Below are positions 1-64,000 of a stretch of DNA of 64,000 nt, one piece after another (position 1 is the first letter of the stretch; each line of letters starts with the position of its first letter). Both the position numbers and the translations under genes were made by a program. Source of the DNA: Acidimicrobiales bacterium. GTDB lineage: Bacteria > Actinomycetota > Acidimicrobiia > Acidimicrobiales > CATQHL01. The DNA lies in assembly GCA_965242895.1 (NCBI GenBank), contig OZ251507.1, positions 2,592,286 to 2,656,285 of the forward strand. The letters are read 5' to 3'. The notes beneath the pieces are model-generated. The model searched no databases. It saw only the letters and a list, made by a program, of their open reading frames with translations, and was not told the DNA's origin.

Positions 1-1754
1 CTTCAGCGGCGGATGTTGAAGCCTGTCAGGAAGCAGCCGAACTTGCAGCAACTGGGTGGAGACCTGTCGGCAATCTACCGCCCAGAGGAAAAGGGTTGGG
101 GTTCAGGGTTCAGGCTTATGGCTTTGAGAAGTGGTGGCAGTTGTTCACCGACCGTCAACTCATAGCCCTCACCACGTTTTCAGATCTCTTAGCTGAGGTG
201 CATAAACGGGTGGTTATCGATGCTGCTTCTGCAGGTTTGGCTGAAAAGGGGAAGCACCTGAGGGATAAGGGATCAGGTGCTGTCGCTTACGCCGACGCGG
301 TTGTGACATATTTGGCTTTTGCTCTCGATAAGTGCGCCGACTACTGGTCGAGCATCTCCACTTGGGACAAGTCGGGTGAGAAAATTGGGCACACTTTTCC
401 GCGTCAAACTTTATCGATGTCTTGGGATTTTTGCGAAGCCAACCCTTTTTCATCTTCGACTGGAAACTGGATGTCAATGGTCAATCGGGTAGCAAAAGCG
501 CTCGAAACTTTACCTTCGGCAGGGACGGCAGAAGTATGGCAACAGGATGCGCGAATCCTGATACACAGTACAACTGGAGTGGTAATTTCCACCGATCCTC
601 CCTATTACGACAACATCGGTTATGCGAATATCTCCGATTTTTTCTATGTTTGGCTGCGCCATAACCTTGCCGATGTCTGGCCAGATGAGTGCGCCACGCT
701 GTTATCGCCGAAAGTTGGCGAACTCATTGCTGATTCGAGTCGTCATGGGGGTAAGAAAGAAGCGAGAGAACATTTCGAGTCGGGGATGGGCGAGTTCATG
801 GCTGAAGTTGCGGCATCGCAGCATCCTGATGTGCCTGCCACTATCTACTACGCATATAAAGCCACGGAAAATACTGAAGATGGTGGCGTGCGTTCGACAG
901 GTTGGGACACTTTTTTGCAAGCTGTGATTGATTCCGGACTTCAAATCACTGCTACTTGGCCTCTGCGTACAGAACGACAAATCAGATTAAATTCCATAGG
1001 CTCCAATGCTCTCGCTTCCTCGGTCGTTCTGGCCTGCCGTCCTCGCCCGGCGTCGGCTGCTCTCGCTACTCGGAGTGAGTTCATTGCCGAGCTTCGTGAC
1101 AAACTCCCGTTAGCAATCAAGGTCATGCAGTCCGGCAACATTGCTCCCGTCGACTTGCCGCAGTCGACCATAGGGCCTGGCATCAAAGTGTTCTCCGGCT
1201 ATGCCAAGGTTGTTGAGGCCAGCGGTATGCAGATGTCGGTGAGCGACGCTTTGGCGCTCATCAACGAGGTGCTCGATGATGTTCTTCATGGGGAGGAGTC
1301 TGAACTCGATTCCGACACTCGTTTCGCTTTGGCTTGGTATGCGCAGCACGGTTTTGAGCCAGCCCCGTTCGGAGACGCTGATTCCATCGCTCGAGCCAAG
1401 AACACTTCTGTGGAGGGTGTAGTCAGGGCGGGCGTCGGGGAGACCTCTGTCGGGAAGTTCCGCCTTTACCGCCGCTCGGAGTTGGATGAGGACTGGGATC
1501 CCACCAGCGACAGCAGGCTGACTGCCTGGGAAGCCCTTCAGCACTTAGCGGCGCGCCTGGAGCGCTCGGAGTCGCAGGCCACTGATTTGTTAGCACGCCT
1601 AGGAAACACCGGTGATGGCGCCCGCCAACTCGCCTACCTCCTGTACAAGATCGCTAGCGACAACCGATGGGCGGAAGAAGCACTCACCTACAACAACCTG
1701 ATAGCTGTCTGGCCGATACTGCGAAATAAGTCGCAACTTGAATTAGGGATCTAG
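1..1754 (+). CDS. DUF1156-family (COG1743-type) DNA methyltransferase, tandem paralogue 1; 5' end lies upstream of the window
   Basis: The frame is open from nt 3 (SAADVEACQEAAELAATGW...). It is collinear with roughly the last 580 residues of the next two genes. It has motif IV TDPPYYDNIGYA and the shared C-terminal tail RLERSESQA..RQLAYLLYKIA..WAEEALTYNNLI. The ORF-track start at 96 is only an in-frame TTG. Confidence 0.85.
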   Translation, partial: SAADVEACQEAAELAATGWRPVGNLPPRGKGLGFRVQAYGFEKWWQLFTDRQLIALTTFSDLLAEVHKRVVIDAASAGLAEKGKHLRDKGSGAVAYADAVVTYLAFALDKCADYWSSISTWDKSGEKIGHTFPRQTLSMSWDFCEANPFSSSTGNWMSMVNRVAKALETLPSAGTAEVWQQDARILIHSTTGVVISTDPPYYDNIGYANISDFFYVWLRHNLADVWPDECATLLSPKVGELIADSSRHGGKKEAREHFESGMGEFMAEVAASQHPDVPATIYYAYKATENTEDGGVRSTGWDTFLQAVIDSGLQITATWPLRTERQIRLNSIGSNALASSVVLACRPRPASAALATRSEFIAELRDKLPLAIKVMQSGNIAPVDLPQSTIGPGIKVFSGYAKVVEASGMQMSVSDALALINEVLDDVLHGEESELDSDTRFALAWYAQHGFEPAPFGDADSIARAKNTSVEGVVRAGVGETSVGKFRLYRRSELDEDWDPTSDSRLTAWEALQHLAARLERSESQATDLLARLGNTGDGARQLAYLLYKIASDNRWAEEALTYNNLIAVWPILRNKSQLELGI

Positions 1755-1774
1755 CAAAGGCCTGTTGTCCTACA

Positions 1775-1874
1775 GGAACGGGTAGCTAATTCCGCTGAGG
1801 GCACGGAAGTGTAAGCGGGCGTCACGCCCGTCGAAGTTGCCATTCTGGAACGGGTAGCTAATTCCGCTGAGGGC
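1775..1874. repeat. Direct duplication with exact 72-bp period in the inter-paralogue spacer
   Basis: GGAACGGGTAGCTAATTCCGCTGAGGGC occurs at 1775-1802 and 1847-1874. A degenerate third copy (GGACAGGGAAACTAATTCCGCTAAGGGC) is at 4999-5026 in the next spacer. Confidence 0.9.
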
Positions 1875-1994
1875 GTGAATAGGGCACTCGATGAATGGGC
1901 GGTGTTCGTGAGGTCTTCTAGGGGACAACTTCTTGTGGGTCGTCATTGCGTCTAGTCGCAAGCAACAGAATGCTCAAAGTCTTAGAGTTGCAAG

Positions 1995-2125
1995 GTGAAT
2001 GACTTTCAAGCGCAAGTTGATCGAAGAGGCAGATGCCGCTGAGAGTGACATGGTGAGGGCGTGAACGTCTCTAAGCCGAAGTTGATCGGGGTGGCGGATA
2101 CCGCTGAGTGTGGCAAGGTGAGAGT
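1995..2125 (+). repeat. Two degenerate tandem copies (~65-bp period) of the methyltransferase start region upstream of paralogue 2
   Basis: GTGAATGACTTTCAAGCGCAAGTTGATCGAAGAGGC starts at 1995. GTGAACGTCTCTAAGCCGAAGTTGATCGGGGTGGCG starts at 2061. Both mimic the real start GTGAACGTCTATAAGCCGAAGCTGATTGAGGTGGCG at 2126. The 2061 copy opens a 22-codon uORF (VNVSKPKLIGVADTAECGKVRV) whose TGA (2127-2129) overlaps the GTG at 2126. Confidence 0.8.
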
Positions 2126-4966
2126 GTGAACGTCTATAAGCCGAAGCTGATTGAGGTGGCGCTGCCCCTCCATGCGATCAACAAGGCGTCGGCGCGGGAG
2201 AAGTCGATCCGGCATGGGCATCCGTCGACGCTGCATTTGTGGTGGTCGCGGAAGCCTTTGGCGGCTTGTCGGGCTGTGCTGTGGGCTTCGTTGGTGGATG
2301 ACCCGTCGGCGCACCCGGACAGGTTTCCGACCGAAGAGTCTCAGGTCGTGGAGCGCAAGCGCTTGTTCGGAATCTTGGAAGACTTGGTGGTTTGGGAGAA
2401 CAGCAACAATACGGATGTGCTAGCCGAGGCTAAGGCTGAGGTTGAGCGGTGTTTCCCAGGCGGGCCGCCGGCGGTGCTCGACCCGTTTGCCGGGGGTGGC
2501 TCCATTCCGTTGGAGGCTCAGCGGCTGGGGTTGACGGCGTTGGCCGGCGAGTTGAATCCGGTGGCGGTTTTGATCAACAAGGCGATGCTGGAGTTTCCGA
2601 CGCGTTTCGCAGGGCGACCGCCGGTGCATCCTGAGGCCAGAAGTGCTTCCAGCACGGGGAGCAGGGGGCGGGGGCGGCGTTCGGATCGATCCGAGGGCGC
2701 CGAGGGTGCTGATAGTGATTTCACCATGTGGAGCGGGGCGCAGGGGTTGGCTGCTGACATCAGGGCTTACGGGGCTTGGATGAGGGACGAAGCTCAGCGC
2801 AGGATCGGGCACTTGTACCCGGACGCTGTTGGCCCTGACGGGGAGAAGTTGACTCCGATTGCGTGGATTTGGGCTAAGACTGTGCGGTCTCCTGACCCAG
2901 CGTGGGAGGGGCATGTGCCGTTGGTTAGCTCGTGGACGCTTCGTAAGGCGATGCGAGGCAAGCCCGAGGTGTGGGTGGAACCGATCGTGGACAAGGCAGC
3001 TCAGAGTATTTCTTATCGTGTGAGAGAGGGCAGTGCCCCGCCGACCTTAGAACGCACTGTCAATAGGGGGAATGGGGTTTGCGTCGCCACTGGCGCGGCG
3101 ATTCCGGTGAACTACATAAGAACCGAGGGGCAGGCGGGGCGCATGGGTGCACATCTCTTGGCGGTCGTGGCTGAAGGGAATAGAAGACGTCAGTATTTTG
3201 AATCTTCAGCAGCGGATGTCAATGTCTGTCAGGCAGCAGCCGAACTTGCAGAGACTGGCTGGAAGCCTGCCGGCAACCTACCCCCCCGAGGAAAAGGGTT
3301 GGGGTTCAGCGTGCAAAACTATGGCTATGAGAAGTGGTGGCAGTTGTTCACCGACCGTCAACTCGTGGCCTTGACCACGTTTTCTGATCTCTTGGGTGAA
3401 GTCCGTGAACAGGTTCTTGATTGTGCGAGATACGCCGGTCTAGCAGACGATGGGGTTCGACTGCGGGACGGAGGAGCGGGTGCGGTCGCCTACGCTGACG
3501 CGGTTGTGACCTACTTGGCGTTCGTGGTCGATAAGTGTGCCGACTACTGGTCGAAAGTTAGTACTTGGATTAATTCCCGCGAAACAATTAGAAGTACGTT
3601 CGTACTGCCTGTCATCTCAATGTCTTGGGATTTTGCTGAAGTCAATCCGTTTTCTTCGTCTACAGGCAATTGGCTGGGACAACTAGAGTGGGTGTGCAGG
3701 GCTGTTGAGCGCCATCCGGCGAGAGGTGATGCGGAGGTTGAGCAGAAGGATGCTCGGGTAAGGACACAAGAATCAGTCGGGTGTTTGATCTCAACAGACC
3801 CTCCCAATTACGACAACATCGGCTATGCGGATATCTCCGACTTTTACTATGTGTGGCTGCGTCGTAACCTCGCTGATGTCTGGCCGGATGAGTGTGCCAC
3901 GCTGTTGTCGCCGAAAGTTGACGAACTAATCGCTGATTCCAGTCGTCATGGGGGCAGGAAGGAAGCTCAAGAACACTTCGAGTCGGGGATGGCCGAGTTC
4001 ATGGCTGCGGCTGCGGCATCGCAGCATCCTGATGTTCCTACCACTATTTACTACGCCTACAAAGCTACGGAAACTTCAGAAGAAGGCAGAGTGCGTTCGA
4101 CAGGTTGGGACACGTTCTTGCAGGCAGTAATCGATGCCGGTTTGCAAGTCACTGCTACTTGGCCTCTGCGAACAGAACGACAAATCAGATCACATTTCTT
4201 TGGTTCTACTGCCCTCGCTTCCTCGGTTGTTCTAGTTTGTCGTCCTCGCCCGGCGTCGGCTTCTCTCGCTACTCGAAGCGAGTTCATCGCTGCGCTTCGT
4301 GAAGAACTCCCGCGGGTGATCAAGCTCCTGCAGTCTGGCAACATTGCTCCCGTCGACTTGCCCCAGTCGACAATCGGCCCTGGCATCCAAGTGTTCTCCC
4401 GCTATGCCAGGGTTATCGAGGCCAGCGGTACGCGGATGCCTGTGAGCGACGCTTTGGCAATCGTCAACGAGGTGCTCGACGAGGTTCTCCACGGGGAGGA
4501 AACCGAGGTGGACGCTGAAACTCGCTTCGCCTTGGCTTGGTACACGCAGCACGGCTTCGAAGCCGGCCCGTTTGGTGGATTTGGTGGAGCGGAGTCCGTA
4601 GCTAGGGCAAAGAACACTGCCATTGAAGAGGTGATCAAAGCTGGGATAGGTGAAGCCACCGCTGGGAGGTTCCGTCTGTACGCTCGTTCGGAACTCGATC
4701 CCGACTGGGATCCCTCAAGCGGCACCAGTCTGATTGCTTGGGAGGCGCTCCAGCATTTAGCGGCGCGGTTAGAAAGGTCGGAGTCGCAGGCGGCTGATTT
4801 GCTTGCGCGCCTAGGAAGCACCGCCGACGGCGCCCGCCAACTCGCCTATCTCCTGCACAAGATTGCTAGCGGCAACCGCTGGGCGGAAGAAGCACTCACC
4901 TACAACAATCTCATAACTGTCTGGCCGATACTAATGATGTTTCCACGTGTGCAACTGACACTTTAG
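2126..4966 (+). CDS. DUF1156-family DNA methyltransferase, tandem paralogue 2 (motif IV reads DPPN instead of DPPY)
   Basis: N-terminus is VNVYKPKLIEVALPLHAINKASAREKSIRHGHPSTLHLWWSRKPLAACRAVLWASLVDDP (DUF1156 signature). Motif I is DPFAGGGSIPLEAQRLG. Motif IV is STDPPNYDNIGYA. The ORF track starts at GTG 2108; I prefer GTG 2126 by alignment with paralogue 3 (MSTYRRKLIEV). Confidence 0.85.
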   Translation: MNVYKPKLIEVALPLHAINKASAREKSIRHGHPSTLHLWWSRKPLAACRAVLWASLVDDPSAHPDRFPTEESQVVERKRLFGILEDLVVWENSNNTDVLAEAKAEVERCFPGGPPAVLDPFAGGGSIPLEAQRLGLTALAGELNPVAVLINKAMLEFPTRFAGRPPVHPEARSASSTGSRGRGRRSDRSEGAEGADSDFTMWSGAQGLAADIRAYGAWMRDEAQRRIGHLYPDAVGPDGEKLTPIAWIWAKTVRSPDPAWEGHVPLVSSWTLRKAMRGKPEVWVEPIVDKAAQSISYRVREGSAPPTLERTVNRGNGVCVATGAAIPVNYIRTEGQAGRMGAHLLAVVAEGNRRRQYFESSAADVNVCQAAAELAETGWKPAGNLPPRGKGLGFSVQNYGYEKWWQLFTDRQLVALTTFSDLLGEVREQVLDCARYAGLADDGVRLRDGGAGAVAYADAVVTYLAFVVDKCADYWSKVSTWINSRETIRSTFVLPVISMSWDFAEVNPFSSSTGNWLGQLEWVCRAVERHPARGDAEVEQKDARVRTQESVGCLISTDPPNYDNIGYADISDFYYVWLRRNLADVWPDECATLLSPKVDELIADSSRHGGRKEAQEHFESGMAEFMAAAAASQHPDVPTTIYYAYKATETSEEGRVRSTGWDTFLQAVIDAGLQVTATWPLRTERQIRSHFFGSTALASSVVLVCRPRPASASLATRSEFIAALREELPRVIKLLQSGNIAPVDLPQSTIGPGIQVFSRYARVIEASGTRMPVSDALAIVNEVLDEVLHGEETEVDAETRFALAWYTQHGFEAGPFGGFGGAESVARAKNTAIEEVIKAGIGEATAGRFRLYARSELDPDWDPSSGTSLIAWEALQHLAARLERSESQAADLLARLGSTADGARQLAYLLHKIASGNRWAEEALTYNNLITVWPILMMFPRVQLTL

Positions 4967-5148
4967 TTTCGCGCCGAGTAAGAACCTGTTGCCACACTGG
5001 ACAGGGAAACTAATTCCGCTAAGGGCGAGAATGGGGGGCGATGCGTTGGCGGTGCTCGCGAGGTCTTCTAGGTGGGTAACTTCTTGCAGGTTGTCATTGC
5101 GTCTAGTTACGGCAACGTGATGCTCAAAGTCTTAGAGTGGCAAGGTGA

Positions 5149-8070
<2,922 letters not shown>

Positions 8071-8323
8071 ACGGGTTCTAGAGGTCGAACGGGGACATCG
8101 AACCCCGTCGGAGGCTAGGCGCCCAAGGTCGAGGAAACTCCCGATGTTCTAGACCGCAGGCCGTTCTTGGTCTGATCGGCCAAGGCGCCTGCTGGGGGTA
8201 TCCGGCCTTGCTCGCTACCGATACTTGTGCAAGGAGTTGTCGGCGATGGGGGGTATCAAGACATCTGCCTATGGCCGTGCTAGCGCTGGCAGCCCATCGA
8301 TTTGCTTGATGAAACGCAAAGTA

Positions 8324-8352
8324 TTGCGATAGTTACACTTTTCTTTGATAGT
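8324..8352 (+). promoter_or_regulatory. Putative sigma70-like promoter of the XRE-ImmA gene
   Basis: TTGCGA (8324-8329), then 17 nt, then GATAGT (8347-8352), in an AT-rich stretch. A purine-rich RBS AAGAAGGGG lies 7 nt before ATG 8387. This is a pattern match only. Confidence 0.3.
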
Positions 8353-8386
8353 ATGTAAATAATGCCACAAAAAGAAGGGGCTACAC

Positions 8387-9622
8387 ATGGAAAATTTACA
8401 TACAACACTTATGAGAGCACGAGAGCGAATTGGTTATTCACAAGAAGCAATTGGAGCCGCGCTCGGAATCAGCCGAGCCATGGTTTCTTACTGGGAGACA
8501 GGCAGCCGCAAGCCGAACGACCGCCAACTCAACGCCCTTGCGCGCCTTTACGAAGTGGAGTTGGCCGATCTGCTGGCGGGCCGCAACATTGAACCGGCGG
8601 GCGCAAACCTTGCTGAGCTGATGTTACGCGCCAATGGAGGAGTCGACCCTGCTTCGTCGCCGGGTATCCATGAGTTTGTTGGTTTCCTGGAACGCCACGC
8701 TGAACTAGCGGAGATGTTGCAACTGCCTATTCGCGGCATGCGAGAAAGTCCGTTCACATTTCGGGAAGAATTCTCGGCAAAGAGTGATATAAGCCGAAAG
8801 GCCGAGGAAGTGCGCGCACATCTTCGCCTTGGCATTGCGCCTATTTATGACCTCGACGTGATATGTGAGACATTGGGAATAACGCTCTACAGGGCGTCTC
8901 TTGGAGGAGACTTGCGCAGGTTTCCGTCAGGGGCGTTCCTAAAGCACCCCGAGGTGGGGTTTTCAATTCTTGTGAACTTAGACATGACGCCAGGGCGCCG
9001 TCGTTTTACTATCGCACATGAACTTGCGCACGCTCTCTTCCACAGTCACGACAACCCTGCGCTGGTTTCGCAGACGGGCGCCTCAGGCGCCTCAAGGGAG
9101 GCGTTCGCTGACGAATTTGCGGGCGAATTCCTTATGCCTAGAGAGGGAGTTCGTCAATTCATGGAGAGGATGGATATGCCGCGGCGTGTGAGCGACCCCG
9201 TGGAAGCAATCCACATTCAGCGGTATTTCCGCGTTTCATGGGCGACAACACTTGTGCGGCTATATCAGATGAACACACTCTCCGAAAGCGATTTTCAGCA
9301 ATTTAGAAGAGAAGTGAAGCCGGTGTTTCTAGCGCGTTCTCTGGGATACGAGATATATCCGGAAGAACTCAAGCAATTCCCCGAACTTTGGACACTCCGC
9401 AGATTTCCCAGGCTGTTCCTACGCATGCTGCGAAAGGCGGTTCGTGACGAGATGATGTCGATCTCGACAGCGGCATCGTTTGCTGGTCTAGCCGTGCCTG
9501 ATGTCGTCAACCTCATCGGAGGGCCAGGGTCAGGTGCTAGCGAAACCGAGGTGAACGATCACGCTGTTGAGTTTGAAGAATACGAATCAAGCGACATAAT
9601 CTCGTTCGCACAGGCTGCGTAG
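8387..9622 (+). CDS. XRE-family HTH fused to an ImmA/IrrE-type (COG2856, M78-like) zinc metallopeptidase domain
   Basis: The N-terminal HTH is LMRARERIGYSQEAIGAALGISRAMVSYWETGSRKPNDRQLNALARLY. The HEXXH motif is in FTIAHELAHALFH, followed by ADEFAGEFLMP. Confidence 0.8.
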   Translation: MENLHTTLMRARERIGYSQEAIGAALGISRAMVSYWETGSRKPNDRQLNALARLYEVELADLLAGRNIEPAGANLAELMLRANGGVDPASSPGIHEFVGFLERHAELAEMLQLPIRGMRESPFTFREEFSAKSDISRKAEEVRAHLRLGIAPIYDLDVICETLGITLYRASLGGDLRRFPSGAFLKHPEVGFSILVNLDMTPGRRRFTIAHELAHALFHSHDNPALVSQTGASGASREAFADEFAGEFLMPREGVRQFMERMDMPRRVSDPVEAIHIQRYFRVSWATTLVRLYQMNTLSESDFQQFRREVKPVFLARSLGYEIYPEELKQFPELWTLRRFPRLFLRMLRKAVRDEMMSISTAASFAGLAVPDVVNLIGGPGSGASETEVNDHAVEFEEYESSDIISFAQAA

Positions 9623-9818
9623 ATTATGGGCGAATTACTTGCCCCAAGAGATGAGAGACAAAGGCTTCTGGGATACTGAGCCGCCTTTTCCAGGCGCCGG
9701 AAACTGAGTAGCCTGTTGCCATATGAATCTGGAAACTAAAGGGCAACGCCTGGGCTCGCATCCAGTTTCGAAAAAGAAAGATTCGCAGAACTAGCTGACA
9801 GCATAGGGGAATCAACAG

Positions 9819-12800
9819 ATGGCAACGATGACCAACAACGCAAGGGTCGCAAAAGCGCTCGAATTATTGCGCGACGGGCTAGCGCCCAAGTGCGAAGAGA
9901 CATGGAAGGGGTTCTACGGGGGCGGCTGGCTGAAGACCGTCAACCGCATGCAGCGCACACAGGCTCACGATCCCTCCACAAGCGATGTGTCCTTCCTGCT
10001 TAACGCGATCAAATCCACTTGGGATGAAGTGTTTTCACATGGCTTCCCGAGGGCGGTGCTCTCCCTGGTTTTTGAAGCGGCGACGGCGCGCAATCGATGG
10101 GCGCACCAGGAACAGTTCTCCAGCGACGACACCAATCGTGCGCTGGACACCATGGAGCGCTTGCTCGATGCGTTCGGCAATGTCGAGCAGCAGCAACAGA
10201 TGCGCAGTCTGCGGCGTGACCTGATGCGCCGCGTCTTTGAGCAGGAATCGCATAACGAGCGTCGCAAAGCTTCCGCCAAACCCACAGAGGGGGAGCCTCA
10301 AGGGGGGCTGACGCCATGGCGAGAGATCATCACCCCGCACGAGGACGTGCGTTCAGGGCGTCTCAACCAGGCCGAGTTTGCAGCTGACCTGCACGAAGTC
10401 GCCTCAGGTCGGGGCGAGGAGGAATACGGAGACCCTAAGGCGTTCTTTGCTCGAACCTACATGACCAGGGGTTTGGAAGACCTTCTAGTGGGGGCTGCGC
10501 GGCGTCTCTCCGGCGGGGCCGGCGAACCGGTCATTCAGCTGCAGACCAACTTCGGAGGCGGTAAGACGCACAGCATGATCGCCCTCTATCACCTCGCTTC
10601 CGGTGTTCCGCCCAGTGAGTTGCCCGGGGTGGGGGAGTTGCTGTCCGGTGAGAACTTGACGCTGCCATCGGAGATCAGCAAGGCCGTGCTAGTGGGTCAT
10701 AAAATCTCGGTGTCCACGCCAGAGACGGAGGACATGGAGGGGAGAACGCTTCCCGACGGCATCAGGCTGCACACGCTCTGGGGCCACTTGGCTTATCAAC
10801 TCGGCGGGAAGGAAGGTTACGAACTCGTTCGAGCCGACGATGAGGCTGCAACCAACCCAGGTGACTCCCTTCGGGCTTTGTTCACCCGGTTCGGCCCTGC
10901 CGTGGTGCTCATCGACGAGTGGGTTGCCTACGCCCGTCAACTTCCTGACGGAGGGTCGGGGTGGCGTGCGCGTGAGGCGGGAGGCGATTTCGACACGCAA
11001 TTCACCTTCGCCCAGGCGCTCACCGAAGCGGCGGCTGCGGTTTCGAACGTGGTTGTGCTTATCACAGTACCGGCTTCCGACATCGAGGTGGGAGGTGAGC
11101 TGGGCAGGTCTGCCTTGGCACGGCTGGAGAACGTGGTCAGCCGCACGGCTAAGCAGTGGCAGGCGGCCTCGCCTGCGGAGTCCTTCGAGATCGTCCGTCG
11201 GCGGCTATTCGACGAGATTGCAGCAGACAAGGTGAAGATGCGCGACGCCGTGATCGCCGCTTTCAGCAAGTGGTACGGCGACAAAGCGAGAGCGCCCGAT
11301 TTTCCCATCGAGGTCAAGGAAGCGGAGTACCGGCGCAAGATGGAAGCTTGCTATCCCATCCACCCCGAACTCTTCGACCGGCTGTTTGGGGATTGGTCTA
11401 CCCTCGACAAGTTCCAGCGCACCCGCGGGGTTCTGAGGTTAATGGCCCTGGCTATCTCCGAATTGTGGAAACGGGGCGACCAGTCTCTGCTGATAATGCC
11501 TGGCAACCTGCCGATGGACTCGGGGGTGTTGGTCAGCGAGATGACGAAATACCTGGAAGATGGCTGGGACCCGGTTATCAAGACCGACATCGACGGTGAA
11601 GGTTCCCTCCCGCTCCGTCTTGACAGGGAAAATAAACACTTCGGGCGTTATTCCGCCGCCCGCCGCGCAGCCCGCACCGTTTATATGGGTTCTGCACCTG
11701 GGGGAGAGGGTATAGAAGGTGGGGTGCAACGCGGTATCGACCTCAAGCGGGTGGTGTTGGGTTGCGTCCAGCCGGGTGAGCCGCCTAACCAGTTCGTCGA
11801 CGCTCTCAGGCGGTTGTCGGGGTCGGATGCAGCCACGTATTTGTATGTGGACGGCGCTTCGTACTGGTACTCGCGGCAGATCAACGTCGCGCGTCTGGCT
11901 CGAGACAGGGCAGAGGGATATCTTGACAGGGACGCCGACGAGGAGGTGCGGAAACGGATCGAAAGGCAGTCCGGTCGGGGGAGGAGAGGAAGTTTCTCTG
12001 CAGTACAGGTGTTTGCCGAGGGGCCGGGGGACGTGCCCGACGATGACGACGGTGTGAGACTCGTGGTCTTGACCCCCGAGAAGACCCACTCGAGGGGTGA
12101 CGAGCATTCTCAGGCGTCTGGCTTAGCGGGGGAGATATTGAACCAGCGAGACGCCGGACCGAGGCTGAATCGCAACATGCTGGTGTTCACGGCGGCGGAC
12201 GCAAACCGTCTGATAGACCTGCGCGCAGCGGCAAAGTCTTTCATGGCGTGGAAGTCGATAGACGAAGAAGCCGAGACTCTGAACCTGACCGCCCACCAGA
12301 ACAAGCAGGCCGATACCAAGTCCAAGGAAACCGACGAGCAGGTTGAAAGTCAGATCGCGGAGACTTTCATCCTAGTGCTCACCCCTAAGGGAAAGCCAGG
12401 CACTTCGGAGATCGATTGGCAGACCACCCGCGTGTCGCCGAGCAGTAAAGAGAGGTGGCTGGCAGCGCGTGTGAGCAGGAAACTGGAGAGCGAGGAGAAA
12501 CTGATCTCCACCTACGGAGGGGTGCGGGTGAAGATGGACTTGGATCGTTTCAAGCTGTGGTCGGAGCGGGGCGACCTGCAAGTGCGGACGCTCTGGGAGA
12601 AGTATGCGAGATTCCTGTATATGCCCAGGCTGGCCTCTTTGAAGTTCCTGCTGGAAGCAGTAGGCGATGGGCCGGGGAGCACGATGTGGAGGGAGGAGAC
12701 CTTCGCCTACGCCGAAGCCTGGGACGAGCAGAGGGAGACCTGGGTAGGAGTGCGCTCCGGTGCGCGGGCGAATGCGAACATAAGCGGATTTGTGGTGCAG

Positions 12801-13205
12801 AGCGAGCGCCTGCCGTTACCAGAAGAGGCGGATGCGCCTGGAGCGCTCTTCCCCGGCGCCGACGAGGGTGCGTCTGGAGCGGCCGTGCCAGGGGAGACTC
12901 CTGGAACGGTCGCCCAAGCCGGAGGACAGGGTTCGAACGTCCAGCAAAAAATCCTAACTGTGCCCCAAAAACCCAAGCTGACAAGGTTCTACGCCCAATT
13001 CGACCTAGACTCCACCCGCCCCATCAAGCAGCTAGGCGAGATACTCGAGCACGTAACTCACCACCTAGGGTCAGACGTGGAGTTGTCGCTAGAGATAAAT
13101 GCCAAGAGCCCCGAAGGCTACGACGACAACACCCGACGAGTAGTCTCGGAAAACTCCATCCAGCTAGGAGCAAAAGGCGCCGAATTCGAAGACCAAGAGG
13201 AGTAA
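9819..13205 (+). CDS. DUF499-family P-loop ATPase with N-terminal Swt1-like HEPN domain
   Basis: The HEPN Rx4H motif is in ATARNRWAHQEQFS. Walker A-like motif is TNFGGGKTHSM and Walker B-like motif is AVVLIDEWVAY. The large size and the position next to DUF1156 genes fit the known DUF1156/DUF499 pairing. Confidence 0.75.
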   Translation: MATMTNNARVAKALELLRDGLAPKCEETWKGFYGGGWLKTVNRMQRTQAHDPSTSDVSFLLNAIKSTWDEVFSHGFPRAVLSLVFEAATARNRWAHQEQFSSDDTNRALDTMERLLDAFGNVEQQQQMRSLRRDLMRRVFEQESHNERRKASAKPTEGEPQGGLTPWREIITPHEDVRSGRLNQAEFAADLHEVASGRGEEEYGDPKAFFARTYMTRGLEDLLVGAARRLSGGAGEPVIQLQTNFGGGKTHSMIALYHLASGVPPSELPGVGELLSGENLTLPSEISKAVLVGHKISVSTPETEDMEGRTLPDGIRLHTLWGHLAYQLGGKEGYELVRADDEAATNPGDSLRALFTRFGPAVVLIDEWVAYARQLPDGGSGWRAREAGGDFDTQFTFAQALTEAAAAVSNVVVLITVPASDIEVGGELGRSALARLENVVSRTAKQWQAASPAESFEIVRRRLFDEIAADKVKMRDAVIAAFSKWYGDKARAPDFPIEVKEAEYRRKMEACYPIHPELFDRLFGDWSTLDKFQRTRGVLRLMALAISELWKRGDQSLLIMPGNLPMDSGVLVSEMTKYLEDGWDPVIKTDIDGEGSLPLRLDRENKHFGRYSAARRAARTVYMGSAPGGEGIEGGVQRGIDLKRVVLGCVQPGEPPNQFVDALRRLSGSDAATYLYVDGASYWYSRQINVARLARDRAEGYLDRDADEEVRKRIERQSGRGRRGSFSAVQVFAEGPGDVPDDDDGVRLVVLTPEKTHSRGDEHSQASGLAGEILNQRDAGPRLNRNMLVFTAADANRLIDLRAAAKSFMAWKSIDEEAETLNLTAHQNKQADTKSKETDEQVESQIAETFILVLTPKGKPGTSEIDWQTTRVSPSSKERWLAARVSRKLESEEKLISTYGGVRVKMDLDRFKLWSERGDLQVRTLWEKYARFLYMPRLASLKFLLEAVGDGPGSTMWREETFAYAEAWDEQRETWVGVRSGARANANISGFVVQSERLPLPEEADAPGALFPGADEGASGAAVPGETPGTVAQAGGQGSNVQQKILTVPQKPKLTRFYAQFDLDSTRPIKQLGEILEHVTHHLGSDVELSLEINAKSPEGYDDNTRRVVSENSIQLGAKGAEFEDQEE

Positions 13206-13259
13206 GGGGAGCGAGGGTTGGGGTCACCACAGCTAGTTGGGAGCGCTGCAGCTAGCTGA

Positions 13260-14081
13260 TCATTGGTCAAAATCAAGTAGGGTATTCTGCAGAGATTTTG
13301 GAGGCCAAAAAATTCCCAGAATCAAAAAAGATTTAGGGTGGATTTTTTGGTTGCCAACAAAAAGGACTGTGTCGCGGTCGTCAGACCATATCTCATCACA
13401 AAATTTCTTTTGCATCTTTTGTTTCCAGTCATTCGCATTCTTTACTTTCCTATACAAAGCAGAAATCTCCCAGTCGACGATGCTCTGCTCATGGCTTTTG
13501 CATTCTGGAGCAAGACAATAATATTTATACTTAAATTTCCAGGGTCTAAATTCGAGAGGTATTGCTTTGCTAGCTGGAGTATCGAAAAGATCTTGCTGGC
13601 CGGTGATTGACTCCAATTTTGTTGTAAAAGCACGCTTTTCCTTTTCGGTTCGTTTGGAGATAAGTAGCTTTGGTTTTTCCTTGGCCCTAACGATCGATAG
13701 TGAAGGCCTGGATTTTCCTGTTTTAGACGTAGCACCTTTCCTCAGGTCGCACATAGTAAACTCATCAAGTTGTTGCACTCGCTCACGACGTAGTGCCCAA
13801 TTCTTTGCGTCAATCAACTTACCAGTTTTTATTGTGTCAAGAATAGGGGTTCGAGATTCTTGCCTCGTGTCATCTCTTGGACGCGTCACCTCTAACTCGA
13901 TTTCCTGATACTTCTTGAATTTGGATTCATCGTCCAGATCACGGAACGGGGTCGGGAAAAGACGTATCCATTTTGGTTTTTCGTCAAGGGTCATACCTGC
14001 CACACATACGGCTTCTTCTTTGGAGGCCAAGATAGGAGCAGCTTTGACGAGTATCATCAATTTAAGTTGTTCGCTAGTCAT
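13260..14081 (-). CDS. Hypothetical protein (273 aa), family not recognised
   Basis: Clean AT-rich ORF. Features: LFPTPFRDL, KYKYYCLAPECKSHEQSIVDWEISALYRKV, a C-terminal FVGNQKIHPKSFLILGIFWPP, and possible C-x3-C-x2-H metal ligands. Confidence 0.6.
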   Translation of the reverse strand: MTSEQLKLMILVKAAPILASKEEAVCVAGMTLDEKPKWIRLFPTPFRDLDDESKFKKYQEIELEVTRPRDDTRQESRTPILDTIKTGKLIDAKNWALRRERVQQLDEFTMCDLRKGATSKTGKSRPSLSIVRAKEKPKLLISKRTEKEKRAFTTKLESITGQQDLFDTPASKAIPLEFRPWKFKYKYYCLAPECKSHEQSIVDWEISALYRKVKNANDWKQKMQKKFCDEIWSDDRDTVLFVGNQKIHPKSFLILGIFWPPKSLQNTLLDFDQ

Positions 14082-14106
14082 TACTGCCAGTTTAGTTGCA
14101 CGAAAC

Positions 14107-14352
14107 TTATATGGGCAGGATTTCCGTTGCCGGATTGCGTGCTCGGATGTTGTCAGTTATCACCGAGCGGTGGCATTCGGAGTGCTCTCGCTCGAACCAG
14201 AGGAGTGCCACACGGTGTTTAGCAATCAACTCGAGAATCTACTAAAAAGCCTTTTGAGCTGTTCTGCAGCAGATGCTCGCAGCATTTTCTTGCCGTTTCT
14301 GATCCGCTTTGAAATCCGTCGCGGTGATCCCGAGGGTTGTCCAAAGACCTCG
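14107..14352 (-). pseudogene. 5'-truncated, frame-disrupted fragment of a DUF488 paralogue
   Basis: The minus strand reads DNPRDHRDGFQSGSETARKCCEHLLQNSSKGF, then a frame break, then ILELIAKHRVALLWFEREHSECHRSVITDNIRARNPATEILPI stop. This is collinear with the C-terminal half of the intact DUF488 gene at 18282-18743. Confidence 0.8.
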
Positions 14353-14415
14353 TCACACGCGTGAACTCACAGCACTACCGCTATTGTCCTCTCTGATAGT
14401 GGAGGGGTTGGCTGC
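14353..14415 (+). pseudogene. Fragment homologous to the 3' end of the SLOG-like gene
   Basis: ACGCGTGAACTCACAGCACTACCG...TCTCTGATAGTGGAGGGGTTGGCTGC aligns with 21237-21297 (ACGCGTGAACTCACGGCAGTACCC...TCTCTTATCGTGGATGCGTTGGCTGG). Identity is about 70-75% by eye with a 1-nt indel. Confidence 0.6.
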
Positions 14416-14487
14416 AAGGTCTCAAAGGCTTAGCCTTGCTCCTTCAGTTGCCGGTTGCTGATGCGCTTCTTTGCCCAGTTAGCTCAG

Positions 14488-17400
14488 TCAATCGATATCT
14501 GACCCCTCTTCTTCAGGTGCGATTTCGAGCCCTCGTTCACGAAGAGCAGTTTCTAAGCGCTCGTACTCGGGCGTCCCGCTGAGTTCTTGAGCCGATTCGA
14601 GGGCTTGACAAGCGTAGTCATTTGCTCTGGACATTGTGTCCAGAGAGTTGTTTACACGAATCAAATAGTTGAATATCTCTAAGCAACTTTTCTTGTCCTC
14701 AAGCTTTAGTGCTCGTTCTGTGACCTGGCGTTCCGCATTGATGTGGCCGCCAGTTAATTTCAGAGTTTCTAAAGTTCGTCTAGCCCATTGTGCGTCGTCT
14801 ATAGAGAATACTTCGGAATACCAACCGAAGCCTCTAAGATGCTTCGGTTCCTTCAGTTCTAACACCTTGCCCCAAAAGCAGTCGGCGATCCTGGCCATTT
14901 TGTGTCTTTGAGGGTCGATTACGGCTCGCAGGTATTTCCCAATTCGTTCGCCGGCGTAGGAGATTGCCGTGATTTCTCTCTGCCATGGGGCGGCAGGATC
15001 TGGTAATTTTCTTGCTGTCTTCGGAGGAACTTGATCGAGAAAATCGATAACTCCTTTGACAGAGTATCCCTCGTGTTCTCGAAGCATGCCCACTAGATAA
15101 TAGAACAAAGATTCCGGGACGTGCCTCTTGACGGAATTTTCGATCATCTCTCTGTAATTCCTAAACAGCCAGTCGCTCGGCTGCCCTCTACTGAAGGTCT
15201 GCTCAACGGTTCGTTGAGCGAGCCCGTCGGGGGCATGCTCACCGAATATTAAATCACGCGTATTCTCAAGCCATTCTGGCGCTAAGTGCTCTAGCCAGTC
15301 CAGAGTAGGGGCGATGATCGCTCGGCACTCAATGCCATCCTGTCCGCCAAGTTGTAGGCAGTCTTCCAGAATTTGGAGAGTTTCTGGTCGTACAATCTTG
15401 AATTTGTTGTATTCGTATCTTGAAAAGAACAATAGTGAAAGCAGGGCATAGGTGCATGTGCGGTCGAAAGCAATTCTGAACGTATCGAGGCGAAGATCGG
15501 AATACATCCTTGATGGTTCTGAGCGATCCTCGATTTGCTGTTTTAGTATGTTCCATACTCTGTCTCGGCGATTTCCATAACCGATTTCCGAATTGGCAAG
15601 GACGTCGATAAGTTCGATACTGGCACGCTTCGTTTTGTTCCAGTTTATGTCGTAGTCGGACTGACTATTCCCGAGCGGCTCGACATCCTGGGGCTCACTA
15701 TAAATCGTTTCGACAAAGTCAATCAGTTCAGCAATTTGTTGGTCGCTGGGTTTAACATTCCCATTGTTGATCGCTGATGCAATTCCACTAAGATAGTGGT
15801 GAATATAAGTGGGGTGACGGAGTGTTTCCAGAATACTCTGAGGAGACTTCAACCATTCGTTTGGACTTGCCTGTACCGTCGAAAGGAGTGCGGCTCCTAG
15901 TTCGTGGGGAGTCTGGACGATTTCCCGATCTGACTGCGAAGAGACCTTAGGTCTCCAAGCGGCGATTAGTGAAGCTGCTTCTTCGGGGGCAAGCTTCTGC
16001 AATTCTTCAGCACTGAATGGGCTTGTAGTCATGAAATATTCTGTTTTGAAGGCGAACTCAAGGTCGTGCCGGTTGTGCGGCAAATGCAGTTTTGCCAACT
16101 CTTGGAGCGCCAGTTCCCAGTCTTGGCGGAGGTTGTCCAACAGCTTCTCGTTCTGGCTTGAATCTTCTGTCAGTATGTTGACCCAGTCCAGCTTTCTGCG
16201 CCATTCATCGGGTATGAAGTTTTCTGATATCGCATCTTTGATTTTTTCCGAATTCGGAGCATCATCCAGCGCTTCGTTCCAAATAGGGGCGAATTCGCTG
16301 TTTTCGCAATCTTTTACAATGCGATTAAGTAGCGATATGTGGTCGCCAGTAACCTTGTGGGATTTGATTGCTTCAGCGATTTCCCTGATGCGTGTTCCAT
16401 TCTGGGCGCTGTCGGAAGTAGCGAGAAGCCAAGCTCGAACTCGCTGCTGCATGAAAGGTGGCAGTTCGGATAGGCTTTCAATTAGCTCTTCGGCTGTAGT
16501 CCAGGATTGGGACTTTTGAAGGATTGTTAGCAGACCGTTCAGTAGAACTGAGAAAAAACCATTGTAATCAGTCCTGCGAACACTTACCTCACCCTCAGTG
16601 GCCTTGTAATCACTTACTGAGCCTTCTTGAAAGTGTTCTAGCCTGCGACGTGTGCGCTTGTTTTCAGGAACGCCCTTAAGTTTGTAACAGATAAGTTCAG
16701 TTCGCGTGGCATAGTTAGATTCAGTAATGCCTTCAGCGAATGCCTCTATCAATTTGGTGTTATTGTGCAGCGACATAGAGTCTTCAATAAATCTAGGTGG
16801 GTTTGGACTGACTAATTTGTCAAAGAGATTTGTCAGCAAGTTACTTGCGGGTTCGGCCTTCGCAGAAGCCCAATATCCTAGTTCGACGATCTCTGGCCTC
16901 GCCGGAAAGTTCAAAACAGCTTTTAGCACGATGGGCAGAGCATCTGCTCCTATATGAAAGGCGCATAGGGTGATATGCCAGATTGTTTCGTGCTCGTTCT
17001 TGTATTTTTCAAGTAATGTGTCGAGCAGGTCAACTATCTCGGTAGGGAATTCTTGATACAGGTTTTTAAGTGCGTAAGATGCCGGCCAAAATTCTCCAGG
17101 AGGTCCAGGTCTATATATTGGTGGATCGATTATGTCGGTTTCTAGCAGTACTTTAAGCCAATCCAAAGAAGACAGATGCTCAAAAAAATGTCTGTAGTGA
17201 GTCGCCGTAACAGCGTATTGCCGCAGTTGCTTAATGTCATCTTCAGTTGGCGCTTCGATCCTTGCTAACGATTCCAATTTGCGAATTCGCTTTGCTGGCG
17301 GCATGAATAGTGCTTCGAATGCTTTCAGACACTCTGACCATTTAGCTTGAGTTTCTTGAAGGGTTGCTTCAGTATGAAGTTGGTGGTTGAGCTCTTTATG

Positions 17401-17913
17401 TACTGCAATGAAGTGTTTTAGGGCAGGGGTTTTATCCTTTGGAAGATAACTTGTTCGAGCCTCAATAATATTTTGCAATTTCCTATAATCAGTGTCTTTG
17501 GTTTGGAATTTTCTTAGCTCATCGAGACTTTTTCGGAAATTGTCGTATGCTTCTTCTTTATTTTGTTGAGAATCGTAACGGGCACTTTCAGATTTATGTT
17601 GAGCTGAGGCGACCTTGCGCGTAAGTTGTCCTATGGTGGGCGTTTTTTGGGCATGCGGGAGGGTGAGAAGCTCTTCGGGGGCTTCCAGCAGAGCAGTCAT
17701 TGCTTGGCGTAAAGAATATGCGACCAGTTCAGCAGTACTGGGTGCTGCCAGTTCAACAGTGCTGGGTATAGTCGCATTATTCATTTCTAAGAGCACCTGT
17801 GCAGTTCCCAAGAATACACTTGCCCTCTTGCCCATATCCCCGAATTCTTCTTCAAGGTGAGTTAGGAATTGAGGATCAAGCTTTTTCAGTATTGGTTTTG
17901 CGATTGTTTTCAT
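14488..17913 (-). CDS. Large all-helical protein of unknown family, paralogue 1 (1,141 aa)
   Basis: Collinear with 21857-25234 and 26350-29718. Shared blocks include HITLCAFHIGADALP, ELICYKLK, FFS[IV]LLNGLLTIL, DEWRRKLDWVNILT and ADCFWGKVLE.K.PKHL.GFGWYSE.FSIDD.QWA.RTLETL.LTGGHIN. I found no Walker A, HExxH or other catalytic motif. Confidence 0.8.
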   Translation of the reverse strand: MKTIAKPILKKLDPQFLTHLEEEFGDMGKRASVFLGTAQVLLEMNNATIPSTVELAAPSTAELVAYSLRQAMTALLEAPEELLTLPHAQKTPTIGQLTRKVASAQHKSESARYDSQQNKEEAYDNFRKSLDELRKFQTKDTDYRKLQNIIEARTSYLPKDKTPALKHFIAVHKELNHQLHTEATLQETQAKWSECLKAFEALFMPPAKRIRKLESLARIEAPTEDDIKQLRQYAVTATHYRHFFEHLSSLDWLKVLLETDIIDPPIYRPGPPGEFWPASYALKNLYQEFPTEIVDLLDTLLEKYKNEHETIWHITLCAFHIGADALPIVLKAVLNFPARPEIVELGYWASAKAEPASNLLTNLFDKLVSPNPPRFIEDSMSLHNNTKLIEAFAEGITESNYATRTELICYKLKGVPENKRTRRRLEHFQEGSVSDYKATEGEVSVRRTDYNGFFSVLLNGLLTILQKSQSWTTAEELIESLSELPPFMQQRVRAWLLATSDSAQNGTRIREIAEAIKSHKVTGDHISLLNRIVKDCENSEFAPIWNEALDDAPNSEKIKDAISENFIPDEWRRKLDWVNILTEDSSQNEKLLDNLRQDWELALQELAKLHLPHNRHDLEFAFKTEYFMTTSPFSAEELQKLAPEEAASLIAAWRPKVSSQSDREIVQTPHELGAALLSTVQASPNEWLKSPQSILETLRHPTYIHHYLSGIASAINNGNVKPSDQQIAELIDFVETIYSEPQDVEPLGNSQSDYDINWNKTKRASIELIDVLANSEIGYGNRRDRVWNILKQQIEDRSEPSRMYSDLRLDTFRIAFDRTCTYALLSLLFFSRYEYNKFKIVRPETLQILEDCLQLGGQDGIECRAIIAPTLDWLEHLAPEWLENTRDLIFGEHAPDGLAQRTVEQTFSRGQPSDWLFRNYREMIENSVKRHVPESLFYYLVGMLREHEGYSVKGVIDFLDQVPPKTARKLPDPAAPWQREITAISYAGERIGKYLRAVIDPQRHKMARIADCFWGKVLELKEPKHLRGFGWYSEVFSIDDAQWARRTLETLKLTGGHINAERQVTERALKLEDKKSCLEIFNYLIRVNNSLDTMSRANDYACQALESAQELSGTPEYERLETALRERGLEIAPEEEGSDID

Positions 17914-17915
17914 TC

Positions 17916-18095
17916 TTGACCTCTGATTAGTCGAGGATGCTGCGATTTGCTGTCTTGGATCATCATGAGTAGTAGATTTCCTTGTGAATATTAAGGCATT
18001 TTTCCCACATTTGTTCTACTTCTCTTCCCGATGTCCTTTCATGTACACCTTTTTGGGCCTGTTTGATGAGGTCAACTTGCTTTCGAGCGCCCCTA
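17916..18095 (-). pseudogene. C-terminal remnant of the small helical partner gene
   Basis: The minus strand reads RKQVDLIKQAQKGVHERTSGREVEQMWEKCLNIHKEIYYS stop (TGA at 17963-17965). This matches DDLIKKVQEGVHKKISGKEVEEIWKECLCIHRKIY of 25236-25856. Only the last ~45 codons survive. The AATCAGAGG junction before the large-gene ATG is retained. Confidence 0.75.
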
Positions 18096-18134
18096 CCAAC
18101 GCGGCCGCAACGCGGAATCGAGGGGTTGCAGTGT

Positions 18135-18265
18135 TTCTAGTTGACTTCGAGCACCCTGACACAGCCTGTCATTCCGCCTGGGTTCCTGCTCCCGCGTGAG
18201 CAAGAAGTTGGCAGGCGAGGAGAAGTTGATTTCTTTCTACAGCGGAGTCTGGATCAAGATGGACT
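18135..18265 (+). pseudogene. Short fragment of a second DUF499-type gene
   Basis: GTGAGCAAGAAGTTGGCAGGCGAGGAGAAGTTGATTTCTTTCTACAGCGGAGTCTGGATCAAGATGGACTTGGAACGT aligns at ~75% by eye with 12471-12548 of the intact DUF499 gene. The peptides are SRKLESEEKLISTYGGVRVKMDLDR (intact) and SKKLAGEEKLISFYSGVWIKMDLER (fragment). Confidence 0.65.
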
Positions 18266-18281
18266 TGGAACGTACAGAAAC

Positions 18282-18743
18282 TTAAACGGGCAGGATTTCC
18301 GTTGCCGGGTTGAGCGCTTGGATGTTGTCGGTTATCACCGAGCGGTGGCATTCGGAGTGTTCCCGCTCGAAGCAGAGGAGCGCCACACGGTGTCTAGCCA
18401 TTAACTCGAGTATCGATTCAAAGGCCTCTTTCGAGCCGTTCAGCAGCAGATGCTCGTAGCGCTTTCTTGCCGTTTCTGACCCGTTTTGAAATCCGTCTCG
18501 GTTATCCCGAGGATTGCCCAAAGACGGCTCGTGCCTGTAAACGATCCCTCTCTCGCCGAGAGCCTCCGCAAGTGCCTTTTTCGAGAATCCTTTCTTGCGG
18601 GAAATAGGGGTCAGTCTGACATCCACGAGGATGTCAATTTCGCTGTCAACAAGTCGGGTGAGAAAGTCTTCCAAGCAAAGCCCTTGATACCCAGCCGAAA
18701 AGATGGTTCCGCCGGCTCCGTCGTTCCCGATCTCCGGCGGCAT
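18282..18743 (-). CDS. DUF488 family protein
   Basis: TIFSAGYQGLCLEDFLTRLVDSEIDILVDVRLTPISRKKGFSKKAL and ALLCFEREHSECHRSVI match the DUF488 signature as I remember it. Confidence 0.75.
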   Translation of the reverse strand: MPPEIGNDGAGGTIFSAGYQGLCLEDFLTRLVDSEIDILVDVRLTPISRKKGFSKKALAEALGERGIVYRHEPSLGNPRDNRDGFQNGSETARKRYEHLLLNGSKEAFESILELMARHRVALLCFEREHSECHRSVITDNIQALNPATEILPV

Positions 18744-19115
18744 TCGCCCACCCTACACGACTTTGCACAATTTATACACATTCAATCCAATTAGGTGCGG
18801 GGAGCAGCGAAAGACAGAGCAGTGAAGGTCGGTGTGCGGTTCGTCGATTCCACAACCGAGAGACAGGAGACCACCAGTGTGAAAGACAGGGCAGTGAAGT
18901 TCGGTGTGCGCTTCCTTTACAGGTGGGTTTCACCGACGAGCGCAGCAGCTGCAGTTCTCAGGTGCATCTGAGGCTCTGGCTCAGTAGCGCTAAGCGAGAG
19001 TGGGTTGGGAGCGTTGCTATCTGTCCAACCATTGGATAGACTACATCAGTGTGATTTACGAAGGTCACAGATTTCAGATTTAGGTACAGTGCAAGATCAG
19101 AAAGGTAGGTCGAAA

Positions 19116-19493
19116 ATGGCCAAGAAGCGTGTGTTCGTGAGCTTTGACTACGACAACGACAAAGATCTCAAGGAGTTATTGGTTGGACAAGCGAGGAACC
19201 CTGATTCCCCATTCGAGGTTATCGATCATTCTCTGAAGGAGGCTCAGCCAGAGAAGGACTGGGAAGAGAAAGCCGAGATGGCTATCAAGCGTGCGGAATT
19301 CTTCATTGTGATGCTCGGCTCTCGCACAAGGTGGGCATCTGGGGTACTTAAAGAGGTGAAGATTGCTCAGAAACTCAATAAGAAGAAATTTCAACTAATT
19401 GGCCGTCCAGAGGGATCTGAGTCGTGGGCTGTGCCAGGAGGTGGAAGGACTTACAGGTGGGCATGGCCGAATCTCAAGAATTTGTTGAGCTAG
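19116..19493 (+). CDS. TIR-like domain protein (DUF1863 / MTH538-type, ThsB-like)
   Basis: MAKKRVFVSFDYDNDKDLKELLVGQ... then FFIVMLGSRTRWASGVLKEVKIA. RBS AAAGGTAGG lies upstream of ATG 19116. The ORF-track start at 19005 is probably too early. Confidence 0.7.
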   Translation: MAKKRVFVSFDYDNDKDLKELLVGQARNPDSPFEVIDHSLKEAQPEKDWEEKAEMAIKRAEFFIVMLGSRTRWASGVLKEVKIAQKLNKKKFQLIGRPEGSESWAVPGGGRTYRWAWPNLKNLLS

Positions 19494-19510
19494 AAGAAAG
19501 GCAGTCTGTG

Positions 19511-20680
19511 ATGACACGGCCGTATGAAGTTGTAATCGTCCACGAGGATCTTGACGATTGGGCTAGGGAAGTTAAGGAGTCCGTAAGGGAGACTGGCGAG
19601 ACAATTCTTTCTCAGTCTGAGGCGATCGGTTGCAGGGAAGTCAATTCTCGTGATGACTTATGTGAACTAAGTAATCCGGAGCATCATGTCGTCGTGCTCT
19701 ATTTGGGGAACAGAGCTGGAGGTCAAAGTGAAGCGATTAATTCGGCTCTCAATATGGCGCTAGAGAATTCAATATCGGTTCTACCAGTGGTGAGACAATC
19801 TGATCCTGGCGATGTTGAGGAAAAGCTGCCCCAGTCTGTGCAATTGCTTAATGCAGCAGATTGGAATGAAGATCGCGGTCGGGCGCTTACTGCTTTGCGG
19901 CAGATGCTTGGACTAGAGGAGTCGGAGCGCAAAGTATTTATATCTTATTCTCGTCAGGAATCTAGCGAAATAGCGTTTCAGCTGCACGACGCTTTATCCA
20001 GGCGCAAGTTCGACGTGTTTCTGGATCGATTCAGTGTGCAGCCTGGAGAAGATTTTCAGCGGAAGCTTGATCAGGAGCTGGCAGACAAGGCTTTTGTTGT
20101 GCTTCTCGAGAGCCCAGGTGTTCGAGAATCGAGATGGATTCAGCATGAGATTTCCTACGCACTCGATCACCGCATCGGTGTCTTGGCAGTCACGATGCCG
20201 AGTGTCGGGTCGGAATCGGTCTCCGTTGTGCACGAAGCTTTCCGCTTGCGTCTTTGTCCTACCGAGTTTGCCGGCGGAGGAGAACTAACAGATAAAGCCC
20301 TTGAGAGGGTTTTAAGCGAAATAGAACTCAGACATGCTCAAGCGCTACGAAGACGACGGGAGCAACTTCTAGGAAGTCTGCGTGAGAAGCTGGTCAAGGA
20401 CGGGGGCTGCTGTCGCCCCGCGGCAGATTGGGCGGTTGTCGCATCGGTGCCGGGAGAGGGAACTTCAGCGTTTCTGATAACACCTAGGAGTCCATGCCCT
20501 AGCGATCTCTACCGCCTCTACCAAATTCGCTCCAACGCCGTTTCCTACGCTGGCAGCGACCTAAAAGCAGTACTTGTTCACGCAACCGAGAACATCAGTT
20601 GTGAACAAGAATCTCTGATTGATTGGGTCAAGGAAGGGTGGGGGTTGGATGTGCTGGTATTGCAAGACTTTAACTTTTAG
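19511..20680 (+). CDS. TIR domain protein with extra N-terminal (flavodoxin/TIR-like) and C-terminal unknown domains
   Basis: The central TIR is RKVFISYSRQESSEIAFQLHDALSRRKFDVFLDRFSVQPGEDF...AFVVLLESPGVRESRWIQHEISYAL, including an S-x-W-x3-E motif. ATG 19511 follows GAAGAAAGG. The 125-aa C-terminal region was not recognised. Confidence 0.75.
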   Translation: MTRPYEVVIVHEDLDDWAREVKESVRETGETILSQSEAIGCREVNSRDDLCELSNPEHHVVVLYLGNRAGGQSEAINSALNMALENSISVLPVVRQSDPGDVEEKLPQSVQLLNAADWNEDRGRALTALRQMLGLEESERKVFISYSRQESSEIAFQLHDALSRRKFDVFLDRFSVQPGEDFQRKLDQELADKAFVVLLESPGVRESRWIQHEISYALDHRIGVLAVTMPSVGSESVSVVHEAFRLRLCPTEFAGGGELTDKALERVLSEIELRHAQALRRRREQLLGSLREKLVKDGGCCRPAADWAVVASVPGEGTSAFLITPRSPCPSDLYRLYQIRSNAVSYAGSDLKAVLVHATENISCEQESLIDWVKEGWGLDVLVLQDFNF

Positions 20681-21303
20681 TGGATAATGGGGGTATGACC
20701 TCATTGGCTGGCAGCCATGTCTTCCTCTCAGCAAGTTTCCCTTCTGGCGAGAGGGGGCGGCAATTTGAGCCTTACAGCGCTCCCGCGATCGCTGACGCCG
20801 TTTCCGCTGTCGTGCGTGCCGTGCTGCGTAGTGAAGGCAAGTTGCTATTCGGCGGGCATCCGACGATCACTCCAATGGTTCTGCTGAATGGCTACGAGCT
20901 AGAAGTTGAGTGTGCTGTGGATATCTTTCAGTCGGAATGGTTTGAGGGCAGCATTACTGAAGAAACTCGCCAATTGATGGAATCAGGGGTGGGGGAAATC
21001 CATTGGACGGAAAAGAAAGACACACGGGAAAACAGTCTTGAGACAATGCGTAATGAGATGTTCAATTTCGTGCAGCCCGCAGGTGCTGTCTTCGTCGGGG
21101 GCATGGAAGGTATCCCGCTCGAATACGAGATGCTCGGCCGTCTCTGGCCAGACGTCCCGAGGGTTCCTCTTGCCGGTCCAGGCGGGGCGGCGGCCGACTT
21201 GGAGATCGATGAAAGTCTGCCCGAAGAACTCGCAGAACGCGTGAACTCACGGCAGTACCCGTTCTTGGCGTCTCTTATCGTGGATGCGTTGGCTGGCAGA
21301 TGA
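20680..21303 (+). CDS. SLOG/LOG-like Rossmannoid nucleotide-binding protein (putative)
   Basis: Two glycine loops typical of SLOG/LOG folds: KLLFGGHPTITPMVL and AVFVGGMEGIPLEYEML (GGxGxxxE-like). The start is GTG 20680, overlapping the upstream TAG, or ATG 20695. The stop overlaps the next gene's start (ATGA at 21300). Confidence 0.55.
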   Translation: MDNGGMTSLAGSHVFLSASFPSGERGRQFEPYSAPAIADAVSAVVRAVLRSEGKLLFGGHPTITPMVLLNGYELEVECAVDIFQSEWFEGSITEETRQLMESGVGEIHWTEKKDTRENSLETMRNEMFNFVQPAGAVFVGGMEGIPLEYEMLGRLWPDVPRVPLAGPGGAAADLEIDESLPEELAERVNSRQYPFLASLIVDALAGR

Positions 21304-30597: not shown

Positions 30598-31560
30598 TCA
30601 GCTGAGAGAGTGGAAGCCGCCTAGAAGTCCGCCGATGTCGTCGTCGTAGTCGTGGTCTTGTTCCAGTAGGTCATCGAGTGTTGGGTCGTCGTCTTTTGGC
30701 AGCGACACCTTGTCCATGTCCAAGATGGCGTAGATCGAATTGATCAGGAACCAAGCGTCGGTGGGGGACATTATGAACATCTCGGGTTTGGCGCTGGCGG
30801 TGTCTCTCATGATTCTTAGTCCGTCCTCATAGGGTTTGAACGAGACGATTTTCTCCAGCTTTACTCTGAAACTTCTGTGGGAGTTATCACCGGCGAAGTA
30901 GAGGTGTTTGGTGGTCAGACCCATAGTGCCGGTGTCTTGCTTCTCCATGCTGGTCTCCTCGACCGTGCGACCCTGGAACGACCCTGGCCGTATATACACA
31001 CCCTTGGCTACACGGACACTCGCACCCATGGATGAACCTTGGTAATGGCGGCGTGTCACCTCTTTGGCGTATTCGACATTGTTGAAGATCGAAAGCATCT
31101 CTTCGCTCTTCATGAGATTGAACGGCAGCCGGGATCGTTTCTGGTGGAAGCGGGGGATGATCCCCTCGTGCAGGTAACCCAGAACGAGAGCCCGTTGAAA
31201 CAGACTGAAATGGTCGGCGTAGTTGAGGTCTCTCTCCGTCAAGCCCAGCGTTGAGCGGTATCTGTTCAGCCCGAGTATCTCCTCGTCCGAGAGGTGGTCG
31301 TCGTTTAATGCTTCTTCCAGAGCGCTGCCCCACCCTTGGCTCAACATCCTCTTCAGCTCTCTGGAGCCAGTGGGCATGCGAGCCCGAGAAGCGATAGTGC
31401 GGACTCGTTCGGACAGGCCGTCTAACCCTTCCCCGTGTAGAGCCGCTTTGCGGCACAACTCGGTAATTTCTCGCTTCGCCTTTCTAACGCGGTTCGCGCA
31501 TTCGGGGTGAGATTTTCTTAGAAAACCGGCGGACTCCCCGCAGTGGACGCACTTACCCAT
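30598..31560 (-). CDS. Hypothetical protein with N-terminal CxxC..HxxC zinc-ribbon-like motif and a possible C-terminal bacterial PH-like domain
   Basis: N-terminus is MGKCVHCGESAGFLRKSHPECANR. The C-terminal segment MGLTTKHLYFAGDNSHRSFRVKLEKIVSFKPYEDGLRIMRD resembles YokE-like bPH domains, but this recognition is weak. Confidence 0.5.
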   Translation of the reverse strand: MGKCVHCGESAGFLRKSHPECANRVRKAKREITELCRKAALHGEGLDGLSERVRTIASRARMPTGSRELKRMLSQGWGSALEEALNDDHLSDEEILGLNRYRSTLGLTERDLNYADHFSLFQRALVLGYLHEGIIPRFHQKRSRLPFNLMKSEEMLSIFNNVEYAKEVTRRHYQGSSMGASVRVAKGVYIRPGSFQGRTVEETSMEKQDTGTMGLTTKHLYFAGDNSHRSFRVKLEKIVSFKPYEDGLRIMRDTASAKPEMFIMSPTDAWFLINSIYAILDMDKVSLPKDDDPTLDDLLEQDHDYDDDIGGLLGGFHSLS

Positions 31561-32018
31561 CCTTACTCCTTACTCCTTTGAATTGGTTCGTAGGTAGAGA
31601 CCTTGATAACGGCGGCGACCTTGAAGGCGAGGTTGCCCGACCGCCCGTTATACCCGTTATAGATACACCTGCTCATCTTTGTTCGTTTCTCTTAGTCTCT
31701 TCTTTTCTCTTAGTAAAGGGACGATGCGGATGGCTGTTCCGCCTCTGGGACGGCCTGTTCTGCCGCTAGGTCGGCCGCTTCGCCTCTGGGACGGCCATGG
31801 GGTTTGAGAGCGAGCTTGAATTGCTAGCGGATTGAGCGATGCGACGGCCTGTTCCCCTGCTAGGACGGCCTGTTCTGCCCCTAGATGGATGCATCTGTAT
31901 GTTCTAGTTCCTTTCTCTTGGGTCTCTAGGCGGTCGTAAGATTAGTTTGCGAACGATTTTAGTTTAGATGCCCCCTATGACAGCGATTCGCCGGACTGGG
32001 CAACGCCACCGCCTACCT

Positions 32019-32268
32019 GGGGGGAGGGAGGAGGTTATTTCGGAAGGGACGAGGGCGGGGAGACGGGGCCGGGGCAGACGGGAGGACAGGGGGCCGGGGA
32101 AGACTGGGGGACTGGGGCCGATGCGGACGGAGGACGGCGGCCGGGGCCGTCGGGATGACTGGGGACGACGGGAAGGAGGCGGCCGGCGGGACAGGGGCGG
32201 CTACGTGCCAGGGAGGTGAGGGGGAGGTGGCCGTGGGGATGGGGGAGGTGGCCGGGGGAGGTGGCCGT
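32019..32268 (+). other. Strand-asymmetric G-run tract (~250 nt) in non-coding DNA
   Basis: There are more than 20 runs of GGG or longer on the + strand (GGGGGGAGGGAGGAGG...GGGGCCGGGGCAGACGGGAGGACAGGGGGCCGGGG...GGGGGAGGTGGCCGGGGGAGG). The only ORFs here are RGG-type low-complexity artefacts. Confidence 0.7.
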
Positions 32269-32844
32269 TCGGTGCTCACTATGTCTGACCCACTGCGAGC
32301 AGAAGAAGCGACACTTGATTCTTCTGTGCGGCGTATTCTCCCCTTGTTCTGTGTGGCGCACTATCTCCCGTCGCTCGGAGGAGAGACCTTCGGTCTTTGC
32401 GGCTCACTCCCTCGAGTTTCCGATAGTGGGGCATGGACAGCCGTCGGCCTGGAGGACGATTTGGGCCGACGGAGCTCACTCCCTCTAGTGTCGATAGTGG
32501 GGCATGGACAGGGCAGCCGATCATTGCTAAGCAGGCGACACCATCGACCGCAGGCGGAGAACCAGTAAAGAGAACAGGTGGTGGAGGGTCATAGTGGACA
32601 GACGACGGGGTGCGGTGGTGCGGTCTCGTCGATGACGTGGAGAACAGGTAGGGGAGGTCATAGTGGGCAGTGACGCCGATCACAGCGGGTGCGGGTGCTT
32701 CGTTGTGCATCTAGGTAGCGTGGTTCGGCTCGGCAGTGGATGAAAGTTTGGATGTCTAGACGGGTGCGGACGCCTCGTTGTGCACCTAGATAGCGTGGTC
32801 GGTTAGCGGTAGGAGATTGGAGTCGATCTGAACTCGTGGAGGAA

Positions 32845-32947
32845 CATCTGAAACCGCTCACCGCAACCTGGAACCGCTTATCCATACCTGAAACGCACCT
32901 GAAACGCTTATCGCATACCTGAAACCCTTATCCACACCTGAAACCAG
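32845..32947. repeat. Iteron-like array, ~20-bp period, core CCTGAAAC, six cores
   Basis: CTG[AG]AAC cores lie at 32848, 32868, 32888, 32899, 32919 and 32938, for example ACCTGAAACGCTTATCGCAT and ACCTGAAACCCTTATCCACA. The array ends ~45 nt upstream of GTG 32994. Confidence 0.8.
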
Positions 32948-32993
32948 CCACCCCCACTAAAACCCGCCCATCTATACCAAAGGAGGTATCCCA

Positions 32994-33425
32994 GTGATCA
33001 CAATACTAGTAACAGCGATCATCTTGCTAACTAGCCCATGGCATGAGGGATCCGCACTCCCGGAAGTCTTACTAGGCCGACCCTCCGAAGCTACTGCATC
33101 TATCGGAGAAGCCGACTCATCTATTGATGCTTGCCAGGATTTGGAAGTCGAATATCAAGAAGCGTTAGCAGACGAAGAACGGACAGATACTGAGGACATA
33201 CAAAGACGGAGAGACGAGGTTTGCAGTGCCGTTGCAGGCGGCTTCTTATTTCGAAATTTTCGATTAATGATAGTGATATTAATCGCTGAAATAGTAATTG
33301 AACTGAGCTTAGTCACCTACGTACTAGCGCAACTTCGCAAAATCGACGAAATCAAAGACCAAGGCACAGACTCTCAAAAGAAAATTGAGTGGCTAATTGT
33401 GAACAAGAAGTTGATCGCTGATTGA
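32994..33425 (+). CDS. Small membrane protein (143 aa), unknown function
   Basis: A strong RBS AAAGGAGGT lies 7 nt before the GTG. There are two hydrophobic segments (ITILVTAIILLTS and LMIVILIAEIVIELSLVTYVLA). The gene is AT-rich relative to its flanks. Confidence 0.6.
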   Translation: MITILVTAIILLTSPWHEGSALPEVLLGRPSEATASIGEADSSIDACQDLEVEYQEALADEERTDTEDIQRRRDEVCSAVAGGFLFRNFRLMIVILIAEIVIELSLVTYVLAQLRKIDEIKDQGTDSQKKIEWLIVNKKLIAD

Positions 33426-33718
33426 AGTCGGGTCCGGTTGCTTGCCGGTTCTCGCACTCGTTCTCGCACTCGCAGGGGATTTCGCTGTCATACCCCTGTC
33501 TGCTGTCATGCCCCCTGTTCGCTGTCATACCCCCTGTCTAAGGTGGAGGGCGTGAAGAAACTAGCTGTTGAACAGCGGAACAGGGGCAGGGCAGATGCGG
33601 GAACTTTGGGGTCGGGCAGTTGGGTGTCCTCGACTGATGGACTTTCAAGCTGGCGTCATCAAGGTCAAAGCAAGCGGGGTTCGGGCAGTGGGTGATCCCA
33701 GGACTGCCTGCGCCCGAT

Positions 33719-33796
33719 GGTTCACGAGTTTCGGACGCTCGTCGGTTCACGAGTTTCGGAACGCTCGTCGGTTCACGAGCTCCGGAACGCTCGTCC
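33719..33796. repeat. Three tandem 25-26-bp units, each an imperfect palindrome
   Basis: GGTTCACGAG(T/C)T(T/C)CGGA(A)CGCTCGTC starts at 33719, 33744 and 33770, with an ACGAG...CTCGT inverted core. The array lies ~60 nt upstream of ATG 33855. A separate 18-19-bp triplet GCTGTCAT(A/G)CCCCCTGT is at 33484-33539. Confidence 0.8.
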
Positions 33797-33854
33797 GATT
33801 TATGGAATTCGTGACGAATATGACGAATAAAAGTGATCAAGAAAGGACAAATCA

Positions 33855-34229
33855 ATGATCAGTATTAAGAAAGCAGTCCTGATTTTCGTTCTTGCGGCGG
33901 CAGTAGCCGTCGGGGTGTATTTACTAGTTTTCTATCTTGGAAGAGAACCTGATGCCAGGGAATCAGAGCGCAGGGTCCAAGAAGCCCAGAATTTGGGGCG
34001 AGAATTGGTCTGGGACATCGGAGCGTGCGGACGCTACAGCGAAAATGTGATAACCAGCCGACAGCAGGCGGCAACGCAGATTCCTGATACTTCCTTCCAC
34101 GACCAACAAACGTGTTATTACACAATCTCCGATCAGTGCCAGATCAAGTACGGTAGTGACAACCCGCTGTTAAGAGCCTGTGAATTCTTCGGTCAGGTTG
34201 AGCTCAACAGACGGACAAATCCCAACTAA
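33855..34229 (+). CDS. Small N-terminally anchored Cys-rich protein (124 aa), unknown function
   Basis: N-terminal TM segment AVLIFVLAAAVAVGVYLLVFYL, then a soluble part with several Cys. RBS-like GAAAGGA lies upstream. Confidence 0.55.
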   Translation: MISIKKAVLIFVLAAAVAVGVYLLVFYLGREPDARESERRVQEAQNLGRELVWDIGACGRYSENVITSRQQAATQIPDTSFHDQQTCYYTISDQCQIKYGSDNPLLRACEFFGQVELNRRTNPN

Positions 34230-34248
34230 CTAGGGGCAGACGCTCCGA

Positions 34249-34420
34249 TTGAATACTGGACAGACAGCCCGGCGGGAGTGTGAACTTTCGCCGGGACTGC
34301 TAGGGGGAGAGGGGACTTTTCCAATTGAATACCTGGCTAACAGCTTGGCGGGAGTGTGAACTCCCGCCGGGACTGCTAGGGGGGGAGGGGACTTTTTCAA
34401 TTGAATACTTGACAAAGTCT
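34249..34420. repeat. ~76-bp tandem units with embedded hairpins between convergent genes
   Basis: TTGAATAC anchors lie at 34249, 34325 and 34401. Hairpins are CCCGGCG..CGCCGGG (34268-34295) and GGCGGGAG-TGTGAA-CTCCCGCC (34347-34368). There is no U-tract, so this is not a canonical intrinsic terminator. Confidence 0.7.
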
Positions 34421-34573
34421 TTGGCGGGGTCTACACTGCTGTGTTGGCGGGCTTGCCTCCTTTCACTAACCACCTACCAAAGCCCGCCTCTGGTCTGGGG
34501 CACTTTTTCACGCCCTTCCCGTGCCCCAGGCCTCTTTCTCAGGTTCGGTCGCTGCTCTGTGTCGTCCGCTGCT

Positions 34574-35542
34574 TTAACTGTCGCTGCTCTGCTTTGTCCG
34601 CTGCGTCCGTCGCTTGGCCGCTCCGCTCGTCCGTTGCTTGGCTGCTCCGCTGGTGCTCCGCCGCTCCAGCAGGGTCTTCGCTTGTCGCCTTGTCAGCCGT
34701 CTTCCGAGCAGCGGGAGCCGCCGCAGGAACAGCACTAGGAGAAACAGCGTTACCGAACTGAGCGCCATCGTCGCTCCCGCCGCCGTGTCGTAGTGATAGC
34801 TGATCAGGATTCCGATGAGGGTCGTGAAACTCCCGATCAGCACTGCAGCGGCCATCATGAACGGCACTCGTCTGACCAGCAGCCAAGCCGTGGCGGGCGG
34901 GCCGACCAGCAGAGCGAACACCAACAGCGTCCCGACCACTTCGATGGAGGACACGATGGCGACGGCCAGCAGGCTGAGCAGAGCGAAGTGCGCTAGTCGA
35001 GGACGCATCCTCAGCAGCTGTGCCTGCGTCTCGTCGAACGTCGACACCAGGAACGCCCGGTGGAAGAGGATCGTCCCGCCGACTGAGATGGCGGTCGTGA
35101 TACTCGAGCGGAGAATGTCTTGGCTGTTGACGCCCGTGATCGCACCGAACAGCAACTGTGAAAGGTCGCCCACGTAAGCGCTCTGGCGGGAAAGGATGAC
35201 GACGCCCAGAGCCAGCATCCCTACGAACAGCAGCCCGATGGCGGAGTCGTCCCGCAGCGGCGAGAGGCGGCGGACGGTGCTGATCCCACCGGCCATTACC
35301 AGCGCCGCTAGCAGAGCCCCCAGCATCAAGTTGCCGTCCAGGATGAAGGCGATGACGATTCCGGGCAGGACGCCGTGCGCTAGGGCGTCGCCGAGGAAAC
35401 TCAAACCCCGCAGAACGACCCAGGTGCCCACCACGGAAGTGGAGAGGACGGCCAGTAAACCCGCTAGCAGCGCCCGCTGCATAAAGGGGTAGGTCGTGAA
35501 GGGCTCCACCCACCATGACCAGGGGTCGGTCAGGAACTCCAT
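34574..35542 (-). CDS. znuB: Metal (Zn/Mn-type) ABC transporter permease, ZnuB/TroC family
   Basis: The N-terminal two-thirds is multi-pass hydrophobic, with the family-typical FMQRALLAGLL...GLSFLGDALAHGVLPG. It has a basic low-complexity C-terminal tail. Zinc specificity is inferred from the neighbouring His-rich SBP and Zur. Confidence 0.8.
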   Translation of the reverse strand: MEFLTDPWSWWVEPFTTYPFMQRALLAGLLAVLSTSVVGTWVVLRGLSFLGDALAHGVLPGIVIAFILDGNLMLGALLAALVMAGGISTVRRLSPLRDDSAIGLLFVGMLALGVVILSRQSAYVGDLSQLLFGAITGVNSQDILRSSITTAISVGGTILFHRAFLVSTFDETQAQLLRMRPRLAHFALLSLLAVAIVSSIEVVGTLLVFALLVGPPATAWLLVRRVPFMMAAAVLIGSFTTLIGILISYHYDTAAGATMALSSVTLFLLVLFLRRLPLLGRRLTRRQAKTLLERRSTSGAAKQRTSGAAKRRTQRTKQSSDS

Positions 35543-35708
35543 GTTGGGTTGGGGAGCAGCCGCAGTTCGTTAGGGGGCGTAAGGGTTACGGGCGAGGTCG
35601 TTAGGGCTACTGGTGAGGTCGCTGATTCTTCACTGGCCGCTGCTCGGGCAGAAACATATAGGAGGGGAAGATGGGGGGTGCGGGTGAGTTTGGCGTTTCT
35701 TCACTGGC

Positions 35709-37436
35709 CTAGTTTCCGCTCAGGGCAGACGTGATGGTCATGGCGTTGCTGTGCAGCATGCCGAGGTAAGTGCCGGCTTCGCTGTCGGGCGGCCCCAGAG
35801 CCCCCGTGTAGAGAGTCGCAATCTGCACCCCCTGCCGCCCATCGACGAGGTTCTGGAGCGTGTCGCTCGGAACGCTGAGGTATTCATCGAAGACGGCGGG
35901 AAGCGACGTTTCGTCGAGCAGGTCGCCAAGTTCGGGCAGCCTGGCGGCGGACGGCTCGGCCAGCGTGCTCCAGCCGAGGACGTAGCCGACCACGTCGAAG
36001 TCGTATCTGGATGCGAAATATCCGAAAGCGTCGTGGTTCGTGATCAGTTTGCGACGTTCTGGCGGCACTTCGCTGAGGATTTCGACAAGCTCCTCGTGCA
36101 AATCGCGGAGAGCCGTCTTGTAGTCGTTGACGCACGGAGACAGCGAATCTTGGTCGAGGCCAGCCTCTAGTTCGAGGACTTCGCTGATCTCTTCCAGCGT
36201 CTCGGCGACCAGCAGCGGGTCTAGCCAGATGTGGGGGTCGATGGGGCCGTGATCATGGCCGGCGTGGTCGTCGTGTCCGTGGTCGTCCTCTTCGTCTGAG
36301 TGGTCGTCTTCGTCGTGGTCATCGTCTGAGTGGTCGTCGTCCTCGGCGTGGTCTTCATCTTCGTCGTGGTCGTGGCCTTCTTCCTCGGAGTGATCGTCCT
36401 CGTCTTCGTCGTGGTCATCGTCTGAGTGGTCGTCGTCCTCGGCGTGGTCTTCATCTTCGTCGTGGTCGTGGCCTTCTTCCTCGGAGTGATCGTCCTCGTC
36501 TTCGTCGTGGTCGTGGCCTTCTTCCTCGGAGTGATCGTCCTCGTCTTCGTCGTGGTCGTCTTCGTCGTGGTCGTCTTCGTCGTGGTCGTCGTCCTCGTCG
36601 TCGTGGTCGTGGCCCTCTTCCTCGGCGTGCTCGTCCGCGTGCTCGTCGCCGTGGTCGTCTTCTCCGACGAAGGGCAGACTCATGTCACCGATGTGGTCGC
36701 CGACGTATAGAACCGGCGTTCCGTCTTCTGCCACCGAGATCAGCGTGTCGTCCAGGCCAGTTTCTAGACCTAGGCCGTTGGCAACGATGAGGGCAGCGTT
36801 CCCCATCTGCTCCCGATCGGCCAGGGAAGGTTCGTAGGCGTGAGGGTCAGTTCCGGGCGGCATCAAGGACACCACCTGCGCTAGTTGCCCCTCGCAGGTG
36901 ACGTTGTGGAGAACGTCGGCCCAGATGCTTGTGGAGGCGATGATCAATGGCTTGTCCGGAGTCTGGATGGGGGAGTCCTGCTCTTGCGATGTGCCCGGGG
37001 GGGCTGGAGAAGCCTGAGTGGTTGGGGTTGAGTTGGTGTCAGAGGACGAAGTTGTGTCCCCTCCGTTGGCGGAGCATCCCGCTGCCAGAAACAGCACGAA
37101 GGCTGCCAAAAGGGCGACGATCCGACGGCCTTGCGACCGCCGCCGCCGACTCTGTGTCGGATTCTTGATCCCCGCTGCCAAAAGGGCGACGATCCGACGG
37201 ATTTGCGACCCGCCCCTGACACGAGACGCAGCCCAGGCCGCTGCGGTTGCCAAAGGGGCGACGATCCGACGACCTCGCGACGCAGTCGTAGTGGATCCAC
37301 TTCTCTCCCGAGAGGTGGCTGCCAGAAGAGCGAGCATCCGACGGCTCCGCGACGGCTTTGGTGGGGGGGCTGATTTTGAAGAGGTGAAAAGCAAGGAATT
37401 CGCTTGGTTTTGAGGAAAATTTGGTTTCATAGGCAT
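35709..37436 (-). CDS. znuA: Metal ABC transporter substrate-binding lipoprotein (ZnuA-like) with a greatly expanded His/Asp/Glu loop and a repeated N-terminal region
   Basis: The cluster-9 SBP core includes IIASTSIWADVLHNV, DPHAYEPS, IDPHIWLDP and LITNHDAFGYFASRY. The lipobox is LFLAAGCS. The acidic/His loop is ~140 aa (nt ~36241-36665). The true start is uncertain (ATG 37436, 37430 or ~37340). Confidence 0.8.
   Translation of the reverse strand: MPMKPNFPQNQANSLLFTSSKSAPPPKPSRSRRMLALLAATSRERSGSTTTASRGRRIVAPLATAAAWAASRVRGGSQIRRIVALLAAGIKNPTQSRRRRSQGRRIVALLAAFVLFLAAGCSANGGDTTSSSDTNSTPTTQASPAPPGTSQEQDSPIQTPDKPLIIASTSIWADVLHNVTCEGQLAQVVSLMPPGTDPHAYEPSLADREQMGNAALIVANGLGLETGLDDTLISVAEDGTPVLYVGDHIGDMSLPFVGEDDHGDEHADEHAEEEGHDHDDEDDDHDEDDHDEDDHDEDEDDHSEEEGHDHDEDEDDHSEEEGHDHDEDEDHAEDDDHSDDDHDEDEDDHSEEEGHDHDEDEDHAEDDDHSDDDHDEDDHSDEEDDHGHDDHAGHDHGPIDPHIWLDPLLVAETLEEISEVLELEAGLDQDSLSPCVNDYKTALRDLHEELVEILSEVPPERRKLITNHDAFGYFASRYDFDVVGYVLGWSTLAEPSAARLPELGDLLDETSLPAVFDEYLSVPSDTLQNLVDGRQGVQIATLYTGALGPPDSEAGTYLGMLHSNAMTITSALSGN
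37102..37345. repeat. Four tandem units with exact 72-bp period at the 5' end of the znuA-like gene
   Basis: G(C/T)TGCCA(A/G)A(A/G)G(G/A)GCGA(C/G)(G/C)ATCCGACG starts at 37102, 37174, 37246 and 37318. On the coding strand each unit encodes an RR(I/M)(V/L)A(L/P)LA(A/T) signal-peptide-like start. Confidence 0.9.
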
Positions 37437-37450
37437 TAAGACTAGTTAGA

Positions 37451-37465
37451 TTGAGAATGATTCCC
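37451..37465. promoter_or_regulatory. Putative Zur box in the znuA / znuC divergent region
   Basis: TGAGAATGATTCCCA resembles the actinobacterial Zur consensus as I recall it (TGAAAATGATTTTCA-like). It lies 15-29 nt upstream of the znuA-like ORF start, and a Fur/Zur-family gene is 2 kb away. Confidence 0.45.
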
Positions 37466-37787
37466 AACTTGGGCGGCGACTTGATGCCCTCGGCAGCTTG
37501 AGACCCTCAAGGAGGCTCTCGCCTATTTACTCGTATTCGGCAACCGGGTCGGGGGGAGGACAAGTAGATGATTATTGAAAGACTGAACAACGTCACTGAA
37601 CAACGACAACGTCTACGTCGGCGCTGTCGCTGTCGCTGCCGCTGCGTCGCCAGGGTGAGGGCAGCGAGATGGCCTGCGCCCGTTCGGAACGATCGCCACC
37701 TATGCGAGTCGCTGCGTCGCCAGGGTGGGGACAGCGAGAACGAGCTGGTTCTTGAGGCGGCTTCTCTGTTTCTCTTAGGATGACTGC

Positions 37788-38960
37788 GTGAAGCGCAAGC
37801 CTGCACGTCCCTTGGTTTCCTCGATGCCCTCGGTTTCCCAGCCCTCCGTTCCCGTTCCGGCTGCCCAGCCCGTTTCGCTTTCCCAGCCTTCTTCGTCCGT
37901 TCCGTCCGTCCCTTTACCCCAGCCTGTGCAGACTTCTGCTCCCATTCCATCCGCCCCGGTTTCTCCGTCTGGTCAGACCGTTCCGTCCTCCTCGTCTGGC
38001 CAGCCTGTTTCGGTCTTCCAAGCCTCTGCCTCCGTTCCGCCCGTTCCGTCCGTTCCGTCTAGCCGGCCTGTTTCGGTCTCTCCGTCTAGTCAGCACGCCC
38101 CGTCCGTTTCGTCTTCCCCGGTCTCTTTGCCCGTTCCGGCCGCCCCGTCTTCTCCGCCCGCTCCGTCTTCCTCGTCCGCCTCGCCCGTTCCGGACGTCAG
38201 CGTGAGCGTCCGAAACCTCACGGTCGATTTCGGGGCGATCCGCGCCCTCGACGGGGTCGGCTTTGACTTGCCCACTGGCTCGCTTACTGCGGTCATCGGC
38301 CCGAACGGGTCGGGCAAGACCACCCTTCTGCTCGTGCTCGCCGGTCTGCAGCAGCCGACTGCGGGGAGCGTCTCCGAGCTGTCGTCGGTGGCGTTCCTGC
38401 AGCAGCAGAACGGGCGCGACCCCCAAAACAGGGTCATTCCGTTGATCACGGCGGAGGTGCTGGTGATGGGTCTTTACAAGCGCCTAGGCCACTACCGCCG
38501 CATGAACGCCGCCGAGCGGGACTTGCTGGAGCGAACCGCTGAGCGCATGGAGGTCGATGACCTGATGCGCCGCCAGTTTTCGGAACTTTCAAGCGGGCAG
38601 CGTCAGCGGGTGCTAGTAGCTCAGATGCTCCTGCAGCAGGCGGACATACTGCTGATGGACGAGCCCATTACCGCTCTCGACTTGGCCAGCCAGCAGCGCA
38701 TCATGGAGGTGATGAAGGAAGAGTGCGCTAGGGGAGCCGTCGTAGTGTTCTCAACCCATCATCTCGACGAAGCCCGTCAGAGCCGTCACGTGCTGATGCT
38801 GGCCAACCGGCTGACTGCGCAAGGGCCGCCCGAACTGGTGCTGACCAAAGAGAACCTCGAAGCCCTCTACGGGGGGCGCGTAGTTCAATGCAGCCAGGTC
38901 TGTGAAATATGCGAAAACAGTGTGATTGTTCTGGACGACCATGGCCACGGGTCGCACTGA
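37788..38960 (+). CDS. znuC: Metal ABC transporter ATP-binding protein (ZnuC-like)
   Basis: Walker A is GPNGSGKTT, the signature motif is LSSGQRQR, and Walker B is ILLMDEP. The first ~138 codons are a Pro/Ser/Val-rich low-complexity tract. In-frame GTG 38202 (VSVRNLTVDF) is an alternative start giving a normal-length protein. Confidence 0.8.
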   Translation: MKRKPARPLVSSMPSVSQPSVPVPAAQPVSLSQPSSSVPSVPLPQPVQTSAPIPSAPVSPSGQTVPSSSSGQPVSVFQASASVPPVPSVPSSRPVSVSPSSQHAPSVSSSPVSLPVPAAPSSPPAPSSSSASPVPDVSVSVRNLTVDFGAIRALDGVGFDLPTGSLTAVIGPNGSGKTTLLLVLAGLQQPTAGSVSELSSVAFLQQQNGRDPQNRVIPLITAEVLVMGLYKRLGHYRRMNAAERDLLERTAERMEVDDLMRRQFSELSSGQRQRVLVAQMLLQQADILLMDEPITALDLASQQRIMEVMKEECARGAVVVFSTHHLDEARQSRHVLMLANRLTAQGPPELVLTKENLEALYGGRVVQCSQVCEICENSVIVLDDHGHGSH

Positions 38961-39320
38961 GCGGGCTGGTGGCAGCCCCTGTTCTTCGGTCGGTCGGGCG
39001 TTGACCTTCCTGGTCTTCCCCTCGCCGGAGGAGAGTTGACGCCTAGCCCTCGACCTGCTATTCGTTCAGGCGTTGATCTTCTTTGGTCTTAGTTCCGGCG
39101 CGGCATCAGCTCAAACCCTGGCAGACCAAGGCGGTGTTCGGGCGTTGATTTTCCTTGGTCTTAGTTCCGGCAGCCTTCAGTTTCAGTCTCTCGTTCCCTT
39201 CAGTGTCCCTCCTATGTCCTGTCGCCCTCTATCAAGTCTTGATCTCGGTCGCAGCCCTTGTCCGCGCCCTTCCGGTCTCGGCTTTAGCTTTAAACCTCGG
39301 TTTGTGTTCTTGCGCTTCTG

Positions 39321-39490
39321 GGCACTGAGCGGTTTGCGCTTCTGCTTGGTTTGCGTTTCTGCGTTGCTGCTTGGTTTGCGTTTCTGCGTTGCTGCTTGGT
39401 TTGCGTTTCTGCGTTGCTGCTCGGTTGGCGCTCCTGCGTTCCTGCTCGGTTGCCGCTCCTGCGTTCCTGCTCGCCAGCGCTCCCGCACTT
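39321..39490. repeat. 25-bp tandem repeat, about 6-7 units, non-coding
   Basis: TTGGTTTGCGTTTCTGCGTTGCTGC starts at 39346, 39371 and 39396. Degenerate units TCGGTTG(G/C)CGCTCCTGCGTTCCTGC follow at 39421 and 39446. The period is not a multiple of 3. The array abuts the 3' end of the zur-like gene. Confidence 0.85.
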
Positions 39491-39971
39491 AGCTTTTGTT
39501 CTCCGCCCCGGCGCACTTGGAGCAGTGTCCGATGGCATCCACGGTGTGATGGTTCACACTGAAGCCGTGCTCGGCTGCCACCGCTGCTAGACCCTCGGCG
39601 ATGGCGGTCTCAACTGAAGGGGTCAGCACCACGTCGGTCACTCTGTCGCAGGACACACAGATGAGATGGTGGTGGTGCTCTCCTAGGTGTTCGGCCAGTT
39701 CGAAGTGAGACCGCTTGGCGCTGACCGCTAGTCGAAGCACCACCCCGGCCTCTTCCAGCACGGCCAGGGAGCGGTAGGCGGAACTCTGCGAGAGGCTTTC
39801 GCAGCGCTCCAGCATTCTGGTGATGGTGATGGGCTGACCCGCCGACATCAAAGCAGAGACGACCTCCCGCAGGTTCGCCGTGTAGCGCCGCTCGCGAGCC
39901 CGCAGGGCGCTAGCGACTTCGTCGTGGATCGGGTTTTCGGTGTGCGGGTTTTCGGTGTGCGTGTCGGTCAT
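39489..39971 (-). CDS. zur: Fur-family metalloregulator, probably Zur
   Basis: YTANLREVVSALMSAGQPITITRMLE (wHTH), HHHHLICVSCDRV and a C-terminal HCSKC are Fur-family metal sites. Start chosen at MTDTHTENP (ATG 39971). The ORF-track upstream extension looks non-coding. Confidence 0.75.
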   Translation of the reverse strand: MTDTHTENPHTENPIHDEVASALRARERRYTANLREVVSALMSAGQPITITRMLERCESLSQSSAYRSLAVLEEAGVVLRLAVSAKRSHFELAEHLGEHHHHLICVSCDRVTDVVLTPSVETAIAEGLAAVAAEHGFSVNHHTVDAIGHCSKCAGAENKS

Positions 39972-40273
39972 ACTGCTGAGGTTGGTGAAGGAGGGTCGAC
40001 TTTGAAGAAGCCTCGCCGGAGCGTCCCGGCGAATGTCGGCGAATGCCACCGGTGCGTCCGGCGAATGGCCGTTGTGGTGGCAGGATAGGCAGGGTGCTGC
40101 GTCGCCGCGAATACCGGAGGCGAGCATTTCGCTGCCCAGCCGTTGTGGTGGCAGGGGTAGGCAGGGTGTTGCGTCGTGCTGTGTTTGGTGGGGCGTTGTT
40201 GTTGTGGGCGGTCGTTGCGGGTGCCGTTGTGGTGGCAGGATAGACAGCGTGCTGCGTCAGTTTCATCAAATAT

Positions 40274-42094
40274 TTGCCCACGCCTCCGATGACGGACGCA
40301 TCTGAGCAGGGTCGATTCAGCAGTGCTCAGGCGCAGCCGACAGCGGGATGTGCCTCGGATCAATCTGGAGCGTCCTTTTCTTCTCTTCAAGCTTCCGCCG
40401 ATCCCGCAGTTGATCAGGCAGCTGATCCCGCAGCCGATCTTGTAATCGATCACGTAGTAGATCATGTAGTAGATCACGTTGACGTAGCGGCCAAGCGCTC
40501 TGGCCGCAGCCTGAAGTGGGAGGTCGACGAGCGGGTCGGCGGCCAGGGGGAGGATCTGGACGCCAAGTGGGGCGGCGAGCAGGGGAACGAGTGGGACGGC
40601 AGCCGGATGGATGAGGGGGACGCTAGGTGGAGTGGCGAGCAGGACGGCAGTCGGGGGGACGAGCAGGGGGATGAGCTGGACGCCAGGTGGGTCGGCGGCC
40701 AGGGTGGAGAGCAAGGCGCCAGCCAGGGGATCGACGCGGGCGGTCCCGCTGGGGTCTGTAGTACTGCTGATCCTGGCGCGGCGGGCGGCGTCCCCGACCT
40801 CCCCAGTGAGGTTCAATCTGCGCCTGAGCCGCTTGGCCAGGTCGAGGCTCACCCACTAGATGGCCAGGTTTTCGCTTCTGGTCCGCCTACTGGCCCGTCT
40901 TCTGGTCCGCCCTCTGGCCCGTCATCTGGCTCGCCCACTGATTTCGACCGAGAGGCTGTCCTCCCGCCCGTCCTCTCTGCTGCCGTCCCGCCCGTCCTCC
41001 CTGACGTCATCCCTGCCTGGATCGCCGAGCACGACCTGGGGCCTCCGCAAGCCGTGCGCAGCGCCCTACGACGACTAGCGGAGTTGCCGGACGTGGGATA
41101 CACCCGACGCTCCGAGGAACTGGGACGGGCATTCGCTGCCTGGGCGGGCGGGCGCTACGCCTGGCGGCCTGATCCCGACCTCGTAGTTCCCACCTCGGAC
41201 GTGCTGCAAGGCATCTGGGCATGCGTGAGCGCCTTCTCCGAGCCTGGCGATGGGGTGGTGCTGTCGCCCCCGGTTTATCCGCCGTTCTTTGATGTGTGCC
41301 CTAGCCTGGGGCGGAGCGCCTACCTCTGGCCGCTCCGGCGGTCGTCCGACGGATGGCTTCACGACACGGACGAACTCGCCGACCTGCTGGCGGCCAACCC
41401 CGACTGCCGTGTCTTGCTGCTCTGCAGTCCGCAGAACCCCACCGGAAGGGTCTACGACCTCGGGAGCCTGGAGCGGATAGTCGGCTTGGCCGCTGAGCAC
41501 GACTTGGTGGTCGTCAGCGACGAGATACACGCCGACCTGGTGTATCAGGGTTTCCGGCACCGCCCGTTCTTGAGCGTTCCTGGGGCGGCGGAGCGCTCGG
41601 CGGCGCTTTTCTCACCGGGCAAGAGCTTCGCTGTCTCCGGCCTGCGAACCGCCGTGGTGGTCTTCGGCAGCGAGGAAATGCGCGCCCGCTTCACGCGGCG
41701 GATGCCGCGTCACCTGCTGGGTGACGTGAGCCGAGCTGGCAGCGAGGCGGCGATTGTCGCCTGGGAATCCTGCGAGAACTGGCTGGACAGCCTGCTCGAG
41801 CTCCTGGGCGGCCACAGACGTCGCATCGGCGAGGTTTTGGCGGAGTTCCCCGAGGTCGTCTATCACCCTCCTGAAGCGACCTTTCTGGCTTGGCTAGACC
41901 TCTCGCGCACCGGCCTTGGGCACGACCCGGCCGAGACGCTGCTGCGGGAAGCACGCCTGCGCCTGTCCCCTGGGGGCGAGTTCGGCGACGGCGGAGCTGG
42001 GCACGTGCGGCTCAACTTTGGCACCTCCAGCGCTTTGCTGGAGGAAATGCTCAGGAGGTTGACGGCTTTGTTCAATGCCTCCGCTGGCGAGTGA
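40274..42094 (+). CDS. PLP-dependent aminotransferase class I/II, PatB/MalY-like C-S lyase
   Basis: The C-terminal ~390 aa include VVLSPPVYPPF, LLCSPQNPTGRVY, LVVVSDEIHADLVY and the PLP-lysine context SPGKSFAVSGLR. The N-terminal ~210 aa are low-complexity repeats, so the true start is uncertain. Confidence 0.75.
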   Translation: MPTPPMTDASEQGRFSSAQAQPTAGCASDQSGASFSSLQASADPAVDQAADPAADLVIDHVVDHVVDHVDVAAKRSGRSLKWEVDERVGGQGEDLDAKWGGEQGNEWDGSRMDEGDARWSGEQDGSRGDEQGDELDARWVGGQGGEQGASQGIDAGGPAGVCSTADPGAAGGVPDLPSEVQSAPEPLGQVEAHPLDGQVFASGPPTGPSSGPPSGPSSGSPTDFDREAVLPPVLSAAVPPVLPDVIPAWIAEHDLGPPQAVRSALRRLAELPDVGYTRRSEELGRAFAAWAGGRYAWRPDPDLVVPTSDVLQGIWACVSAFSEPGDGVVLSPPVYPPFFDVCPSLGRSAYLWPLRRSSDGWLHDTDELADLLAANPDCRVLLLCSPQNPTGRVYDLGSLERIVGLAAEHDLVVVSDEIHADLVYQGFRHRPFLSVPGAAERSAALFSPGKSFAVSGLRTAVVVFGSEEMRARFTRRMPRHLLGDVSRAGSEAAIVAWESCENWLDSLLELLGGHRRRIGEVLAEFPEVVYHPPEATFLAWLDLSRTGLGHDPAETLLREARLRLSPGGEFGDGGAGHVRLNFGTSSALLEEMLRRLTALFNASAGE

Positions 42095-42679
42095 TTGCTG
42101 GTAAGTGGCCGCTGGTAAGTGGCTGTTAGAAAGTGAGCGCAGGCAAGTCACTGCTGGTAGGTGGCCGCTGGGAACTGGCGTTTGACTTTCTGACTAGGCC
42201 TGTTTGCTGGATTGACCTAAGTTTCCTCAGTAGGTGGTGTTTAGTTAGGTAGGCGATAGCCACTTCGTAGCGGCCCGCTCAGTCACAATGCAGGTGGCAG
42301 CGCAGCCTGCGTTGGTCAGGTAGGTGATCTCCACTTCGTAGCGGCGGCTATAGCGAGGTGGAGGTCGATCATCAAGGTCGCAAGCAACCCAGCCGCCACG
42401 TCGACTCGCTTCCTGGTGTTCATAGCGAGGTGGAGTATGGAGGTTTCCCACTTTCGAAGTCGCCGAGGTGTCGTCACTTTGAAGGTGGCGCCCGTCGCGG
42501 GGTAGACGACAAATGGGATTGAGGCATCCCCCTTCTACTAGCACAAGACAGCATCGCCCGGAGAGCCGCGGGGAGGGCGTCGGATGGGATTGGGATGTCC
42601 AAGACCAGGCCGGCTGCCTGGCGTAAATTTCTCGAGGTCGCGGGGAGGGCGTCGGGGGGGTTGGGATGCCCGCTTCCTG

Positions 42680-45274
42680 CTAGCGCAGGGAGCTAGCGCC
42701 CGGGGGAGGCCGCGGGGGAGGTGTCGGCGGGGAGGGATGCGGCGGGCGGGTTTGGGTTGTCCAGTTGCCGTTTTCGGGTGAGTAGGTGAGTTGTTGGTTG
42801 TTGTTGTGCAGCCATCGGTGGTGGTGCCCGCAGATGGCTGCGAGGTTCTCGATGTCGGTTGTTCCTCCTTGGGTGTTCCATTCTTGTACGTGGTGGATTT
42901 CGCATAGGTGCATGGGCGCCTCGCAGAGTACGCAGCCTCCGTCGCGTACCGCGACGGCTAGGCGTTGGTGGTCGTTGGCGAGTCGTCTGCTGCGTCTGAG
43001 CCAGAGGGGCTGCCCGTTGCCTCCGAAGATGATTGATGAGAGTTCAGTGTCTGGACTGAGTTCGCTGAGGATGTCTGGGGGGACCGGTCCGGTTCCGAGT
43101 ATTTCGCATCTTCCGTCGGGGTTGGTGCCGTCGAGGACGCCGATGTCGGCGATTACGACTAATTGGGCGGCGTCCTTCGCCTTGGCCCACTTACGCTCAC
43201 CCTCCCGACCCCCGTTATTCGGAGCGTGCTCACCAGGGGCGGGCGACCAGTTCCCGGGCACGAGCGGCGAGGCGTCTGGATCCTGGCCTGTCCCTGGCTC
43301 TGGGTCGTCAACGCTCCGCCCGTTCTCGGGAATAAGCGGCAGGTCGTCTAGACCTCTGTTGTTGTCTAGACCTCTGTTGTTGTCTTCGTAGTCGTCTAGA
43401 TCCCTATTGCCGTCGTCTGATTCTCGGTTGTTCCGACCAGGTTCGCTCTCAGTGTGTCCAGAGGGTACGCCGTCGTCGGTGCCGCCAACTCCGGCGTTCT
43501 CCGAACCTGGGGGCGTGTTTTCAGTGTCGGTGGGGTGAGGGTCTTCGATGCTGTTGCCATCTGATGTTCCGTTGTTCCGGCTGGGTTCGTTCCTGTTTTG
43601 GTTTGGGGACGTGTTTCCGGTTTCGCAGGTGCGCGCGCCTCTTGTTTTGTTCGAATGCGGCTGCCGGTCAGGGTGCTCTGCTTGCGGCTGCCGGTCGGAA
43701 TGCCCCGGCGGCGCCTGACGAGAAGAGCCCCCCACCGGCGCCCGGCGGCTGGGGCGTCCCTCCTGCGCCCGCTTGGCGGGGCGTCCCCCCTGCGCCCGGC
43801 GGCTGGGGCGTCCCTCCTGCGCCTGCCGGCTGGGGCGTCCCCCCGGCGGTCGGCGGGCGGAGTCATCTGTGTCTGGTCTGTGGGCGGGTGTGGGTTTTCC
43901 TGTGAGGAGTTCGAAGATGGCGTCGCAGCAGCGTTGCTGGGGAGTGCGGCGAGTGTTCGGCTGCCCGTCCCGTCCTCCGTCCTCGCGCCACAGAGAGTCA
44001 GTGTGACGGTCGACGCTCTGGCGGAGGAGGTTGAACGAAATCGGGTCGAACAAAGCCCGGATCACCCCCATCCCCGTGTCGTCCTCGGTGTACAGCGAAG
44101 CCTGCCGCCGCCTGCGCTGCCACTTCAAACGAGCCCGCCCCCTATCTGGAGCGTGCCTGCCCGCGAAGGAGCGTGTCTGCTTGTAGTACTGGTCGATCGG
44201 CGTTTTTTCAGCCGACTTCAGCAGCCGCTCATCGTTGTCTACGGGTTCCGCTCCGCACTCGGCGCTGGCGTCGGCTAACGCCGCGGCGTGTTCGAATGTG
44301 ATCGACCCAGACCGGAGCTTCTCGGACGTGTTCGGCATCTCTTCTAGACGCTTGGCCACGCGCTTGAGCCGGCGGATTTCCCTGTTGGCGAGTTTGGCGC
44401 GTCCGCCGAGCAGATGCACAGCGTCAGCCCCCTTGTCGTCTTTCAGAGTGATCGCAGCCACTGAGCGCAGCAGGTCGGATGTCCGAGTGCGGATGCGGCC
44501 GAGCGTCGTCGACAACCTCTCCAATTCGCTGGGTGTCATCTTTTCCGCAGCCACCCGCCCGAGAACTTCCAACGCCATATCCGCAGCATCCACACCATAT
44601 ACAGGTGGAAGAGCATCCCTAGGTGGGCGGTCGTTTGCTGTGGCTGGGCGGTCGTTTGGTTCCGGTGGGCGGGTGTCTGCTGTGGCTGGGCGGTCGTTTG
44701 GTTCCGGTGGGCGGGTGTCTGCTGTGGCTGGGCGGTCGTTTGGTTCTGGTGGGCGGGTGTCTGCTGTGGCTGGGCGGGCGTCTGACGGGGCTGGGAGGGT
44801 TCCCGTTATCTCCTGACGAATTCCGCTACCGGATGAGCATCCCCCTTCACGCCGTCCACTCTCGGTGGCGTGAGCTGGGGCTGGGGTTGAGGGGTTCGTG
44901 TTCTGGCCGAAGTCGACTGCAGGTCGTCGACCCTCGGCGGCGTCTATTGGATGTGCTCCGTTGGTCGTTCCGCCGGCTGCGCCTTGCTGTGTCAGCGCAT
45001 CCTCTGCAGGAACTCCGTTCGGGTACCCGATGTTGGTCGTTCCGCCGTCTGCGCCTTGCTGTGGGAGAGTCCGCAGAGCGACCCGCCCCTGACCGGAGAG
45101 TTCGTTGGTCGTTCCGCCGTCTGCGCCTTGCTGTGCATGGCCTTCGCTGCCGCTGATTATGTCTGCTGCTGCGCCGGCCACGTATTTCTTCAGTGGCTGC
45201 TCCTTTCCCTGGTAGAGGGGAGTTTTTCTCATAATTTCAAGAGTATCAGGGGGGTGTGACAATGATAGATGCAT
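42680..45274 (-). CDS. DUF222-type HNH endonuclease with large internal tandem-repeat expansions
   Basis: The HNH core is CVLCEAPMHLCEIHHVQEWNTQGGTTDIENLAAICGHHHRWLH. The DUF222-like middle region includes IRRLKRVAKRLEEMPNTSEKLRSGSITFEHAAALA. Repeats are ATADTRPPEPNDRP x3 (42-bp units, nt ~44625-44790) and 24-aa QQGA.GGTTN units (72-bp period, nt ~44960-45150). Confidence 0.8.
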   Translation of the reverse strand: MHLSLSHPPDTLEIMRKTPLYQGKEQPLKKYVAGAAADIISGSEGHAQQGADGGTTNELSGQGRVALRTLPQQGADGGTTNIGYPNGVPAEDALTQQGAAGGTTNGAHPIDAAEGRRPAVDFGQNTNPSTPAPAHATESGRREGGCSSGSGIRQEITGTLPAPSDARPATADTRPPEPNDRPATADTRPPEPNDRPATADTRPPEPNDRPATANDRPPRDALPPVYGVDAADMALEVLGRVAAEKMTPSELERLSTTLGRIRTRTSDLLRSVAAITLKDDKGADAVHLLGGRAKLANREIRRLKRVAKRLEEMPNTSEKLRSGSITFEHAAALADASAECGAEPVDNDERLLKSAEKTPIDQYYKQTRSFAGRHAPDRGRARLKWQRRRRQASLYTEDDTGMGVIRALFDPISFNLLRQSVDRHTDSLWREDGGRDGQPNTRRTPQQRCCDAIFELLTGKPTPAHRPDTDDSARRPPGGRPSRQAQEGRPSRRAQGGRPAKRAQEGRPSRRAPVGGSSRQAPPGHSDRQPQAEHPDRQPHSNKTRGARTCETGNTSPNQNRNEPSRNNGTSDGNSIEDPHPTDTENTPPGSENAGVGGTDDGVPSGHTESEPGRNNRESDDGNRDLDDYEDNNRGLDNNRGLDDLPLIPENGRSVDDPEPGTGQDPDASPLVPGNWSPAPGEHAPNNGGREGERKWAKAKDAAQLVVIADIGVLDGTNPDGRCEILGTGPVPPDILSELSPDTELSSIIFGGNGQPLWLRRSRRLANDHQRLAVAVRDGGCVLCEAPMHLCEIHHVQEWNTQGGTTDIENLAAICGHHHRWLHNNNQQLTYSPENGNWTTQTRPPHPSPPTPPPRPPPGASSLR

Positions 45275-45392
45275 ATATAAATTGCTTTTAATCCCAAAAA
45301 ATGACTTTAAAAGCAGATAACTTGAGAAAGTATTTATATGTAGACAGATTTATATGCTGACAGACAGCCTGAGTGCCAGAGCAGAGGACTTC

Positions 45393-45840
45393 GGGCGTGG
45401 AGCAAGTTGAGGTTGGGGGAGTGGTGCGTGGGGGTCGAGAGGTGGCGCCGGCGGAGGGCGGCTTTGGGCGTGGAGCAAGTTGAGGTTGGGGGAGTGGTGC
45501 GTGGGGGTCGAGAGGTGGCGCCGGCGGAGGGCGGCTTTGGGCGTGGAGCAAGTTGAGGTTGGGGGAGTGGTGCGTTGAGGTCGGTGGGTGTCGTCGGCGG
45601 AGAGGCGGCTTTGGGCGGGAAGTGATTGAGGTTGGGGGGAGTGGTGCGTTGAGGTCGGTGGGTGTCGTCGATGCTCAGAGGGCTGTGGGCGGGGAGCAAC
45701 TTGGGTGGGGGAGTGGTGCGTTGAGCTTGAGAGTGGCGTCGGCGGTCAGGTGGCTTTGGGGCGGGGAGCAACTTGGGTGGGGGGAGTGGTGCGTGGGGGT
45801 CGCCGAGTGGCGTCGGCGGACAGACGGCTTCAGCCAGAGA
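45393..45840. repeat. Minisatellite, ~73-bp unit x 6-7, G-rich on the + strand
   Basis: Units begin GGGCGTGGAGCAAGTTGAGGTTGGGGGAGTGGTGCGT at 45393, 45466 and 45539, then degenerate at 45613, 45687 and 45758. The first three units are nearly identical. The period is not divisible by 3. Confidence 0.9.
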
Positions 45841-46065
45841 TCAAATAAATTCGGAGGAACGATACACAGCACCTAACGTCGAACACAGCACCTGCCGTCA
45901 AACTGAGCACCTAACGTCAATTGGTTTTCAGAGGGTTTTAACACATAGTTTCCCCTGTCAACTCGAGGTTGGGAGGTGCCTCAGAGGACGGAACTGATTG
46001 ATCCTCACTGGGTGACATTCACCGGTTCCCCTGTCAACTCGAGGTTGGAGGTGACTCAACGGGGT

Positions 46066-46455
46066 GGAAAGTCTTGCATACGATCCCCAAGATTCAAGGA
46101 CGCAGTCCGTCAGGCGCAAGCGCCTGTTGGCCAAGATTGGAATCTTGCACACGATCCCGAAAATTTAGGGCAACACCTCCACGCCGCTAGAGGACATCAT
46201 CATGGTGGAGTCTGGCACACAGTCCCCAAAATTTACGTTCGAAGCTTGGAGGGCGCTGAAGGCGACGACGTCTGTCGGAAAGTCTTGCATAAAGTCTCTG
46301 TCGTTACACCAGCAGGCGTTATCAGTAGTTCACGGCGACGATGCCTTTGAAAAGTCCCGCACACGCTCCCGACAATTTAAGGTCGGCGGTCGTCAGATGA
46401 GCAGCGTCAGCGGCGTCGTCGGAAAGTCCCGCACACGCTCCCCAAATTTAAGGAC
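46066..46455. repeat. Degenerate ~71-73-bp periodic array (6 units) sharing a ~35-nt core
   Basis: The core GGAAAGTC(T/C)(T/C)GCACACG(A/C)TCCCCAAA(A)TTTAAGG occurs at 46066, 46138, 46207, 46277, 46348 and 46421. The last unit overlaps the menB stop codon. Confidence 0.8.
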
Positions 46456-47650
46456 GCCTTGGAAACTGGCTGAAGTCGGGCGGGGTCTTCTTGACGTAGC
46501 TGTCGCGCCCGTGCTGAGCCTCCTCGCTTAAGTAGTAGAGGAGGGTGGCGTCGCCGGAGAGTTGCTGGATGCCGGCCAGTCCGTCGTCGGCAGCGTTCAT
46601 GGACGCCTTCAGCATTCGCAGCGCCAGCGGCGAGTGTTCCAGCATCCGCCGGCACCATCGCATCGTCTCTTGTTCGAGTTCTTCGAGGGGAACGACGGCG
46701 TTCACCAGCCCCATGTCCAGCGCTTCGGAGGCGTCGTACTGAGCGCACAGGTACCAGATTTCTCGCGCCTTCTTCTGTCCGACGATGCGCGCCATGAGAC
46801 CGGAGCCGTAGCCGCCGTCGAAAGAACCGACCCGCGGCCCGGTCTGGCCGAAGACGGCGTTATCGGCGGCGATGGTGAGGTCGCAGACGAGGTGCAGGAC
46901 GTGCCCGCCGCCTATGGCGTAGCCGGCCACCATCGCCACTACGGGTTTGGGTGTGCGGCGTATCTGAACCTGCAGGTCGAGCACGTTGAGCCGCCCGATG
47001 CCCTTGCGGGCGACCTCGTCGCTGCCGATGTATCCGTCGTTGCCGCGGATGCGCTGATCTCCGCCGGAGCAGAAAGCCAGGTCGCCCGCCCCGCAGATGA
47101 TCACAGCCCCGATCCGATCGTCGTCGCGGGCGCTCGACATGGCGTCGGAAAGTTCGAAGAGGGTCTGCGGGCGGAAGGCGTTGCGGGACGCCGCTCGACA
47201 GATGGTGAGTTTGGCGACCCCCTCGCTGGTGGCATAGGAGATGTCGCCGTAGCCGCGGTCGTGAACCTGCCAGTCGGCGCCCGGGCGGATGAGGCTCTGC
47301 TCGGGGCTTTCGAAGCCGCGTGGTCGCGCCCGCCGGAATGATCTGTCGTAGGGGGTTCGGGCGTCGGGGTGCGTAGCGGGGTCGGCGGGCGGGTGCGTTG
47401 CGTCCGCGGCGTCGGCGGGCGGGGCGTCGGCGGAGGCCGGGTTCGTGGGGTCGACGGGCGGAGGGGCGCTGGCGTCCGGGTGACTGACGGGCGTGGCGTC
47501 CGCGGCGTCGACGGGCGTGGTGTCCGGGTGCGTGGGGTCGGCGGGCGGCGCGTCCGCGGCGTCGGCGGGGTGCGCGGCGCCAGCGTCCGAGGGACTGCGC
47601 GGGGAGGGTGAGGCAGTTGGCGGAGGATGGGAGTCGGCGGGTTGTGTCAT
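46448..47650 (-). CDS. menB: 1,4-dihydroxy-2-naphthoyl-CoA synthase
   Basis: The crotonase-fold core includes [50 protein letters not shown], and [38 protein letters not shown]. The N-terminal ~95 aa are a Pro/Ala/Asp low-complexity extension, so the start is uncertain. Confidence 0.9.
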
Positions 47651-47987
47651 TGTCGGTTCCTAGCGGTTGGTTGTTTGAGCGGTTCTAAGAGGTCTTGTCC
47701 TGACATTTCCTAGCTGATTTTGGCGGGAGAGTGATGAGCAAGCCGATGTGCGGCTGGCGGGTGCTGCCCTGCCTTGTTCTGACAGTTGCAGCATTTCCTA
47801 GCGTTCCGCAGCGAGAGTGGATGCCTGCTGCAAGCTGAGCCGCTGCTGCGGACGCCGCTGCTGCGGACGCCGCCCCCGCCGCAAGCTGAGCCGCCGCTGC
47901 TGCGGACGCCGCCGCTGCCGGCGCATAGGAGCGGTCTGGGGCTGGCGATCTACGACGTCGCCAAGGTTCACCACGCCGCCGCTGCCG

Positions 47988-49400
47988 TCACAGCCGCCGC
48001 ATGGGAGCGCTCGCTCGGAGTGCTCGGAGGGGATCGACTCCGAGCCCGGGGCCTGACGGCACGACGAGGCTGCCGTTCACCGACAGCGGAGGTTCACAGA
48101 GGTCTGCGGCCAGCAGGTCGGCGGTTCCCAGACCGACGGCTGTGCCGCTTCCCAGGGCGGCTGCGAGGTGCAGGGCAGTGGTGAGCCCGACGGCGCTTTC
48201 CAAGGCGGAACTGATCACGACTTTTGTGCCCGCTGCGCGCAGGGCCGCTGCAGCGGCAGAGAGTTCTGTCACAGCGCCGAGGACGGAGGGTTTCAGCACA
48301 GCCGTGTCCACCCCCAAGGCGGAAGGGGTCGGCGGGAGCGTCTCGGCGTCCGTCTGGGAATCCCTGAGCCCCAGGGTCGTCTGCGTGGGAATGGAGAACT
48401 CCGGCAACGGGGTCGCGGCGTCCGTCTGGAAATCCCTGAGCCCTAGGAGGTCAGACAGCGGCGGCAGGCTCTCGTCGACGGCCAGCGGGACGGGGGAATC
48501 GGCCTGCAGCAGCCTGATCTCCTCCAGACCTCTGCAGGGTTCTTCGACGAACTCCGGCCGGTATTCGGCCAGGGCTTCGAGTCTGGGGAGAGCCTCAGCC
48601 GGACTCCAGGCGCCGTTCAGGTCGATGCGAATGTTTGCGGAGGAGCCCACGGCGGATCGCAGCGCCGCCACCCGCTCCAGGTCGTGTTCGAAGGGGTTGA
48701 AACCCGCCTTGAGCTTGAAGGTCGTATATCCAGCCGAGTGCGCTCGACGGGCTTCGCAGGCGACTGACTCAGCGCTCTCGCCGTCGAGGAGAACGGCAGT
48801 AGGGACAGAAAGAGGCGACGTGGGCGTCGTGGGTGCTGCGGAAGGACGGGGCGACGGCTGCCGGGTCGCTGAGTTTGCCCCGTCGTGTCCAGGCGCCGGA
48901 TACGCCGGATACGCCGGTGTGAGGTTTGCGGAAGGACGGGGCGACGACCGCCGGAGGAACTCAAACAGGGGAATGCCCAGCTGCTTGGATGCGAGGTCGG
49001 CCAGCGCCCCTCCAGCGGCGGCCCAGGCGCAGGGAGAGTGCCTTAAGCACGTTCTGGCGCGGGTCAGCAAAGCGTGGAGGCTGCCGTCGAAGGATTCGAC
49101 GGACAGCCATTTTTCCAGACCTGCGATGGCTCCGGTCAACTCCTCGGTGCTGCGCCCCGGCAGGGGAACGGCTTCCCCCCAGCCGCTGGCGCTGGGGGCG
49201 CCGAGGTCGGCGCCTTCGAGGATTTCGGGCGAGGTGCTGCCGCTCCACCCTGCGCTCGAGCCTCCGACGGCAAGCTGCAGCAAGACCCCTCGACGGCTGC
49301 GGATCGTTCCGCTTCCGGTCACCAGCGGGCGCTTCAGCGGAAGTTCGTACTCGAACAACGCAGCGTTCAGCGCCCCGAGTTCGATGGCGTGCAGGTTCAA
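47988..49400 (-). CDS. menC: o-succinylbenzoate synthase (enolase superfamily)
   Basis: The motifs FKLKAGF, IRIDLNGAW, FVEEP and LAVDESL occur in the expected order, and the gene sits in the men cluster. The TTG start overlaps the menD stop (TTGA). It contains low-complexity insertions. Confidence 0.75.
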   Translation of the reverse strand: MNLHAIELGALNAALFEYELPLKRPLVTGSGTIRSRRGVLLQLAVGGSSAGWSGSTSPEILEGADLGAPSASGWGEAVPLPGRSTEELTGAIAGLEKWLSVESFDGSLHALLTRARTCLRHSPCAWAAAGGALADLASKQLGIPLFEFLRRSSPRPSANLTPAYPAYPAPGHDGANSATRQPSPRPSAAPTTPTSPLSVPTAVLLDGESAESVACEARRAHSAGYTTFKLKAGFNPFEHDLERVAALRSAVGSSANIRIDLNGAWSPAEALPRLEALAEYRPEFVEEPCRGLEEIRLLQADSPVPLAVDESLPPLSDLLGLRDFQTDAATPLPEFSIPTQTTLGLRDSQTDAETLPPTPSALGVDTAVLKPSVLGAVTELSAAAAALRAAGTKVVISSALESAVGLTTALHLAAALGSGTAVGLGTADLLAADLCEPPLSVNGSLVVPSGPGLGVDPLRALRASAPMRRL

Positions 49401-51529
49401 TGCGTCGGGGATGGCTTCGAGCCTCGCCCGGCGAACCCCGTCGAGCCTCGCCCGCCCGCCGCCCCAAGAACCTCCTCGACCGCTCGGCTCACCGCCGCGC
49501 CCACGATGCGGTGTTCAGCGACGTTGGCGTCTGCCTCCACCGGCACTTCGACGACGGCGATCCCGCCGCCGGCGATGCTCTCGGCGAGGGCGTGCTTCAA
49601 CTCATCGGCGGTGTGCGCCAACCTATGACGGACTCCCATCCCAGTCAGAAGCCGAGCGAGGTCGACGTCGTGGGGGGTGTGAAAATACTGCCGGAACTCA
49701 TCAGGGGGCACGGCGCCGGAGATCGGCAAAAAGGAGAACACGCCGCCGCCGTTGTTGTTCGGCACGACGATGGTCAGGTCGATCCCCATTTTGACCCCCC
49801 TCAGCAGTCCACCGACGTCGTGCAGCAGGGCTAGGTCGCCGGCGTAGAGGATCACGGGGTGTTCGCTGCCCGCCGCCGTTCCCAGGGCTGCCGAAACCAC
49901 TCCGTCGATCCCGCTCACGCCTCTCTGCGCAGTCACTCGAAGGGGAAGAGGGCGGGGGGCGAGGAAGGCGTCCAGATCGCGCACGGGCATGCTGTTGGAG
50001 ACATACAAAGTGGCGTGTGCGGGGAGCGCTTCCCCCAGCGTGCGGGCGACGCCGGCTTCGAGCAGGGGGTCGGTTTGGACACTCTCGGCAATAGCGGCAA
50101 GGGCGGCGCTCTCGGCCTGCTGCCAGTCGGCTAGCCAGCCGGCGGGAGCGCCGCTGCGGGCGCCGTCTTCCGCGGAGGGCAGTCTTTCCCATCCCGAGAT
50201 CGTGAGAGATTCGACGACGGCGGCGCACAGCGGGCCTTCCCCGCTTGCGAAAGTGCGGTCGGGAAACGTCTCCGGTTCTTCCCAGCGGCTAGACGGGTCT
50301 ACGAGGAGGTTGAGGGAGGAAAAACTCGCCAGTCCCTCGCGCAGGGTGCGGGTGGTCGGCGGATGACCGATTCTCAGAATCACTTCCGGCTCGCGGGTGC
50401 TCCAGAATGACTTCACAGCGGCAAGGTGGGTGCCTGTTGTCAGCACGACGCTGCGGGTTCGCTCGTCGAGTTGTGAGGCGTCTTGCGGTTCGTTTGGTTG
50501 TGGGTCGTCTTGCGACTCGTTCGGATGTGGGGCGTCGACTTGCGGCTCGTCTGGTTGTGAGTTGGCATGGCTGCCAGACTGCTGTCCGCTGGGACGAAAG
50601 CGCAAATTGCTGGCTGCGTCTGCCAGCACCGGCCAGCCCGCAAGGGCGGCCATCTCGATGATCCGATCGGCAGCCTCTGGGGGGAAGTCACTCGGCCCCA
50701 CTGCCAGCAGCCCACGCTCGCATTCCCGAATGATCGCTGCCAGTTCCTCGACTTCGATGCCGATGGCCGGAGGAGCCGGAGGAGCCGGAGGAGATGGCCG
50801 CTGCCAGCGGCTGCCCAGTTCGACGGGGGCTTCGCCCGGAGCTCGCCGGCGCCCGAGGTCGGACGAATGTGCTTCGGGTCTCTCTTGCACCTCGGACGTC
50901 TCGACGAATTCCAGCGGGTCGGGTGCGTGCCGCGCTCGGGGCTCCAGCGGCTCCCTGAACGGGAAGTTCAGGTGGACAGGTCCGGGTCGCCCGCCGGACG
51001 CTTCGGCGAAAGCTCGCCTGGCTGCGTATCGAGCGTGCAGGGCAGGAACTTCACTGGGTACGGGCAACTCGGCGAACCATCTCACGTGGCTGCCGTAGAG
51101 GCGTATCTGGTCGATGGTCTGGCCTGCGCCTCTGTCTCGCAATTCGGGCGGCCGGTCGGCTGTGAGAATCAGCAGGGCCGCTCCGTCGTAGTAAGCCTCC
51201 ACCACGGCGGGGAAGTAGTTGGCGGCGGCGCTGCCGGAGGTGCAGATGAGCGCCGCTGCGCCGCGTATCTGCTTGGCCAAGCCGAGCGCAAAGAAGCCGC
51301 CGGAGCGTTCGTCGTGATGTATCAGAACCTGCAGACCGGCGGAGTGCGCCGAGATCACCAGCGGGGCGGAGCGCGCCCCGGGCGAGCAGACCACGTGGCG
51401 GAGCCCGTTGCGGGCCAGTTCCGTGAAGAACTCGCGGCAATAGTCGTAGGCAGGGTCTTGCGGTCTGTCCGCAGGGACGGGAGCGGGAGCGGGTGCTGCG
51501 GGCAAGGGGCTCGGCTTTCCGTCGGTCAT
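49397..51529 (-). CDS. menD: 2-succinyl-5-enolpyruvyl-6-hydroxy-3-cyclohexene-1-carboxylate (SEPHCHC) synthase
   Basis: The ThDP-enzyme N-terminus is FFTELARNGLRHVVCSPGARSAPLVI...DERSGGFFALGLAK. The C-terminal ThDP motif region is GVSGIDGVVSAALG...NNNGGGVFSFLP. Confidence 0.85.
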   Translation of the reverse strand: MTDGKPSPLPAAPAPAPVPADRPQDPAYDYCREFFTELARNGLRHVVCSPGARSAPLVISAHSAGLQVLIHHDERSGGFFALGLAKQIRGAAALICTSGSAAANYFPAVVEAYYDGAALLILTADRPPELRDRGAGQTIDQIRLYGSHVRWFAELPVPSEVPALHARYAARRAFAEASGGRPGPVHLNFPFREPLEPRARHAPDPLEFVETSEVQERPEAHSSDLGRRRAPGEAPVELGSRWQRPSPPAPPAPPAIGIEVEELAAIIRECERGLLAVGPSDFPPEAADRIIEMAALAGWPVLADAASNLRFRPSGQQSGSHANSQPDEPQVDAPHPNESQDDPQPNEPQDASQLDERTRSVVLTTGTHLAAVKSFWSTREPEVILRIGHPPTTRTLREGLASFSSLNLLVDPSSRWEEPETFPDRTFASGEGPLCAAVVESLTISGWERLPSAEDGARSGAPAGWLADWQQAESAALAAIAESVQTDPLLEAGVARTLGEALPAHATLYVSNSMPVRDLDAFLAPRPLPLRVTAQRGVSGIDGVVSAALGTAAGSEHPVILYAGDLALLHDVGGLLRGVKMGIDLTIVVPNNNGGGVFSFLPISGAVPPDEFRQYFHTPHDVDLARLLTGMGVRHRLAHTADELKHALAESIAGGGIAVVEVPVEADANVAEHRIVGAAVSRAVEEVLGAAGGRGSTGFAGRGSKPSPTH

Positions 51530-51644
51530 CGGTTCGTCGGGGTGTCGGGGTGTCGTTCGTCGGTTCGTCGGGGTGCCAGTCCGTCAGGTCGTCAGTCGTC
51601 GGGGTGCCAGTCCGTCGGTTCGCCAGTCGCAGTCCGGCAGGCCG

Positions 51645-53384
51645 TCAGTCCGTCGGGTCGAGCACTGAGAGCATCGCGCCCAGTTTGGTGAGGGTCTCGG
51701 CCAACTCACCCTCCGGGGTGGAGCCTTCCATCACGCCGGCGCCCGCGAAGACGGCCATCTCCGCCGAGTGCTCCCGCAGCAGCCCGCAGCGCAGCGCCAA
51801 GGCGAGTTCGCCGTTGCCCTGCAGGTCGCAGTAGCCCAGAGGGGATGCGAACCATCCTCGCTGGAAGGTCTCCTCGGATCGGAGAAAGTCCAGGGCGGGC
51901 GGCGTCGGCAGACCCCCCACTGCAGGGGTGGGGTGGAGGAGTGCGGCCAGCCGCCAGAGTTCGCCTGGGGGAGTGTCGACCGCCCCTCGCAGAGAAGTGT
52001 GCAGGTGATGGATGCCCGGCAGCGAGTTGACGGAGGGCTCGCCCAGAGGATCGACGAACGACACGCCGGCGGAGCGAAGACGAGCGTAGAGGTGATCTAC
52101 CACTGCGGCGTGCTCGGCGCGTTCCTTGGGGTTGGCGAGCAGTTCTGCCGCCAAGCGCCCGTCGGCTGCGGGGTCGTTGCTGCGCGGGCGTGAGCCGGCG
52201 AGAGCGGCGGTGTGCAGCATCCCATTCTCCGTGTGCAGCAGCAACTCCGGCGTGGAGCCCAGGAAGGTGCTGGGGCCTCTGCCTATGGCGAAGGTGGCTG
52301 CGATCTCGAAGCGTTCCGAAAGGCGGAGGAGCAACTCCCGCACCAGGGCGGGGTGAGCCCCTTCGCTCAGCTTCACCGAGGCGCGCCGGGCGGCGACCGC
52401 CTTGTGGAGGTTGCCGGCGGCTAGTTGTGCGAGGGCGGAGCGGACGAGACGCCGGTAGGACTCCTCGAGTTCCCCAGAGGCGAGGAGTTGGCCGGATACG
52501 CCCACGCGTCGTTTCCCAATTCCGGCTGCCGCCTCTAGCAGAGCGCGGGCTTCGGACTTTGCTGCGGAGAGTTCGACCTCGGTGCATTCCTCCTGCAGGA
52601 TCAGGCTCCAGCGAAACCCGTTTCCGCGGTCGATTCCTAGGATTTTCGGCAGCACCAGGCAGCCGCTGGGGAAGTCCTGCCAGTCGCTGGGGCAGTCCTG
52701 CCAGTCTTGGCGGTCTCTGGGGAAGTCTTGCCAGTCTTGGCGGTTCGCAGTGTTCGAGGGTTTCGCAGGGATGTGCGCCCTTTGCGGCGAGCCGGCGGCT
52801 TGGCCGGCGGGTGAGGTGGGGACTGGGTCGGTGGGTGAGGTGGGGGCTGGGTCGGCGGGTGAGGTGGGGGCTTGGCCGGTGGGTGAGGTGGGGGCTTGGC
52901 CGGCGGCGGGAGCGTAGAAGCTGAACCCCCCGTAGAGCCAAGGAGTCGTAGTAGGTGGACTGGAAGCCGCAGATTCCGGCGGTTCCGAACCACGGGCGGG
53001 TTTCAGGGTGCTCGAACTCGTCTCGGAGAAGGCGGGCGGATTCGTTTCTGGAGGCTCTGAACGGGCGGGTCGCAGGGCTGCGACGGCTTGACGGAAGGCC
53101 GATTCGAAATGCGCCGGGCCGGACGGACGCCACTCCCTGGCGGCTCCGACTCCTACGAGCGTGAGACCTTTCCGGGGCTGCATCCACAGGAAACGCGGCT
53201 GCCGTCCGGCGGCAGCGAGCACCGCCGCTCCGTCCACCGAGGCGGTGAGGTCGGTCAGTTCGTGACATTCGTAGCGGGGGAGAACAGGACGGAGTTGGCT
53301 GCCGTCGGGCGGCCCTTCGGGAGTTTCCCCTGCGGCGTTTGCGGCCAGAGGCGCGTCATCGGACGCCTGCTTGATGGGTTTCAC
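51645..53384 (-). CDS. menF: Isochorismate synthase
   Basis: The chorismate-binding C-terminal half includes LHPTPAVGGLP, RGWFASPLGY and FAGAGVMEGSTPEGE. The N-terminal half carries PTSP and WQDFP repeat insertions. Confidence 0.8.
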   Translation of the reverse strand: MKPIKQASDDAPLAANAAGETPEGPPDGSQLRPVLPRYECHELTDLTASVDGAAVLAAAGRQPRFLWMQPRKGLTLVGVGAAREWRPSGPAHFESAFRQAVAALRPARSEPPETNPPAFSETSSSTLKPARGSEPPESAASSPPTTTPWLYGGFSFYAPAAGQAPTSPTGQAPTSPADPAPTSPTDPVPTSPAGQAAGSPQRAHIPAKPSNTANRQDWQDFPRDRQDWQDCPSDWQDFPSGCLVLPKILGIDRGNGFRWSLILQEECTEVELSAAKSEARALLEAAAGIGKRRVGVSGQLLASGELEESYRRLVRSALAQLAAGNLHKAVAARRASVKLSEGAHPALVRELLLRLSERFEIAATFAIGRGPSTFLGSTPELLLHTENGMLHTAALAGSRPRSNDPAADGRLAAELLANPKERAEHAAVVDHLYARLRSAGVSFVDPLGEPSVNSLPGIHHLHTSLRGAVDTPPGELWRLAALLHPTPAVGGLPTPPALDFLRSEETFQRGWFASPLGYCDLQGNGELALALRCGLLREHSAEMAVFAGAGVMEGSTPEGELAETLTKLGAMLSVLDPTD

Positions 53385-54178
53385 GACGACTTTGGCGGGT
53401 CGGGCGGGGCGGGCGGGGCGTCTTCTGCCGACTCTGGCGGGTCGGGCGGGGCGTCTTCTGGCGGGTCTGCCGACTCTGCCGACTCGGGCGGGGCGTCTTC
53501 TGCCAACTCTGGCGGCTCTGGTGGAGCGTCGCCGCCGCGGGCGCGCTCGCCGACTTGGCGGAGCAGGGTGAGGTGAAAATGAGTGGAGACCAACTGAGTG
53601 ACGTGCGGGAGTATGCGCTGCATGAGTGCAGCTAGATGCTCTCGTCCGTCCTCGGATGTGATCGTCGGGCGGAAGAGTTCGATGGCTTCGGAAACCGTGT
53701 TTTCTACGTGTCCGACGTGACGCAGGGCTAGGTCGACCAGGGCAGTTTGGTCGACCTTTTCCTCGAGCAGTGCGGCGGCCGCACGGAGCATCTCGATTGC
53801 CGTGCGGGGGTAGGAGTGGTCGTCCCCTCCGATCGGGTGAAGGAGGCCGAGTTCGACGGCGAGGTCAATCAACTCGGCGGAAAGCCCGGAGGCCTCGATC
53901 AGGTCTTGTTTGGTGATGCTCTCACCGCCTCCTGCCCGTTCGATCAGGATGGCGGCTAGGGGGTCGTCCCCGGACAGGATGGAGCCGATTTGTTTCAGGG
54001 AAAAGCCCAGGTCGGCCAGCCGGCGTATCTCGCGCAGGCGGAGTAGGTGCTGCTCTTCGTAGACCCCGATGCGCCCTTGACGACTCGGCGGCGGCAGGAG
54101 ACCTAGGAGTTGGTAGTAGCGGATGGTTGCGACGCTCAACTCGGAGGAGACAGCGAGTTCCTCAACCCGATAGGGCAT
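53381..54178 (-). CDS. MerR-family transcriptional regulator
   Basis: MPYRVEELAVSSELSVATIRYYQLLGLLPPP...YEEQHLLRLREIRRLADLGFSLKQI. The stop overlaps the menF start by 4 nt, so it is probably co-transcribed with menF-menD-menC. Confidence 0.8.
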   Translation of the reverse strand: MPYRVEELAVSSELSVATIRYYQLLGLLPPPSRQGRIGVYEEQHLLRLREIRRLADLGFSLKQIGSILSGDDPLAAILIERAGGGESITKQDLIEASGLSAELIDLAVELGLLHPIGGDDHSYPRTAIEMLRAAAALLEEKVDQTALVDLALRHVGHVENTVSEAIELFRPTITSEDGREHLAALMQRILPHVTQLVSTHFHLTLLRQVGERARGGDAPPEPPELAEDAPPESAESADPPEDAPPDPPESAEDAPPAPPDPPKSS

Positions 54179-54596
54179 GGGCTGATTTTATAGCTCTGTG
54201 AGAGTGTTTTCTATGAGAGTTATTGCTATGAAGATTTTACTGGAACGAGAGAGAGGGGAGAGGGGGGAATTTGGAGGTAAAGACAGGGGACAGCGGGAAG
54301 ATGGGGGAGCGGAGCGACGGGGAACGGGAGCGGATGCCGAGGCGGGGAGGGAACGGGAACGGGAGCGGAGCGGGGGAGCGGGGTCAAGAACCTGGGGGCG
54401 GGGTGTCAGGAACCTGGAGAGGGGCGAGGAAGCAAGTCAAGCGCTGGGAACGTCAAGCGCCGATAACCCCGTGAAACAACTAGAAAGAGAAGCGCCTTGA
54501 GTTAAAATTCGTGAAGAAGTCTTCTAGCTCCCACAAATCAACCAGGTCTGAAACCGATCGGTCGAGCGGAAATCCGTTAGGACAGCCAAGCCGCCG

Positions 54597-55952
54597 GTGT
54601 TGCCGACCCCGTCTCGAGTCGCAGATTCGAGCGCCGACGGCCTAAGACCCCTAAACCCAAACGAATCGCCGAACTTGTTAAACGACGCCATTCCGAGCAG
54701 TTCGCAGAAACGCTCCTTCAGTACGCGCCGGCGCTCCTTCAGTACGCGCCGTGCCTCGTGCCGCCTACTCGCTGTCCTGGCCGTGTTCGCCTCGACTGCC
54801 GGCGTCTTAGCCGCACCCGCTTCGCCTGCCATTTCGCAGGAGAACATCTCCGAAGCGAGGGAAGACCTAGACAGGGTCAAGGAGGAGAAACTCAGGCTGC
54901 AGGCTCGGATCGACCTGATTGACGCCGAGGACATTGACGTCCTGGCGGCGCTGAACGCAGCTCAGGAGCTAGTCGACCGCCAAGAAGCCAAGGTGTCGGC
55001 CGTCCGTCAAGAACTCCGCACCACGACCGCCCAGATGCGTCAAAAGGAGATTTCGCAGCAGTACGCGCAGATGGACATTGCGGATATCCGAGAAGAGGTC
55101 AAAGAGTTGGTGGTGGAGTCCTACTTGCGCAACGAGGCTCAAAGCGTCGAGGCGCTGCTGGGCACCGACGACATTACGCAGGGTCTGCGGCGGCTGGCCT
55201 TGTTGAACATCGTTCAGTCGAACACCAACGACCTGATGGATCAGGTCCGCCTCAAGGAGGATGAGCACTCCGAAGCCGCCTTGGAGTTTTCGGAGACTTT
55301 GCGGGAAGTGCAGCAGCTAGAGGCGGAGCTGGCGGCGGACTTGGCGGTTCTAGAGACGCAGCGTCAGGAGCAGTTGCTCATCAAAGTGGAGCTGGACGTA
55401 CGTCGGCGCAAGCTGCAGCGAGAGTACGCAAACTGGGATCAGGAAGCACGCAGACTCGGAGATTTCATCCGCCAGGAGATCTACGAGGAGGAAGTTCGCA
55501 GGCAGCAGGAGGAGCTTAGAAGGCGAGCCCAGGAACTTGGTGTGCTGGCCACGGCTGAGACTGCTGCCCTGGGCTTTCTCTGGCCGACGGCGGGATACGT
55601 GACGTCTGGATACGGAAGCCGGCTGCATCCGATACTGGGAATCGTCAGGCTTCACGCTGGGATAGACCTCGGCAGTGTTCTGGGTCAGGGTATCTACGCA
55701 AGCAAGTCAGGGGTGGTCATCCGTGCGGAGTGGGTGGGAGGTTACGGAAACACCGTGGTCATCGATCACGGAGCGGGTTTTTCTACCCTCTACGGCCACC
55801 TGCACGCTTACAGCGTCAAGCTGGGGGATTTCGTGCAGGCTGGCCAAGAGGTGGGGAAACTGGGTTCCACGGGACTCTCCACCGGCCCGCACCTGCATTT
55901 CGAGATACGGGTCAACGGCATAGCGGAAGATCCGCTCAAGTACCTGTCTTGA
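54597..55952 (+). CDS. Secreted M23-family peptidase with long coiled-coil N-terminal region
   Basis: The C-terminal LytM domain is GYGSRLHPILGIVRLHAGIDL...GNTVVIDHGAGFSTLYGHL...GSTGLSTGPHLHFEIRVNG. Signal-like segment LLAVLAVFASTAGVLAAPASP. The start codon is uncertain. Confidence 0.8.
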   Translation: MLPTPSRVADSSADGLRPLNPNESPNLLNDAIPSSSQKRSFSTRRRSFSTRRASCRLLAVLAVFASTAGVLAAPASPAISQENISEAREDLDRVKEEKLRLQARIDLIDAEDIDVLAALNAAQELVDRQEAKVSAVRQELRTTTAQMRQKEISQQYAQMDIADIREEVKELVVESYLRNEAQSVEALLGTDDITQGLRRLALLNIVQSNTNDLMDQVRLKEDEHSEAALEFSETLREVQQLEAELAADLAVLETQRQEQLLIKVELDVRRRKLQREYANWDQEARRLGDFIRQEIYEEEVRRQQEELRRRAQELGVLATAETAALGFLWPTAGYVTSGYGSRLHPILGIVRLHAGIDLGSVLGQGIYASKSGVVIRAEWVGGYGNTVVIDHGAGFSTLYGHLHAYSVKLGDFVQAGQEVGKLGSTGLSTGPHLHFEIRVNGIAEDPLKYLS

Positions 55953-56040
55953 CGCTCTTGACGCCCCTAGCCGCATGGGGACGCTGCGGGCGTTGACTGC
56001 GGCTGAGAGAGGCGGGACAGCCTCAGGCCGGATCGAAGCG

Positions 56041-56148
56041 GTGATCGGGTGAGGACTTACTCCAGCACTGCGCTCCGAGTTCAGTGATGAGATTGACGCC
56101 GCCGTTTCAGGAGTGATCGGGTGAGGACTTACTCCAGCACTGCGCTCC
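56041..56148. repeat. Exact 36-bp direct repeat, 72 bp apart, duplicating the pncB start region
   Basis: GTGATCGGGTGAGGACTTACTCCAGCACTGCGCTCC occurs at 56041-56076 and 56113-56148. The upstream copy opens a 12-codon uORF (56049-56087, VRTYSSTALRVQ) that mimics the pncB N-terminus MRTYSSTALLTDQ. Confidence 0.95.
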
Positions 56149-57449
56149 TGACCGACCAGTACGAACTGACGATGCTGGATGCCGCCCTGCGCTCAGGGGC
56201 GGCAGATCTCCCTGCCACTTTTGAGGTGTTCTGCAGGCGTCTGCCGCCCGGGCGGCGCTTCGGGGTGGTGGCGGGCACAGGGCGGCTGCTGGCCGAAGTG
56301 GAGAGGTTTCGTTTCACCAAAGACGAACTCGAACACCTCGAGCGCATGAGCATCGTCACTCCGCCCGCTCTTGAGAAGTTGGCGGACTTCGCCTTTAGCG
56401 GCAGTATCTCCGGTTACCGGGAGGGAGAGATATTCCTTCCGGGTTCGCCCATACTGACCGTCACTAGCACGTTCGCAGAGGCCGTGCTGCTCGAGACCTT
56501 GACGCTTTCGGTGCTCAACTACGACTCCTCGGTGGCGGCTGCTGCGGCGCGCATGAAGATCGCCGCCGGAGAGCGCACCCTCCTAGAAGGCGGCGGGCGG
56601 CGCGCCCACGAGAGGGCAGCCCCGGTTGCTGCCAGGGCCGCTTACATCTGCGGCTTCGACGCCACCTCCAACTTGGAGGCCGGACGCCTCTTCGGAGTGC
56701 CCACTGGAGGAACCATCGGGCACGCTTTCATCCTGGCGCACGGATCGGAGGAAGCAGCCATGCGCGCCCAGTTCGACCTGCTAGGGGCGAACAGCACCTA
56801 CCTCGTGGACACTTACGAAACCGCTGGGGGAGTGCGGCGGGCGGTAAATGCGGCGGGCTCCGAACTCGCTGCCATCCGAATCGACTCGGGCGACCTTGCC
56901 GCAGAGACCCTCAGGGCGCGGGCGCTGCTGGATGAGATGGGGGCTGCTCAGACCCGCATCGTGCTGTCGGGCGACCTCGACGAGTTCGACATAGCCGCTG
57001 CGGCGGACGTTCCTGCCGACGGCTACCTCGTGGGCACAGAACTGGTGGTCGGCGCCGGTGCGCCCACCGCCGGACTCGTCTACAAACTCGTGGAGATAGA
57101 CGGACGGCCGGTGCATAAGCATTCGATGGCCAAGTCGTGGCGGCCTGGGCGCAAGCGGGCGTTTCGAGCCTTGGACGAGGAAGGGACGGCCACCTCGGAG
57201 GTGCTGATGCTCGACGACTCCTCGCCGCCGGAGCGGTCGCGGCGGCTGCAGGTCTCCTTCATGGAGGAGGGCGGTCTGCTCGGTCTGAGCGGTTTGAGCG
57301 GTGATGGGCAAGCCGACCCTGGCGGGGCGGAGGCGGTAAGGGCCGCCCGCGAGCACCACCGGCAGGCGCTTTCGGAGTTACCTAGGCATGCGCTGGAACT
57401 CGCTGCGGGCGAGCCGTGCCTAGACGTCAAAGTAGGCTCGGGGCGGTGA
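56121..57449 (+). CDS. pncB: Nicotinate phosphoribosyltransferase
   Basis: ALLTDQYELTMLDAAL, GGGRRAHE and GTIGHAFILAH are family-typical. It is adjacent to the nicotinamidase gene. Confidence 0.85.
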   Translation: MRTYSSTALLTDQYELTMLDAALRSGAADLPATFEVFCRRLPPGRRFGVVAGTGRLLAEVERFRFTKDELEHLERMSIVTPPALEKLADFAFSGSISGYREGEIFLPGSPILTVTSTFAEAVLLETLTLSVLNYDSSVAAAAARMKIAAGERTLLEGGGRRAHERAAPVAARAAYICGFDATSNLEAGRLFGVPTGGTIGHAFILAHGSEEAAMRAQFDLLGANSTYLVDTYETAGGVRRAVNAAGSELAAIRIDSGDLAAETLRARALLDEMGAAQTRIVLSGDLDEFDIAAAADVPADGYLVGTELVVGAGAPTAGLVYKLVEIDGRPVHKHSMAKSWRPGRKRAFRALDEEGTATSEVLMLDDSSPPERSRRLQVSFMEEGGLLGLSGLSGDGQADPGGAEAVRAAREHHRQALSELPRHALELAAGEPCLDVKVGSGR

Positions 57450-57556
57450 GAGGGCAGGGCGGTGAGAATGCCGGTGAGAATGCCGGTGAGAATGCGGGGC
57501 GGAATGCGGGTCGGTGAGAGGCCTGAGAGTGAGAAGACCGGTGAGAGGGCGGGGCG

Positions 57557-58195
57557 GTGAGAATGCCGGCCGGAGGTGAGCCGGAAGTGAGCGGGGGAGC
57601 GTCGGGAGCGCCGCCCACTCGGCGGGCGTTGGTGATCGTGGACGTGCAGAACGACTTCTGCGACGTTCCGGGGGCCGCCTTGCCCGTTGAGGGAGGGGCG
57701 GCTCTGGCCGGACGCATCAGCGAGTTCATGCGCTCCGCTGCTGGTGACTACGTCTCGATTGCCGCCACGCGAGACTGGCACGTAGACCCGGGCGGCCACT
57801 TTTCCGAAGAACCGGATTTCGAGGAGAGTTGGCCGCCGCACTGCAGGGCGGGCGAACAGGGCGCCGAGTTTCACCCCGATTTAGACATGAACTTCGTGGA
57901 TGCAGTCTTTTCCAAGGGGAGGTTCTCGGCTGCCTATTCGGGCTTCGAGGGTCGAAGCGAGGAGGGTGCGACGCTAGAGGAATGGGCTAAGAGCCTTGGC
58001 ATCGAGTCCGTCGACGTGGCAGGAATCGCCACCGACTACTGCGTGCTAGCGACCGTCATGGACGCAGCGGCTCACGGGTTGAAGCCTCGTCTGCTCGTCG
58101 ACCTTTGCGCGGGGGTGACTCCAGCCTCGAGTTGGGTCGCCCTAGACAAGATGTCGAAGGTGGCCGAGTTCGTGCGTCTCGACCGTCTCGACTAG
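57557..58195 (+). CDS. pncA: Nicotinamidase / isochorismatase-family hydrolase
   Basis: ALVIVDVQNDFC, WPPHC and VAGIATDYCV (catalytic Cys context). Confidence 0.8.
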   Translation: MRMPAGGEPEVSGGASGAPPTRRALVIVDVQNDFCDVPGAALPVEGGAALAGRISEFMRSAAGDYVSIAATRDWHVDPGGHFSEEPDFEESWPPHCRAGEQGAEFHPDLDMNFVDAVFSKGRFSAAYSGFEGRSEEGATLEEWAKSLGIESVDVAGIATDYCVLATVMDAAAHGLKPRLLVDLCAGVTPASSWVALDKMSKVAEFVRLDRLD

Positions 58196-58206
58196 CGGAC
58201 TGAGCG

Positions 58207-58818
58207 CTAGCGGATCCTGCGGGCTGAACCCAGGAAGCCGCAGAGCTCTACCAACCCCTTCAGCAGGTCGCCGGCGGTCTGAAGAGGCGGCTTTTCCTCA
58301 CCGGGGACTTCGGGGTTGCGCAGCCGCAGTTCACGCACAGCAAAGCGCAGGCGGTGTTCGACCACGCTCATCAGCAGCATCGGATGCTGCGAGAGGTCAG
58401 GGAGGTGTTCGAGAACTTCGGTGAGTGCGCCCGAGTCGTAGAGCCGCACGGGGGATTCAAAATCCTGACGCCGTGAGCCTGTCATGAGACCGGCGAGGTG
58501 ATGCATCACGCGCGTGGAACCCGAGCGCCTGTCGCCAGTCACGATTCGGGCTCCGGCCTCGTAGTTTTCGAGCAGTCCCGAGACGTCGCTGCGGCTGAGG
58601 CGCACCTTGCCGGCTAGCAGCAGCACGAGTTCGGCTCCCGACATCAGAGCTTCGGAACAGGCGGTCTTGACGTCCCAGCGTTTCCCGGGGGGCGGTGGGA
58701 GAATGGTGTGCACCCTGCTGAAAGCTCCCACGGCGTCTTCGAGGATCGAAAGCTCGCCCTCCTCGGGCGTCTCGCACATTACGACGACTAGACTGCGCCG
58801 CGCTTCGGTTGGGGGCAT
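58207..58818 (-). CDS. Hypothetical protein (203 aa), family not recognised
   Basis: The ORF fills the gap between pncA and ribA and has GC-typical codon usage. No diagnostic motif was found. Confidence 0.4.
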   Translation of the reverse strand: MPPTEARRSLVVVMCETPEEGELSILEDAVGAFSRVHTILPPPPGKRWDVKTACSEALMSGAELVLLLAGKVRLSRSDVSGLLENYEAGARIVTGDRRSGSTRVMHHLAGLMTGSRRQDFESPVRLYDSGALTEVLEHLPDLSQHPMLLMSVVEHRLRFAVRELRLRNPEVPGEEKPPLQTAGDLLKGLVELCGFLGSARRIR

Positions 58819-58829
58819 GCCGTTTGACG

Positions 58830-64000: not shown

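What the first reader, a model, noticed from the sequence alone, without database searches (positions are those of the whole stretch)
1..13205. Triplicated DUF1156 methyltransferase in a DUF1156 / HEPN-DUF499 RM-like defence locus; no helicase in view
Three head-to-tail genes encode collinear DUF1156 methyltransferases. Shared signatures:
- N-terminus [50 protein letters not shown]
- motif I DPFAGGGSIPLEAQRLG
- motif IV TDPP[YN]YDNIGYA

An XRE-ImmA gene and a HEPN-DUF499 ATPase follow them. The DUF1156 (COG1743) plus DUF499 (COG1483) pair was predicted to be an RM-like defence system in defence-island analyses. As I recall, it usually has one methylase, a DEAD/DEAH helicase and often DUF3780. 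It may be what some catalogues call a helicase-methylase-ATPase system, but I am not certain of that name.

A tandem array of three diverged methylases, with no helicase in the 13 kb shown, is not an arrangement I know. Multiple methylases could mean several specificities, a spare-copy reservoir for recombination, or decay.
Basis: partly seen in the sequence, partly recalled or inferred. Interest (0 to 1): 0.65.

Follow-up and report, generated by a model that had tools for sequence, protein, structure and literature searches.

The report
Switchable methylase array in Hma defence
A known type of anti-phage locus (Hma, a BREX relative) carries at least three, probably four, old and intact copies of its DNA-methylase gene, and one copy holds a perfect (AG)21 repeat, which suggests the cell can switch several DNA-recognition specificities on and off separately.

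Summary
Window 1-13205 encodes three head-to-tail DUF1156 methylases (the first is cut by the window edge), then an XRE-ImmA regulator and a HEPN-DUF499 ATPase. PADLOC identifies them as HmaB x3 and HmaC of the Hma system, also called the Type-1 DUF499-centred BREX-related system.

- **Copies:** 72-76% identical, dS 0.9-1.7, dN/dS 0.12-0.19, no stop codons. They are old and selected, so neither an artefact nor decay.
- **Helicase:** no HmaA anywhere in the 64 kb. In 48 of 59 related loci it lies upstream of HmaB, so it probably sits beyond nt 1. This could not be shown.
- **Frequency:** about 90% of roughly 97 related loci have one HmaB. Arrays occur in a small Acidimicrobiales clade, one with seven copies.

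Copy 3 carries a perfect in-frame (AG)21 tract (6101-6142) in a loop of the target-recognition insert. At the same position, paralogues in relatives carry G9-G17 tracts, and copy 1 and a fourth paralogue on the source contig have Gly6 and Gly8 runs. Every frameshifted relative is restored by a change of one G. Copy 2 has DPPN instead of the invariant DPPY.

Best reading: alternative specificity subunits, individually phase-variable, that share one ATPase and one helicase. This is a new variant of a known kind, supported by sequence analysis only.

The parts
1..1754 (+). HmaB copy 1, C-terminal 583 residues. The gene starts upstream of the window. The full-length product is P0122 (913 aa). Motif IV is DPPY at 594-605.
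   Evidence: HmaB E 9e-202; the C-terminus of P0122 is identical to the window translation. P0122 has a Gly6 run (HGFGGGGGGAFEP) at the linker hot spot, which lies off the window.
1775..1874 (+). Two exact copies of a 28-mer (GGAACGGGTAGCTAATTCCGCTGAGGGC), 72 nt apart, in the spacer between copy 1 and copy 2. Possibly an operator or a duplication scar; its function is unknown.
   Evidence: 2 matches found, 0 expected by chance.
2008..2137 (+). A 65-nt tandem duplication that repeats the leader and first codons (KLIE...) of copy 2. It is a junction footprint.
   Evidence: A similar footprint lies upstream of copy 3 (5159-5176 and 5231-5248) and in L001. None was found in 74 single-copy loci.
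2126..4966 (+). HmaB copy 2. The likely start is GTG 2126, and the longest ORF starts at 2108. It has no repeat tract. Motif I is at 2480-2503. Motif IV is DPPN at 3797-3808, from a single TAT to AAT change at nt 3806. It is predicted to be catalytically impaired.
   Evidence: The product is identical to P0121.
5218..8070 (+). HmaB copy 3. The likely start is ATG 5218, and the longest ORF starts at 5149. Motif I is at 5572-5595 and canonical DPPY at 6901-6912.
6101..6142 (+). A perfect (AG)21 dinucleotide tract inside copy 3, in frame, encoding (RE)n. It is a candidate slipped-strand ON/OFF switch. It lies in a loop of the target-recognition insert.
   Evidence: It is the only such repeat in the 64 kb. 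Lengths of 18, 21 and 24 units give a full-length ORF; all other lengths stop at aa 307-318. The loop is a fixed 33 aa in more than 50 single-copy homologues. The AF2 insertion is of low confidence and lies between two strands.
8387..9622 (+). XRE-type HTH fused to an ImmA/IrrE (M78) metallopeptidase, with HELAH at 9017-9031. It is a probable stress- or infection-responsive regulator of the locus.
   Evidence: (RmrA and CapP-like hits). A 62% identical orthologue sits inside the seven-copy array of L003.
9819..13205 (+). HmaC: Swt1-like HEPN (RNRWAH at 10089-10106) fused to a DUF499 AAA+ ATPase (Walker A at 10554-10568, Walker B at 10905-10922).
   Evidence: (E 7e-271). It is identical to P0001, which is on a 2,781,752-nt contig.

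Best explanation
This is an Hma locus, also called a Type-1 DUF499-centred BREX-related RM-like system. Its methylase gene hmaB has been amplified into a tandem array of old, diverged paralogues under purifying selection. Three are in the window and a fourth is on the same contig. One HEPN-DUF499 ATPase (HmaC) follows the array. The Swi2/Snf2 helicase-nuclease (HmaA) most likely lies just upstream of the window.

Proposed mechanism. Each HmaB acts as an alternative DNA-recognition (specificity) subunit. It methylates its own motif on host DNA. Through the shared HmaC and HmaA, it also directs restriction of DNA that carries that motif unmethylated. Several copies carry simple-sequence tracts inside the reading frame: (AG)21 in copy 3, and poly-G or Gly runs in copy 1, the fourth paralogue and the copies in relatives. 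Replication slippage at these tracts would switch individual copies ON or OFF reversibly. Because the same protein would set both modification and restriction, switching a copy off would remove both together and would not cause self-restriction. The population would then hold a mixture of defence and methylome states, up to 2^N for N switchable copies.

What is shown:
- the gene identities, the array, its age and the selection on it;
- the tracts, their shared position and their ON/OFF arithmetic;
- the rarity of arrays.

What is inferred:
- that the copies have different specificities;
- that tract lengths actually vary within populations;
- that HmaB directs restriction as well as methylation;
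- that HmaA lies upstream.
For: **Identity.** PADLOC gives HmaB E = 0 and HmaC E 7e-271. Pfam finds DUF1156, HEPN_Swt1 and DUF499. The system is described in PMC12839542.

**Age and selection.** Pairwise dN/dS is 0.12-0.19 and dS is 0.9-1.7, with no stop codons. The longest shared identical run is 41 nt.

**Divergence.** It is concentrated at aa ~300-350 and ~450-560, inside the region between motifs I and IV. PMC12839542 places the TRD insert there. In the sister Type-2 system MANTIS, swapping MtsC residues 445-527 switches the specificity of both methylation and restriction.

**Repeat tracts.**
- (AG)21 at 6101-6142 is the only repeat tract in the 64 kb.
- At the same codon position the relatives carry G17 (L001), G15 and G14 (L002) and G9 (L006).
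- A second hot spot lies in the Gly-Gly-Gly codons of motif I: G11, G13 and G10.
- All 10 tracts in L001, L002, L003 and L006 lie in or just 5' of hmaB. The background in other loci is 0.58 per 100 kb.
- Tracts of 9 nt or more occur in 8 of 16 clade copies and in 2 of 95 other copies (p = 1e-6).
- The loop is a fixed 33 aa in more than 50 single-copy homologues. It is expanded in array-clade paralogues: P0122 has Gly6, P0129 Gly6, P0130 Gly8 and copy 3 (RE)n.

**Reversibility.** Each frameshifted relative is restored to a full ORF by a change of 1 G. Copy 3 is ON only at lengths of 18, 21 or 24 units.

**Precedents.** A G tract in pglX gives phase variation of the actinobacterial Pgl/BREX system (PMC4365076). 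Repeat-tract-switched Type III and Type I methylases are known (PMC5909438, PMC7383803).

**Shared partners.** There is one HmaA and one HmaC for seven HmaB in CATQHL010000001.1.
Against: - No population data were available, so variation in tract length at any one locus has not been observed.
- The ON/OFF states in the relatives come from MAG consensus sequences, where long homopolymer lengths can be mis-called. The frameshifts may therefore be sequencing errors in genes that are always ON.
- The DNA of the Gly runs in copy 1 and P0130 was not seen. They might use mixed GGN codons.
- No methylome is available, so distinct specificities are unproven.
- The helicase effector was not found in the window. 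No HmaA from the source contig appeared among the 120 hits listed.
- Copy 2 (DPPN) and three copies in relatives (APPY, DLPY x2) have non-canonical catalytic motifs. If they still direct restriction, a simple 'each copy methylates its own motif' model fails for them.
- In Halomonas, HmaA alone gave defence when expressed in E. coli (PMC11232893). The role of HmaB in targeting Type-1 systems is therefore extrapolated from Type-2 and BREX.
Confidence: 0.5

Rival explanations
1. Redundant duplicates with neutral repeats. The array is a by-product of tandem duplication in a defence island. Only one copy matters. The repeat tracts are tolerated expansions of a surface loop, and the apparent frameshifts are homopolymer sequencing errors. 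There is no programmed switching.
For: The tract sits in a low-confidence loop between two strands, where insertions are tolerated. MAG homopolymer lengths are unreliable. Copy 2 has lost the DPPY tyrosine. The 5'-end and 3'-end duplication scars at the junctions show sloppy duplication.
Against: - dN/dS of 0.12-0.19 over dS of about 1 means every copy has been kept under selection for a long time.
- A 42-nt perfect dinucleotide tract shifts the frame with every slip, so it cannot be neutral.
- Tracts arose independently at two hot spots and in 5' regions. They are confined to hmaB (10 of 10) and are enriched about 25-fold by frequency (8/16 against 2/95, odds ratio 46) over single-copy homologues.
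- The loop has a fixed length in more than 50 homologues.
Confidence: 0.17
2. Phasevarion rather than defence. The switchable HmaB copies act mainly as epigenetic regulators. Their random ON/OFF switching changes genome-wide methylation and gene expression, as in the Mod phasevarions of host-adapted pathogens. Restriction would be secondary or lost.
For: Repeat tracts inside N6-adenine methylase genes are the defining trait of phasevarions (PMC5909438, PMC7383803). Orphan hmaB loci with tracts, but with no HmaA or HmaC within 10 kb, exist in the relative (L005 and L006). The nearest relatives appear to be host-associated MAGs (record titles; name).
Against: The array sits between intact HmaC (HEPN, Walker A and B intact) and, in relatives, intact HmaA. 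It lies inside a dense defence island with CBASS, TIR and PDC genes. This reading does not exclude the defence reading.
Confidence: 0.12
3. Hetero-oligomeric methylase. Some paralogues (copy 2 with DPPN; APPY and DLPY in relatives) are catalytically dead partners. They pair with an active copy to recognise DNA or act as a scaffold, so the array encodes subunits of one complex and not alternative specificities.
For: Non-canonical motif IV occurs in 4 of 16 array copies and 0 of 94 single copies (p = 3e-4). The APPY form recurs in a second assembly (P0125), and the DLPY pair is a conserved sister pair. This argues for retention and not random decay. Copy 2 is otherwise under purifying selection.
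Against: The window's DPPN is a single T-to-A change seen in one assembly. It could be recent, polymorphic or an error. Copy numbers vary freely (2, 3-4, 7), which does not fit a fixed stoichiometric complex. No structural or interaction evidence is available.
Confidence: 0.1
4. Assembly artefact. One gene has been expanded into three by mis-assembly of strain variants.
For: The source is probably a metagenome-assembled genome. Copy 3's exact protein is absent from the protein collection, although its neighbours from the same contig are present.
Against: The copies are only 71-76% identical in nucleotides, each with unique insertions and unique spacers. The contig is 2.78 Mb. Independent genomes carry homologous arrays with the same XRE-ImmA insertion.
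Confidence: 0.02

Closest known systems
Hma system (HmaA-HmaB-HmaC; PADLOC), also called the Type-1 DUF499-centred BREX-related (BR) system (PMC12839542; PMC11232893)
   Same: It has a DUF1156 N6-adenine methylase with a TRD insert and a HEPN-fused DUF499 AAA+ ATPase. Relatives show the gene order helicase-methylase-ATPase, and the locus sits in a defence island.
   Different: The canonical system has one methylase. This locus has at least three in tandem (four on the contig, seven in a relative). Some carry repeat tracts and some have degenerate catalytic motifs. An XRE-ImmA gene is inserted in the locus. The helicase is not visible in the window.
Pgl / Type-2 BREX of Streptomyces coelicolor, with a phase-variable G tract in pglX (PMC4365076, citing Sumby and Smith 2003)
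   Same: It is an actinobacterial, BREX-family methylase and specificity gene with an intragenic poly-G tract. Changes in tract length switch defence on and off.
   Different: Pgl has a single pglX with one tract, a different protein family (PglX, not DUF1156) and different partners (PglW, PglY, PglZ). Here several paralogues each have their own tract, and one tract is a dinucleotide repeat.
MANTIS (Gao_RL; Type-2 BR system) (bioRxiv 10.64898/2026.09.23.753747)
   Same: It has a DUF499 ATPase plus a homologous methylase plus a helicase-nuclease. The methylase TRD sets the specificity of both hemimethylation and restriction. That property is what would make switching a methylase off safe.
   Different: Type-2 has the DUF3780 co-factor MtsB and a PLD-type helicase-nuclease, with one methylase. 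No phase variation or arrays are reported for it. This locus is Type-1, with HEPN fused to DUF499.
Phasevarions: Type III mod and Type I hsdM/hsdS genes switched by simple sequence repeats (PMC5909438, PMC7383803, PMC10123105)
   Same: They have simple sequence repeats inside N6-adenine methylase reading frames, and one genome can hold several independently switching methylases.
   Different: Those are classical Type I and Type III enzymes, mostly in host-adapted pathogens, and they are dispersed in the genome. Here the genes form a tandem array within one BREX-related operon of an Acidimicrobiales genome.
Multi-hsdS Type I shufflons and invertible pglX cassettes in BREX (PMC7394358, PMC9881135)
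   Same: Several specificity modules serve one restriction machinery, which generates population heterogeneity in specificity.
   Different: Those switch by site-specific inversion between inverted partial copies and need a recombinase. Here all copies are complete and head-to-tail, with no inverted repeats and no recombinase found.

Membership tests
Hma / Type-1 DUF499-centred BREX-related system | DUF1156-type N6-adenine methyltransferase (HmaB) | tested here: met
   PADLOC HmaB E = 0 (copies 2 and 3) and 9e-202 (copy 1). Pfam DUF1156 E about 1e-30. Motifs I and IV are present.
Hma / Type-1 DUF499-centred BREX-related system | DUF499 AAA+ ATPase (HmaC), often with an N-terminal HEPN | tested here: met
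   PADLOC HmaC E 7e-271. Pfam HEPN_Swt1 plus DUF499. Rx4H, Walker A and Walker B are intact.
Hma / Type-1 DUF499-centred BREX-related system | Swi2/Snf2 helicase with a C-terminal nuclease (HmaA) in the locus | tested here: not met
   tblastn with a verified HmaA (L002:6178-9789, PADLOC E = 0) finds nothing in the 64-kb window. HmaA lies upstream of HmaB in 48 of 59 related loci, and the window begins inside the array. Absence from the locus is therefore not established. The sequence upstream of nt 1 could not be fetched.
Type-2 BR system / MANTIS | Stand-alone DUF3780 gene (MtsB) in the core locus | tested here: not met
   No DUF3780 hit among the locus ORFs scanned with Pfam. HmaC carries the HEPN fusion reported for Type-1 (PMC12839542).
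Phase-variable (contingency) methyltransferase gene | Simple sequence repeat inside the reading frame or promoter, whose length sets the frame | tested here: met
   (AG)21 at 6101-6142. The gene is ON at 18, 21 or 24 units and OFF otherwise. Paralogous G9-G17 tracts lie at the same site in relatives.
Phase-variable (contingency) methyltransferase gene | Tract length differs between cells or strains at the same locus | tested here: inconclusive
   Only between-paralogue and between-genome comparisons were possible. Tracts of different length and frame were seen, each 1 nt away from ON. No reads or second assembly of the same locus were available, and homopolymer calls in MAGs are uncertain.
Phase-variable (contingency) methyltransferase gene | Switching changes expression and the methylome | not testable with these tools
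   This needs read-level kinetics or nanopore methylation calls, or an experiment.
Inversion-based specificity shufflon (multi-hsdS, invertible pglX) | Inverted partial copies plus a site-specific recombinase | tested here: not met
   All HmaB matches are on one strand in every locus; no minus-strand hits were found. No inverted repeats were found in the spacers. None of the 27 window ORFs scanned with Pfam hit a recombinase or integrase family.

The most novel reading that the evidence does not exclude
A combinatorial BREX-related immune system. A tandem array of up to seven complete methylase/specificity genes shares one ATPase and one helicase-nuclease. Individual genes are switched ON and OFF by slipped-strand mispairing at tracts that evolved repeatedly in the same TRD loop and in the motif-I glycine codons. 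This would give a population up to 2^N defence and methylome states. Catalytically degenerate paralogues may be retained as restriction-only or scaffold subunits. It would be the first SSR-driven, multi-specificity architecture in the Hma/BR family, and an actinobacterial counterpart of multi-mod phasevarions.
Probability: 0.35. Interest if true: 0.8.

Novelty: new variant of a known kind. Interest (0 to 1): 0.64.

Why it matters
Hma/BR systems are widespread (reported in more than 3500 taxa), yet the role of their methylase is barely tested. If one ATPase and one helicase-nuclease can be programmed by many interchangeable methylase subunits, two things follow.

1. It supports the idea that the methylase is the specificity factor for both modification and restriction in Type-1 systems.
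2. It shows a cheap evolutionary route to broaden and randomise immune specificity: duplicate only the specificity gene and add a slippery tract. This parallels the phasevarions of pathogens and pglX phase variation in Streptomyces, but in uncultured Acidimicrobiales.

There are practical consequences too.
- Genome annotators will call such copies pseudogenes although they are one slip away from full length.
- Methylome-based binning and motif assignment in these MAGs would see a mixture of patterns.

The array also offers a natural panel of closely related TRDs for mapping specificity determinants.

Tried and rejected
**Fetching the source contig to see upstream of nt 1.** All attempts failed.
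- The look-up of encoding contigs with copy 2, HmaC, P0001 and P0130 found nothing.
- The metagenome-contig scan found only relatives of 54% identity or less.
- The genome-contig scan found relatives of 69% identity or less.

**Looking for the source's HmaA by protein search.** The 120 hits listed held none from the 2,781,752-nt contig. This is uninformative and does not show absence.

**Structure.**
- PDB sequence searches with HmaB and HmaC gave no hits.
- The AF2 model of copy 3 is only moderate (pLDDT 73.6, with motif I and IV regions below 50).
- The Foldseek PDB search gave only weak generic methyltransferase hits with E above 0.1.
- Structure was therefore used only to place the tract in a low-confidence loop.

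**Promoter and terminator consensus scan.** Counts were at or below the shuffle expectation, so it gave nothing usable.

**Rejected readings.**
- Recent gene conversion or a cassette reservoir: the longest identical run is 41 nt.
- Decay: dN/dS and the tract-restoration test argue against it.
- An inversion shufflon: all copies are direct and no recombinase was found.
- tRNA-linked integration: there are no tRNA genes in the window.


Full report
**1. What is in the window**

ORF listing and translation show five consecutive genes on the + strand:
- an open frame that runs off the left edge to a stop at 1754 (583 residues visible);
- 2108-4966 (952 aa; the likely true start is GTG 2126, preceded by AAGGTGAGAG);
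- 5149-8070 (973 aa; the likely start is ATG 5218, MSTYRRKLIEV);
- 8387-9622 (411 aa);
- 9819-13205 (1128 aa).

Pfam finds DUF1156 in the two complete methylases. It finds HTH_3 plus Peptidase_M78 in the fourth gene, and HEPN_Swt1 plus DUF499 in the fifth.

PADLOC's models match HmaB (E = 0, 0 and 9e-202) and HmaC (E 7e-271). HmaC has an Rx4H HEPN motif (RNRWAH), Walker A (GGGKT) and Walker B (VLIDEW). The regulator has HELAH.

[quoted passage not shown] It reports the HEPN fusion in 1370 of 2446 taxa and places the target-recognition domain (TRD) as an insert after core strand 2 of the methylase (PMC12839542). DUF3780 belongs to Type-2 (MANTIS), not to this type.

**2. Are the three copies real, and are they alive?**

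- They are 72-76% identical in protein and 71-76% in DNA.
- Pairwise dS is 0.9-1.7 and dN/dS is 0.12-0.19. There are no internal stops.
- The longest identical run between any two copies is 41 nt.

The duplication is therefore ancient. There has been no recent gene conversion, and each copy has been under purifying selection. This excludes an assembly artefact and general decay.

Divergence is concentrated at aa ~300-350 and ~450-560, between motif I and motif IV, which is inside the TRD insert. In the related MANTIS system, exchanging MtsC residues 445-527 is enough to switch the specificity of both methylation and restriction (bioRxiv 10.64898/2026.09.23.753747).

**3. The helicase**

A verified HmaA (L002:6178-9789, PADLOC E = 0) finds nothing in the whole window by tblastn. 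Among 59 related loci with at least 4 kb upstream of hmaB, HmaA lies upstream in 48, and directly adjacent in 31. The window starts in the middle of an hmaB gene.

The simplest expectation is that hmaA lies beyond nt 1. I could not verify this. The source contig (2,781,752 nt; HmaC is P0001 at 100% identity) could not be fetched. The helicase homology search listed no protein from that contig among its top 120 hits.

**4. How common are arrays?**

I combined a scan of one genome per species with a metagenome scan and tblastn.
- About 90% of roughly 97 loci have one hmaB followed by one hmaC.
- Tandem pairs occur sporadically: L018, L083 and L085.
- Larger arrays are confined to the window's closest relatives, a clade of Acidimicrobiales MAGs at 57-69% identity.
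- OZ241998.1 (L001) has the order hmaB-hmaA-hmaB-hmaC.
- CATQHL010000001.1 (L002 plus L003) has hmaA, five hmaB, XRE-ImmA, two hmaB and hmaC. That is seven methylases for one helicase and one ATPase. It also has three more hmaB at two orphan loci (L005, L006).

The protein search shows that the window's own contig encodes copy 2 (P0121), a full-length copy 1 (P0122, 913 aa) and a fourth paralogue (P0130, 948 aa).

In an NJ tree, the 16 clade copies are monophyletic. The window's three copies group together, and neighbours in the seven-copy array are sister pairs. This pattern fits repeated local tandem duplication.

Multi-methylase arrays are therefore not routine for the family, but they are a recurrent trait of this clade. 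Neither the BR survey nor the Halomonas Hma paper mentions methylase arrays, phase variation or ImmA.

**5.

*The tract in copy 3.* Copy 3 contains a perfect (AG)21 tract at 6101-6142, in frame, encoding (RE)n. It is the only homopolymer of 9 nt or more, or dinucleotide repeat of 6 units or more, in the 64 kb.

*The same position in relatives.* At the same codon position, paralogues in the relatives carry G17 (L001), G15 and G14 (L002) and G9 (L006). The reading frame changes exactly there in all four.

*A second hot spot.* The Gly-Gly-Gly of motif I is encoded as G11, G13 or G10 in three further copies. A G15 tract lies 32 nt upstream of one start codon, and C17 and C13 tracts lie upstream of another.

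*Statistics.*
- All ten tracts in these loci lie in or just 5' of hmaB. The background in the other loci is 0.58 per 100 kb.
- Tracts of 9 nt or more are present in 8 of 16 clade copies and in 2 of 95 other copies (Fisher p = 1e-6).

*The loop.* In more than 50 single-copy Acidimicrobiia homologues the loop is a fixed 33 residues (…REGGEP..ERTV.RGNGTC…). It is expanded in array-clade paralogues: HGFGGGGGGAFEP in copy 1, YGGGGGGYEP in P0129, YGFGGGGGGGGDSY in P0130 and the RE repeat in copy 3. The ancestral GG of that loop looks like the seed of the poly-G tracts.

*The AF2 model.* The model (pLDDT 73.6) places the insertion as a low-confidence segment between two β-strands.

*Reversibility.* Copy 3 is full length at 18, 21 or 24 units and stops at aa 307-318 at any other length. 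Each frameshifted relative becomes a full ORF with one G more or one G fewer. Tract length is thus the only lesion. That is the signature of contingency loci and not of pseudogenes. The alternative is that these are always-ON genes whose homopolymers were mis-called.

**6. Catalytic motif**

Motif IV is DPPY in 94 of 94 single-copy homologues. It deviates in 4 of 16 array copies:
- DPPN in window copy 2, from a single TAT to AAT change at nt 3806;
- APPY in L001, also seen in P0125 from another assembly;
- DLPY in a sister pair of the seven-copy array (p = 3e-4, but only three independent events).

From established knowledge of (D/N/S)PP(Y/F/W) N6-adenine methylases, loss of the aromatic residue or the aspartate should strongly impair catalysis. 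Some array members may therefore be non-methylating. Their role is unexplained. They could be scaffolds, partners in a hetero-oligomer, restriction-only subunits covered by a sibling's methylation, or recent lesions.

**7. Mechanism proposed**

*Shown:* an Hma locus with an amplified, diverged, selected set of hmaB genes; repeat tracts at homologous sites with ON/OFF arithmetic; one HmaC, and in relatives one HmaA, per array.

*Inferred:*
- Each HmaB is an alternative specificity subunit that works with the shared ATPase and helicase-nuclease. This rests on the analogy with PglX in BREX (PMC11341690; bioRxiv 10.1101/2024.04.12.589305, listed) and with MtsC in MANTIS.
- Slippage switches individual copies.
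- Because modification and restriction specificity reside in the same protein, an OFF switch is not autoimmune.

The closest precedent is the poly-G tract in pglX that phase-varies the Streptomyces Pgl/BREX system (PMC4365076). Phasevarions with several repeat-tract-switched mod genes are the functional analogue (PMC5909438, PMC10123105).

The XRE-ImmA gene has a 62% identical orthologue inside the seven-copy array. It resembles the CapH/CapP-type and RmrA-type regulators in PADLOC. It probably couples expression to stress or infection, but this is inference only.

**8. Rivals and verdict**

| Reading | Confidence |
|---|---|
| Best explanation (switchable specificity subunits) | about 0.5 |
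| Neutral duplicates with sequencing-error frameshifts | 0.17 |
| Primarily epigenetic phasevarion | 0.12 |
| Hetero-oligomer with dead subunits | 0.10 |
| Assembly artefact | 0.02 |

The system is a member of a known family, with the caveat that the helicase is unseen. The multi-methylase, tract-bearing architecture is a new variant of that kind. Everything here is computational and rests on MAG consensus sequences. Read-level tract heterogeneity and a methylome are the decisive missing data.

Noticed in passing
window 14488-17913, 21857-25234, 26350-29718 (all on the - strand): A second triplicated family lies in the same island. Three proteins of 1141, 1125 and 1122 aa are 67-78% identical to each other and have no Pfam or PADLOC hit. 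Each is preceded by a small gene: DUF488 at 18282-18743, then 25236-26027 and 29721-30338. PDC-M19B (13260-14081) follows the first. They look like candidate unknown defence genes that have also been diversified by duplication.
   Followed up: partly
window 19424-21836 (+): A TIR protein (ThsB-like, 418 aa), a SLOG LD_cluster3 protein (207 aa) and a ThsB-type TIR protein (178 aa) form a tight cluster. A homologous ThsB-like TIR gene follows HmaC in the relative (L003:16816-18009), so the islands are syntenic.
   Followed up: partly
window 2008-2137; 5159-5176 and 5231-5248; 8038-8072 and 8119-8154; L001 2553-2660: Short tandem duplications of the 5' end (leader plus the KLIE codons, period 65-73 nt) and of the 3' end of hmaB lie at the junctions between copies. 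The same 5' duplication occurs in L001. None was found in 74 single-copy loci. They could be duplication scars or small upstream ORFs; their meaning is unknown.
   Followed up: partly
window 1775-1802 and 1847-1874: An exact 28-mer is repeated 72 nt apart in the spacer before copy 2 and occurs nowhere else in the window. It may be an operator for the XRE-ImmA regulator.
   Followed up: no
window 5149-8070 (copy 3 product): The exact protein of copy 3 is absent from the 15-billion-protein collection, and no hit above 71% identity was returned. Copy 1, copy 2, a fourth paralogue and HmaC from the same contig are all present. The public gene call at the (AG)n tract may differ, or the protein may have been filtered out. 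This is unexplained.
   Followed up: partly
L005 and L006 (CATQHL010000001.1, 1.50 Mb and 0.74-0.77 Mb): These are orphan hmaB loci, with one and two copies, and no HmaA or HmaC within 10 kb. They lie in the genome that also has the seven-copy array. The L006 copies carry G9, G10 and a 5' G15 tract and are one G away from full length.
   Followed up: partly
window about 1-32000 against 34000-64000: GC content is 42-61% across the defence island and 60-68% in the flanking housekeeping region, which encodes ZnuA, an ABC transporter, enoyl-CoA hydratase, a TPP enzyme, an M23 peptidase and NAPRTase. Dense short tandem repeats lie at about 31.5-34.5 kb, at the boundary. No tRNA gene is present.
   Followed up: partly
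window 45389-45820 and 36263-36658: A 73-nt unit is repeated 5.9 times at 45389-45820. A long GTC-rich repeat (6-, 18- and 96-nt periods) lies inside the ZnuA-like gene. Neither was examined.
   Followed up: no
L002 2084-4437 (- strand): A CBASS pair (oligonucleotide cyclase plus TIR-SAVED effector) lies about 1.7 kb upstream of hmaA, on the opposite strand, in the relative. The array sits in a conserved defence hotspot.
   Followed up: no

Follow-up and report, generated by a model that had tools for sequence, protein, structure and literature searches.

In E. coli, Cas1-Cas2 has been shown to integrate off target and thereby produce "neo-CRISPR" loci (Nivala et al. 2018, via bioRxiv 10.1101/148544, PMC7054753), and off-target integration in vitro is documented for P. 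furiosus (PMC6698737). For natural neo-CRISPR loci, the evidence is described in this literature as circumstantial and limited to two other species. The E. coli events were rare and needed Cas1-Cas2 overexpression. Each comprised a spacer-sized insert and a repeat-sized duplication of an ordinary target, giving two-repeat mini-arrays outside CRISPR loci. The sites used are reported to resemble the leader-repeat junction. Several CRISPR subtypes typically combine 36-37 bp repeats and ~35-37 bp spacers. Casposons (Cas1-family transposons) duplicate ~14-15 bp of target and carry kilobases of cargo with terminal inverted repeats. Mycobacterial MIRU/VNTR loci are built of short units (40-100 bp) that often lie between genes or at their ends, and strains differ in how many copies they carry; a MIRU is repeated in tandem over its whole length, belongs to a family of related sequences and varies by slippage or recombination. 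Work on the origin of CRISPR arrays, and on the genome cost of promiscuous spacer integration, has so far relied mostly on E. coli overexpression, with few putative natural cases.

The DNA analysed here (the window) is a 64-kb stretch from an uncultured lineage within the Acidimicrobiales, the named relatives of which live as sponge symbionts. It contains many units that each consist of ~36 bp of duplicated host sequence and ~36 bp of unrelated insert. These share with the E. coli neo-CRISPR loci the spacer-sized insert, the repeat-sized duplication and the two-repeat form. They differ in that dozens of fixed events occur per 64 kb, inside genes and at gene starts as well, with arrays of up to 6 units, a clade-wide pattern and no detected target motif; the enzyme is inferred here from geometry. 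As in canonical CRISPR, ~36-bp direct repeats alternate with unique ~36-bp spacers, and close strains have repeats in common and differ in spacer content and number. Unlike canonical CRISPR, the repeat is specific to each locus and is host coding or regulatory sequence, mostly only two repeats are present, and the 64-kb window shows no adjacent cas genes, recognisable leader or common repeat family. Like MIRUs, the units are short and polymorphic in copy number; unlike MIRUs, each is duplicated over just half its length and consists of novel DNA over the rest, and no relationship links the units of different loci. A Cas1-type integrase would yield a target-site duplication, as in casposons; unlike casposons, the units here duplicate 36 bp of target and carry just 36 bp of cargo, with no shared ends.

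Spacing between similar segments was measured with a strict lag scan (30-bp scoring window, at least 25/30 matches, short-period repeats left out, lags 50-100). Lag 72 gave 11 events in the window, against 0-2 at each of the 50 other lags from 50 to 100. By our own arithmetic, the Poisson probability of this peak is ~1e-14 at a background of ~0.26 events per lag. An 11-mer seed count likewise peaked at lag 72 (18 events), with no neighbouring lag above 6 and a harmonic at 144. The 72-bp periodicity of the window is genuine and sharp. A previous reading of the sequence only had proposed such a preference across unrelated sequences and had listed ten loci; all ten were found, exactly in place or a few bases off, and its view that no single dispersed element is involved agrees with the lack of relationship between units at different loci. 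Events at 18809, 32570, 37640, 42241, 45950 and 48340 were found in addition, and the overall density is ~16 loci and at least 30 units per 64 kb.

The same scan was applied to 66 related loci. The closest relative, OZ241998.1 (L004), had 9 events at lag 72, 4 at lag 73, 1 at lag 58 and none at other lags. L003 had 1 event at lag 72, and 62 other syntenic relative loci (1.03 Mb) had only 2 lag-72 events in total. The enrichment anticipated by the sequence-only reading therefore held against related genomes, with a peak in the window, L004 and L003. Events at lag 72 or 73 were present in the window, L004, L003, L068, L082 and L083, and the pattern is confined to one lineage. Short tandem repeats are abundant across the clade generally.

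The two parts of each unit behaved differently. Duplicated copies had a mean identity of 92%, and inserts were 24% identical to the in-register neighbouring sequence, which is chance level. The length of the duplicated part had a mode of 36 bp and was 35-37 bp in 13 of the 15 youngest events (our own tally); inserts measured 35-37 bp, again with a mode of 36. The sum of copy and insert was 72 in 23 and 73 in 4 of 30 events. Both lengths were thus uniform, as if set by a ruler, across unrelated sites, the exception being an array in an HNH gene. In the youngest events, 36-bp copies that are 100% identical stand beside 36 bp at chance-level identity, and the boundary is sharp and without gradient. 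Such identical copies occur at window position 56041, at 17853 and 18901 in L004 and at 5746 in L003, and indicate that events are ongoing. Within one array, the repeat is common to the units and the inserts differ.

The figure of 72 bp, previously taken for a preferred duplication length, therefore combines two lengths, 36 bp of target-site duplication and 36 bp of insert, and this composition corresponds to the geometry of CRISPR spacer integration and not to that of replication slippage. The term "tandem duplication" applies to no more than roughly one half of each unit; the remainder is new sequence that close relatives lack, along with one copy of the repeat. The proposed analogy with MIRU/VNTR loci does not fit inserts so unlike their neighbours, and the half-unit loci lack head-to-tail similarity of whole units. 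We are almost certain of the insertion anatomy as target duplication plus new insert.

Single events were distributed as follows. Between an HmaB-like fragment and the next methylase gene, 1764..1874 (lag 72) has copies at ~1767-1802 and 1839-1874 and an insert at ~1803-1835 (28 bp exact, 39 bp at 90%); the surrounding island (1-13 kb) is a defence system of Hma type. A second event, 18809..18914 (lag 72, 34+38; 91% identity), lies in a divergent intergenic region of a defence island, and TIR and SLOG genes are found at 19-22 kb of the window. An ORF-free region holds 32402..32511 (lag 72/71), with ~39-bp copies and a 1-bp indel. The event at 32570..32670 (lag 70/69) is weaker and older. That at 32686..32799 (39+36; 87% identity) has a measured lag of 75, which corrects an earlier spacing of 74 between 32687 and 32761. 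The znuA-znuC intergenic region contains 37640..37739 (lag 70, 30+40) and a convergent intergenic region contains 42241..42345 (lag 71, 34+37; 85% identity). Two further events have a 1-bp indel: 42567..42672 (lag 72; 17 bp exact, ~33 bp similar) and 45950..46060 (lag 76/75; 23 bp exact, ~34 bp with the indel). Inside menC, on the minus strand, 48340..48447 is in-frame and 36+36, and the protein reads LGLRDFQTD-AATPLPEFSIPTQTT-LGLRDSQTD. The youngest event, 56041..56148, consists of two identical 36-bp copies containing the pncB start codon, separated by a 36-bp insert at 56077-56112. A bias towards gene 5' ends, as suggested earlier, was seen at pncB, at znuA and at L004 17853.

Some sites carry arrays of three or more copies. 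At 37102..37354, a 37-bp segment is present four times at exact 72-bp spacing (37102, 37174, 37246 and 37318), and three different inserts of 35 bp each separate the copies. On the minus strand this segment codes for the start of the ZnuA signal peptide, and the copy nearest the gene is that at 37102. Downstream of znuC, at 38992..39171, a 36-bp segment occurs three times with two different inserts. The 72-bp spacing reported for this series stands, but its members are better placed at 38992, 39064 and 39136 than from 38998 onwards. In the N-terminal part of a DUF222-HNH ORF, at 44960..45135, a 32-bp segment occurs three times at exact 72-bp spacing with two different 40-bp inserts. The 24-aa units described for this gene keep their 72-bp period, but the repeat accounts for only 32 bp of it and the insert for 40 bp; this array (32+40 twice) is the exception to the 36+36 rule. 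A further site, 46066..46456, is a degenerate CRISPR-like array in which ~36 bp occurs six times (46066, 46137, 46205, 46277, 46349 and 46421) with five different inserts, and its last copy adjoins the menB stop codon.

Empty sites were present in relatives. At the pncB start, exactly 72 bp are absent in L001 (95% aa identical). At the znuA 5' end, exactly 216 bp (3×72) are absent in L083, which has 1 copy, and L081 and L082 carry 2 copies with a different spacer, against 4 in the window. Copy number, which the sequence-only reading had proposed to test, is thus polymorphic among close relatives. The L081/L082 spacer is unrelated to any of the three in the window (p = 0.17-0.95), which indicates that the identical 36-bp znuA target was struck independently in separate lineages. 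At 37640, 70 bp are absent and L081 has a single copy. P0122 and all ordinary orthologs lack the 24-aa loop block of MenC. The unoccupied target is accordingly single-copy in relatives at pncB, at znuA, at 37640 and in the MenC protein, and no sequence homologous to the insert occurs in the relatives whose site is empty. The 38992 array differs in unit content from both L081 and L082. For the L004 events, the intergenic DNA is too diverged from the window to align cleanly for reciprocal empty sites, and aligning the MenC loop with L067 at the DNA level gave a messy result.

Target choice, reading frame and insert origin were analysed across events. Across 28 sites, with orientation inferred by EM, no significant shared target motif was found (information content 7.3 vs null 6.9±0.4). 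A "G first, C last" rule apparent in the window was dropped after it was not reproduced in L004. All four events inside conserved CDS had lag 72 and all eight non-72 events were intergenic; a frame filter on coding events is consistent with these counts but unproven. A further 17 intergenic events also had lag 72, so the period is intrinsic. The GC content of inserts equals that of the host and therefore gives them no foreign signature. Searches with blastn-short against the window and ~1.1 Mb of clade loci found no protospacers; the sole match, of 16 nt between the 45032 spacer and 37205-37220 (E = 0.006), is probably due to chance. No protospacers were found in INPHARED phages (29 inserts, concatenated query) or, for five exact 28-29-mers, in IMG/VR; sampling of the lineage is poor.

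The units probably result from rampant ectopic ("neo-CRISPR") Cas1-Cas2 integration in this small Acidimicrobiales clade, because their geometry, 36 bp of duplicated target and 36 bp of insert, matches that of spacer integration. To our knowledge, the Cas1-Cas2 adaptation integrase is the sole machinery with such geometry. The enzyme would cut the chromosome with a ~36-bp stagger and join a ~36-bp DNA fragment, of a source that we likewise infer, between the cuts. Gap repair would then copy the 36-bp target to both flanks of the insert, the duplicated target becoming the repeat and the insert the spacer. Acting ectopically and with low sequence specificity, the integrase would leave mini "neo-CRISPR" loci across the chromosome; repeat strikes at some sites would build arrays of 3-6 units with different spacers, and some units may later have been amplified whole by recombination between flanking copies. 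Selection would presumably retain tolerable events, namely those at intergenic sites, at gene 5' ends and as in-frame 24-aa additions to surface loops. At gene 5' ends, the duplication would restore the start codon and N-terminus beside the gene and leave a decoy copy upstream.

Some observations sit less easily with Cas1-Cas2. A fixed 36-bp ruler does not predict the HNH array, whose repeat (32 bp) and insert (40 bp) both depart from 36 yet still add up to 72. The sites show no target motif, whereas off-target sites in E. coli are reported to resemble the native junction, and recurrent insertion at the same site is thus not accounted for. We know of no off-target integration that approaches the density of the window. 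No cas or integrase genes were found within the 64-kb window by Pfam, PADLOC or NCBIfam, and the window and related loci searched yielded no canonical array built on a 36-bp repeat. The lack of protospacers in the collections searched and the host-like GC of the inserts also count against Cas1-Cas2. Several of these points would suit another integrase or repair pathway that nicks 36 bp apart, captures 36-bp fragments and so mimics CRISPR geometry, for example a novel mini-insertion system or a nuclease combined with end-joining. Such a non-Cas1 enzyme would fit the anatomy and the empty sites equally well, and the sequence searched has neither cas genes nor a canonical array, no repeat-like motif common to the targets, the 32 and 40 bp parts of the HNH array and an unprecedented density. 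On the other side, a narrow insert size and array-like re-use of targets are hallmarks of CRISPR adaptation, and the unannotated ORFs of the window yielded no integrase-like protein, PDB sequences included. Target duplications are 2-14 bp for transposases and 14-15 bp for casposases, and we know of no non-Cas1 enzyme with duplications near 36 bp. We regard this alternative as unlikely, though as the likeliest of the rivals.

The remaining explanations fare much worse. Replication slippage would make ordinary 72-bp tandem duplications of MIRU/VNTR type, one half of which diverged later. Whole-unit repeats with periods of 68-76 bp do occur in the window and its relatives, in a clade rich in short tandem repeats, but slippage does not produce fully identical youngest copies with a sharp edge against 36 bp at chance identity, is at odds with the absence of any insert homolog from empty-site relatives, and offers no cause for a 72-bp preference in unrelated sequences. 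It is very improbable overall, and for the half-unit class a tandem-duplication/VNTR model was ruled out by the 24% insert identity and the empty sites. Equally improbable are scattered fragments of decayed canonical CRISPR arrays moved by rearrangement. The repeat/spacer geometry fits this idea, and 46066-46456 does resemble a degenerate CRISPR, yet the repeat differs at each locus. Rfam CRISPR-DR had no match in the whole window at the gathering threshold, nor in 45.3-46.5 kb at an E-value threshold. One metagenome scan with the repeat of the 46066 array gave no canonical array, only chance single matches and an unrelated 58-bp tandem repeat. In place of one common repeat with cas genes and a leader, the repeats differ per locus and are host gene sequences; decay was ruled out as their origin by their being single-copy host sequence in relatives (the pncB start-codon region, the ZnuA signal peptide and the MenC loop). 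Least credible of all is selection for 24-residue protein repeat modules, or an assembly artefact. A length of 72 bp is 24 codons and some events lie in ORFs (HNH, MenC), but the majority of events are intergenic and some have other lags (70, 71, 73 and 75); against an artefact, several independent assemblies show the pattern, and their copies have decayed to varied degrees.

Whether it is deregulated Cas1-Cas2 or a non-Cas mimic, we lean slightly towards an integrase with a 36-bp ruler that is, or recently was, active chromosome-wide as an endogenous insertional mutagen. It would seed CRISPR-like arrays in nature, rewire gene 5' ends and lengthen housekeeping proteins by 24-residue loops (MenC from ~370 to up to 668 aa). 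If this is correct, the clade would be a natural experiment, with dozens of dated events per 64 kb, filled and empty alleles in close relatives, arrays caught at 1, 2 and 4 units, and integrations within essential genes. It would be the first natural system to show directly both how CRISPR-like arrays arise and what this costs the genome, adaptation machinery could be a significant source of variation in protein length and regulation, and an integrase with very relaxed target needs would be of interest for DNA-recording tools. An enzyme other than Cas1-Cas2 would mean a new insertion mechanism.

Tandem repeats of whole units, with periods of 68-76 bp, are also present in the window and its relatives, at 45389-45820 and 34244-34416 in the window, at 20041 in L004 and at 8165-8500 in L081. 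Tandem Repeats Finder bore out the sequence-only description as tandem repeats for only one whole-unit array of this period (45389-45820, 73 bp); at the other loci, half-unit repeats of ~36 bp alternate with ~36 bp of unique sequence. The array at 45389..45820 has a period of 73-74 bp and 5.9 copies, and is possibly a 36+36 unit that was amplified via recombination between copies.

Tandem Repeats Finder was run across the whole window and reported numerous short-period repeats and a single array with a period near 72 bp (45389-45820; 73 bp, 5.9 copies). The coordinate pairs that a sequence-only reading had taken for tandem duplications with a 72-bp period were compared directly. They were near-identical over approximately 28-40 bp and then ran into unrelated sequence, which explains why only one such array was reported. 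At 56041/56113, 36 of 36 bases were identical and similarity then ended. A seed-based histogram of direct-repeat spacing contained 18 events at lag 72 (start to start) against at most 6 at neighbouring lags, with a harmonic at lag 144. A stricter scan, requiring at least 25 of 30 matches and leaving out short-period repeats, placed 11 events at lag 72, with 0-2 at every other lag from 50 to 100; the sharp spacing is therefore confirmed and is stronger than had been supposed. All ten loci originally listed were present, with slightly corrected coordinates, and six more events were found at 18809, 32570, 37640, 42241, 45950 and 48340. The other periods listed (25, 42 and 65 bp) also occurred but were ordinary whole-unit tandem repeats, which are abundant in the clade.

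Anatomy statistics were calculated for 30 curated events from the window and its relatives. Within an event, the copies had a mean identity of 92%. Sequence between the copies was compared with the in-register stretch expected from tandem duplication, and identity was at chance level (24%). The duplicated part had a mode of 36 bp (35-37 bp in 13 of the 15 youngest events) and inserts measured 35-37 bp; copy and insert summed to 72 in 23/30 events and to 73 in 4/30. Apparent length outliers mostly resolved on inspection. For example, the event at 14112 of L004 (OZ241998.1, the closest relative) proved to be a duplication of 37 bp carrying a 1-bp indel. The array in the HNH ORF, at 32+40 twice, was a true exception.

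Empty sites in relatives show that the units are insertions. Around the pncB start, L001 (from a metagenomic relative whose PncB is 95% identical) could be aligned base by base and lacked exactly 72 bp, namely the 36-bp insert and one copy of the 36-bp segment holding the start codon. At the znuA 5' end, the window contained four copies at 72-bp spacing, L083 contained one and was exactly 216 bp (3×72) shorter, and L081 and L082 contained two with a common spacer; copy number thus varied between strains. The L081/L082 spacer resembled none of the three spacers in the window (shuffle p = 0.17-0.95), so different lineages used this 36-bp target independently of one another. The 37640 event was absent from L081, and unit content of the 38992-39171 array differed among the window, L081 and L082. 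The MenC block LGLRDFQTD-AATPLPEFSIPTQTT-LGLRDSQTD was an in-frame 24-aa addition absent from P0122 (a relative's MenC, 80-87% identical) and from all ordinary orthologs. Given the chance-level inserts and these empty sites, tandem duplication was replaced by insertion with target-site duplication.

The same lag scan was run on 66 related loci. The window lies on a 2.78-Mb contig of an organism belonging to uncultured Acidimicrobiales; its named relatives include "Candidatus Poriferisodalis" as well as "Candidatus Poriferisocius", which to judge by their names are sponge symbionts. As in the window, a lag-72 peak was present in L004 (nine events at lag 72, four at lag 73, and otherwise one only, at lag 58), at sites other than the window's. 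L003 contained a single perfect event (37+35) within MenD (LEPSAGALSPTT twice, flanking 12 new residues), and L068, L082 and L083 together contained five further events; 62 other syntenic loci (1.03 Mb) contained two at lag 72. A peak in few close loci at differing sites indicates a process confined to a small clade and acting independently in its branches, and several events with identical copies indicate that it is recent. Protein lengths reflect its accumulated effect: MenC has 412-668 aa in the clade versus about 345-380 aa elsewhere, and window orthologs are mostly longer than their L003 counterparts. Housekeeping proteins of the clade are also lengthened by low-complexity in-frame repeats (12, 24 and 27 bp) in loops and N-termini. 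Short-period in-frame repeats occur in the window (e.g. 40400-41015, 50470-50561 and 52797-52906) and likewise in L004, L003 and L068; in L004, short direct repeats are approximately 15 times more numerous than in ordinary relatives.

Events lay mostly between genes or at gene ends. The four in conserved coding sequence were all exactly 72 bp, and all eight at lags of 70, 71, 73 or 75 lay outside genes, which is consistent with a reading-frame filter. Seventeen intergenic events were also 72 bp, and the period is therefore a property of the mechanism. Three duplicated targets (pncB, znuA and the gene at L004 17853) contained a start codon or signal peptide. We infer that survivorship explains gene-start events: when the first 36 bp of a gene are hit, the duplication restores a complete 5' end beside the gene and no harm is done.

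Ectopic integration of Cas1-Cas2 type was considered the best explanation. A 36-bp target duplicated around a size-selected 36-bp insert, targets re-used so that arrays grow with differing spacers, and spacer content that varies from strain to strain are hallmarks of CRISPR adaptation by Cas1-Cas2. The main rival, an enzyme of another kind with the same geometry, was considered improbable; we know of no other integrase with target duplications this long. Slippage or VNTR expansion is contradicted by chance-level insert identity and empty sites, and the latter also contradict decayed canonical CRISPR arrays. Selection for protein repeats is contradicted by the mostly intergenic events and by lags of 70, 71, 73 and 75, and an assembly artefact by occurrence of the pattern in several independent assemblies.

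Confidence in Cas1-Cas2-type integration was only moderate, because no cas genes were found within the 64-kb window, no canonical CRISPR array in the window or the relatives' sequence examined, no match to Rfam CRISPR-DR families, and no protospacer for any insert in the window, approximately 1.1 Mb of related loci, INPHARED or five exact IMG/VR scans. Insert GC equalled host GC, targets had no common motif (though some were clearly used repeatedly), and the 32+40 HNH array and unprecedented density lowered confidence further. Off-target integration giving neo-CRISPR loci has been demonstrated in E. coli when Cas1-Cas2 is overexpressed (Nivala et al. 2018, cited from bioRxiv 10.1101/148544 and PMC7054753); natural cases are described as few and only putative. 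The kind of event is known from the laboratory; the scale, natural setting, effect on genes and apparent absence of target specificity are new here.

Repeats at 45389-45820, at 34244-34416 (76 bp, hairpin-containing; L081 has five units of 68-71 bp) and at L004 20041 were similar over the entire unit, and may have arisen when unequal recombination between flanking copies amplified 36+36 units. A 3-kb stretch (31600-34540) had no ORF of at least 150 aa and was packed with repeats, including 20-31-bp units ending in ACCTGAAAC (32846-32944) and a 26-bp ×3 repeat (33710-33786). The His/Asp-rich loop of ZnuA (36263-36660) was greatly expanded (approximately 130 residues) by nested 6-, 18-, 45-, 96- and 141-bp repeats; the L004 loop was comparably expanded with different units.

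The DUF222-HNH endonuclease gene (42680-45274) was absent at this position in L003 and L004, which suggests a mobile insertion. The HNH domain weakly resembled IscB (E = 2e-4), and besides the atypical 32+40 array the N-terminal part of the gene contained a 42-bp ×3.8 repeat (44622-44781). In a local search, an insert of this array (45032 spacer, 45078-45093) shared a 16-nt exact match (GCGACCCGCCCCTGAC; E = 0.006) with 37205-37220, where repeat meets spacer in the znuA array; the match may reflect chance or a self-derived insert.

An Hma-type defence island (96-13205) comprised three consecutive DUF1156/HmaB-like methylase genes together with an M78-peptidase/HTH regulator gene and one for a HEPN-DUF499 HmaC ATPase. 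The first methylase gene covered profile positions 411-953 only and is hence truncated or extends beyond the window edge. A perfect (AG)21 tract (6101-6142) encoded (RE)n inside the DUF1156/HmaB-like methyltransferase ORF at 5149-8070; gain or loss of one AG unit would shift the frame, so this ORF may be a phase-variable defence methylase. PDC-M19B lay at 13260-14081. A low-GC island (14488-31560; 42-51% versus approximately 64%) contained three ORFs of approximately 1,120-1,140 aa (14488-17913, 21857-25234 and 26350-29718; the last two 78% identical), each followed by a small ORF. These three had no match in Pfam, PADLOC, NCBIfam or PDB. TIR, SLOG and ThsB-like genes lay among them (19424-21836), and the island may be an undescribed defence module. 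Between 36000 and 46000, where genes were mostly on the minus strand, the compositional bias between strands was strong (AT skew -0.2 to -0.31, GC skew up to +0.19).

Follow-up and report, generated by a model that had tools for sequence, protein, structure and literature searches.

The closest described system to the locus reported here is Hma, a type-1 BREX-related defence system centred on a DUF499 protein, whose published survey retained only loci holding each hma gene once (Payne et al.). A more distant relative, MANTIS (Gao_RL, BR type 2), has been dissected experimentally, and its methyltransferase MtsC was reported as a monomer whose TRD sets the restriction specificity and whose motif VIII lies on a flexible loop that must move in for catalysis (10.64898/2026.09.23.753747). 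Single D621A or Y624A substitutions in MtsC leave methylation reduced yet detectable and cause no toxicity; the D621A/Y624A double mutant loses methylation and becomes autoimmune, with a toxicity that disappears if the nuclease is inactivated as well, and knockout of mtsC is non-toxic (10.64898/2026.09.23.753747). For the equivalent tyrosine in other methyltransferases, Y107G was found to inactivate HP0593, in a paper that also cites M.TaqI Y108A/G and EcoP1I/EcoP15I (PMC3036652). In the Streptomyces Pgl system, a G tract makes pglX phase-variable, and function was tested with Y381A in its NPPY motif (PMC4365076). In BREX-related systems the methyltransferase marks self DNA and also directs restriction, so a variant that writes weakly but still reads would bear on the balance between autoimmunity and the escape of phage by accidental methylation.

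Here we analysed a 64-kb window (the whole stretch of DNA under study, 64,000 nucleotides) from the genome of an Acidimicrobiales bacterium, in which profile matches assign a tandem set of genes to the HmaB/DUF1156 N6-adenine methyltransferases of an Hma locus. All features lie on the forward strand. The first is the C-terminal 583 codons of HmaB paralogue 1 (3..1754; PADLOC HmaB, 662 bits), the 5′ part of which extends beyond the window start; its full-length product, P0002, has 913 aa and carries DPPY at motif IV, with a TAT codon. Paralogue 2 (2108..4966) is an ORF of 952 codons with no stop and no frameshift, as open as the initial annotation had described it, and its likelier start is the GTG at 2126, which yields an N-terminus (MNVYKPKLIEV) matching homologues. 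It was identified by PADLOC HmaB (PDLC00660, 1015 bits over aa 12-941), by Pfam PF06634 (DUF1156, 102.5 bits against a cutoff of 24) and by an AF2 model, and consists of an N-terminal DUF1156 domain, an alpha-class N6-adenine methyltransferase core, a TRD and C-terminal helical domains. Paralogue 3 (5149..8070, probable start ATG at 5218) also has DPPY with a TAT codon. Downstream lies an embedded RmrA/CapP-like gene for an XRE-type HTH and M78/ImmA-type peptidase protein (8387..9622), which probably acts as a regulator and is also embedded in a related HmaB array. It is followed by HmaC (9819..13205; PADLOC HmaC, 900 bits), a HEPN_Swt1 domain fused to a DUF499 AAA+ ATPase, which confirms the association of paralogue 2 with such an ATPase at this locus. 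The NCBIfam anti-phage DUF1156 and DUF499 models match the locus at sub-cutoff scores. The genome holds at least four HmaB copies, at least three of them in this tandem, and a fourth (P0010) lies elsewhere on the same contig. No HmaA, the SNF2-type helicase-nuclease, was found within the 64-kb window; in relatives, organised HmaA-HmaB-HmaC, it sits upstream of the HmaB array, and here it is expected upstream of the window start.

What sets paralogue 2 apart is motif IV (aa 564-567; 3797..3808), where the codons GAC CCT CCC AAT read DPPN. Re-reading the codons of all three copies bore out the earlier statement that a single change separates paralogue 2 from its DPPY sisters, namely T>A in TAT>AAT (Y567N), and the copy thereby lacks the aromatic fourth residue of (D/N/S)PP(Y/F/W). 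The motif falls on the loop after predicted strand β4 (aa 559-563). Conservation of the tyrosine among DUF1156 homologues, which the initial annotation had proposed to score, proved to be essentially invariant: it is present in 268 of 269 sequences at this column of a 274-sequence family alignment and in 145 of 147 when 150 representatives clustered at 50% identity are taken, and 117 of 120 close homologues have (D/S)PPY. A second DPPN was not seen in these comparisons. One objection is that the true codon is TAT and AAT an assembly or sequencing error, since the sequence comes from one metagenome-assembled genome and has a single cluster member. We hold this to be very improbable, as a consensus substitution error is unlikely in a 2.78-Mb single-contig assembly, and the further unusual residues of the copy (F580Y, SHFF, N701T, D148E) would need several independent in-frame, non-synonymous errors.

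A different explanation is that the substitution is real and without function, that is, a recent neutral loss in which the single T>A, possibly brought in by gene conversion with its junction at the motif, inactivated a redundant copy that is now a future pseudogene. The distribution of the change speaks for this: Y567N is known from one genome only, a gene-conversion breakpoint between paralogue 3-like and paralogue 1-like sequence coincides with motif IV of paralogue 2, and redundancy is plausible with so many HmaB copies in the genome. No orthologue of paralogue 2 was found in our data, and the substitution therefore cannot be dated. We nevertheless rate neutral loss as rather unlikely.

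The cofactor-binding motifs of paralogue 2 are kept. Motif I, FAGGG for SAM binding (aa 127-131; 2486..2500), is intact, and its codons GCC GGG GGT GGC lack the long poly-G tract that some relatives have there. The acidic motif-II position carries a conservative D148E (2549..2551), and in a marginal motif I/II alignment Glu also occupies this position in PDB methyltransferases. This marginal alignment is all that single-sequence and profile searches of the PDB with paralogue 2 returned, with no significant match; likewise, a Foldseek search of the PDB with the AF2 model returned generic class-I methyltransferase folds only, none of them below E=0.04. In the model itself (pLDDT 81.9) the TRD insert splits the methyltransferase core. 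The 24-aa insert listed previously, SSTGSRGRGRRSDRSEGAEGADSD (2648..2719), is real, though unremarkable: it is a G-rich, low-complexity, length-variable segment predicted to be a disordered linker (pLDDT <50 at 186-204), and 24 of 274 family sequences have a spacer of at least 20 aa at the same linker. We rejected it as a sign of degeneration, given that linker length varies across the family.

The initial annotation had further held that paralogue 2 diverges at other conserved positions, and this stands locally, in one loop and in a few conservative changes, but not as a general excess. Both differences that it listed are present. The first, TFVLPVISMSWDFAEV, carries R500L and Q501P, so that VLPV replaces the usual G-R-Q-A/T (3602..3613) in the paralogue comparison and the family alignment; L500 recurs in 11 and P501 in 14 other family members. 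The second, IRSHFFGSTALASS, carries N701T and belongs to the β6-β7 loop (aa 689-704), which the AF2 model predicts to be flexible and which would correspond, by analogy with MtsC, to the motif VIII loop. There paralogue 2 reads RSHFFGST (4187..4210). Both SHFF and N701T are unique to it among the 274 sequences, position 701 being otherwise 94% conserved as Asn, and it alone has two aromatics in this loop and an aromatic residue at position 697. Y567N, SHFF and N701T thus cluster around the presumed base pocket, and such a non-random grouping of unusual residues in one loop near the active site counts against neutral loss.

The same loop lends itself to a third explanation, in which H696, F697 or F698, or the adjacent Y568, replaces the stacking tyrosine and paralogue 2 remains a fully competent or re-specified enzyme that methylates efficiently, perhaps with a changed base or context preference. 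The aromatics unmatched elsewhere in the family, the flexibility of the loop, the placement of motif VIII on such a loop in MtsC, and the strong purifying selection described below would all fit. So would the APPY and SPPY variants of the family, which co-change in the same loop (E690A), such that motif IV and the loop co-vary in that lineage too. That said, Asn stands at the motif IV column in none of about 270 homologues, to our knowledge no active amino-methyltransferase has Asn at the fourth position of (D/N/S)PP(Y/F/W), and the motif VIII assignment of the loop is by analogy only. We therefore consider a competent enzyme improbable.

Selection on paralogue 2, which the initial annotation had suggested measuring as dN/dS, turned out to be purifying and like that on its sisters. 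Trees were built by neighbour joining on NG86 distances, and lineage omega was obtained from a codon-level lineage count. Pairwise dN/dS among the paralogues is 0.12-0.19, and the paralogue-2-specific changes comprise 52 synonymous and 20 non-synonymous (omega ~0.10, counts no different from those of the sisters, Fisher p=0.47). This lineage value argues against neutral loss, although the purifying selection it records may all predate Y567N. A three-taxon estimate gives a somewhat higher branch omega of ~0.32, which would favour it, but this value is unstable, given a nearly saturated dS and the mosaic nature of the genes, and we prefer the lineage count. Over 583 shared columns paralogue 2 has 46 unique amino acid changes against 65 and 57 in its sisters, and with seven rare residues at conserved columns (family median four) it ranks 102nd of 274. 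At columns conserved family-wide it departs five times, compared with zero or one in six close sister copies, and four of the five departures are conservative, a pattern that again speaks against neutral loss. Paralogue 2 shows no sign of decay: its ORF is intact and under purifying selection, consistent with the retained non-catalytic role, as a scaffold or specificity subunit, that the initial annotation had offered.

Altered forms of motif IV have arisen elsewhere in the family. In a sister genome, the HmaB at the canonical position, flanked by HmaA and HmaC, carries APPY, and the motif is identical in four assemblies, at a dN/dS of 0.12-0.24, next to 0.13 for the flanking HmaA and 0.28 for HmaC. 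This purifying selection shows that altered motif IV variants can be maintained, which is a further argument against neutral loss in paralogue 2. On the other side, a DPRY variant (P0120), which is a case of decay or error, comes from a contig of 3x coverage and a locus that a transposon has disrupted. The reading frame of several HmaB copies in related arrays is broken, so that arrays of this kind commonly lose copies. By analogy with MANTIS, however, a dead methyltransferase still competent as a reader would be selected against unless another copy covers for it. Were Y567N no more than a new neutral mutation, there would be nothing out of the ordinary in it.

Our preferred reading, to which we give a probability of roughly 45%, is that paralogue 2 is an attenuated writer that is selectively kept as a specificity subunit, or reader. 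It would retain SAM binding, through the intact motif I and the acidic residue at motif II, and recognition of its DNA motif through the TRD, and would still partner HmaC and the expected upstream HmaA helicase-nuclease. Methylation would be weak or none, since an Asn side chain is unable to stack on the flipped adenine; the methyltransferase of such systems doubles as the reader that directs restriction, a role for which catalysis is not required. Self-protection could come from residual activity, as in MANTIS Y624A, or from paralogue 1, which has 77-87% identity to paralogue 2 in the most variable, TRD-like segment. Our data show the family and locus context, the singular substitution, the intact ORF under purifying selection and the local grouping of unusual residues; we infer the reduced activity, the reader role and the cover by paralogue 1. 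As for the earlier proposal that the copy may be inactive or altered, the near-invariant tyrosine, the replacement of which abolishes or strongly lowers activity elsewhere, supports it in general, but "inactive" is unsafe given that MtsC Y624A still methylates. Several points weigh against an attenuated writer: the purifying selection may all be older than the substitution, HmaA is absent from the window, MANTIS is a type 2 system with a distant homologue in which Tyr was changed to Ala and not Asn, equivalent tyrosine mutants are inactive in other methyltransferases (PMC3036652), and the DPRY locus and the broken copies of relatives illustrate decay or error.

In these HmaB arrays, which reach seven copies, poly-G or (AG)n tracts recur at fixed positions. 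A long simple-sequence repeat thus lies inside the ORF of many relatives and of paralogue 3, where an in-frame (AG)21 (6101..6142, encoding RERERE...) occupies the site of poly-G tracts in relatives; paralogue 2 has no long repeat, its longest runs being C7 and G5. The recurrence of the tracts at the same sites suggests phase variation. To go one step further, and as a doubtful proposal, a single HmaA/HmaC pair in these small-genome, sponge-type Acidimicrobiales might be served by a library of tandem HmaB reader/writers, each switched individually through poly-G or (AG)n tracts that occupy two fixed positions, among them the GGG codons of motif I. Selection would then have given rise in this library to repeat-free attenuated writers, namely DPPN with a remodelled motif VIII loop here and APPY at the canonical operon position in the sister lineage, that tune self-methylation against restriction. 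Tandem arrays of up to seven HmaB with hypermutable tracts at conserved sites are undescribed for Hma/BR in the literature we searched, and would carry phase-variable restriction-modification with multiple specificities beyond host-adapted pathogens into sponge symbionts.

Among known systems, the phasevarions (mod/hsd) are alike in that repeats lie at fixed sites inside methyltransferase ORFs and copies are found in and out of frame, but here the hosts are sponge-type Acidimicrobiales MAGs, phase variation is suggested by the repeats, and paralogue 2 is free of repeats that its sisters and relatives carry. METTL14 (EPPL), whose motif IV is degenerate, is kept under selection, like other pseudo-methyltransferase partners, to bind nucleic acid beside its active paralogue METTL3 (DPPW). 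Paralogue 2 would resemble it as a degenerate copy retained beside active ones; in contrast, METTL14 has lost SAM binding and is an obligate heterodimer, whereas motif I of paralogue 2 is intact, MtsC was reported as a monomer and we obtained no evidence of HmaB-HmaB pairing. PglX/BrxX of Pgl and BREX is likewise a methyltransferase that determines the specificity of methylation as well as of defence (PMC11341690, PMC11842806), but is gamma-class, with another architecture, no DUF1156 and no tandem arrays. Hma itself is closest: paralogue 2 matches PADLOC HmaB over its full length, has the same N-terminal DUF1156 and C-terminal helical domains and the alpha-class order of motif I, TRD and motif IV, and its locus has the adjacent HEPN-DUF499 HmaC and an embedded accessory gene, frequent in Hma loci (Payne et al.). 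It differs in DPPN for DPPY, in at least three tandem HmaB where a canonical locus carries a single copy (as did 32 of the loci we fetched), and in an HmaA not visible in the window. MANTIS shares a homologous alpha-class N6-adenine methyltransferase, with FAGGG and DPPY motifs, that works with a DUF499 ATPase and a helicase-nuclease and is the sequence reader for methylation and restriction (10.64898/2026.09.23.753747). The homology is distant (NCBIfam DUF1156_antiphage, 111 bits against a cutoff of 1000), and MANTIS has a single methyltransferase gene, mutated to Ala and not Asn, and, as a type 2 system, its own MtsB (DUF3780/DUF3870) and a PLD nuclease, neither seen here. The natural DPPN and APPY variants correspond to the engineered MtsC mutants Y624A and D621A and can be regarded as natural experiments; if the library proposal is true, these attenuated copies would be the natural equivalents of the single DPPY mutants of MANTIS, viable and weakly methylating.

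The DPPN tetrapeptide in motif IV of paralogue 2 is encoded by GAC CCT CCC AAT (aa 564-567, window 3797-3808), within a plus-strand ORF that runs without interruption for 952 codons (2108-4966). It is flanked by two homologous ORFs, paralogue 1 (3-1754, truncated by the window start; the full-length protein P0002 has 913 aa) and paralogue 3 (5149-8070), and since both of these read DPPY with a TAT codon, a single T>A change separates paralogue 2. The initial annotation was accurate on the motif, on the open frame and on the other differences it listed, namely VLPV (aa 499-502), RSHFFGST (aa 694-701) and a 24-aa insert (nt 2648-2719). Alignment of DUF1156 homologues confirmed the conservation of the Tyr, which occupies the motif IV column in 145/147 sequences (150 representatives clustered at 50% identity) and in 268/269 of a joint 274-sequence alignment; (D/S)PPY is read in 117 of the 120 best homologues. 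No second DPPN was found in any of these three sets; a common DPPN among active members, which the initial annotation named as evidence against its reading, was thus not seen. The other departures are APPY (one cluster, four sequences), DPRY (P0120, a homologue discussed below) and DPPS, together with two further sequences that look frame-damaged. A sequencing error at the DPPN codon, with TAT as the true reading, we regard as very improbable.

The start of paralogue 2 is duplicated, with a 65-nt tandem repeat in two copies 80% identical plus the real gene start (window 2008-2137, on to about 2200), and the true start is likely the GTG at 2126 (MNVYKPKLIEV) rather than 2108. A 39-nt direct repeat also lies 5′ of the gene (1764-1802 and 1836-1874). 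About 190 nt of the upstream region are ~80% conserved between paralogues 2 and 3 (1835-2030 vs 4987-5180), thus each copy seems to have been duplicated along with upstream DNA of its own that may be regulatory.

The Pfam DUF1156 domain is present at the N terminus of all three copies, which match the PADLOC HmaB models (“DNA-adenine methylase”) over their whole length, paralogue 2 with 1015 bits. They are followed by an HTH (XRE) and M78/ImmA-like peptidase gene (8387-9622) of the RmrA/CapP-like, spr1629-type repressor/antitoxin kind, and by HmaC, a HEPN_Swt1-DUF499 ATPase (9819-13205, PADLOC match of 900 bits). By these matches the locus is assigned to the Hma system of Payne et al. (2021), lately reclassified as a type-1 DUF499-centred BREX-related (BR) system, whose components are an ATPase, an N6-methyltransferase with DUF1156 and a helicase-nuclease (PMC12839542). 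The NCBIfam equivalogs for anti-phage DUF1156 and DUF499 are matched below cutoff, and the system is therefore related to, yet distinct from, the RL/MANTIS type. The genomes most closely related are MAGs of sponge-type Acidimicrobiales. The order HmaA, single HmaB, HmaC was found in 32 fetched loci, and by analogy HmaA of this genome would lie upstream of the window. A fourth HmaB paralogue, P0010 (948 aa), is encoded outside the window on the same contig and reads DPPY. The Hma locus is flanked by the PADLOC candidate PDC-M19B (13260-14081, minus strand) and by a TIR protein (19424-20680, plus strand) matching ThsB and NCBIfam Thoeris type III ThcB4 (251 bits, cutoff 220). Three proteins paralogous to one another, some 1,125-1,141 aa long (14488-17913, 21857-25234 and 26350-29718, all minus strand), are without a match in Pfam, PADLOC and NCBIfam. 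They lie, together with 25236-26027, in a low-GC (46-51%) island adjoining the locus, whereas the core genome here has 61-68% GC.

In a neighbour-joining tree the three window copies group together, the copies within each related genome likewise form a group, and identity profiles are mosaic. Over the 40 codons 5′ of motif IV, paralogue 2 tracks paralogue 3 (third-position identity 0.83-0.88), and from motif IV onward it tracks paralogue 1 (0.70-0.80). The switch falls within GAC|CCT CCC, in a gene-conversion-like breakpoint region at window 3680-3860; the Y567N substitution thus sits at a gene-conversion junction, and gene conversion may be its origin. Within the TRD-like segment that varies most across the family (aa 331-390), paralogue 2 shares 77-87% identity with paralogue 1 and only 50-57% with paralogue 3, so that paralogues 1 and 2 may recognise an identical or similar DNA motif.

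Very recent inactivation was one reading offered by the initial annotation. The evidence indicates that paralogue 2 is not decaying. Pairwise dN/dS among the window copies is 0.12-0.19, and changes private to one copy, counted at codons identical in the two remaining copies, amount to 52 synonymous and 20 non-synonymous in paralogue 2 (omega about 0.10), 58 and 42 in paralogue 1, and 96 and 34 in paralogue 3. Compared with its sisters, paralogue 2 shows no difference in N:S ratio (Fisher p=0.47) and carries fewer private amino-acid changes (46 against 65 and 57). Motif I is intact (FAGGG), and the acidic residue of motif II is kept via D148E, with Glu also found there in aligned PDB methyltransferases. 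We consider recent neutral inactivation unlikely. The claim that paralogue 2 diverges at other conserved positions holds locally but not globally: where conservation outside its clade reaches 95% or more, it departs at five columns (D148E, R257K, Y567N, F580Y and I786V), each of six close sister copies at 0-1, whereas its overall total of 7 rare residues in conserved columns is unremarkable against a family median of 4.

In the AF2 model of paralogue 2 (pLDDT 81.9, pTM 0.81), DPPN directly follows strand beta4 (559-563), and aa 689-704 form a low-confidence loop joining beta6 and beta7, which we infer by analogy to be the counterpart of the flexible motif VIII loop of MtsC. Residues 690-700 read ERQIRSHFFGS; two aromatics in this loop occur in paralogue 2 only (1/274; 249/274 have none), it alone has an aromatic at position 697, and N701, 94% conserved, is Thr. 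E690A occurs in the same loop of APPY and SPPY variants, so motif IV and the loop seem to change together. A compensated enzyme that retains full activity is improbable in our judgement.

HmaB arrays also occur in related genomes. CATQHL010000001.1 (L001 6169-23730 and L005 1-16224) holds HmaA, seven tandem HmaB, two of them frame-broken at poly-G, and HmaC, with the same HTH-M78 gene embedded; OZ219783 (L078) has three HmaB copies, canonical loci one. Long poly-G tracts (10-20 nt) lie at two fixed HmaB sites, one at the GGG codons in motif I and the other, a variable site, near aa 281-342 (paralogue 2 coordinates); tracts of 9-18 nt were located in the fetched loci L001 (10357, 13743, 17143), L003 (11093, 21359), L004 (3800), L005 (7363), L049 (10372), L063 (4132, 10357), L072 (10937, 21355) and L078 (10352, 15169, 20240). 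They are seven-fold enriched in HmaB (6.8 vs 0.94 per 100 kb in flanks; Poisson p=2e-10), and it is exactly at these tracts that several copies lose their frame. That the tracts exist is firm; the on/off state of single copies is not, because homopolymer lengths in assemblies are error-prone. Paralogue 3 carries an in-frame (AG)21 (6101-6142, encoding RERERE...); no other long simple-sequence repeat occurs in the 64-kb window, and this one is likely a phase-variation tract. Paralogue 1 and P0010 have poly-Gly at the repeat site, and paralogue 2 alone is without any repeat. The poly-G tracts resemble the G-tract phase variation of pglX in Streptomyces Pgl (PMC4365076).

A parallel to DPPN is the APPY HmaB (P0007, P0121-P0123) of a sister genome, which has lost the catalytic Asp and holds the canonical place between HmaA and HmaC (L079 10001-12766, L004 10034-12799, L080 1279-4050, L081 1047-3842). 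APPY is present in 4/4 sequences from four assemblies, which differ by 58-116 nucleotides with dN/dS of 0.12-0.24 (flanking HmaA 0.13, HmaC 0.28); selection therefore maintains this motif IV variant in the clade. DPRY, by contrast, is an instance of decay or error, not of maintenance: P0120 comes from a 3x-coverage contig on which integrase and transposase genes, as well as a pair of OLD-like ATPases, interrupt the locus (L082 7738-20500), and HmaC is split.

Our tentative reading, given a probability of roughly 0.45, takes paralogue 2 for a writer that is attenuated or does not methylate, kept as a reader/specificity subunit; self-protection would come from its residual activity or from paralogue 1. 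The initial interpretation is partly supported. In enzymes other than the MANTIS methyltransferase described next, the Tyr is more critical: HP0593 loses its activity with Y107G, and M.TaqI Y108A/G is cited in that study (PMC3036652). The type-2 BR system MANTIS has in MtsC a homologous alpha-class enzyme, like paralogue 2 with FAGGG, but with DPPY at motif IV. There the mtsC knockout is non-toxic, D621A or Y624A alone leaves methylation reduced yet detectable with no toxicity, the double mutant no longer methylates and can be tolerated only when MtsD is nuclease-dead, and a TRD swap alters restriction specificity (10.64898/2026.09.23.753747). In MANTIS, therefore, the methyltransferase is the restriction reader, and a single motif IV change gives a viable hypomorph.

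Follow-up and report, generated by a model that had tools for sequence, protein, structure and literature searches.

Gene remnants around a large paralogue as traces of duplication and deletion in an Acidimicrobiales anti-phage island

How did pieces of four genes come to lie around a single large gene in a chromosomal anti-phage island? The island lies within a 64,000-nucleotide stretch of an Acidimicrobiales genome (hereafter the window), and the gene, Large1 (14488-17913, minus strand), encodes a protein of 1141 residues. The original prediction placed four remnants around it, derived respectively from a DUF488 gene, a SLOG gene, a small-partner gene and a second DUF499 gene. Self-BLASTN of the window, tblastn and dinucleotide-shuffle controls agree that all four are genuine. 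Formal assessment places even the short matches far beyond chance (z = 15-133 against shuffles), which rules out chance similarity as the source of the remnants. They are true recombination scars, left by an old duplication and by the deletions that came after it. The related sequences used for comparison, given L labels, are all metagenome contigs and mostly short.

To the left of Large1 lies a DUF488 pseudogene (14107-14353, minus strand). Positions 14102-14353 are 86% identical over 256 nt to 18277-18532 (E 1e-81, z = 133 in self-BLASTN against shuffles), and the encoded protein corresponds to residues 74-153 of an intact 153-residue protein, with 78% identity. A 5'-truncated, frame-broken copy had been predicted at 14107-14352, and tblastn and self-BLASTN bear this out: the gene is truncated at residue 74, carries a frameshifting 2-nt deletion near 14252-14259 and contains two in-frame TAG stops. 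Its stop codon (14107-14109) is 25 nt upstream of the ATG (14081) of an intact 273-residue gene on the same strand (13260-14081), which matches the PADLOC model for PDC-M19B (PDLC04508, residues 5-267 of 273, E 3e-43). The original prediction had overlooked this identity. PDC-M19 is a candidate two-gene defence system in PADLOC-DB v2, composed of M19A, which has a DUF488 domain, and M19B. It is a computational candidate: a search for experimental evidence on the system found none, and a literature search on DUF488 found no functional work of use here. Both proteins have counterparts in the window, since the intact DUF488 gene (18282-18743, minus strand, 153 residues, Pfam DUF488 E 1e-29), here called the beta copy, matches PDC-M19A (PDLC04505, E 5e-36).

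M19B has 254 homologues, and a DUF488 gene adjoins it in 79 of 80 genome loci, making the two near-obligate neighbours. The closest M19B relatives (L006-L021) have DUF488 directly upstream of M19B, in the geometry of the window's fragment, and L012 retains an uninterrupted arrangement in which DUF488 and M19B converge on HmaB and HmaC. The fragment lies at 14107-14353 because the gene beside it is M19B, the conserved partner of DUF488; judging by homology and gene order, it is the dead cognate partner (PDC-M19A) of M19B. Unlike the adjacent pairs found elsewhere, the pair in the window is split on either side of Large1: the copy beside M19B is a pseudogene, while the intact DUF488, whose own M19B and HmaC 3' end have been deleted, lies 4.2 kb away, beyond Large1. 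M19B, DUF488 and Large1 are all under purifying selection (dN/dS 0.2-0.36), with values of 0.29 for M19B (window against the L005 copy) and 0.22 for the intact DUF488, which shares 95% amino acid identity with its L001 counterpart.

The DUF488 pseudogene is fused to the 3' tail of a SLOG gene (14338-14414, plus strand). This tail is 77% identical over 78 nt to 21218-21295 (E 7e-9, z = 19), at the very 3' end (~80 nt) of the SLOG gene at 20680-21303, and in L005 the equivalent tail is also visible as protein (last 28 residues, E 2e-5). A SLOG piece of ~60 nt had been expected at 14353-14415 on the plus strand, and it is present. At the fusion point, junction A (~14338-14353), lies the microhomology TG(T/C)CC(A/G)AAGA, which occurs, as TGCCC(A/G)AAGA, in both parent genes. 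This deletion is the one that is clearly microhomology-mediated. The spacer between the SLOG and Large 3' ends (14415-14487) is conserved, with homologous sequence in L001, L002, L004, L005 and the window's own unit 3.

On the other side of Large1, beyond the conserved small/Large spacer (17914-17962), is the tail of small-partner gene 1 (17963-18076, minus strand), consisting of the last 36 codons and the stop. Positions 18073-17972 encode residues 160-193 of small3 with 59% identity (E 4e-14, z = 28), so the predicted tail is real, and the span first given for it (17916-18095) was slightly too wide. Relative to L001, an 843-nt deletion removed the promoter region and the first ~158 codons of small partner 1, and the resulting junction B is seen in this assembly only. 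The adjoining filler (18077-18186) is common to L001, which adds a local duplication of ~75 nt here.

The filler ends at a fragment of a second, beta, HmaC gene (18187-18274, plus strand). Positions 18190-18273 encode HmaC residues 883-910 in frame (28 codons, 68% identity, E 8e-9), and the DNA is 74% identical over 81 nt to the window's own HmaC (z = 15). The fragment thus aligns collinearly and significantly, in both DNA and protein, with an interior stretch of a complete gene, our test for a remnant. It stops 3 nt short of the DUF488 3'-flank homology (18277) and so abuts the intact DUF488 (junction C), as proposed for a DUF499 fragment of ~130 nt at 18135-18265, of which only the size and extent need revision, to ~85 nt at 18187-18274. 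With the HmaC allele of L005 the fragment shares 90% identity, against 74% with the window's HmaC, which confirms that a second DUF499-type gene once existed. L001 carries the fragment at the same place.

Mis-joining of paralogous or strain-variant copies during assembly could in principle create such junctions, given 4-kb repeats at 80-84% identity in a metagenome-type assembly and a junction B confined to it. Junctions A and C, however, recur with 6-16% divergence in independent assemblies of other samples. L005 carries the junction between DUF488 fragment and SLOG tail, and is collinear with 17142-13287 at 84.5% identity through Large1, the same SLOG tail, the DUF488 fragment (with the same truncation point and one shared TAG stop) and M19B. 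L001 carries the junction between HmaC fragment and DUF488, and is collinear through Large1, an intact small gene, the HmaC fragment, DUF488, TIR1 and TIR2. Since the same junctions occur in independent metagenome contigs, junctions A and C are old and are not assembly errors. Moreover, at 14-26% the divergence between the copies is well beyond what an assembler would collapse or mis-join, and the proteins sit on a 2.78-Mb contig. We consider the probability of an artefact negligible and reject an assembly chimera. Three of the four scars are older than the split from related lineages; the small-partner deletion alone is specific to this genome.

The intact SLOG gene belongs to a type III Thoeris-like operon (19005-21836, plus strand) comprising TIR1, TIR2, SLOG and TIR3. 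Type III Thoeris (van den Berg et al. 2024, as cited in bioRxiv 10.64898/2025.12.03.692087) consists of the SLOG protein ThcA and several TIR proteins, ThcB, and its mode of signalling is reported in that preprint to be uncharacterised. The SLOG protein scores 156 bits with the NCBIfam ThcA model NF058525 (cut-off 110, E 8e-46) and matches Pfam LD_cluster3 (E 1e-31). The 418-residue TIR2 passes the ThcB4 cut-off (251 bits against 220, E 1e-74), whereas TIR1 and TIR3 match none of the NCBIfam ThcB models; Pfam TIR_2 and ThsB_TIR domains are found among the three TIR ORFs. Like type III Thoeris, the operon therefore combines several TIR genes with one SLOG gene. It differs in that, in this clade, it always converges on a HEAT-like Large gene, and in that truncated ThcA 3' ends are scattered beside extra Large copies.

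Those extra copies form unit 2 (21857-26027, minus strand; Large2 at 21857-25234, small2 at 25236-26027) and unit 3 (26350-30338, minus strand; Large3 at 26350-29718, small3 at 29721-30338). A third SLOG 3' end, beyond the four remnants of the original prediction, lies downstream of Large3 (26251-26288, plus strand). It is shorter than the tail beside Large1, matches 21267-21302 (z = 5.2), is backed by synteny with the intact SLOG gene of L004, and lies at the breakpoint of the tandem duplication behind Large2 and Large3. A SLOG gene or tail converges on the Large gene at all eight Large genes of the narrow clade (the window's three units and L001-L005), which upholds the proposal that a TIR/SLOG operon converging on a Large gene existed at least twice. 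For unit 3 a whole extra operon is not required: a segmental tandem duplication with one breakpoint inside SLOG suffices. It had also been supposed that the last TIR gene was missing beside Large1. Gain of TIR3 in unit 2 is likelier, because the outgroups L002 and L004 have an intact SLOG gene convergent on Large, with a homologous ~60-70 nt spacer and without TIR3. The further suggestion that TIR/SLOG and Large are inherited as one unit holds as physical linkage within the narrow clade and fails beyond it, since the distant Large relatives L086-L089 (32-34% identity) have no SLOG or TIR gene nearby.

A SLOG 3' piece stands at the start of each Large unit, and the unit ends ~210-370 nt upstream of its small gene, as would be expected if Large/small units were mobile cassettes inserted repeatedly next to SLOG or DUF488 by a site-specific or transposition-like mechanism, the SLOG tail being the cassette end. 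In L001, M19B and the DUF488 fragment are replaced by an unrelated three-gene cassette whose right edge falls within ~10 nt of junction A, which fits the same idea. The SLOG tails nevertheless differ in length (77 nt, ~38 nt and, in L001, ~10 nt shorter, beginning ~10 nt later), so there is no fixed end, and distant small/Large modules occur without any SLOG piece. The microhomology at junction A lies between the parent genes, as expected for illegitimate deletion, and no integrase, transposase or terminal repeat was seen. Insertion of this kind is very improbable, and an integron- or transposon-like cassette is rejected for want of a fixed end, recombinase genes and terminal repeats, and given the microhomology. 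The position of the L001 cassette edge hints, from contig comparison, at possible repeated breakage near junction A, which a simple duplication model does not predict.

What the Large proteins do is a separate matter. Searches of Pfam, NCBIfam, PADLOC and PDB sequences gave no match for them, nor did Pfam for eight distant relatives. The AF2 model of Large1 is all helical with moderate confidence (mean pLDDT 65, pTM 0.37), and Foldseek returned weak, generic HEAT/karyopherin matches (TM < 0.3). We accordingly describe the predicted fold, which bears a hypervariable N-terminal domain, as an alpha-solenoid and claim no more. Large1 shares 90% amino acid identity with the L001 copy (dN/dS 0.27). 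The small protein corresponds to the hypervariable N-terminal domain of Large as a stand-alone paralogue. BLASTP of the called upstream and neighbouring ORFs of L086, L087 and L088 against small2 and small3 found nothing, but tblastn revealed an uncalled small-like ORF upstream of the Large gene in L087; a metagenome scan with the close Large alignment found nothing. It is conceivable, though we think it improbable, that Large and small together make up a new defence module of two genes, and that in this clade the module has become coupled in function with type III Thoeris; it could, for example, be the missing sensor or effector working with the domain-poor ThcA SLOG protein. Such coupling would explain why all eight clade Large genes keep a convergent ThcA gene or 3' end, and why the unit has been amplified three-fold with diversified N-terminal domains.

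The presence of three Large paralogues (dS 0.35-0.56), two DUF488 copies, two HmaC copies and three SLOG 3' ends confirms that the island was built by duplication and recombination. The homologies, the junctions, the recurrence of junctions in other contigs and the modes of selection are directly observed; from them we infer an order of events and an origin of the second copy in situ rather than by import. Probably an Hma-M19-Thoeris-Large block was duplicated in tandem, and the island was then reshaped by deletions, by allele replacement and by unequal crossing-over. The ancestral block would have contained HmaC converging on a DUF488-M19B pair, followed by the TIR-TIR-SLOG genes of a type III Thoeris operon converging on a small-Large pair. 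Tandem duplication would have had its left breakpoint at HmaC codon ~883 and its right breakpoint on the upstream side of the small gene. No source was found for the filler at 18077-18186, which leaves the duplication junction a proposal. In the left copy, a microhomology-mediated deletion would have fused mid-DUF488 to the last ~80 nt of SLOG at junction A, with loss of the 5' half of DUF488, of the two TIR genes and of nearly all of SLOG. The right copy would have lost the HmaC 3' end and M19B through another deletion, leaving 28 HmaC codons against DUF488 at junction C (18274/18277). These reciprocal losses would have left one intact DUF488 and one intact M19B, separated by Large1 and both under purifying selection.

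Later events can be proposed on the same grounds. The Hma side, up to ~13800 inside M19B, may have been swapped for a diverged allele. Large2 and Large3 would stem from a second segmental duplication whose breakpoint fell within SLOG, TIR3 would have been gained beside Large2, and, in this genome only, the 843-nt deletion would have removed the 5' part of small partner 1. As to timing, the dS between paralogues (0.35-0.56) exceeds that between orthologues (0.17-0.30). The Large gene of L003 joins a Large3-like 5' part to a Large2-like 3' part, a chimera that indicates unequal crossing-over. An Rfam scan of 13-32 kb found zero RNA families, and a promoter and terminator scan gave nothing over shuffle expectation, with no minus-strand terminator between Large1 and M19B.

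The allele replacement is seen at the Hma locus. In PADLOC, Hma comprises the helicase HmaA, the DUF1156 methylase HmaB and the DUF499 ATPase HmaC. The window's intact HmaC, the alpha allele (9819-13205, plus strand), converges on M19B, carries Pfam DUF499 and an N-terminal HEPN_Swt1 domain and matches PDLC00662 (E 7e-271), while HmaB matches PDLC00660/00661 (E 0 and 3e-300); the locus is thus Hma-like in both HmaB and HmaC. It differs in having three tandem HmaB paralogues, an HTH-M78 gene between HmaB and HmaC, the 85-nt relic of a second HmaC allele and no HmaA inside the window. No helicase ORF was found in 1-13205, but the first letters of the window already fall within an HmaB paralogue, and HmaA could be encoded upstream of them. 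The window's HmaC is 86% identical in nucleotides to that of L001 and only 50-78% to that of L005, and identity between window and L005 drops from 85-90% to 50-77% left of ~13800, inside M19B.

Two HmaC allele types circulate, alpha being found in the window and in L001, and beta in L005 and in the fragment; these types, and a replacement breakpoint inside M19B, would also suit a different origin. Two islands that shared one architecture (Hma, PDC-M19, type III Thoeris, Large/small) but had been acquired separately and had already diverged could have been joined by horizontal transfer with homologous or illegitimate recombination and then undergone the same deletions, which predicts the same scars as duplication. 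Divergence between the copies is high and uneven (identities of 74% for the HmaC fragment, 77% for the SLOG tail, 80% for Large and 86% for DUF488), the slot between HmaC and the SLOG tail carries different cargo in L001, and island GC is 43-55% against 60-68% in the flanks. Uneven divergence also fits relaxed selection on fragments and later Hma allele replacement, however, and import needs one more acquisition for equally many deletions. Neither the island nor its immediate surroundings contain mobility genes or a tRNA. We therefore regard import as rather unlikely, and tandem duplication in situ as the better model.

Tandem duplication, unequal crossing-over and reciprocal (complementary) gene loss are known in defence islands and other multigene loci. 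The window shares with them diverged tandem paralogues, a chimeric orthologue (L003), a microhomology junction and complementary loss of the halves of a duplicated pair. The mechanism of island growth is identical and conventional, ordinary but well documented here, and the genes involved are poorly characterised. The scars are a dated, junction-level record of the remodelling of a multi-system defence island. This record covers segmental duplication, microhomology-mediated deletion, allele replacement and unequal crossing-over. The survival of a split PDC-M19 pair through reciprocal loss raises the question of whether DUF488 and M19B can work in trans, a reading that is not secure, since L001 has an intact, selected DUF488 without M19B on a 15-kb contig. 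Finally, one clade keeps a small/Large solenoid module in fixed physical linkage with type III Thoeris, and this linkage may bear on the effector logic of that system.

The island has a GC content of 43-55%, against 60-68% in its flanks, which encode ZnuA, an ABC ATPase, FUR, an aminotransferase and a DUF222-HNH protein. No tRNA was found at the island or its flanks, and none of the scanned ORFs of either matched an integrase or transposase family; together with the flanking gene content, this indicates that the island is chromosomal. The host probably belongs to the Actinomycetota, judging by the lineages in which relatives of M19B occur and by the DUF222-HNH gene. Its plus strand opens with three tandem paralogues of the DUF1156 methylase HmaB (96-1754, the first being cut by the window start, 2108-4966 and 5149-8070; ~72-75% nucleotide identity to one another), followed by an HTH-M78 gene (8387-9622) and HmaC, a DUF499 protein with an N-terminal HEPN_Swt1 domain (9819-13205). 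Both the HTH and M78 peptidase (IrrE-like) gene between HmaB and HmaC and the Swt1-like HEPN domain of HmaC (9819-10170) lie outside the basic Hma description. Beyond these lie M19B (273 aa; 13260-14081, minus strand; PADLOC PDC-M19B, E 3e-43), Large1 (14488-17913, minus), a DUF488 protein (153 aa; 18282-18743, minus; PDC-M19A, E 5e-36) and a TIR, TIR, SLOG, TIR operon (19005-21836, plus). Two paralogues of Large1 and their small partner genes follow on the minus strand: Large2 (21857-25234) with small2 (25236-26027), and Large3 (26350-29718) with small3 (29721-30338). DUF488 and the first TIR gene diverge, and the stretch between them holds a 34-nt direct repeat (18809-18842 and 18881-18914, 91% identical), a possible operator or promoter element. 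A 48-nt repeat (31722-31769 and 31837-31884, 81% identical) sits where the low-GC island ends on the right, shortly after a 320-aa ORF of unknown function (30598-31560).

The original prediction read four gene remnants around Large1 as scars of duplication and recombination. All four were recovered by self-BLASTN of the window, tblastn of island proteins against intergenic stretches and 300 dinucleotide shuffles per scar, and every match, including the short ones whose significance had been left in question, is significant (E <= 8e-9; z 15-133). The DUF488 fragment (14107-14353, minus) aligns with the intact gene (14102-14353 against 18277-18532; 86% over 256 nt, E 1e-81, z = 133), covers residues 74-153 at 78% amino acid identity, and carries a 2-nt deletion and two TAG stops. 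The SLOG tail (14338-14414, plus) matches 21218-21295 (77% over 78 nt, E 7e-9, z = 19). The small-partner tail (17963-18076, minus; stop codon 17963-17965) corresponds at 18073-17972 to small3 residues 160-193 (59% amino acid identity, E 4e-14, z = 28), and the HmaC fragment (18187-18274, plus) corresponds at 18190-18273 to HmaC residues 883-910 (68% amino acid identity, E 8e-9, z = 15). Their descriptions were accurate except in extent, the HmaC piece being ~85 rather than ~130 nt and the small tail 36 codons. A third, shorter SLOG 3' remnant lies downstream of Large3 (26251-26288); weak taken alone (z = 5.2), it is supported because homology between this unit and the related contig L004 extends across the spacer and reaches the real SLOG gene of L004.

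The search detected 254 homologues of M19B, and in 79 of 80 loci from species-representative genomes a DUF488 gene is its neighbour, immediately beside it with a single exception. The closest relatives (L006-L021) carry DUF488 -> M19B on the same strand, separated by a short gap, and the fragment (stop at 14107) and M19B (ATG at 14081) have exactly this geometry. Given this adjacency and shared geometry, the fragment is the dead cognate partner of M19B, a pairing overlooked in the original prediction. The comparison with related genomes that it called for yielded an uninterrupted DUF488 -> M19B -> <- HmaC <- HmaB arrangement in L012, an Acidimicrobiales MAG. For the intact DUF488, the 3' flank lies 3 nt from the HmaC fragment joined to it, the outcome expected if a second HmaC -> <- M19B <- DUF488 module had lost M19B and the HmaC 3' end.

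The close Large clade comprises 7 clusters among 5.8 billion proteins, and five metagenome contigs (L001-L005) were compared with the window. L005 is collinear with window positions 17142-13287 (84.5%) over Large1, the SLOG tail, the DUF488 fragment and intact M19B. Its DUF488 copy is truncated at the same point as the window's, with an indel in the same place and one TAG stop in common. The DUF488/SLOG join (junction A) therefore pre-dates the window/L005 split. The motif TGCCC(A/G)AAGA occurs in both parent genes (DUF488, ...GGATTGCCCAAAGACGG...; SLOG, ...GTCTGCCCGAAGAACTCG...), and the scar at junction A reads ...GGGTTGTCCAAAGACCTCG..., a classic microhomology-mediated join. L001 has the order HmaB, HTH-M78, HmaC, three unrelated genes, SLOG tail, Large1, small, HmaC fragment, DUF488, TIR1, TIR2, with Large1 at 91% nucleotide identity to the window and DUF488 at 94%. 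The same HmaC fragment stands beside DUF488, so this join (junction C) is also old; no clear microhomology was seen in its sequence. Mis-assembly of junctions A and C is ruled out because independent assemblies reproduce both at 6-16% divergence. The small gene of L001 is intact (195 aa), and relative to it an 843-nt deletion (L001 2265-3107) took the 5' part of the window's copy; this junction B has a short CGAAAG microhomology and is supported by the window's assembly alone. The three unrelated genes of L001 (6885-8878; 106, 322 and 204 aa) stand where the window has M19B and the DUF488 fragment, and the 322-aa product is similar to ATP-grasp ribosomal-peptide maturases (TIGR04187, E 1.5e-33, under the curated cut-off). 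This swap ends no more than ~10 nt from junction A, suggesting recurrent breakage there.

With 90% identity to the full HmaC of L005 but 74% to the window's own, the HmaC fragment directly shows that a second HmaC allele existed and bears out the second DUF499-type gene originally proposed. Left of about 13800, a position inside M19B, window/L005 identity declines from 85-90% to 50-77%; this is a recombination breakpoint at which the Hma side was replaced. The main rival reading is that the second copy was imported and not duplicated in situ; it would fit the present scars equally well, though we consider it less likely. No source could be identified for the filler at 18077-18186.

Type III Thoeris systems combine several TIR proteins with a SLOG protein, their signalling mode being uncharacterised (bioRxiv 10.64898/2025.12.03.692087). 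The SLOG protein and the 418-aa TIR protein exceed the NCBIfam cut-offs for 'Thoeris type III ThcA' and 'ThcB4', respectively. In L002 and L004, an intact SLOG gene converges directly on Large across a homologous 60-70-nt spacer, with TIR3 absent; L003 has TIR3. Outgroup parsimony favours a gain of TIR3 beside Large2 over a loss beside Large1, where the last TIR gene was first described as missing. The L002 unit (3943-8172) is decaying around its intact SLOG, with a frameshift splitting Large (173 + 882 aa) and TIR2 reduced to three short fragments, and it lies between two HmaB copies. The L002 flank (12777-15979) matches the window's DUF222-HNH region (42680-45274) at 77-84%, placing both islands in the same chromosomal neighbourhood; in between, the window is longer by about 11 kb.

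Large has an all-helical AF2 model (pLDDT 65) with generic HEAT/karyopherin-like structural matches. A profile search returned 639 distant relatives of about 1050 aa, and none of the eight scanned had a Pfam domain. The N-terminal ~200 residues of Large have a free-standing paralogue in the small partner (25% identity, E 7e-8), as confirmed against distant relatives (E 1e-16 to 4e-19); the genes concerned are small3 and Large3, with small2 and L087 6408-6947. This N-terminal region is hypervariable, Large1 sharing 49-56% nucleotide identity with Large2/3 there against 70-90% elsewhere. A 58-residue N-terminal extension distinguishes small2; upstream of small3 the homologous sequence survives only as a reading frame of its own, not fused to the gene (ORF85, 30323-30580, the counterpart of small2 residues 18-68), so the two 5' ends differ. 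SLOG, as gene or tail, is linked to Large in 8/8 of the narrow clade, whereas no SLOG, TIR, DUF488 or Hma gene was found near the distant relatives examined, whose neighbourhoods are defence-like (GmrSD/Schlafen-like genes, an SMC-like ATPase, toxin-antitoxin genes, an integrase). The linkage is therefore real without being a family property, and the proposed inheritance of TIR/SLOG and the large gene as one unit holds within this clade but not family-wide. It demonstrates co-inheritance rather than shared function, and functional coupling of Large/small to type III Thoeris seems improbable.

Paralogue dS (0.56 for Large1 against Large2/Large3; 0.35 for Large2 against Large3) exceeds that of orthologues (Large1-L001, 0.17; Large3-L003, 0.25; Large1-L005, 0.30), so the duplications are older than the sampled lineages. 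M19B (dN/dS 0.29, window against L005, after the death of its neighbour), DUF488 (0.22) and Large1 (0.27-0.36) remained under purifying selection. The L003 Large (196-3564) is a chimera, its first ~3.2 kb resembling Large3 and its last ~0.4 kb, together with the adjacent TIR3, resembling Large2. This indicates unequal crossing-over between the tandem paralogues.

We propose that a tandem duplication copied a block that started at HmaC codon ~883, took in M19B, DUF488 and Thoeris, and extended to Large and small. A single deletion from mid-DUF488 to the last ~80 nt of SLOG would have formed junction A in the left copy, and another junction C in the right; these reciprocal losses would have split the DUF488/M19B pair, leaving one member each side of Large1. 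The Hma allele would have been replaced later, Large2 and Large3 would derive from a second segmental duplication with its breakpoint inside SLOG, TIR3 would have been gained beside Large2, and last of all, in the window only, the small gene would have lost its 5' part. With the corrections made here, growth of the island by duplication and recombination is supported, and the mechanism is conventional island remodelling.
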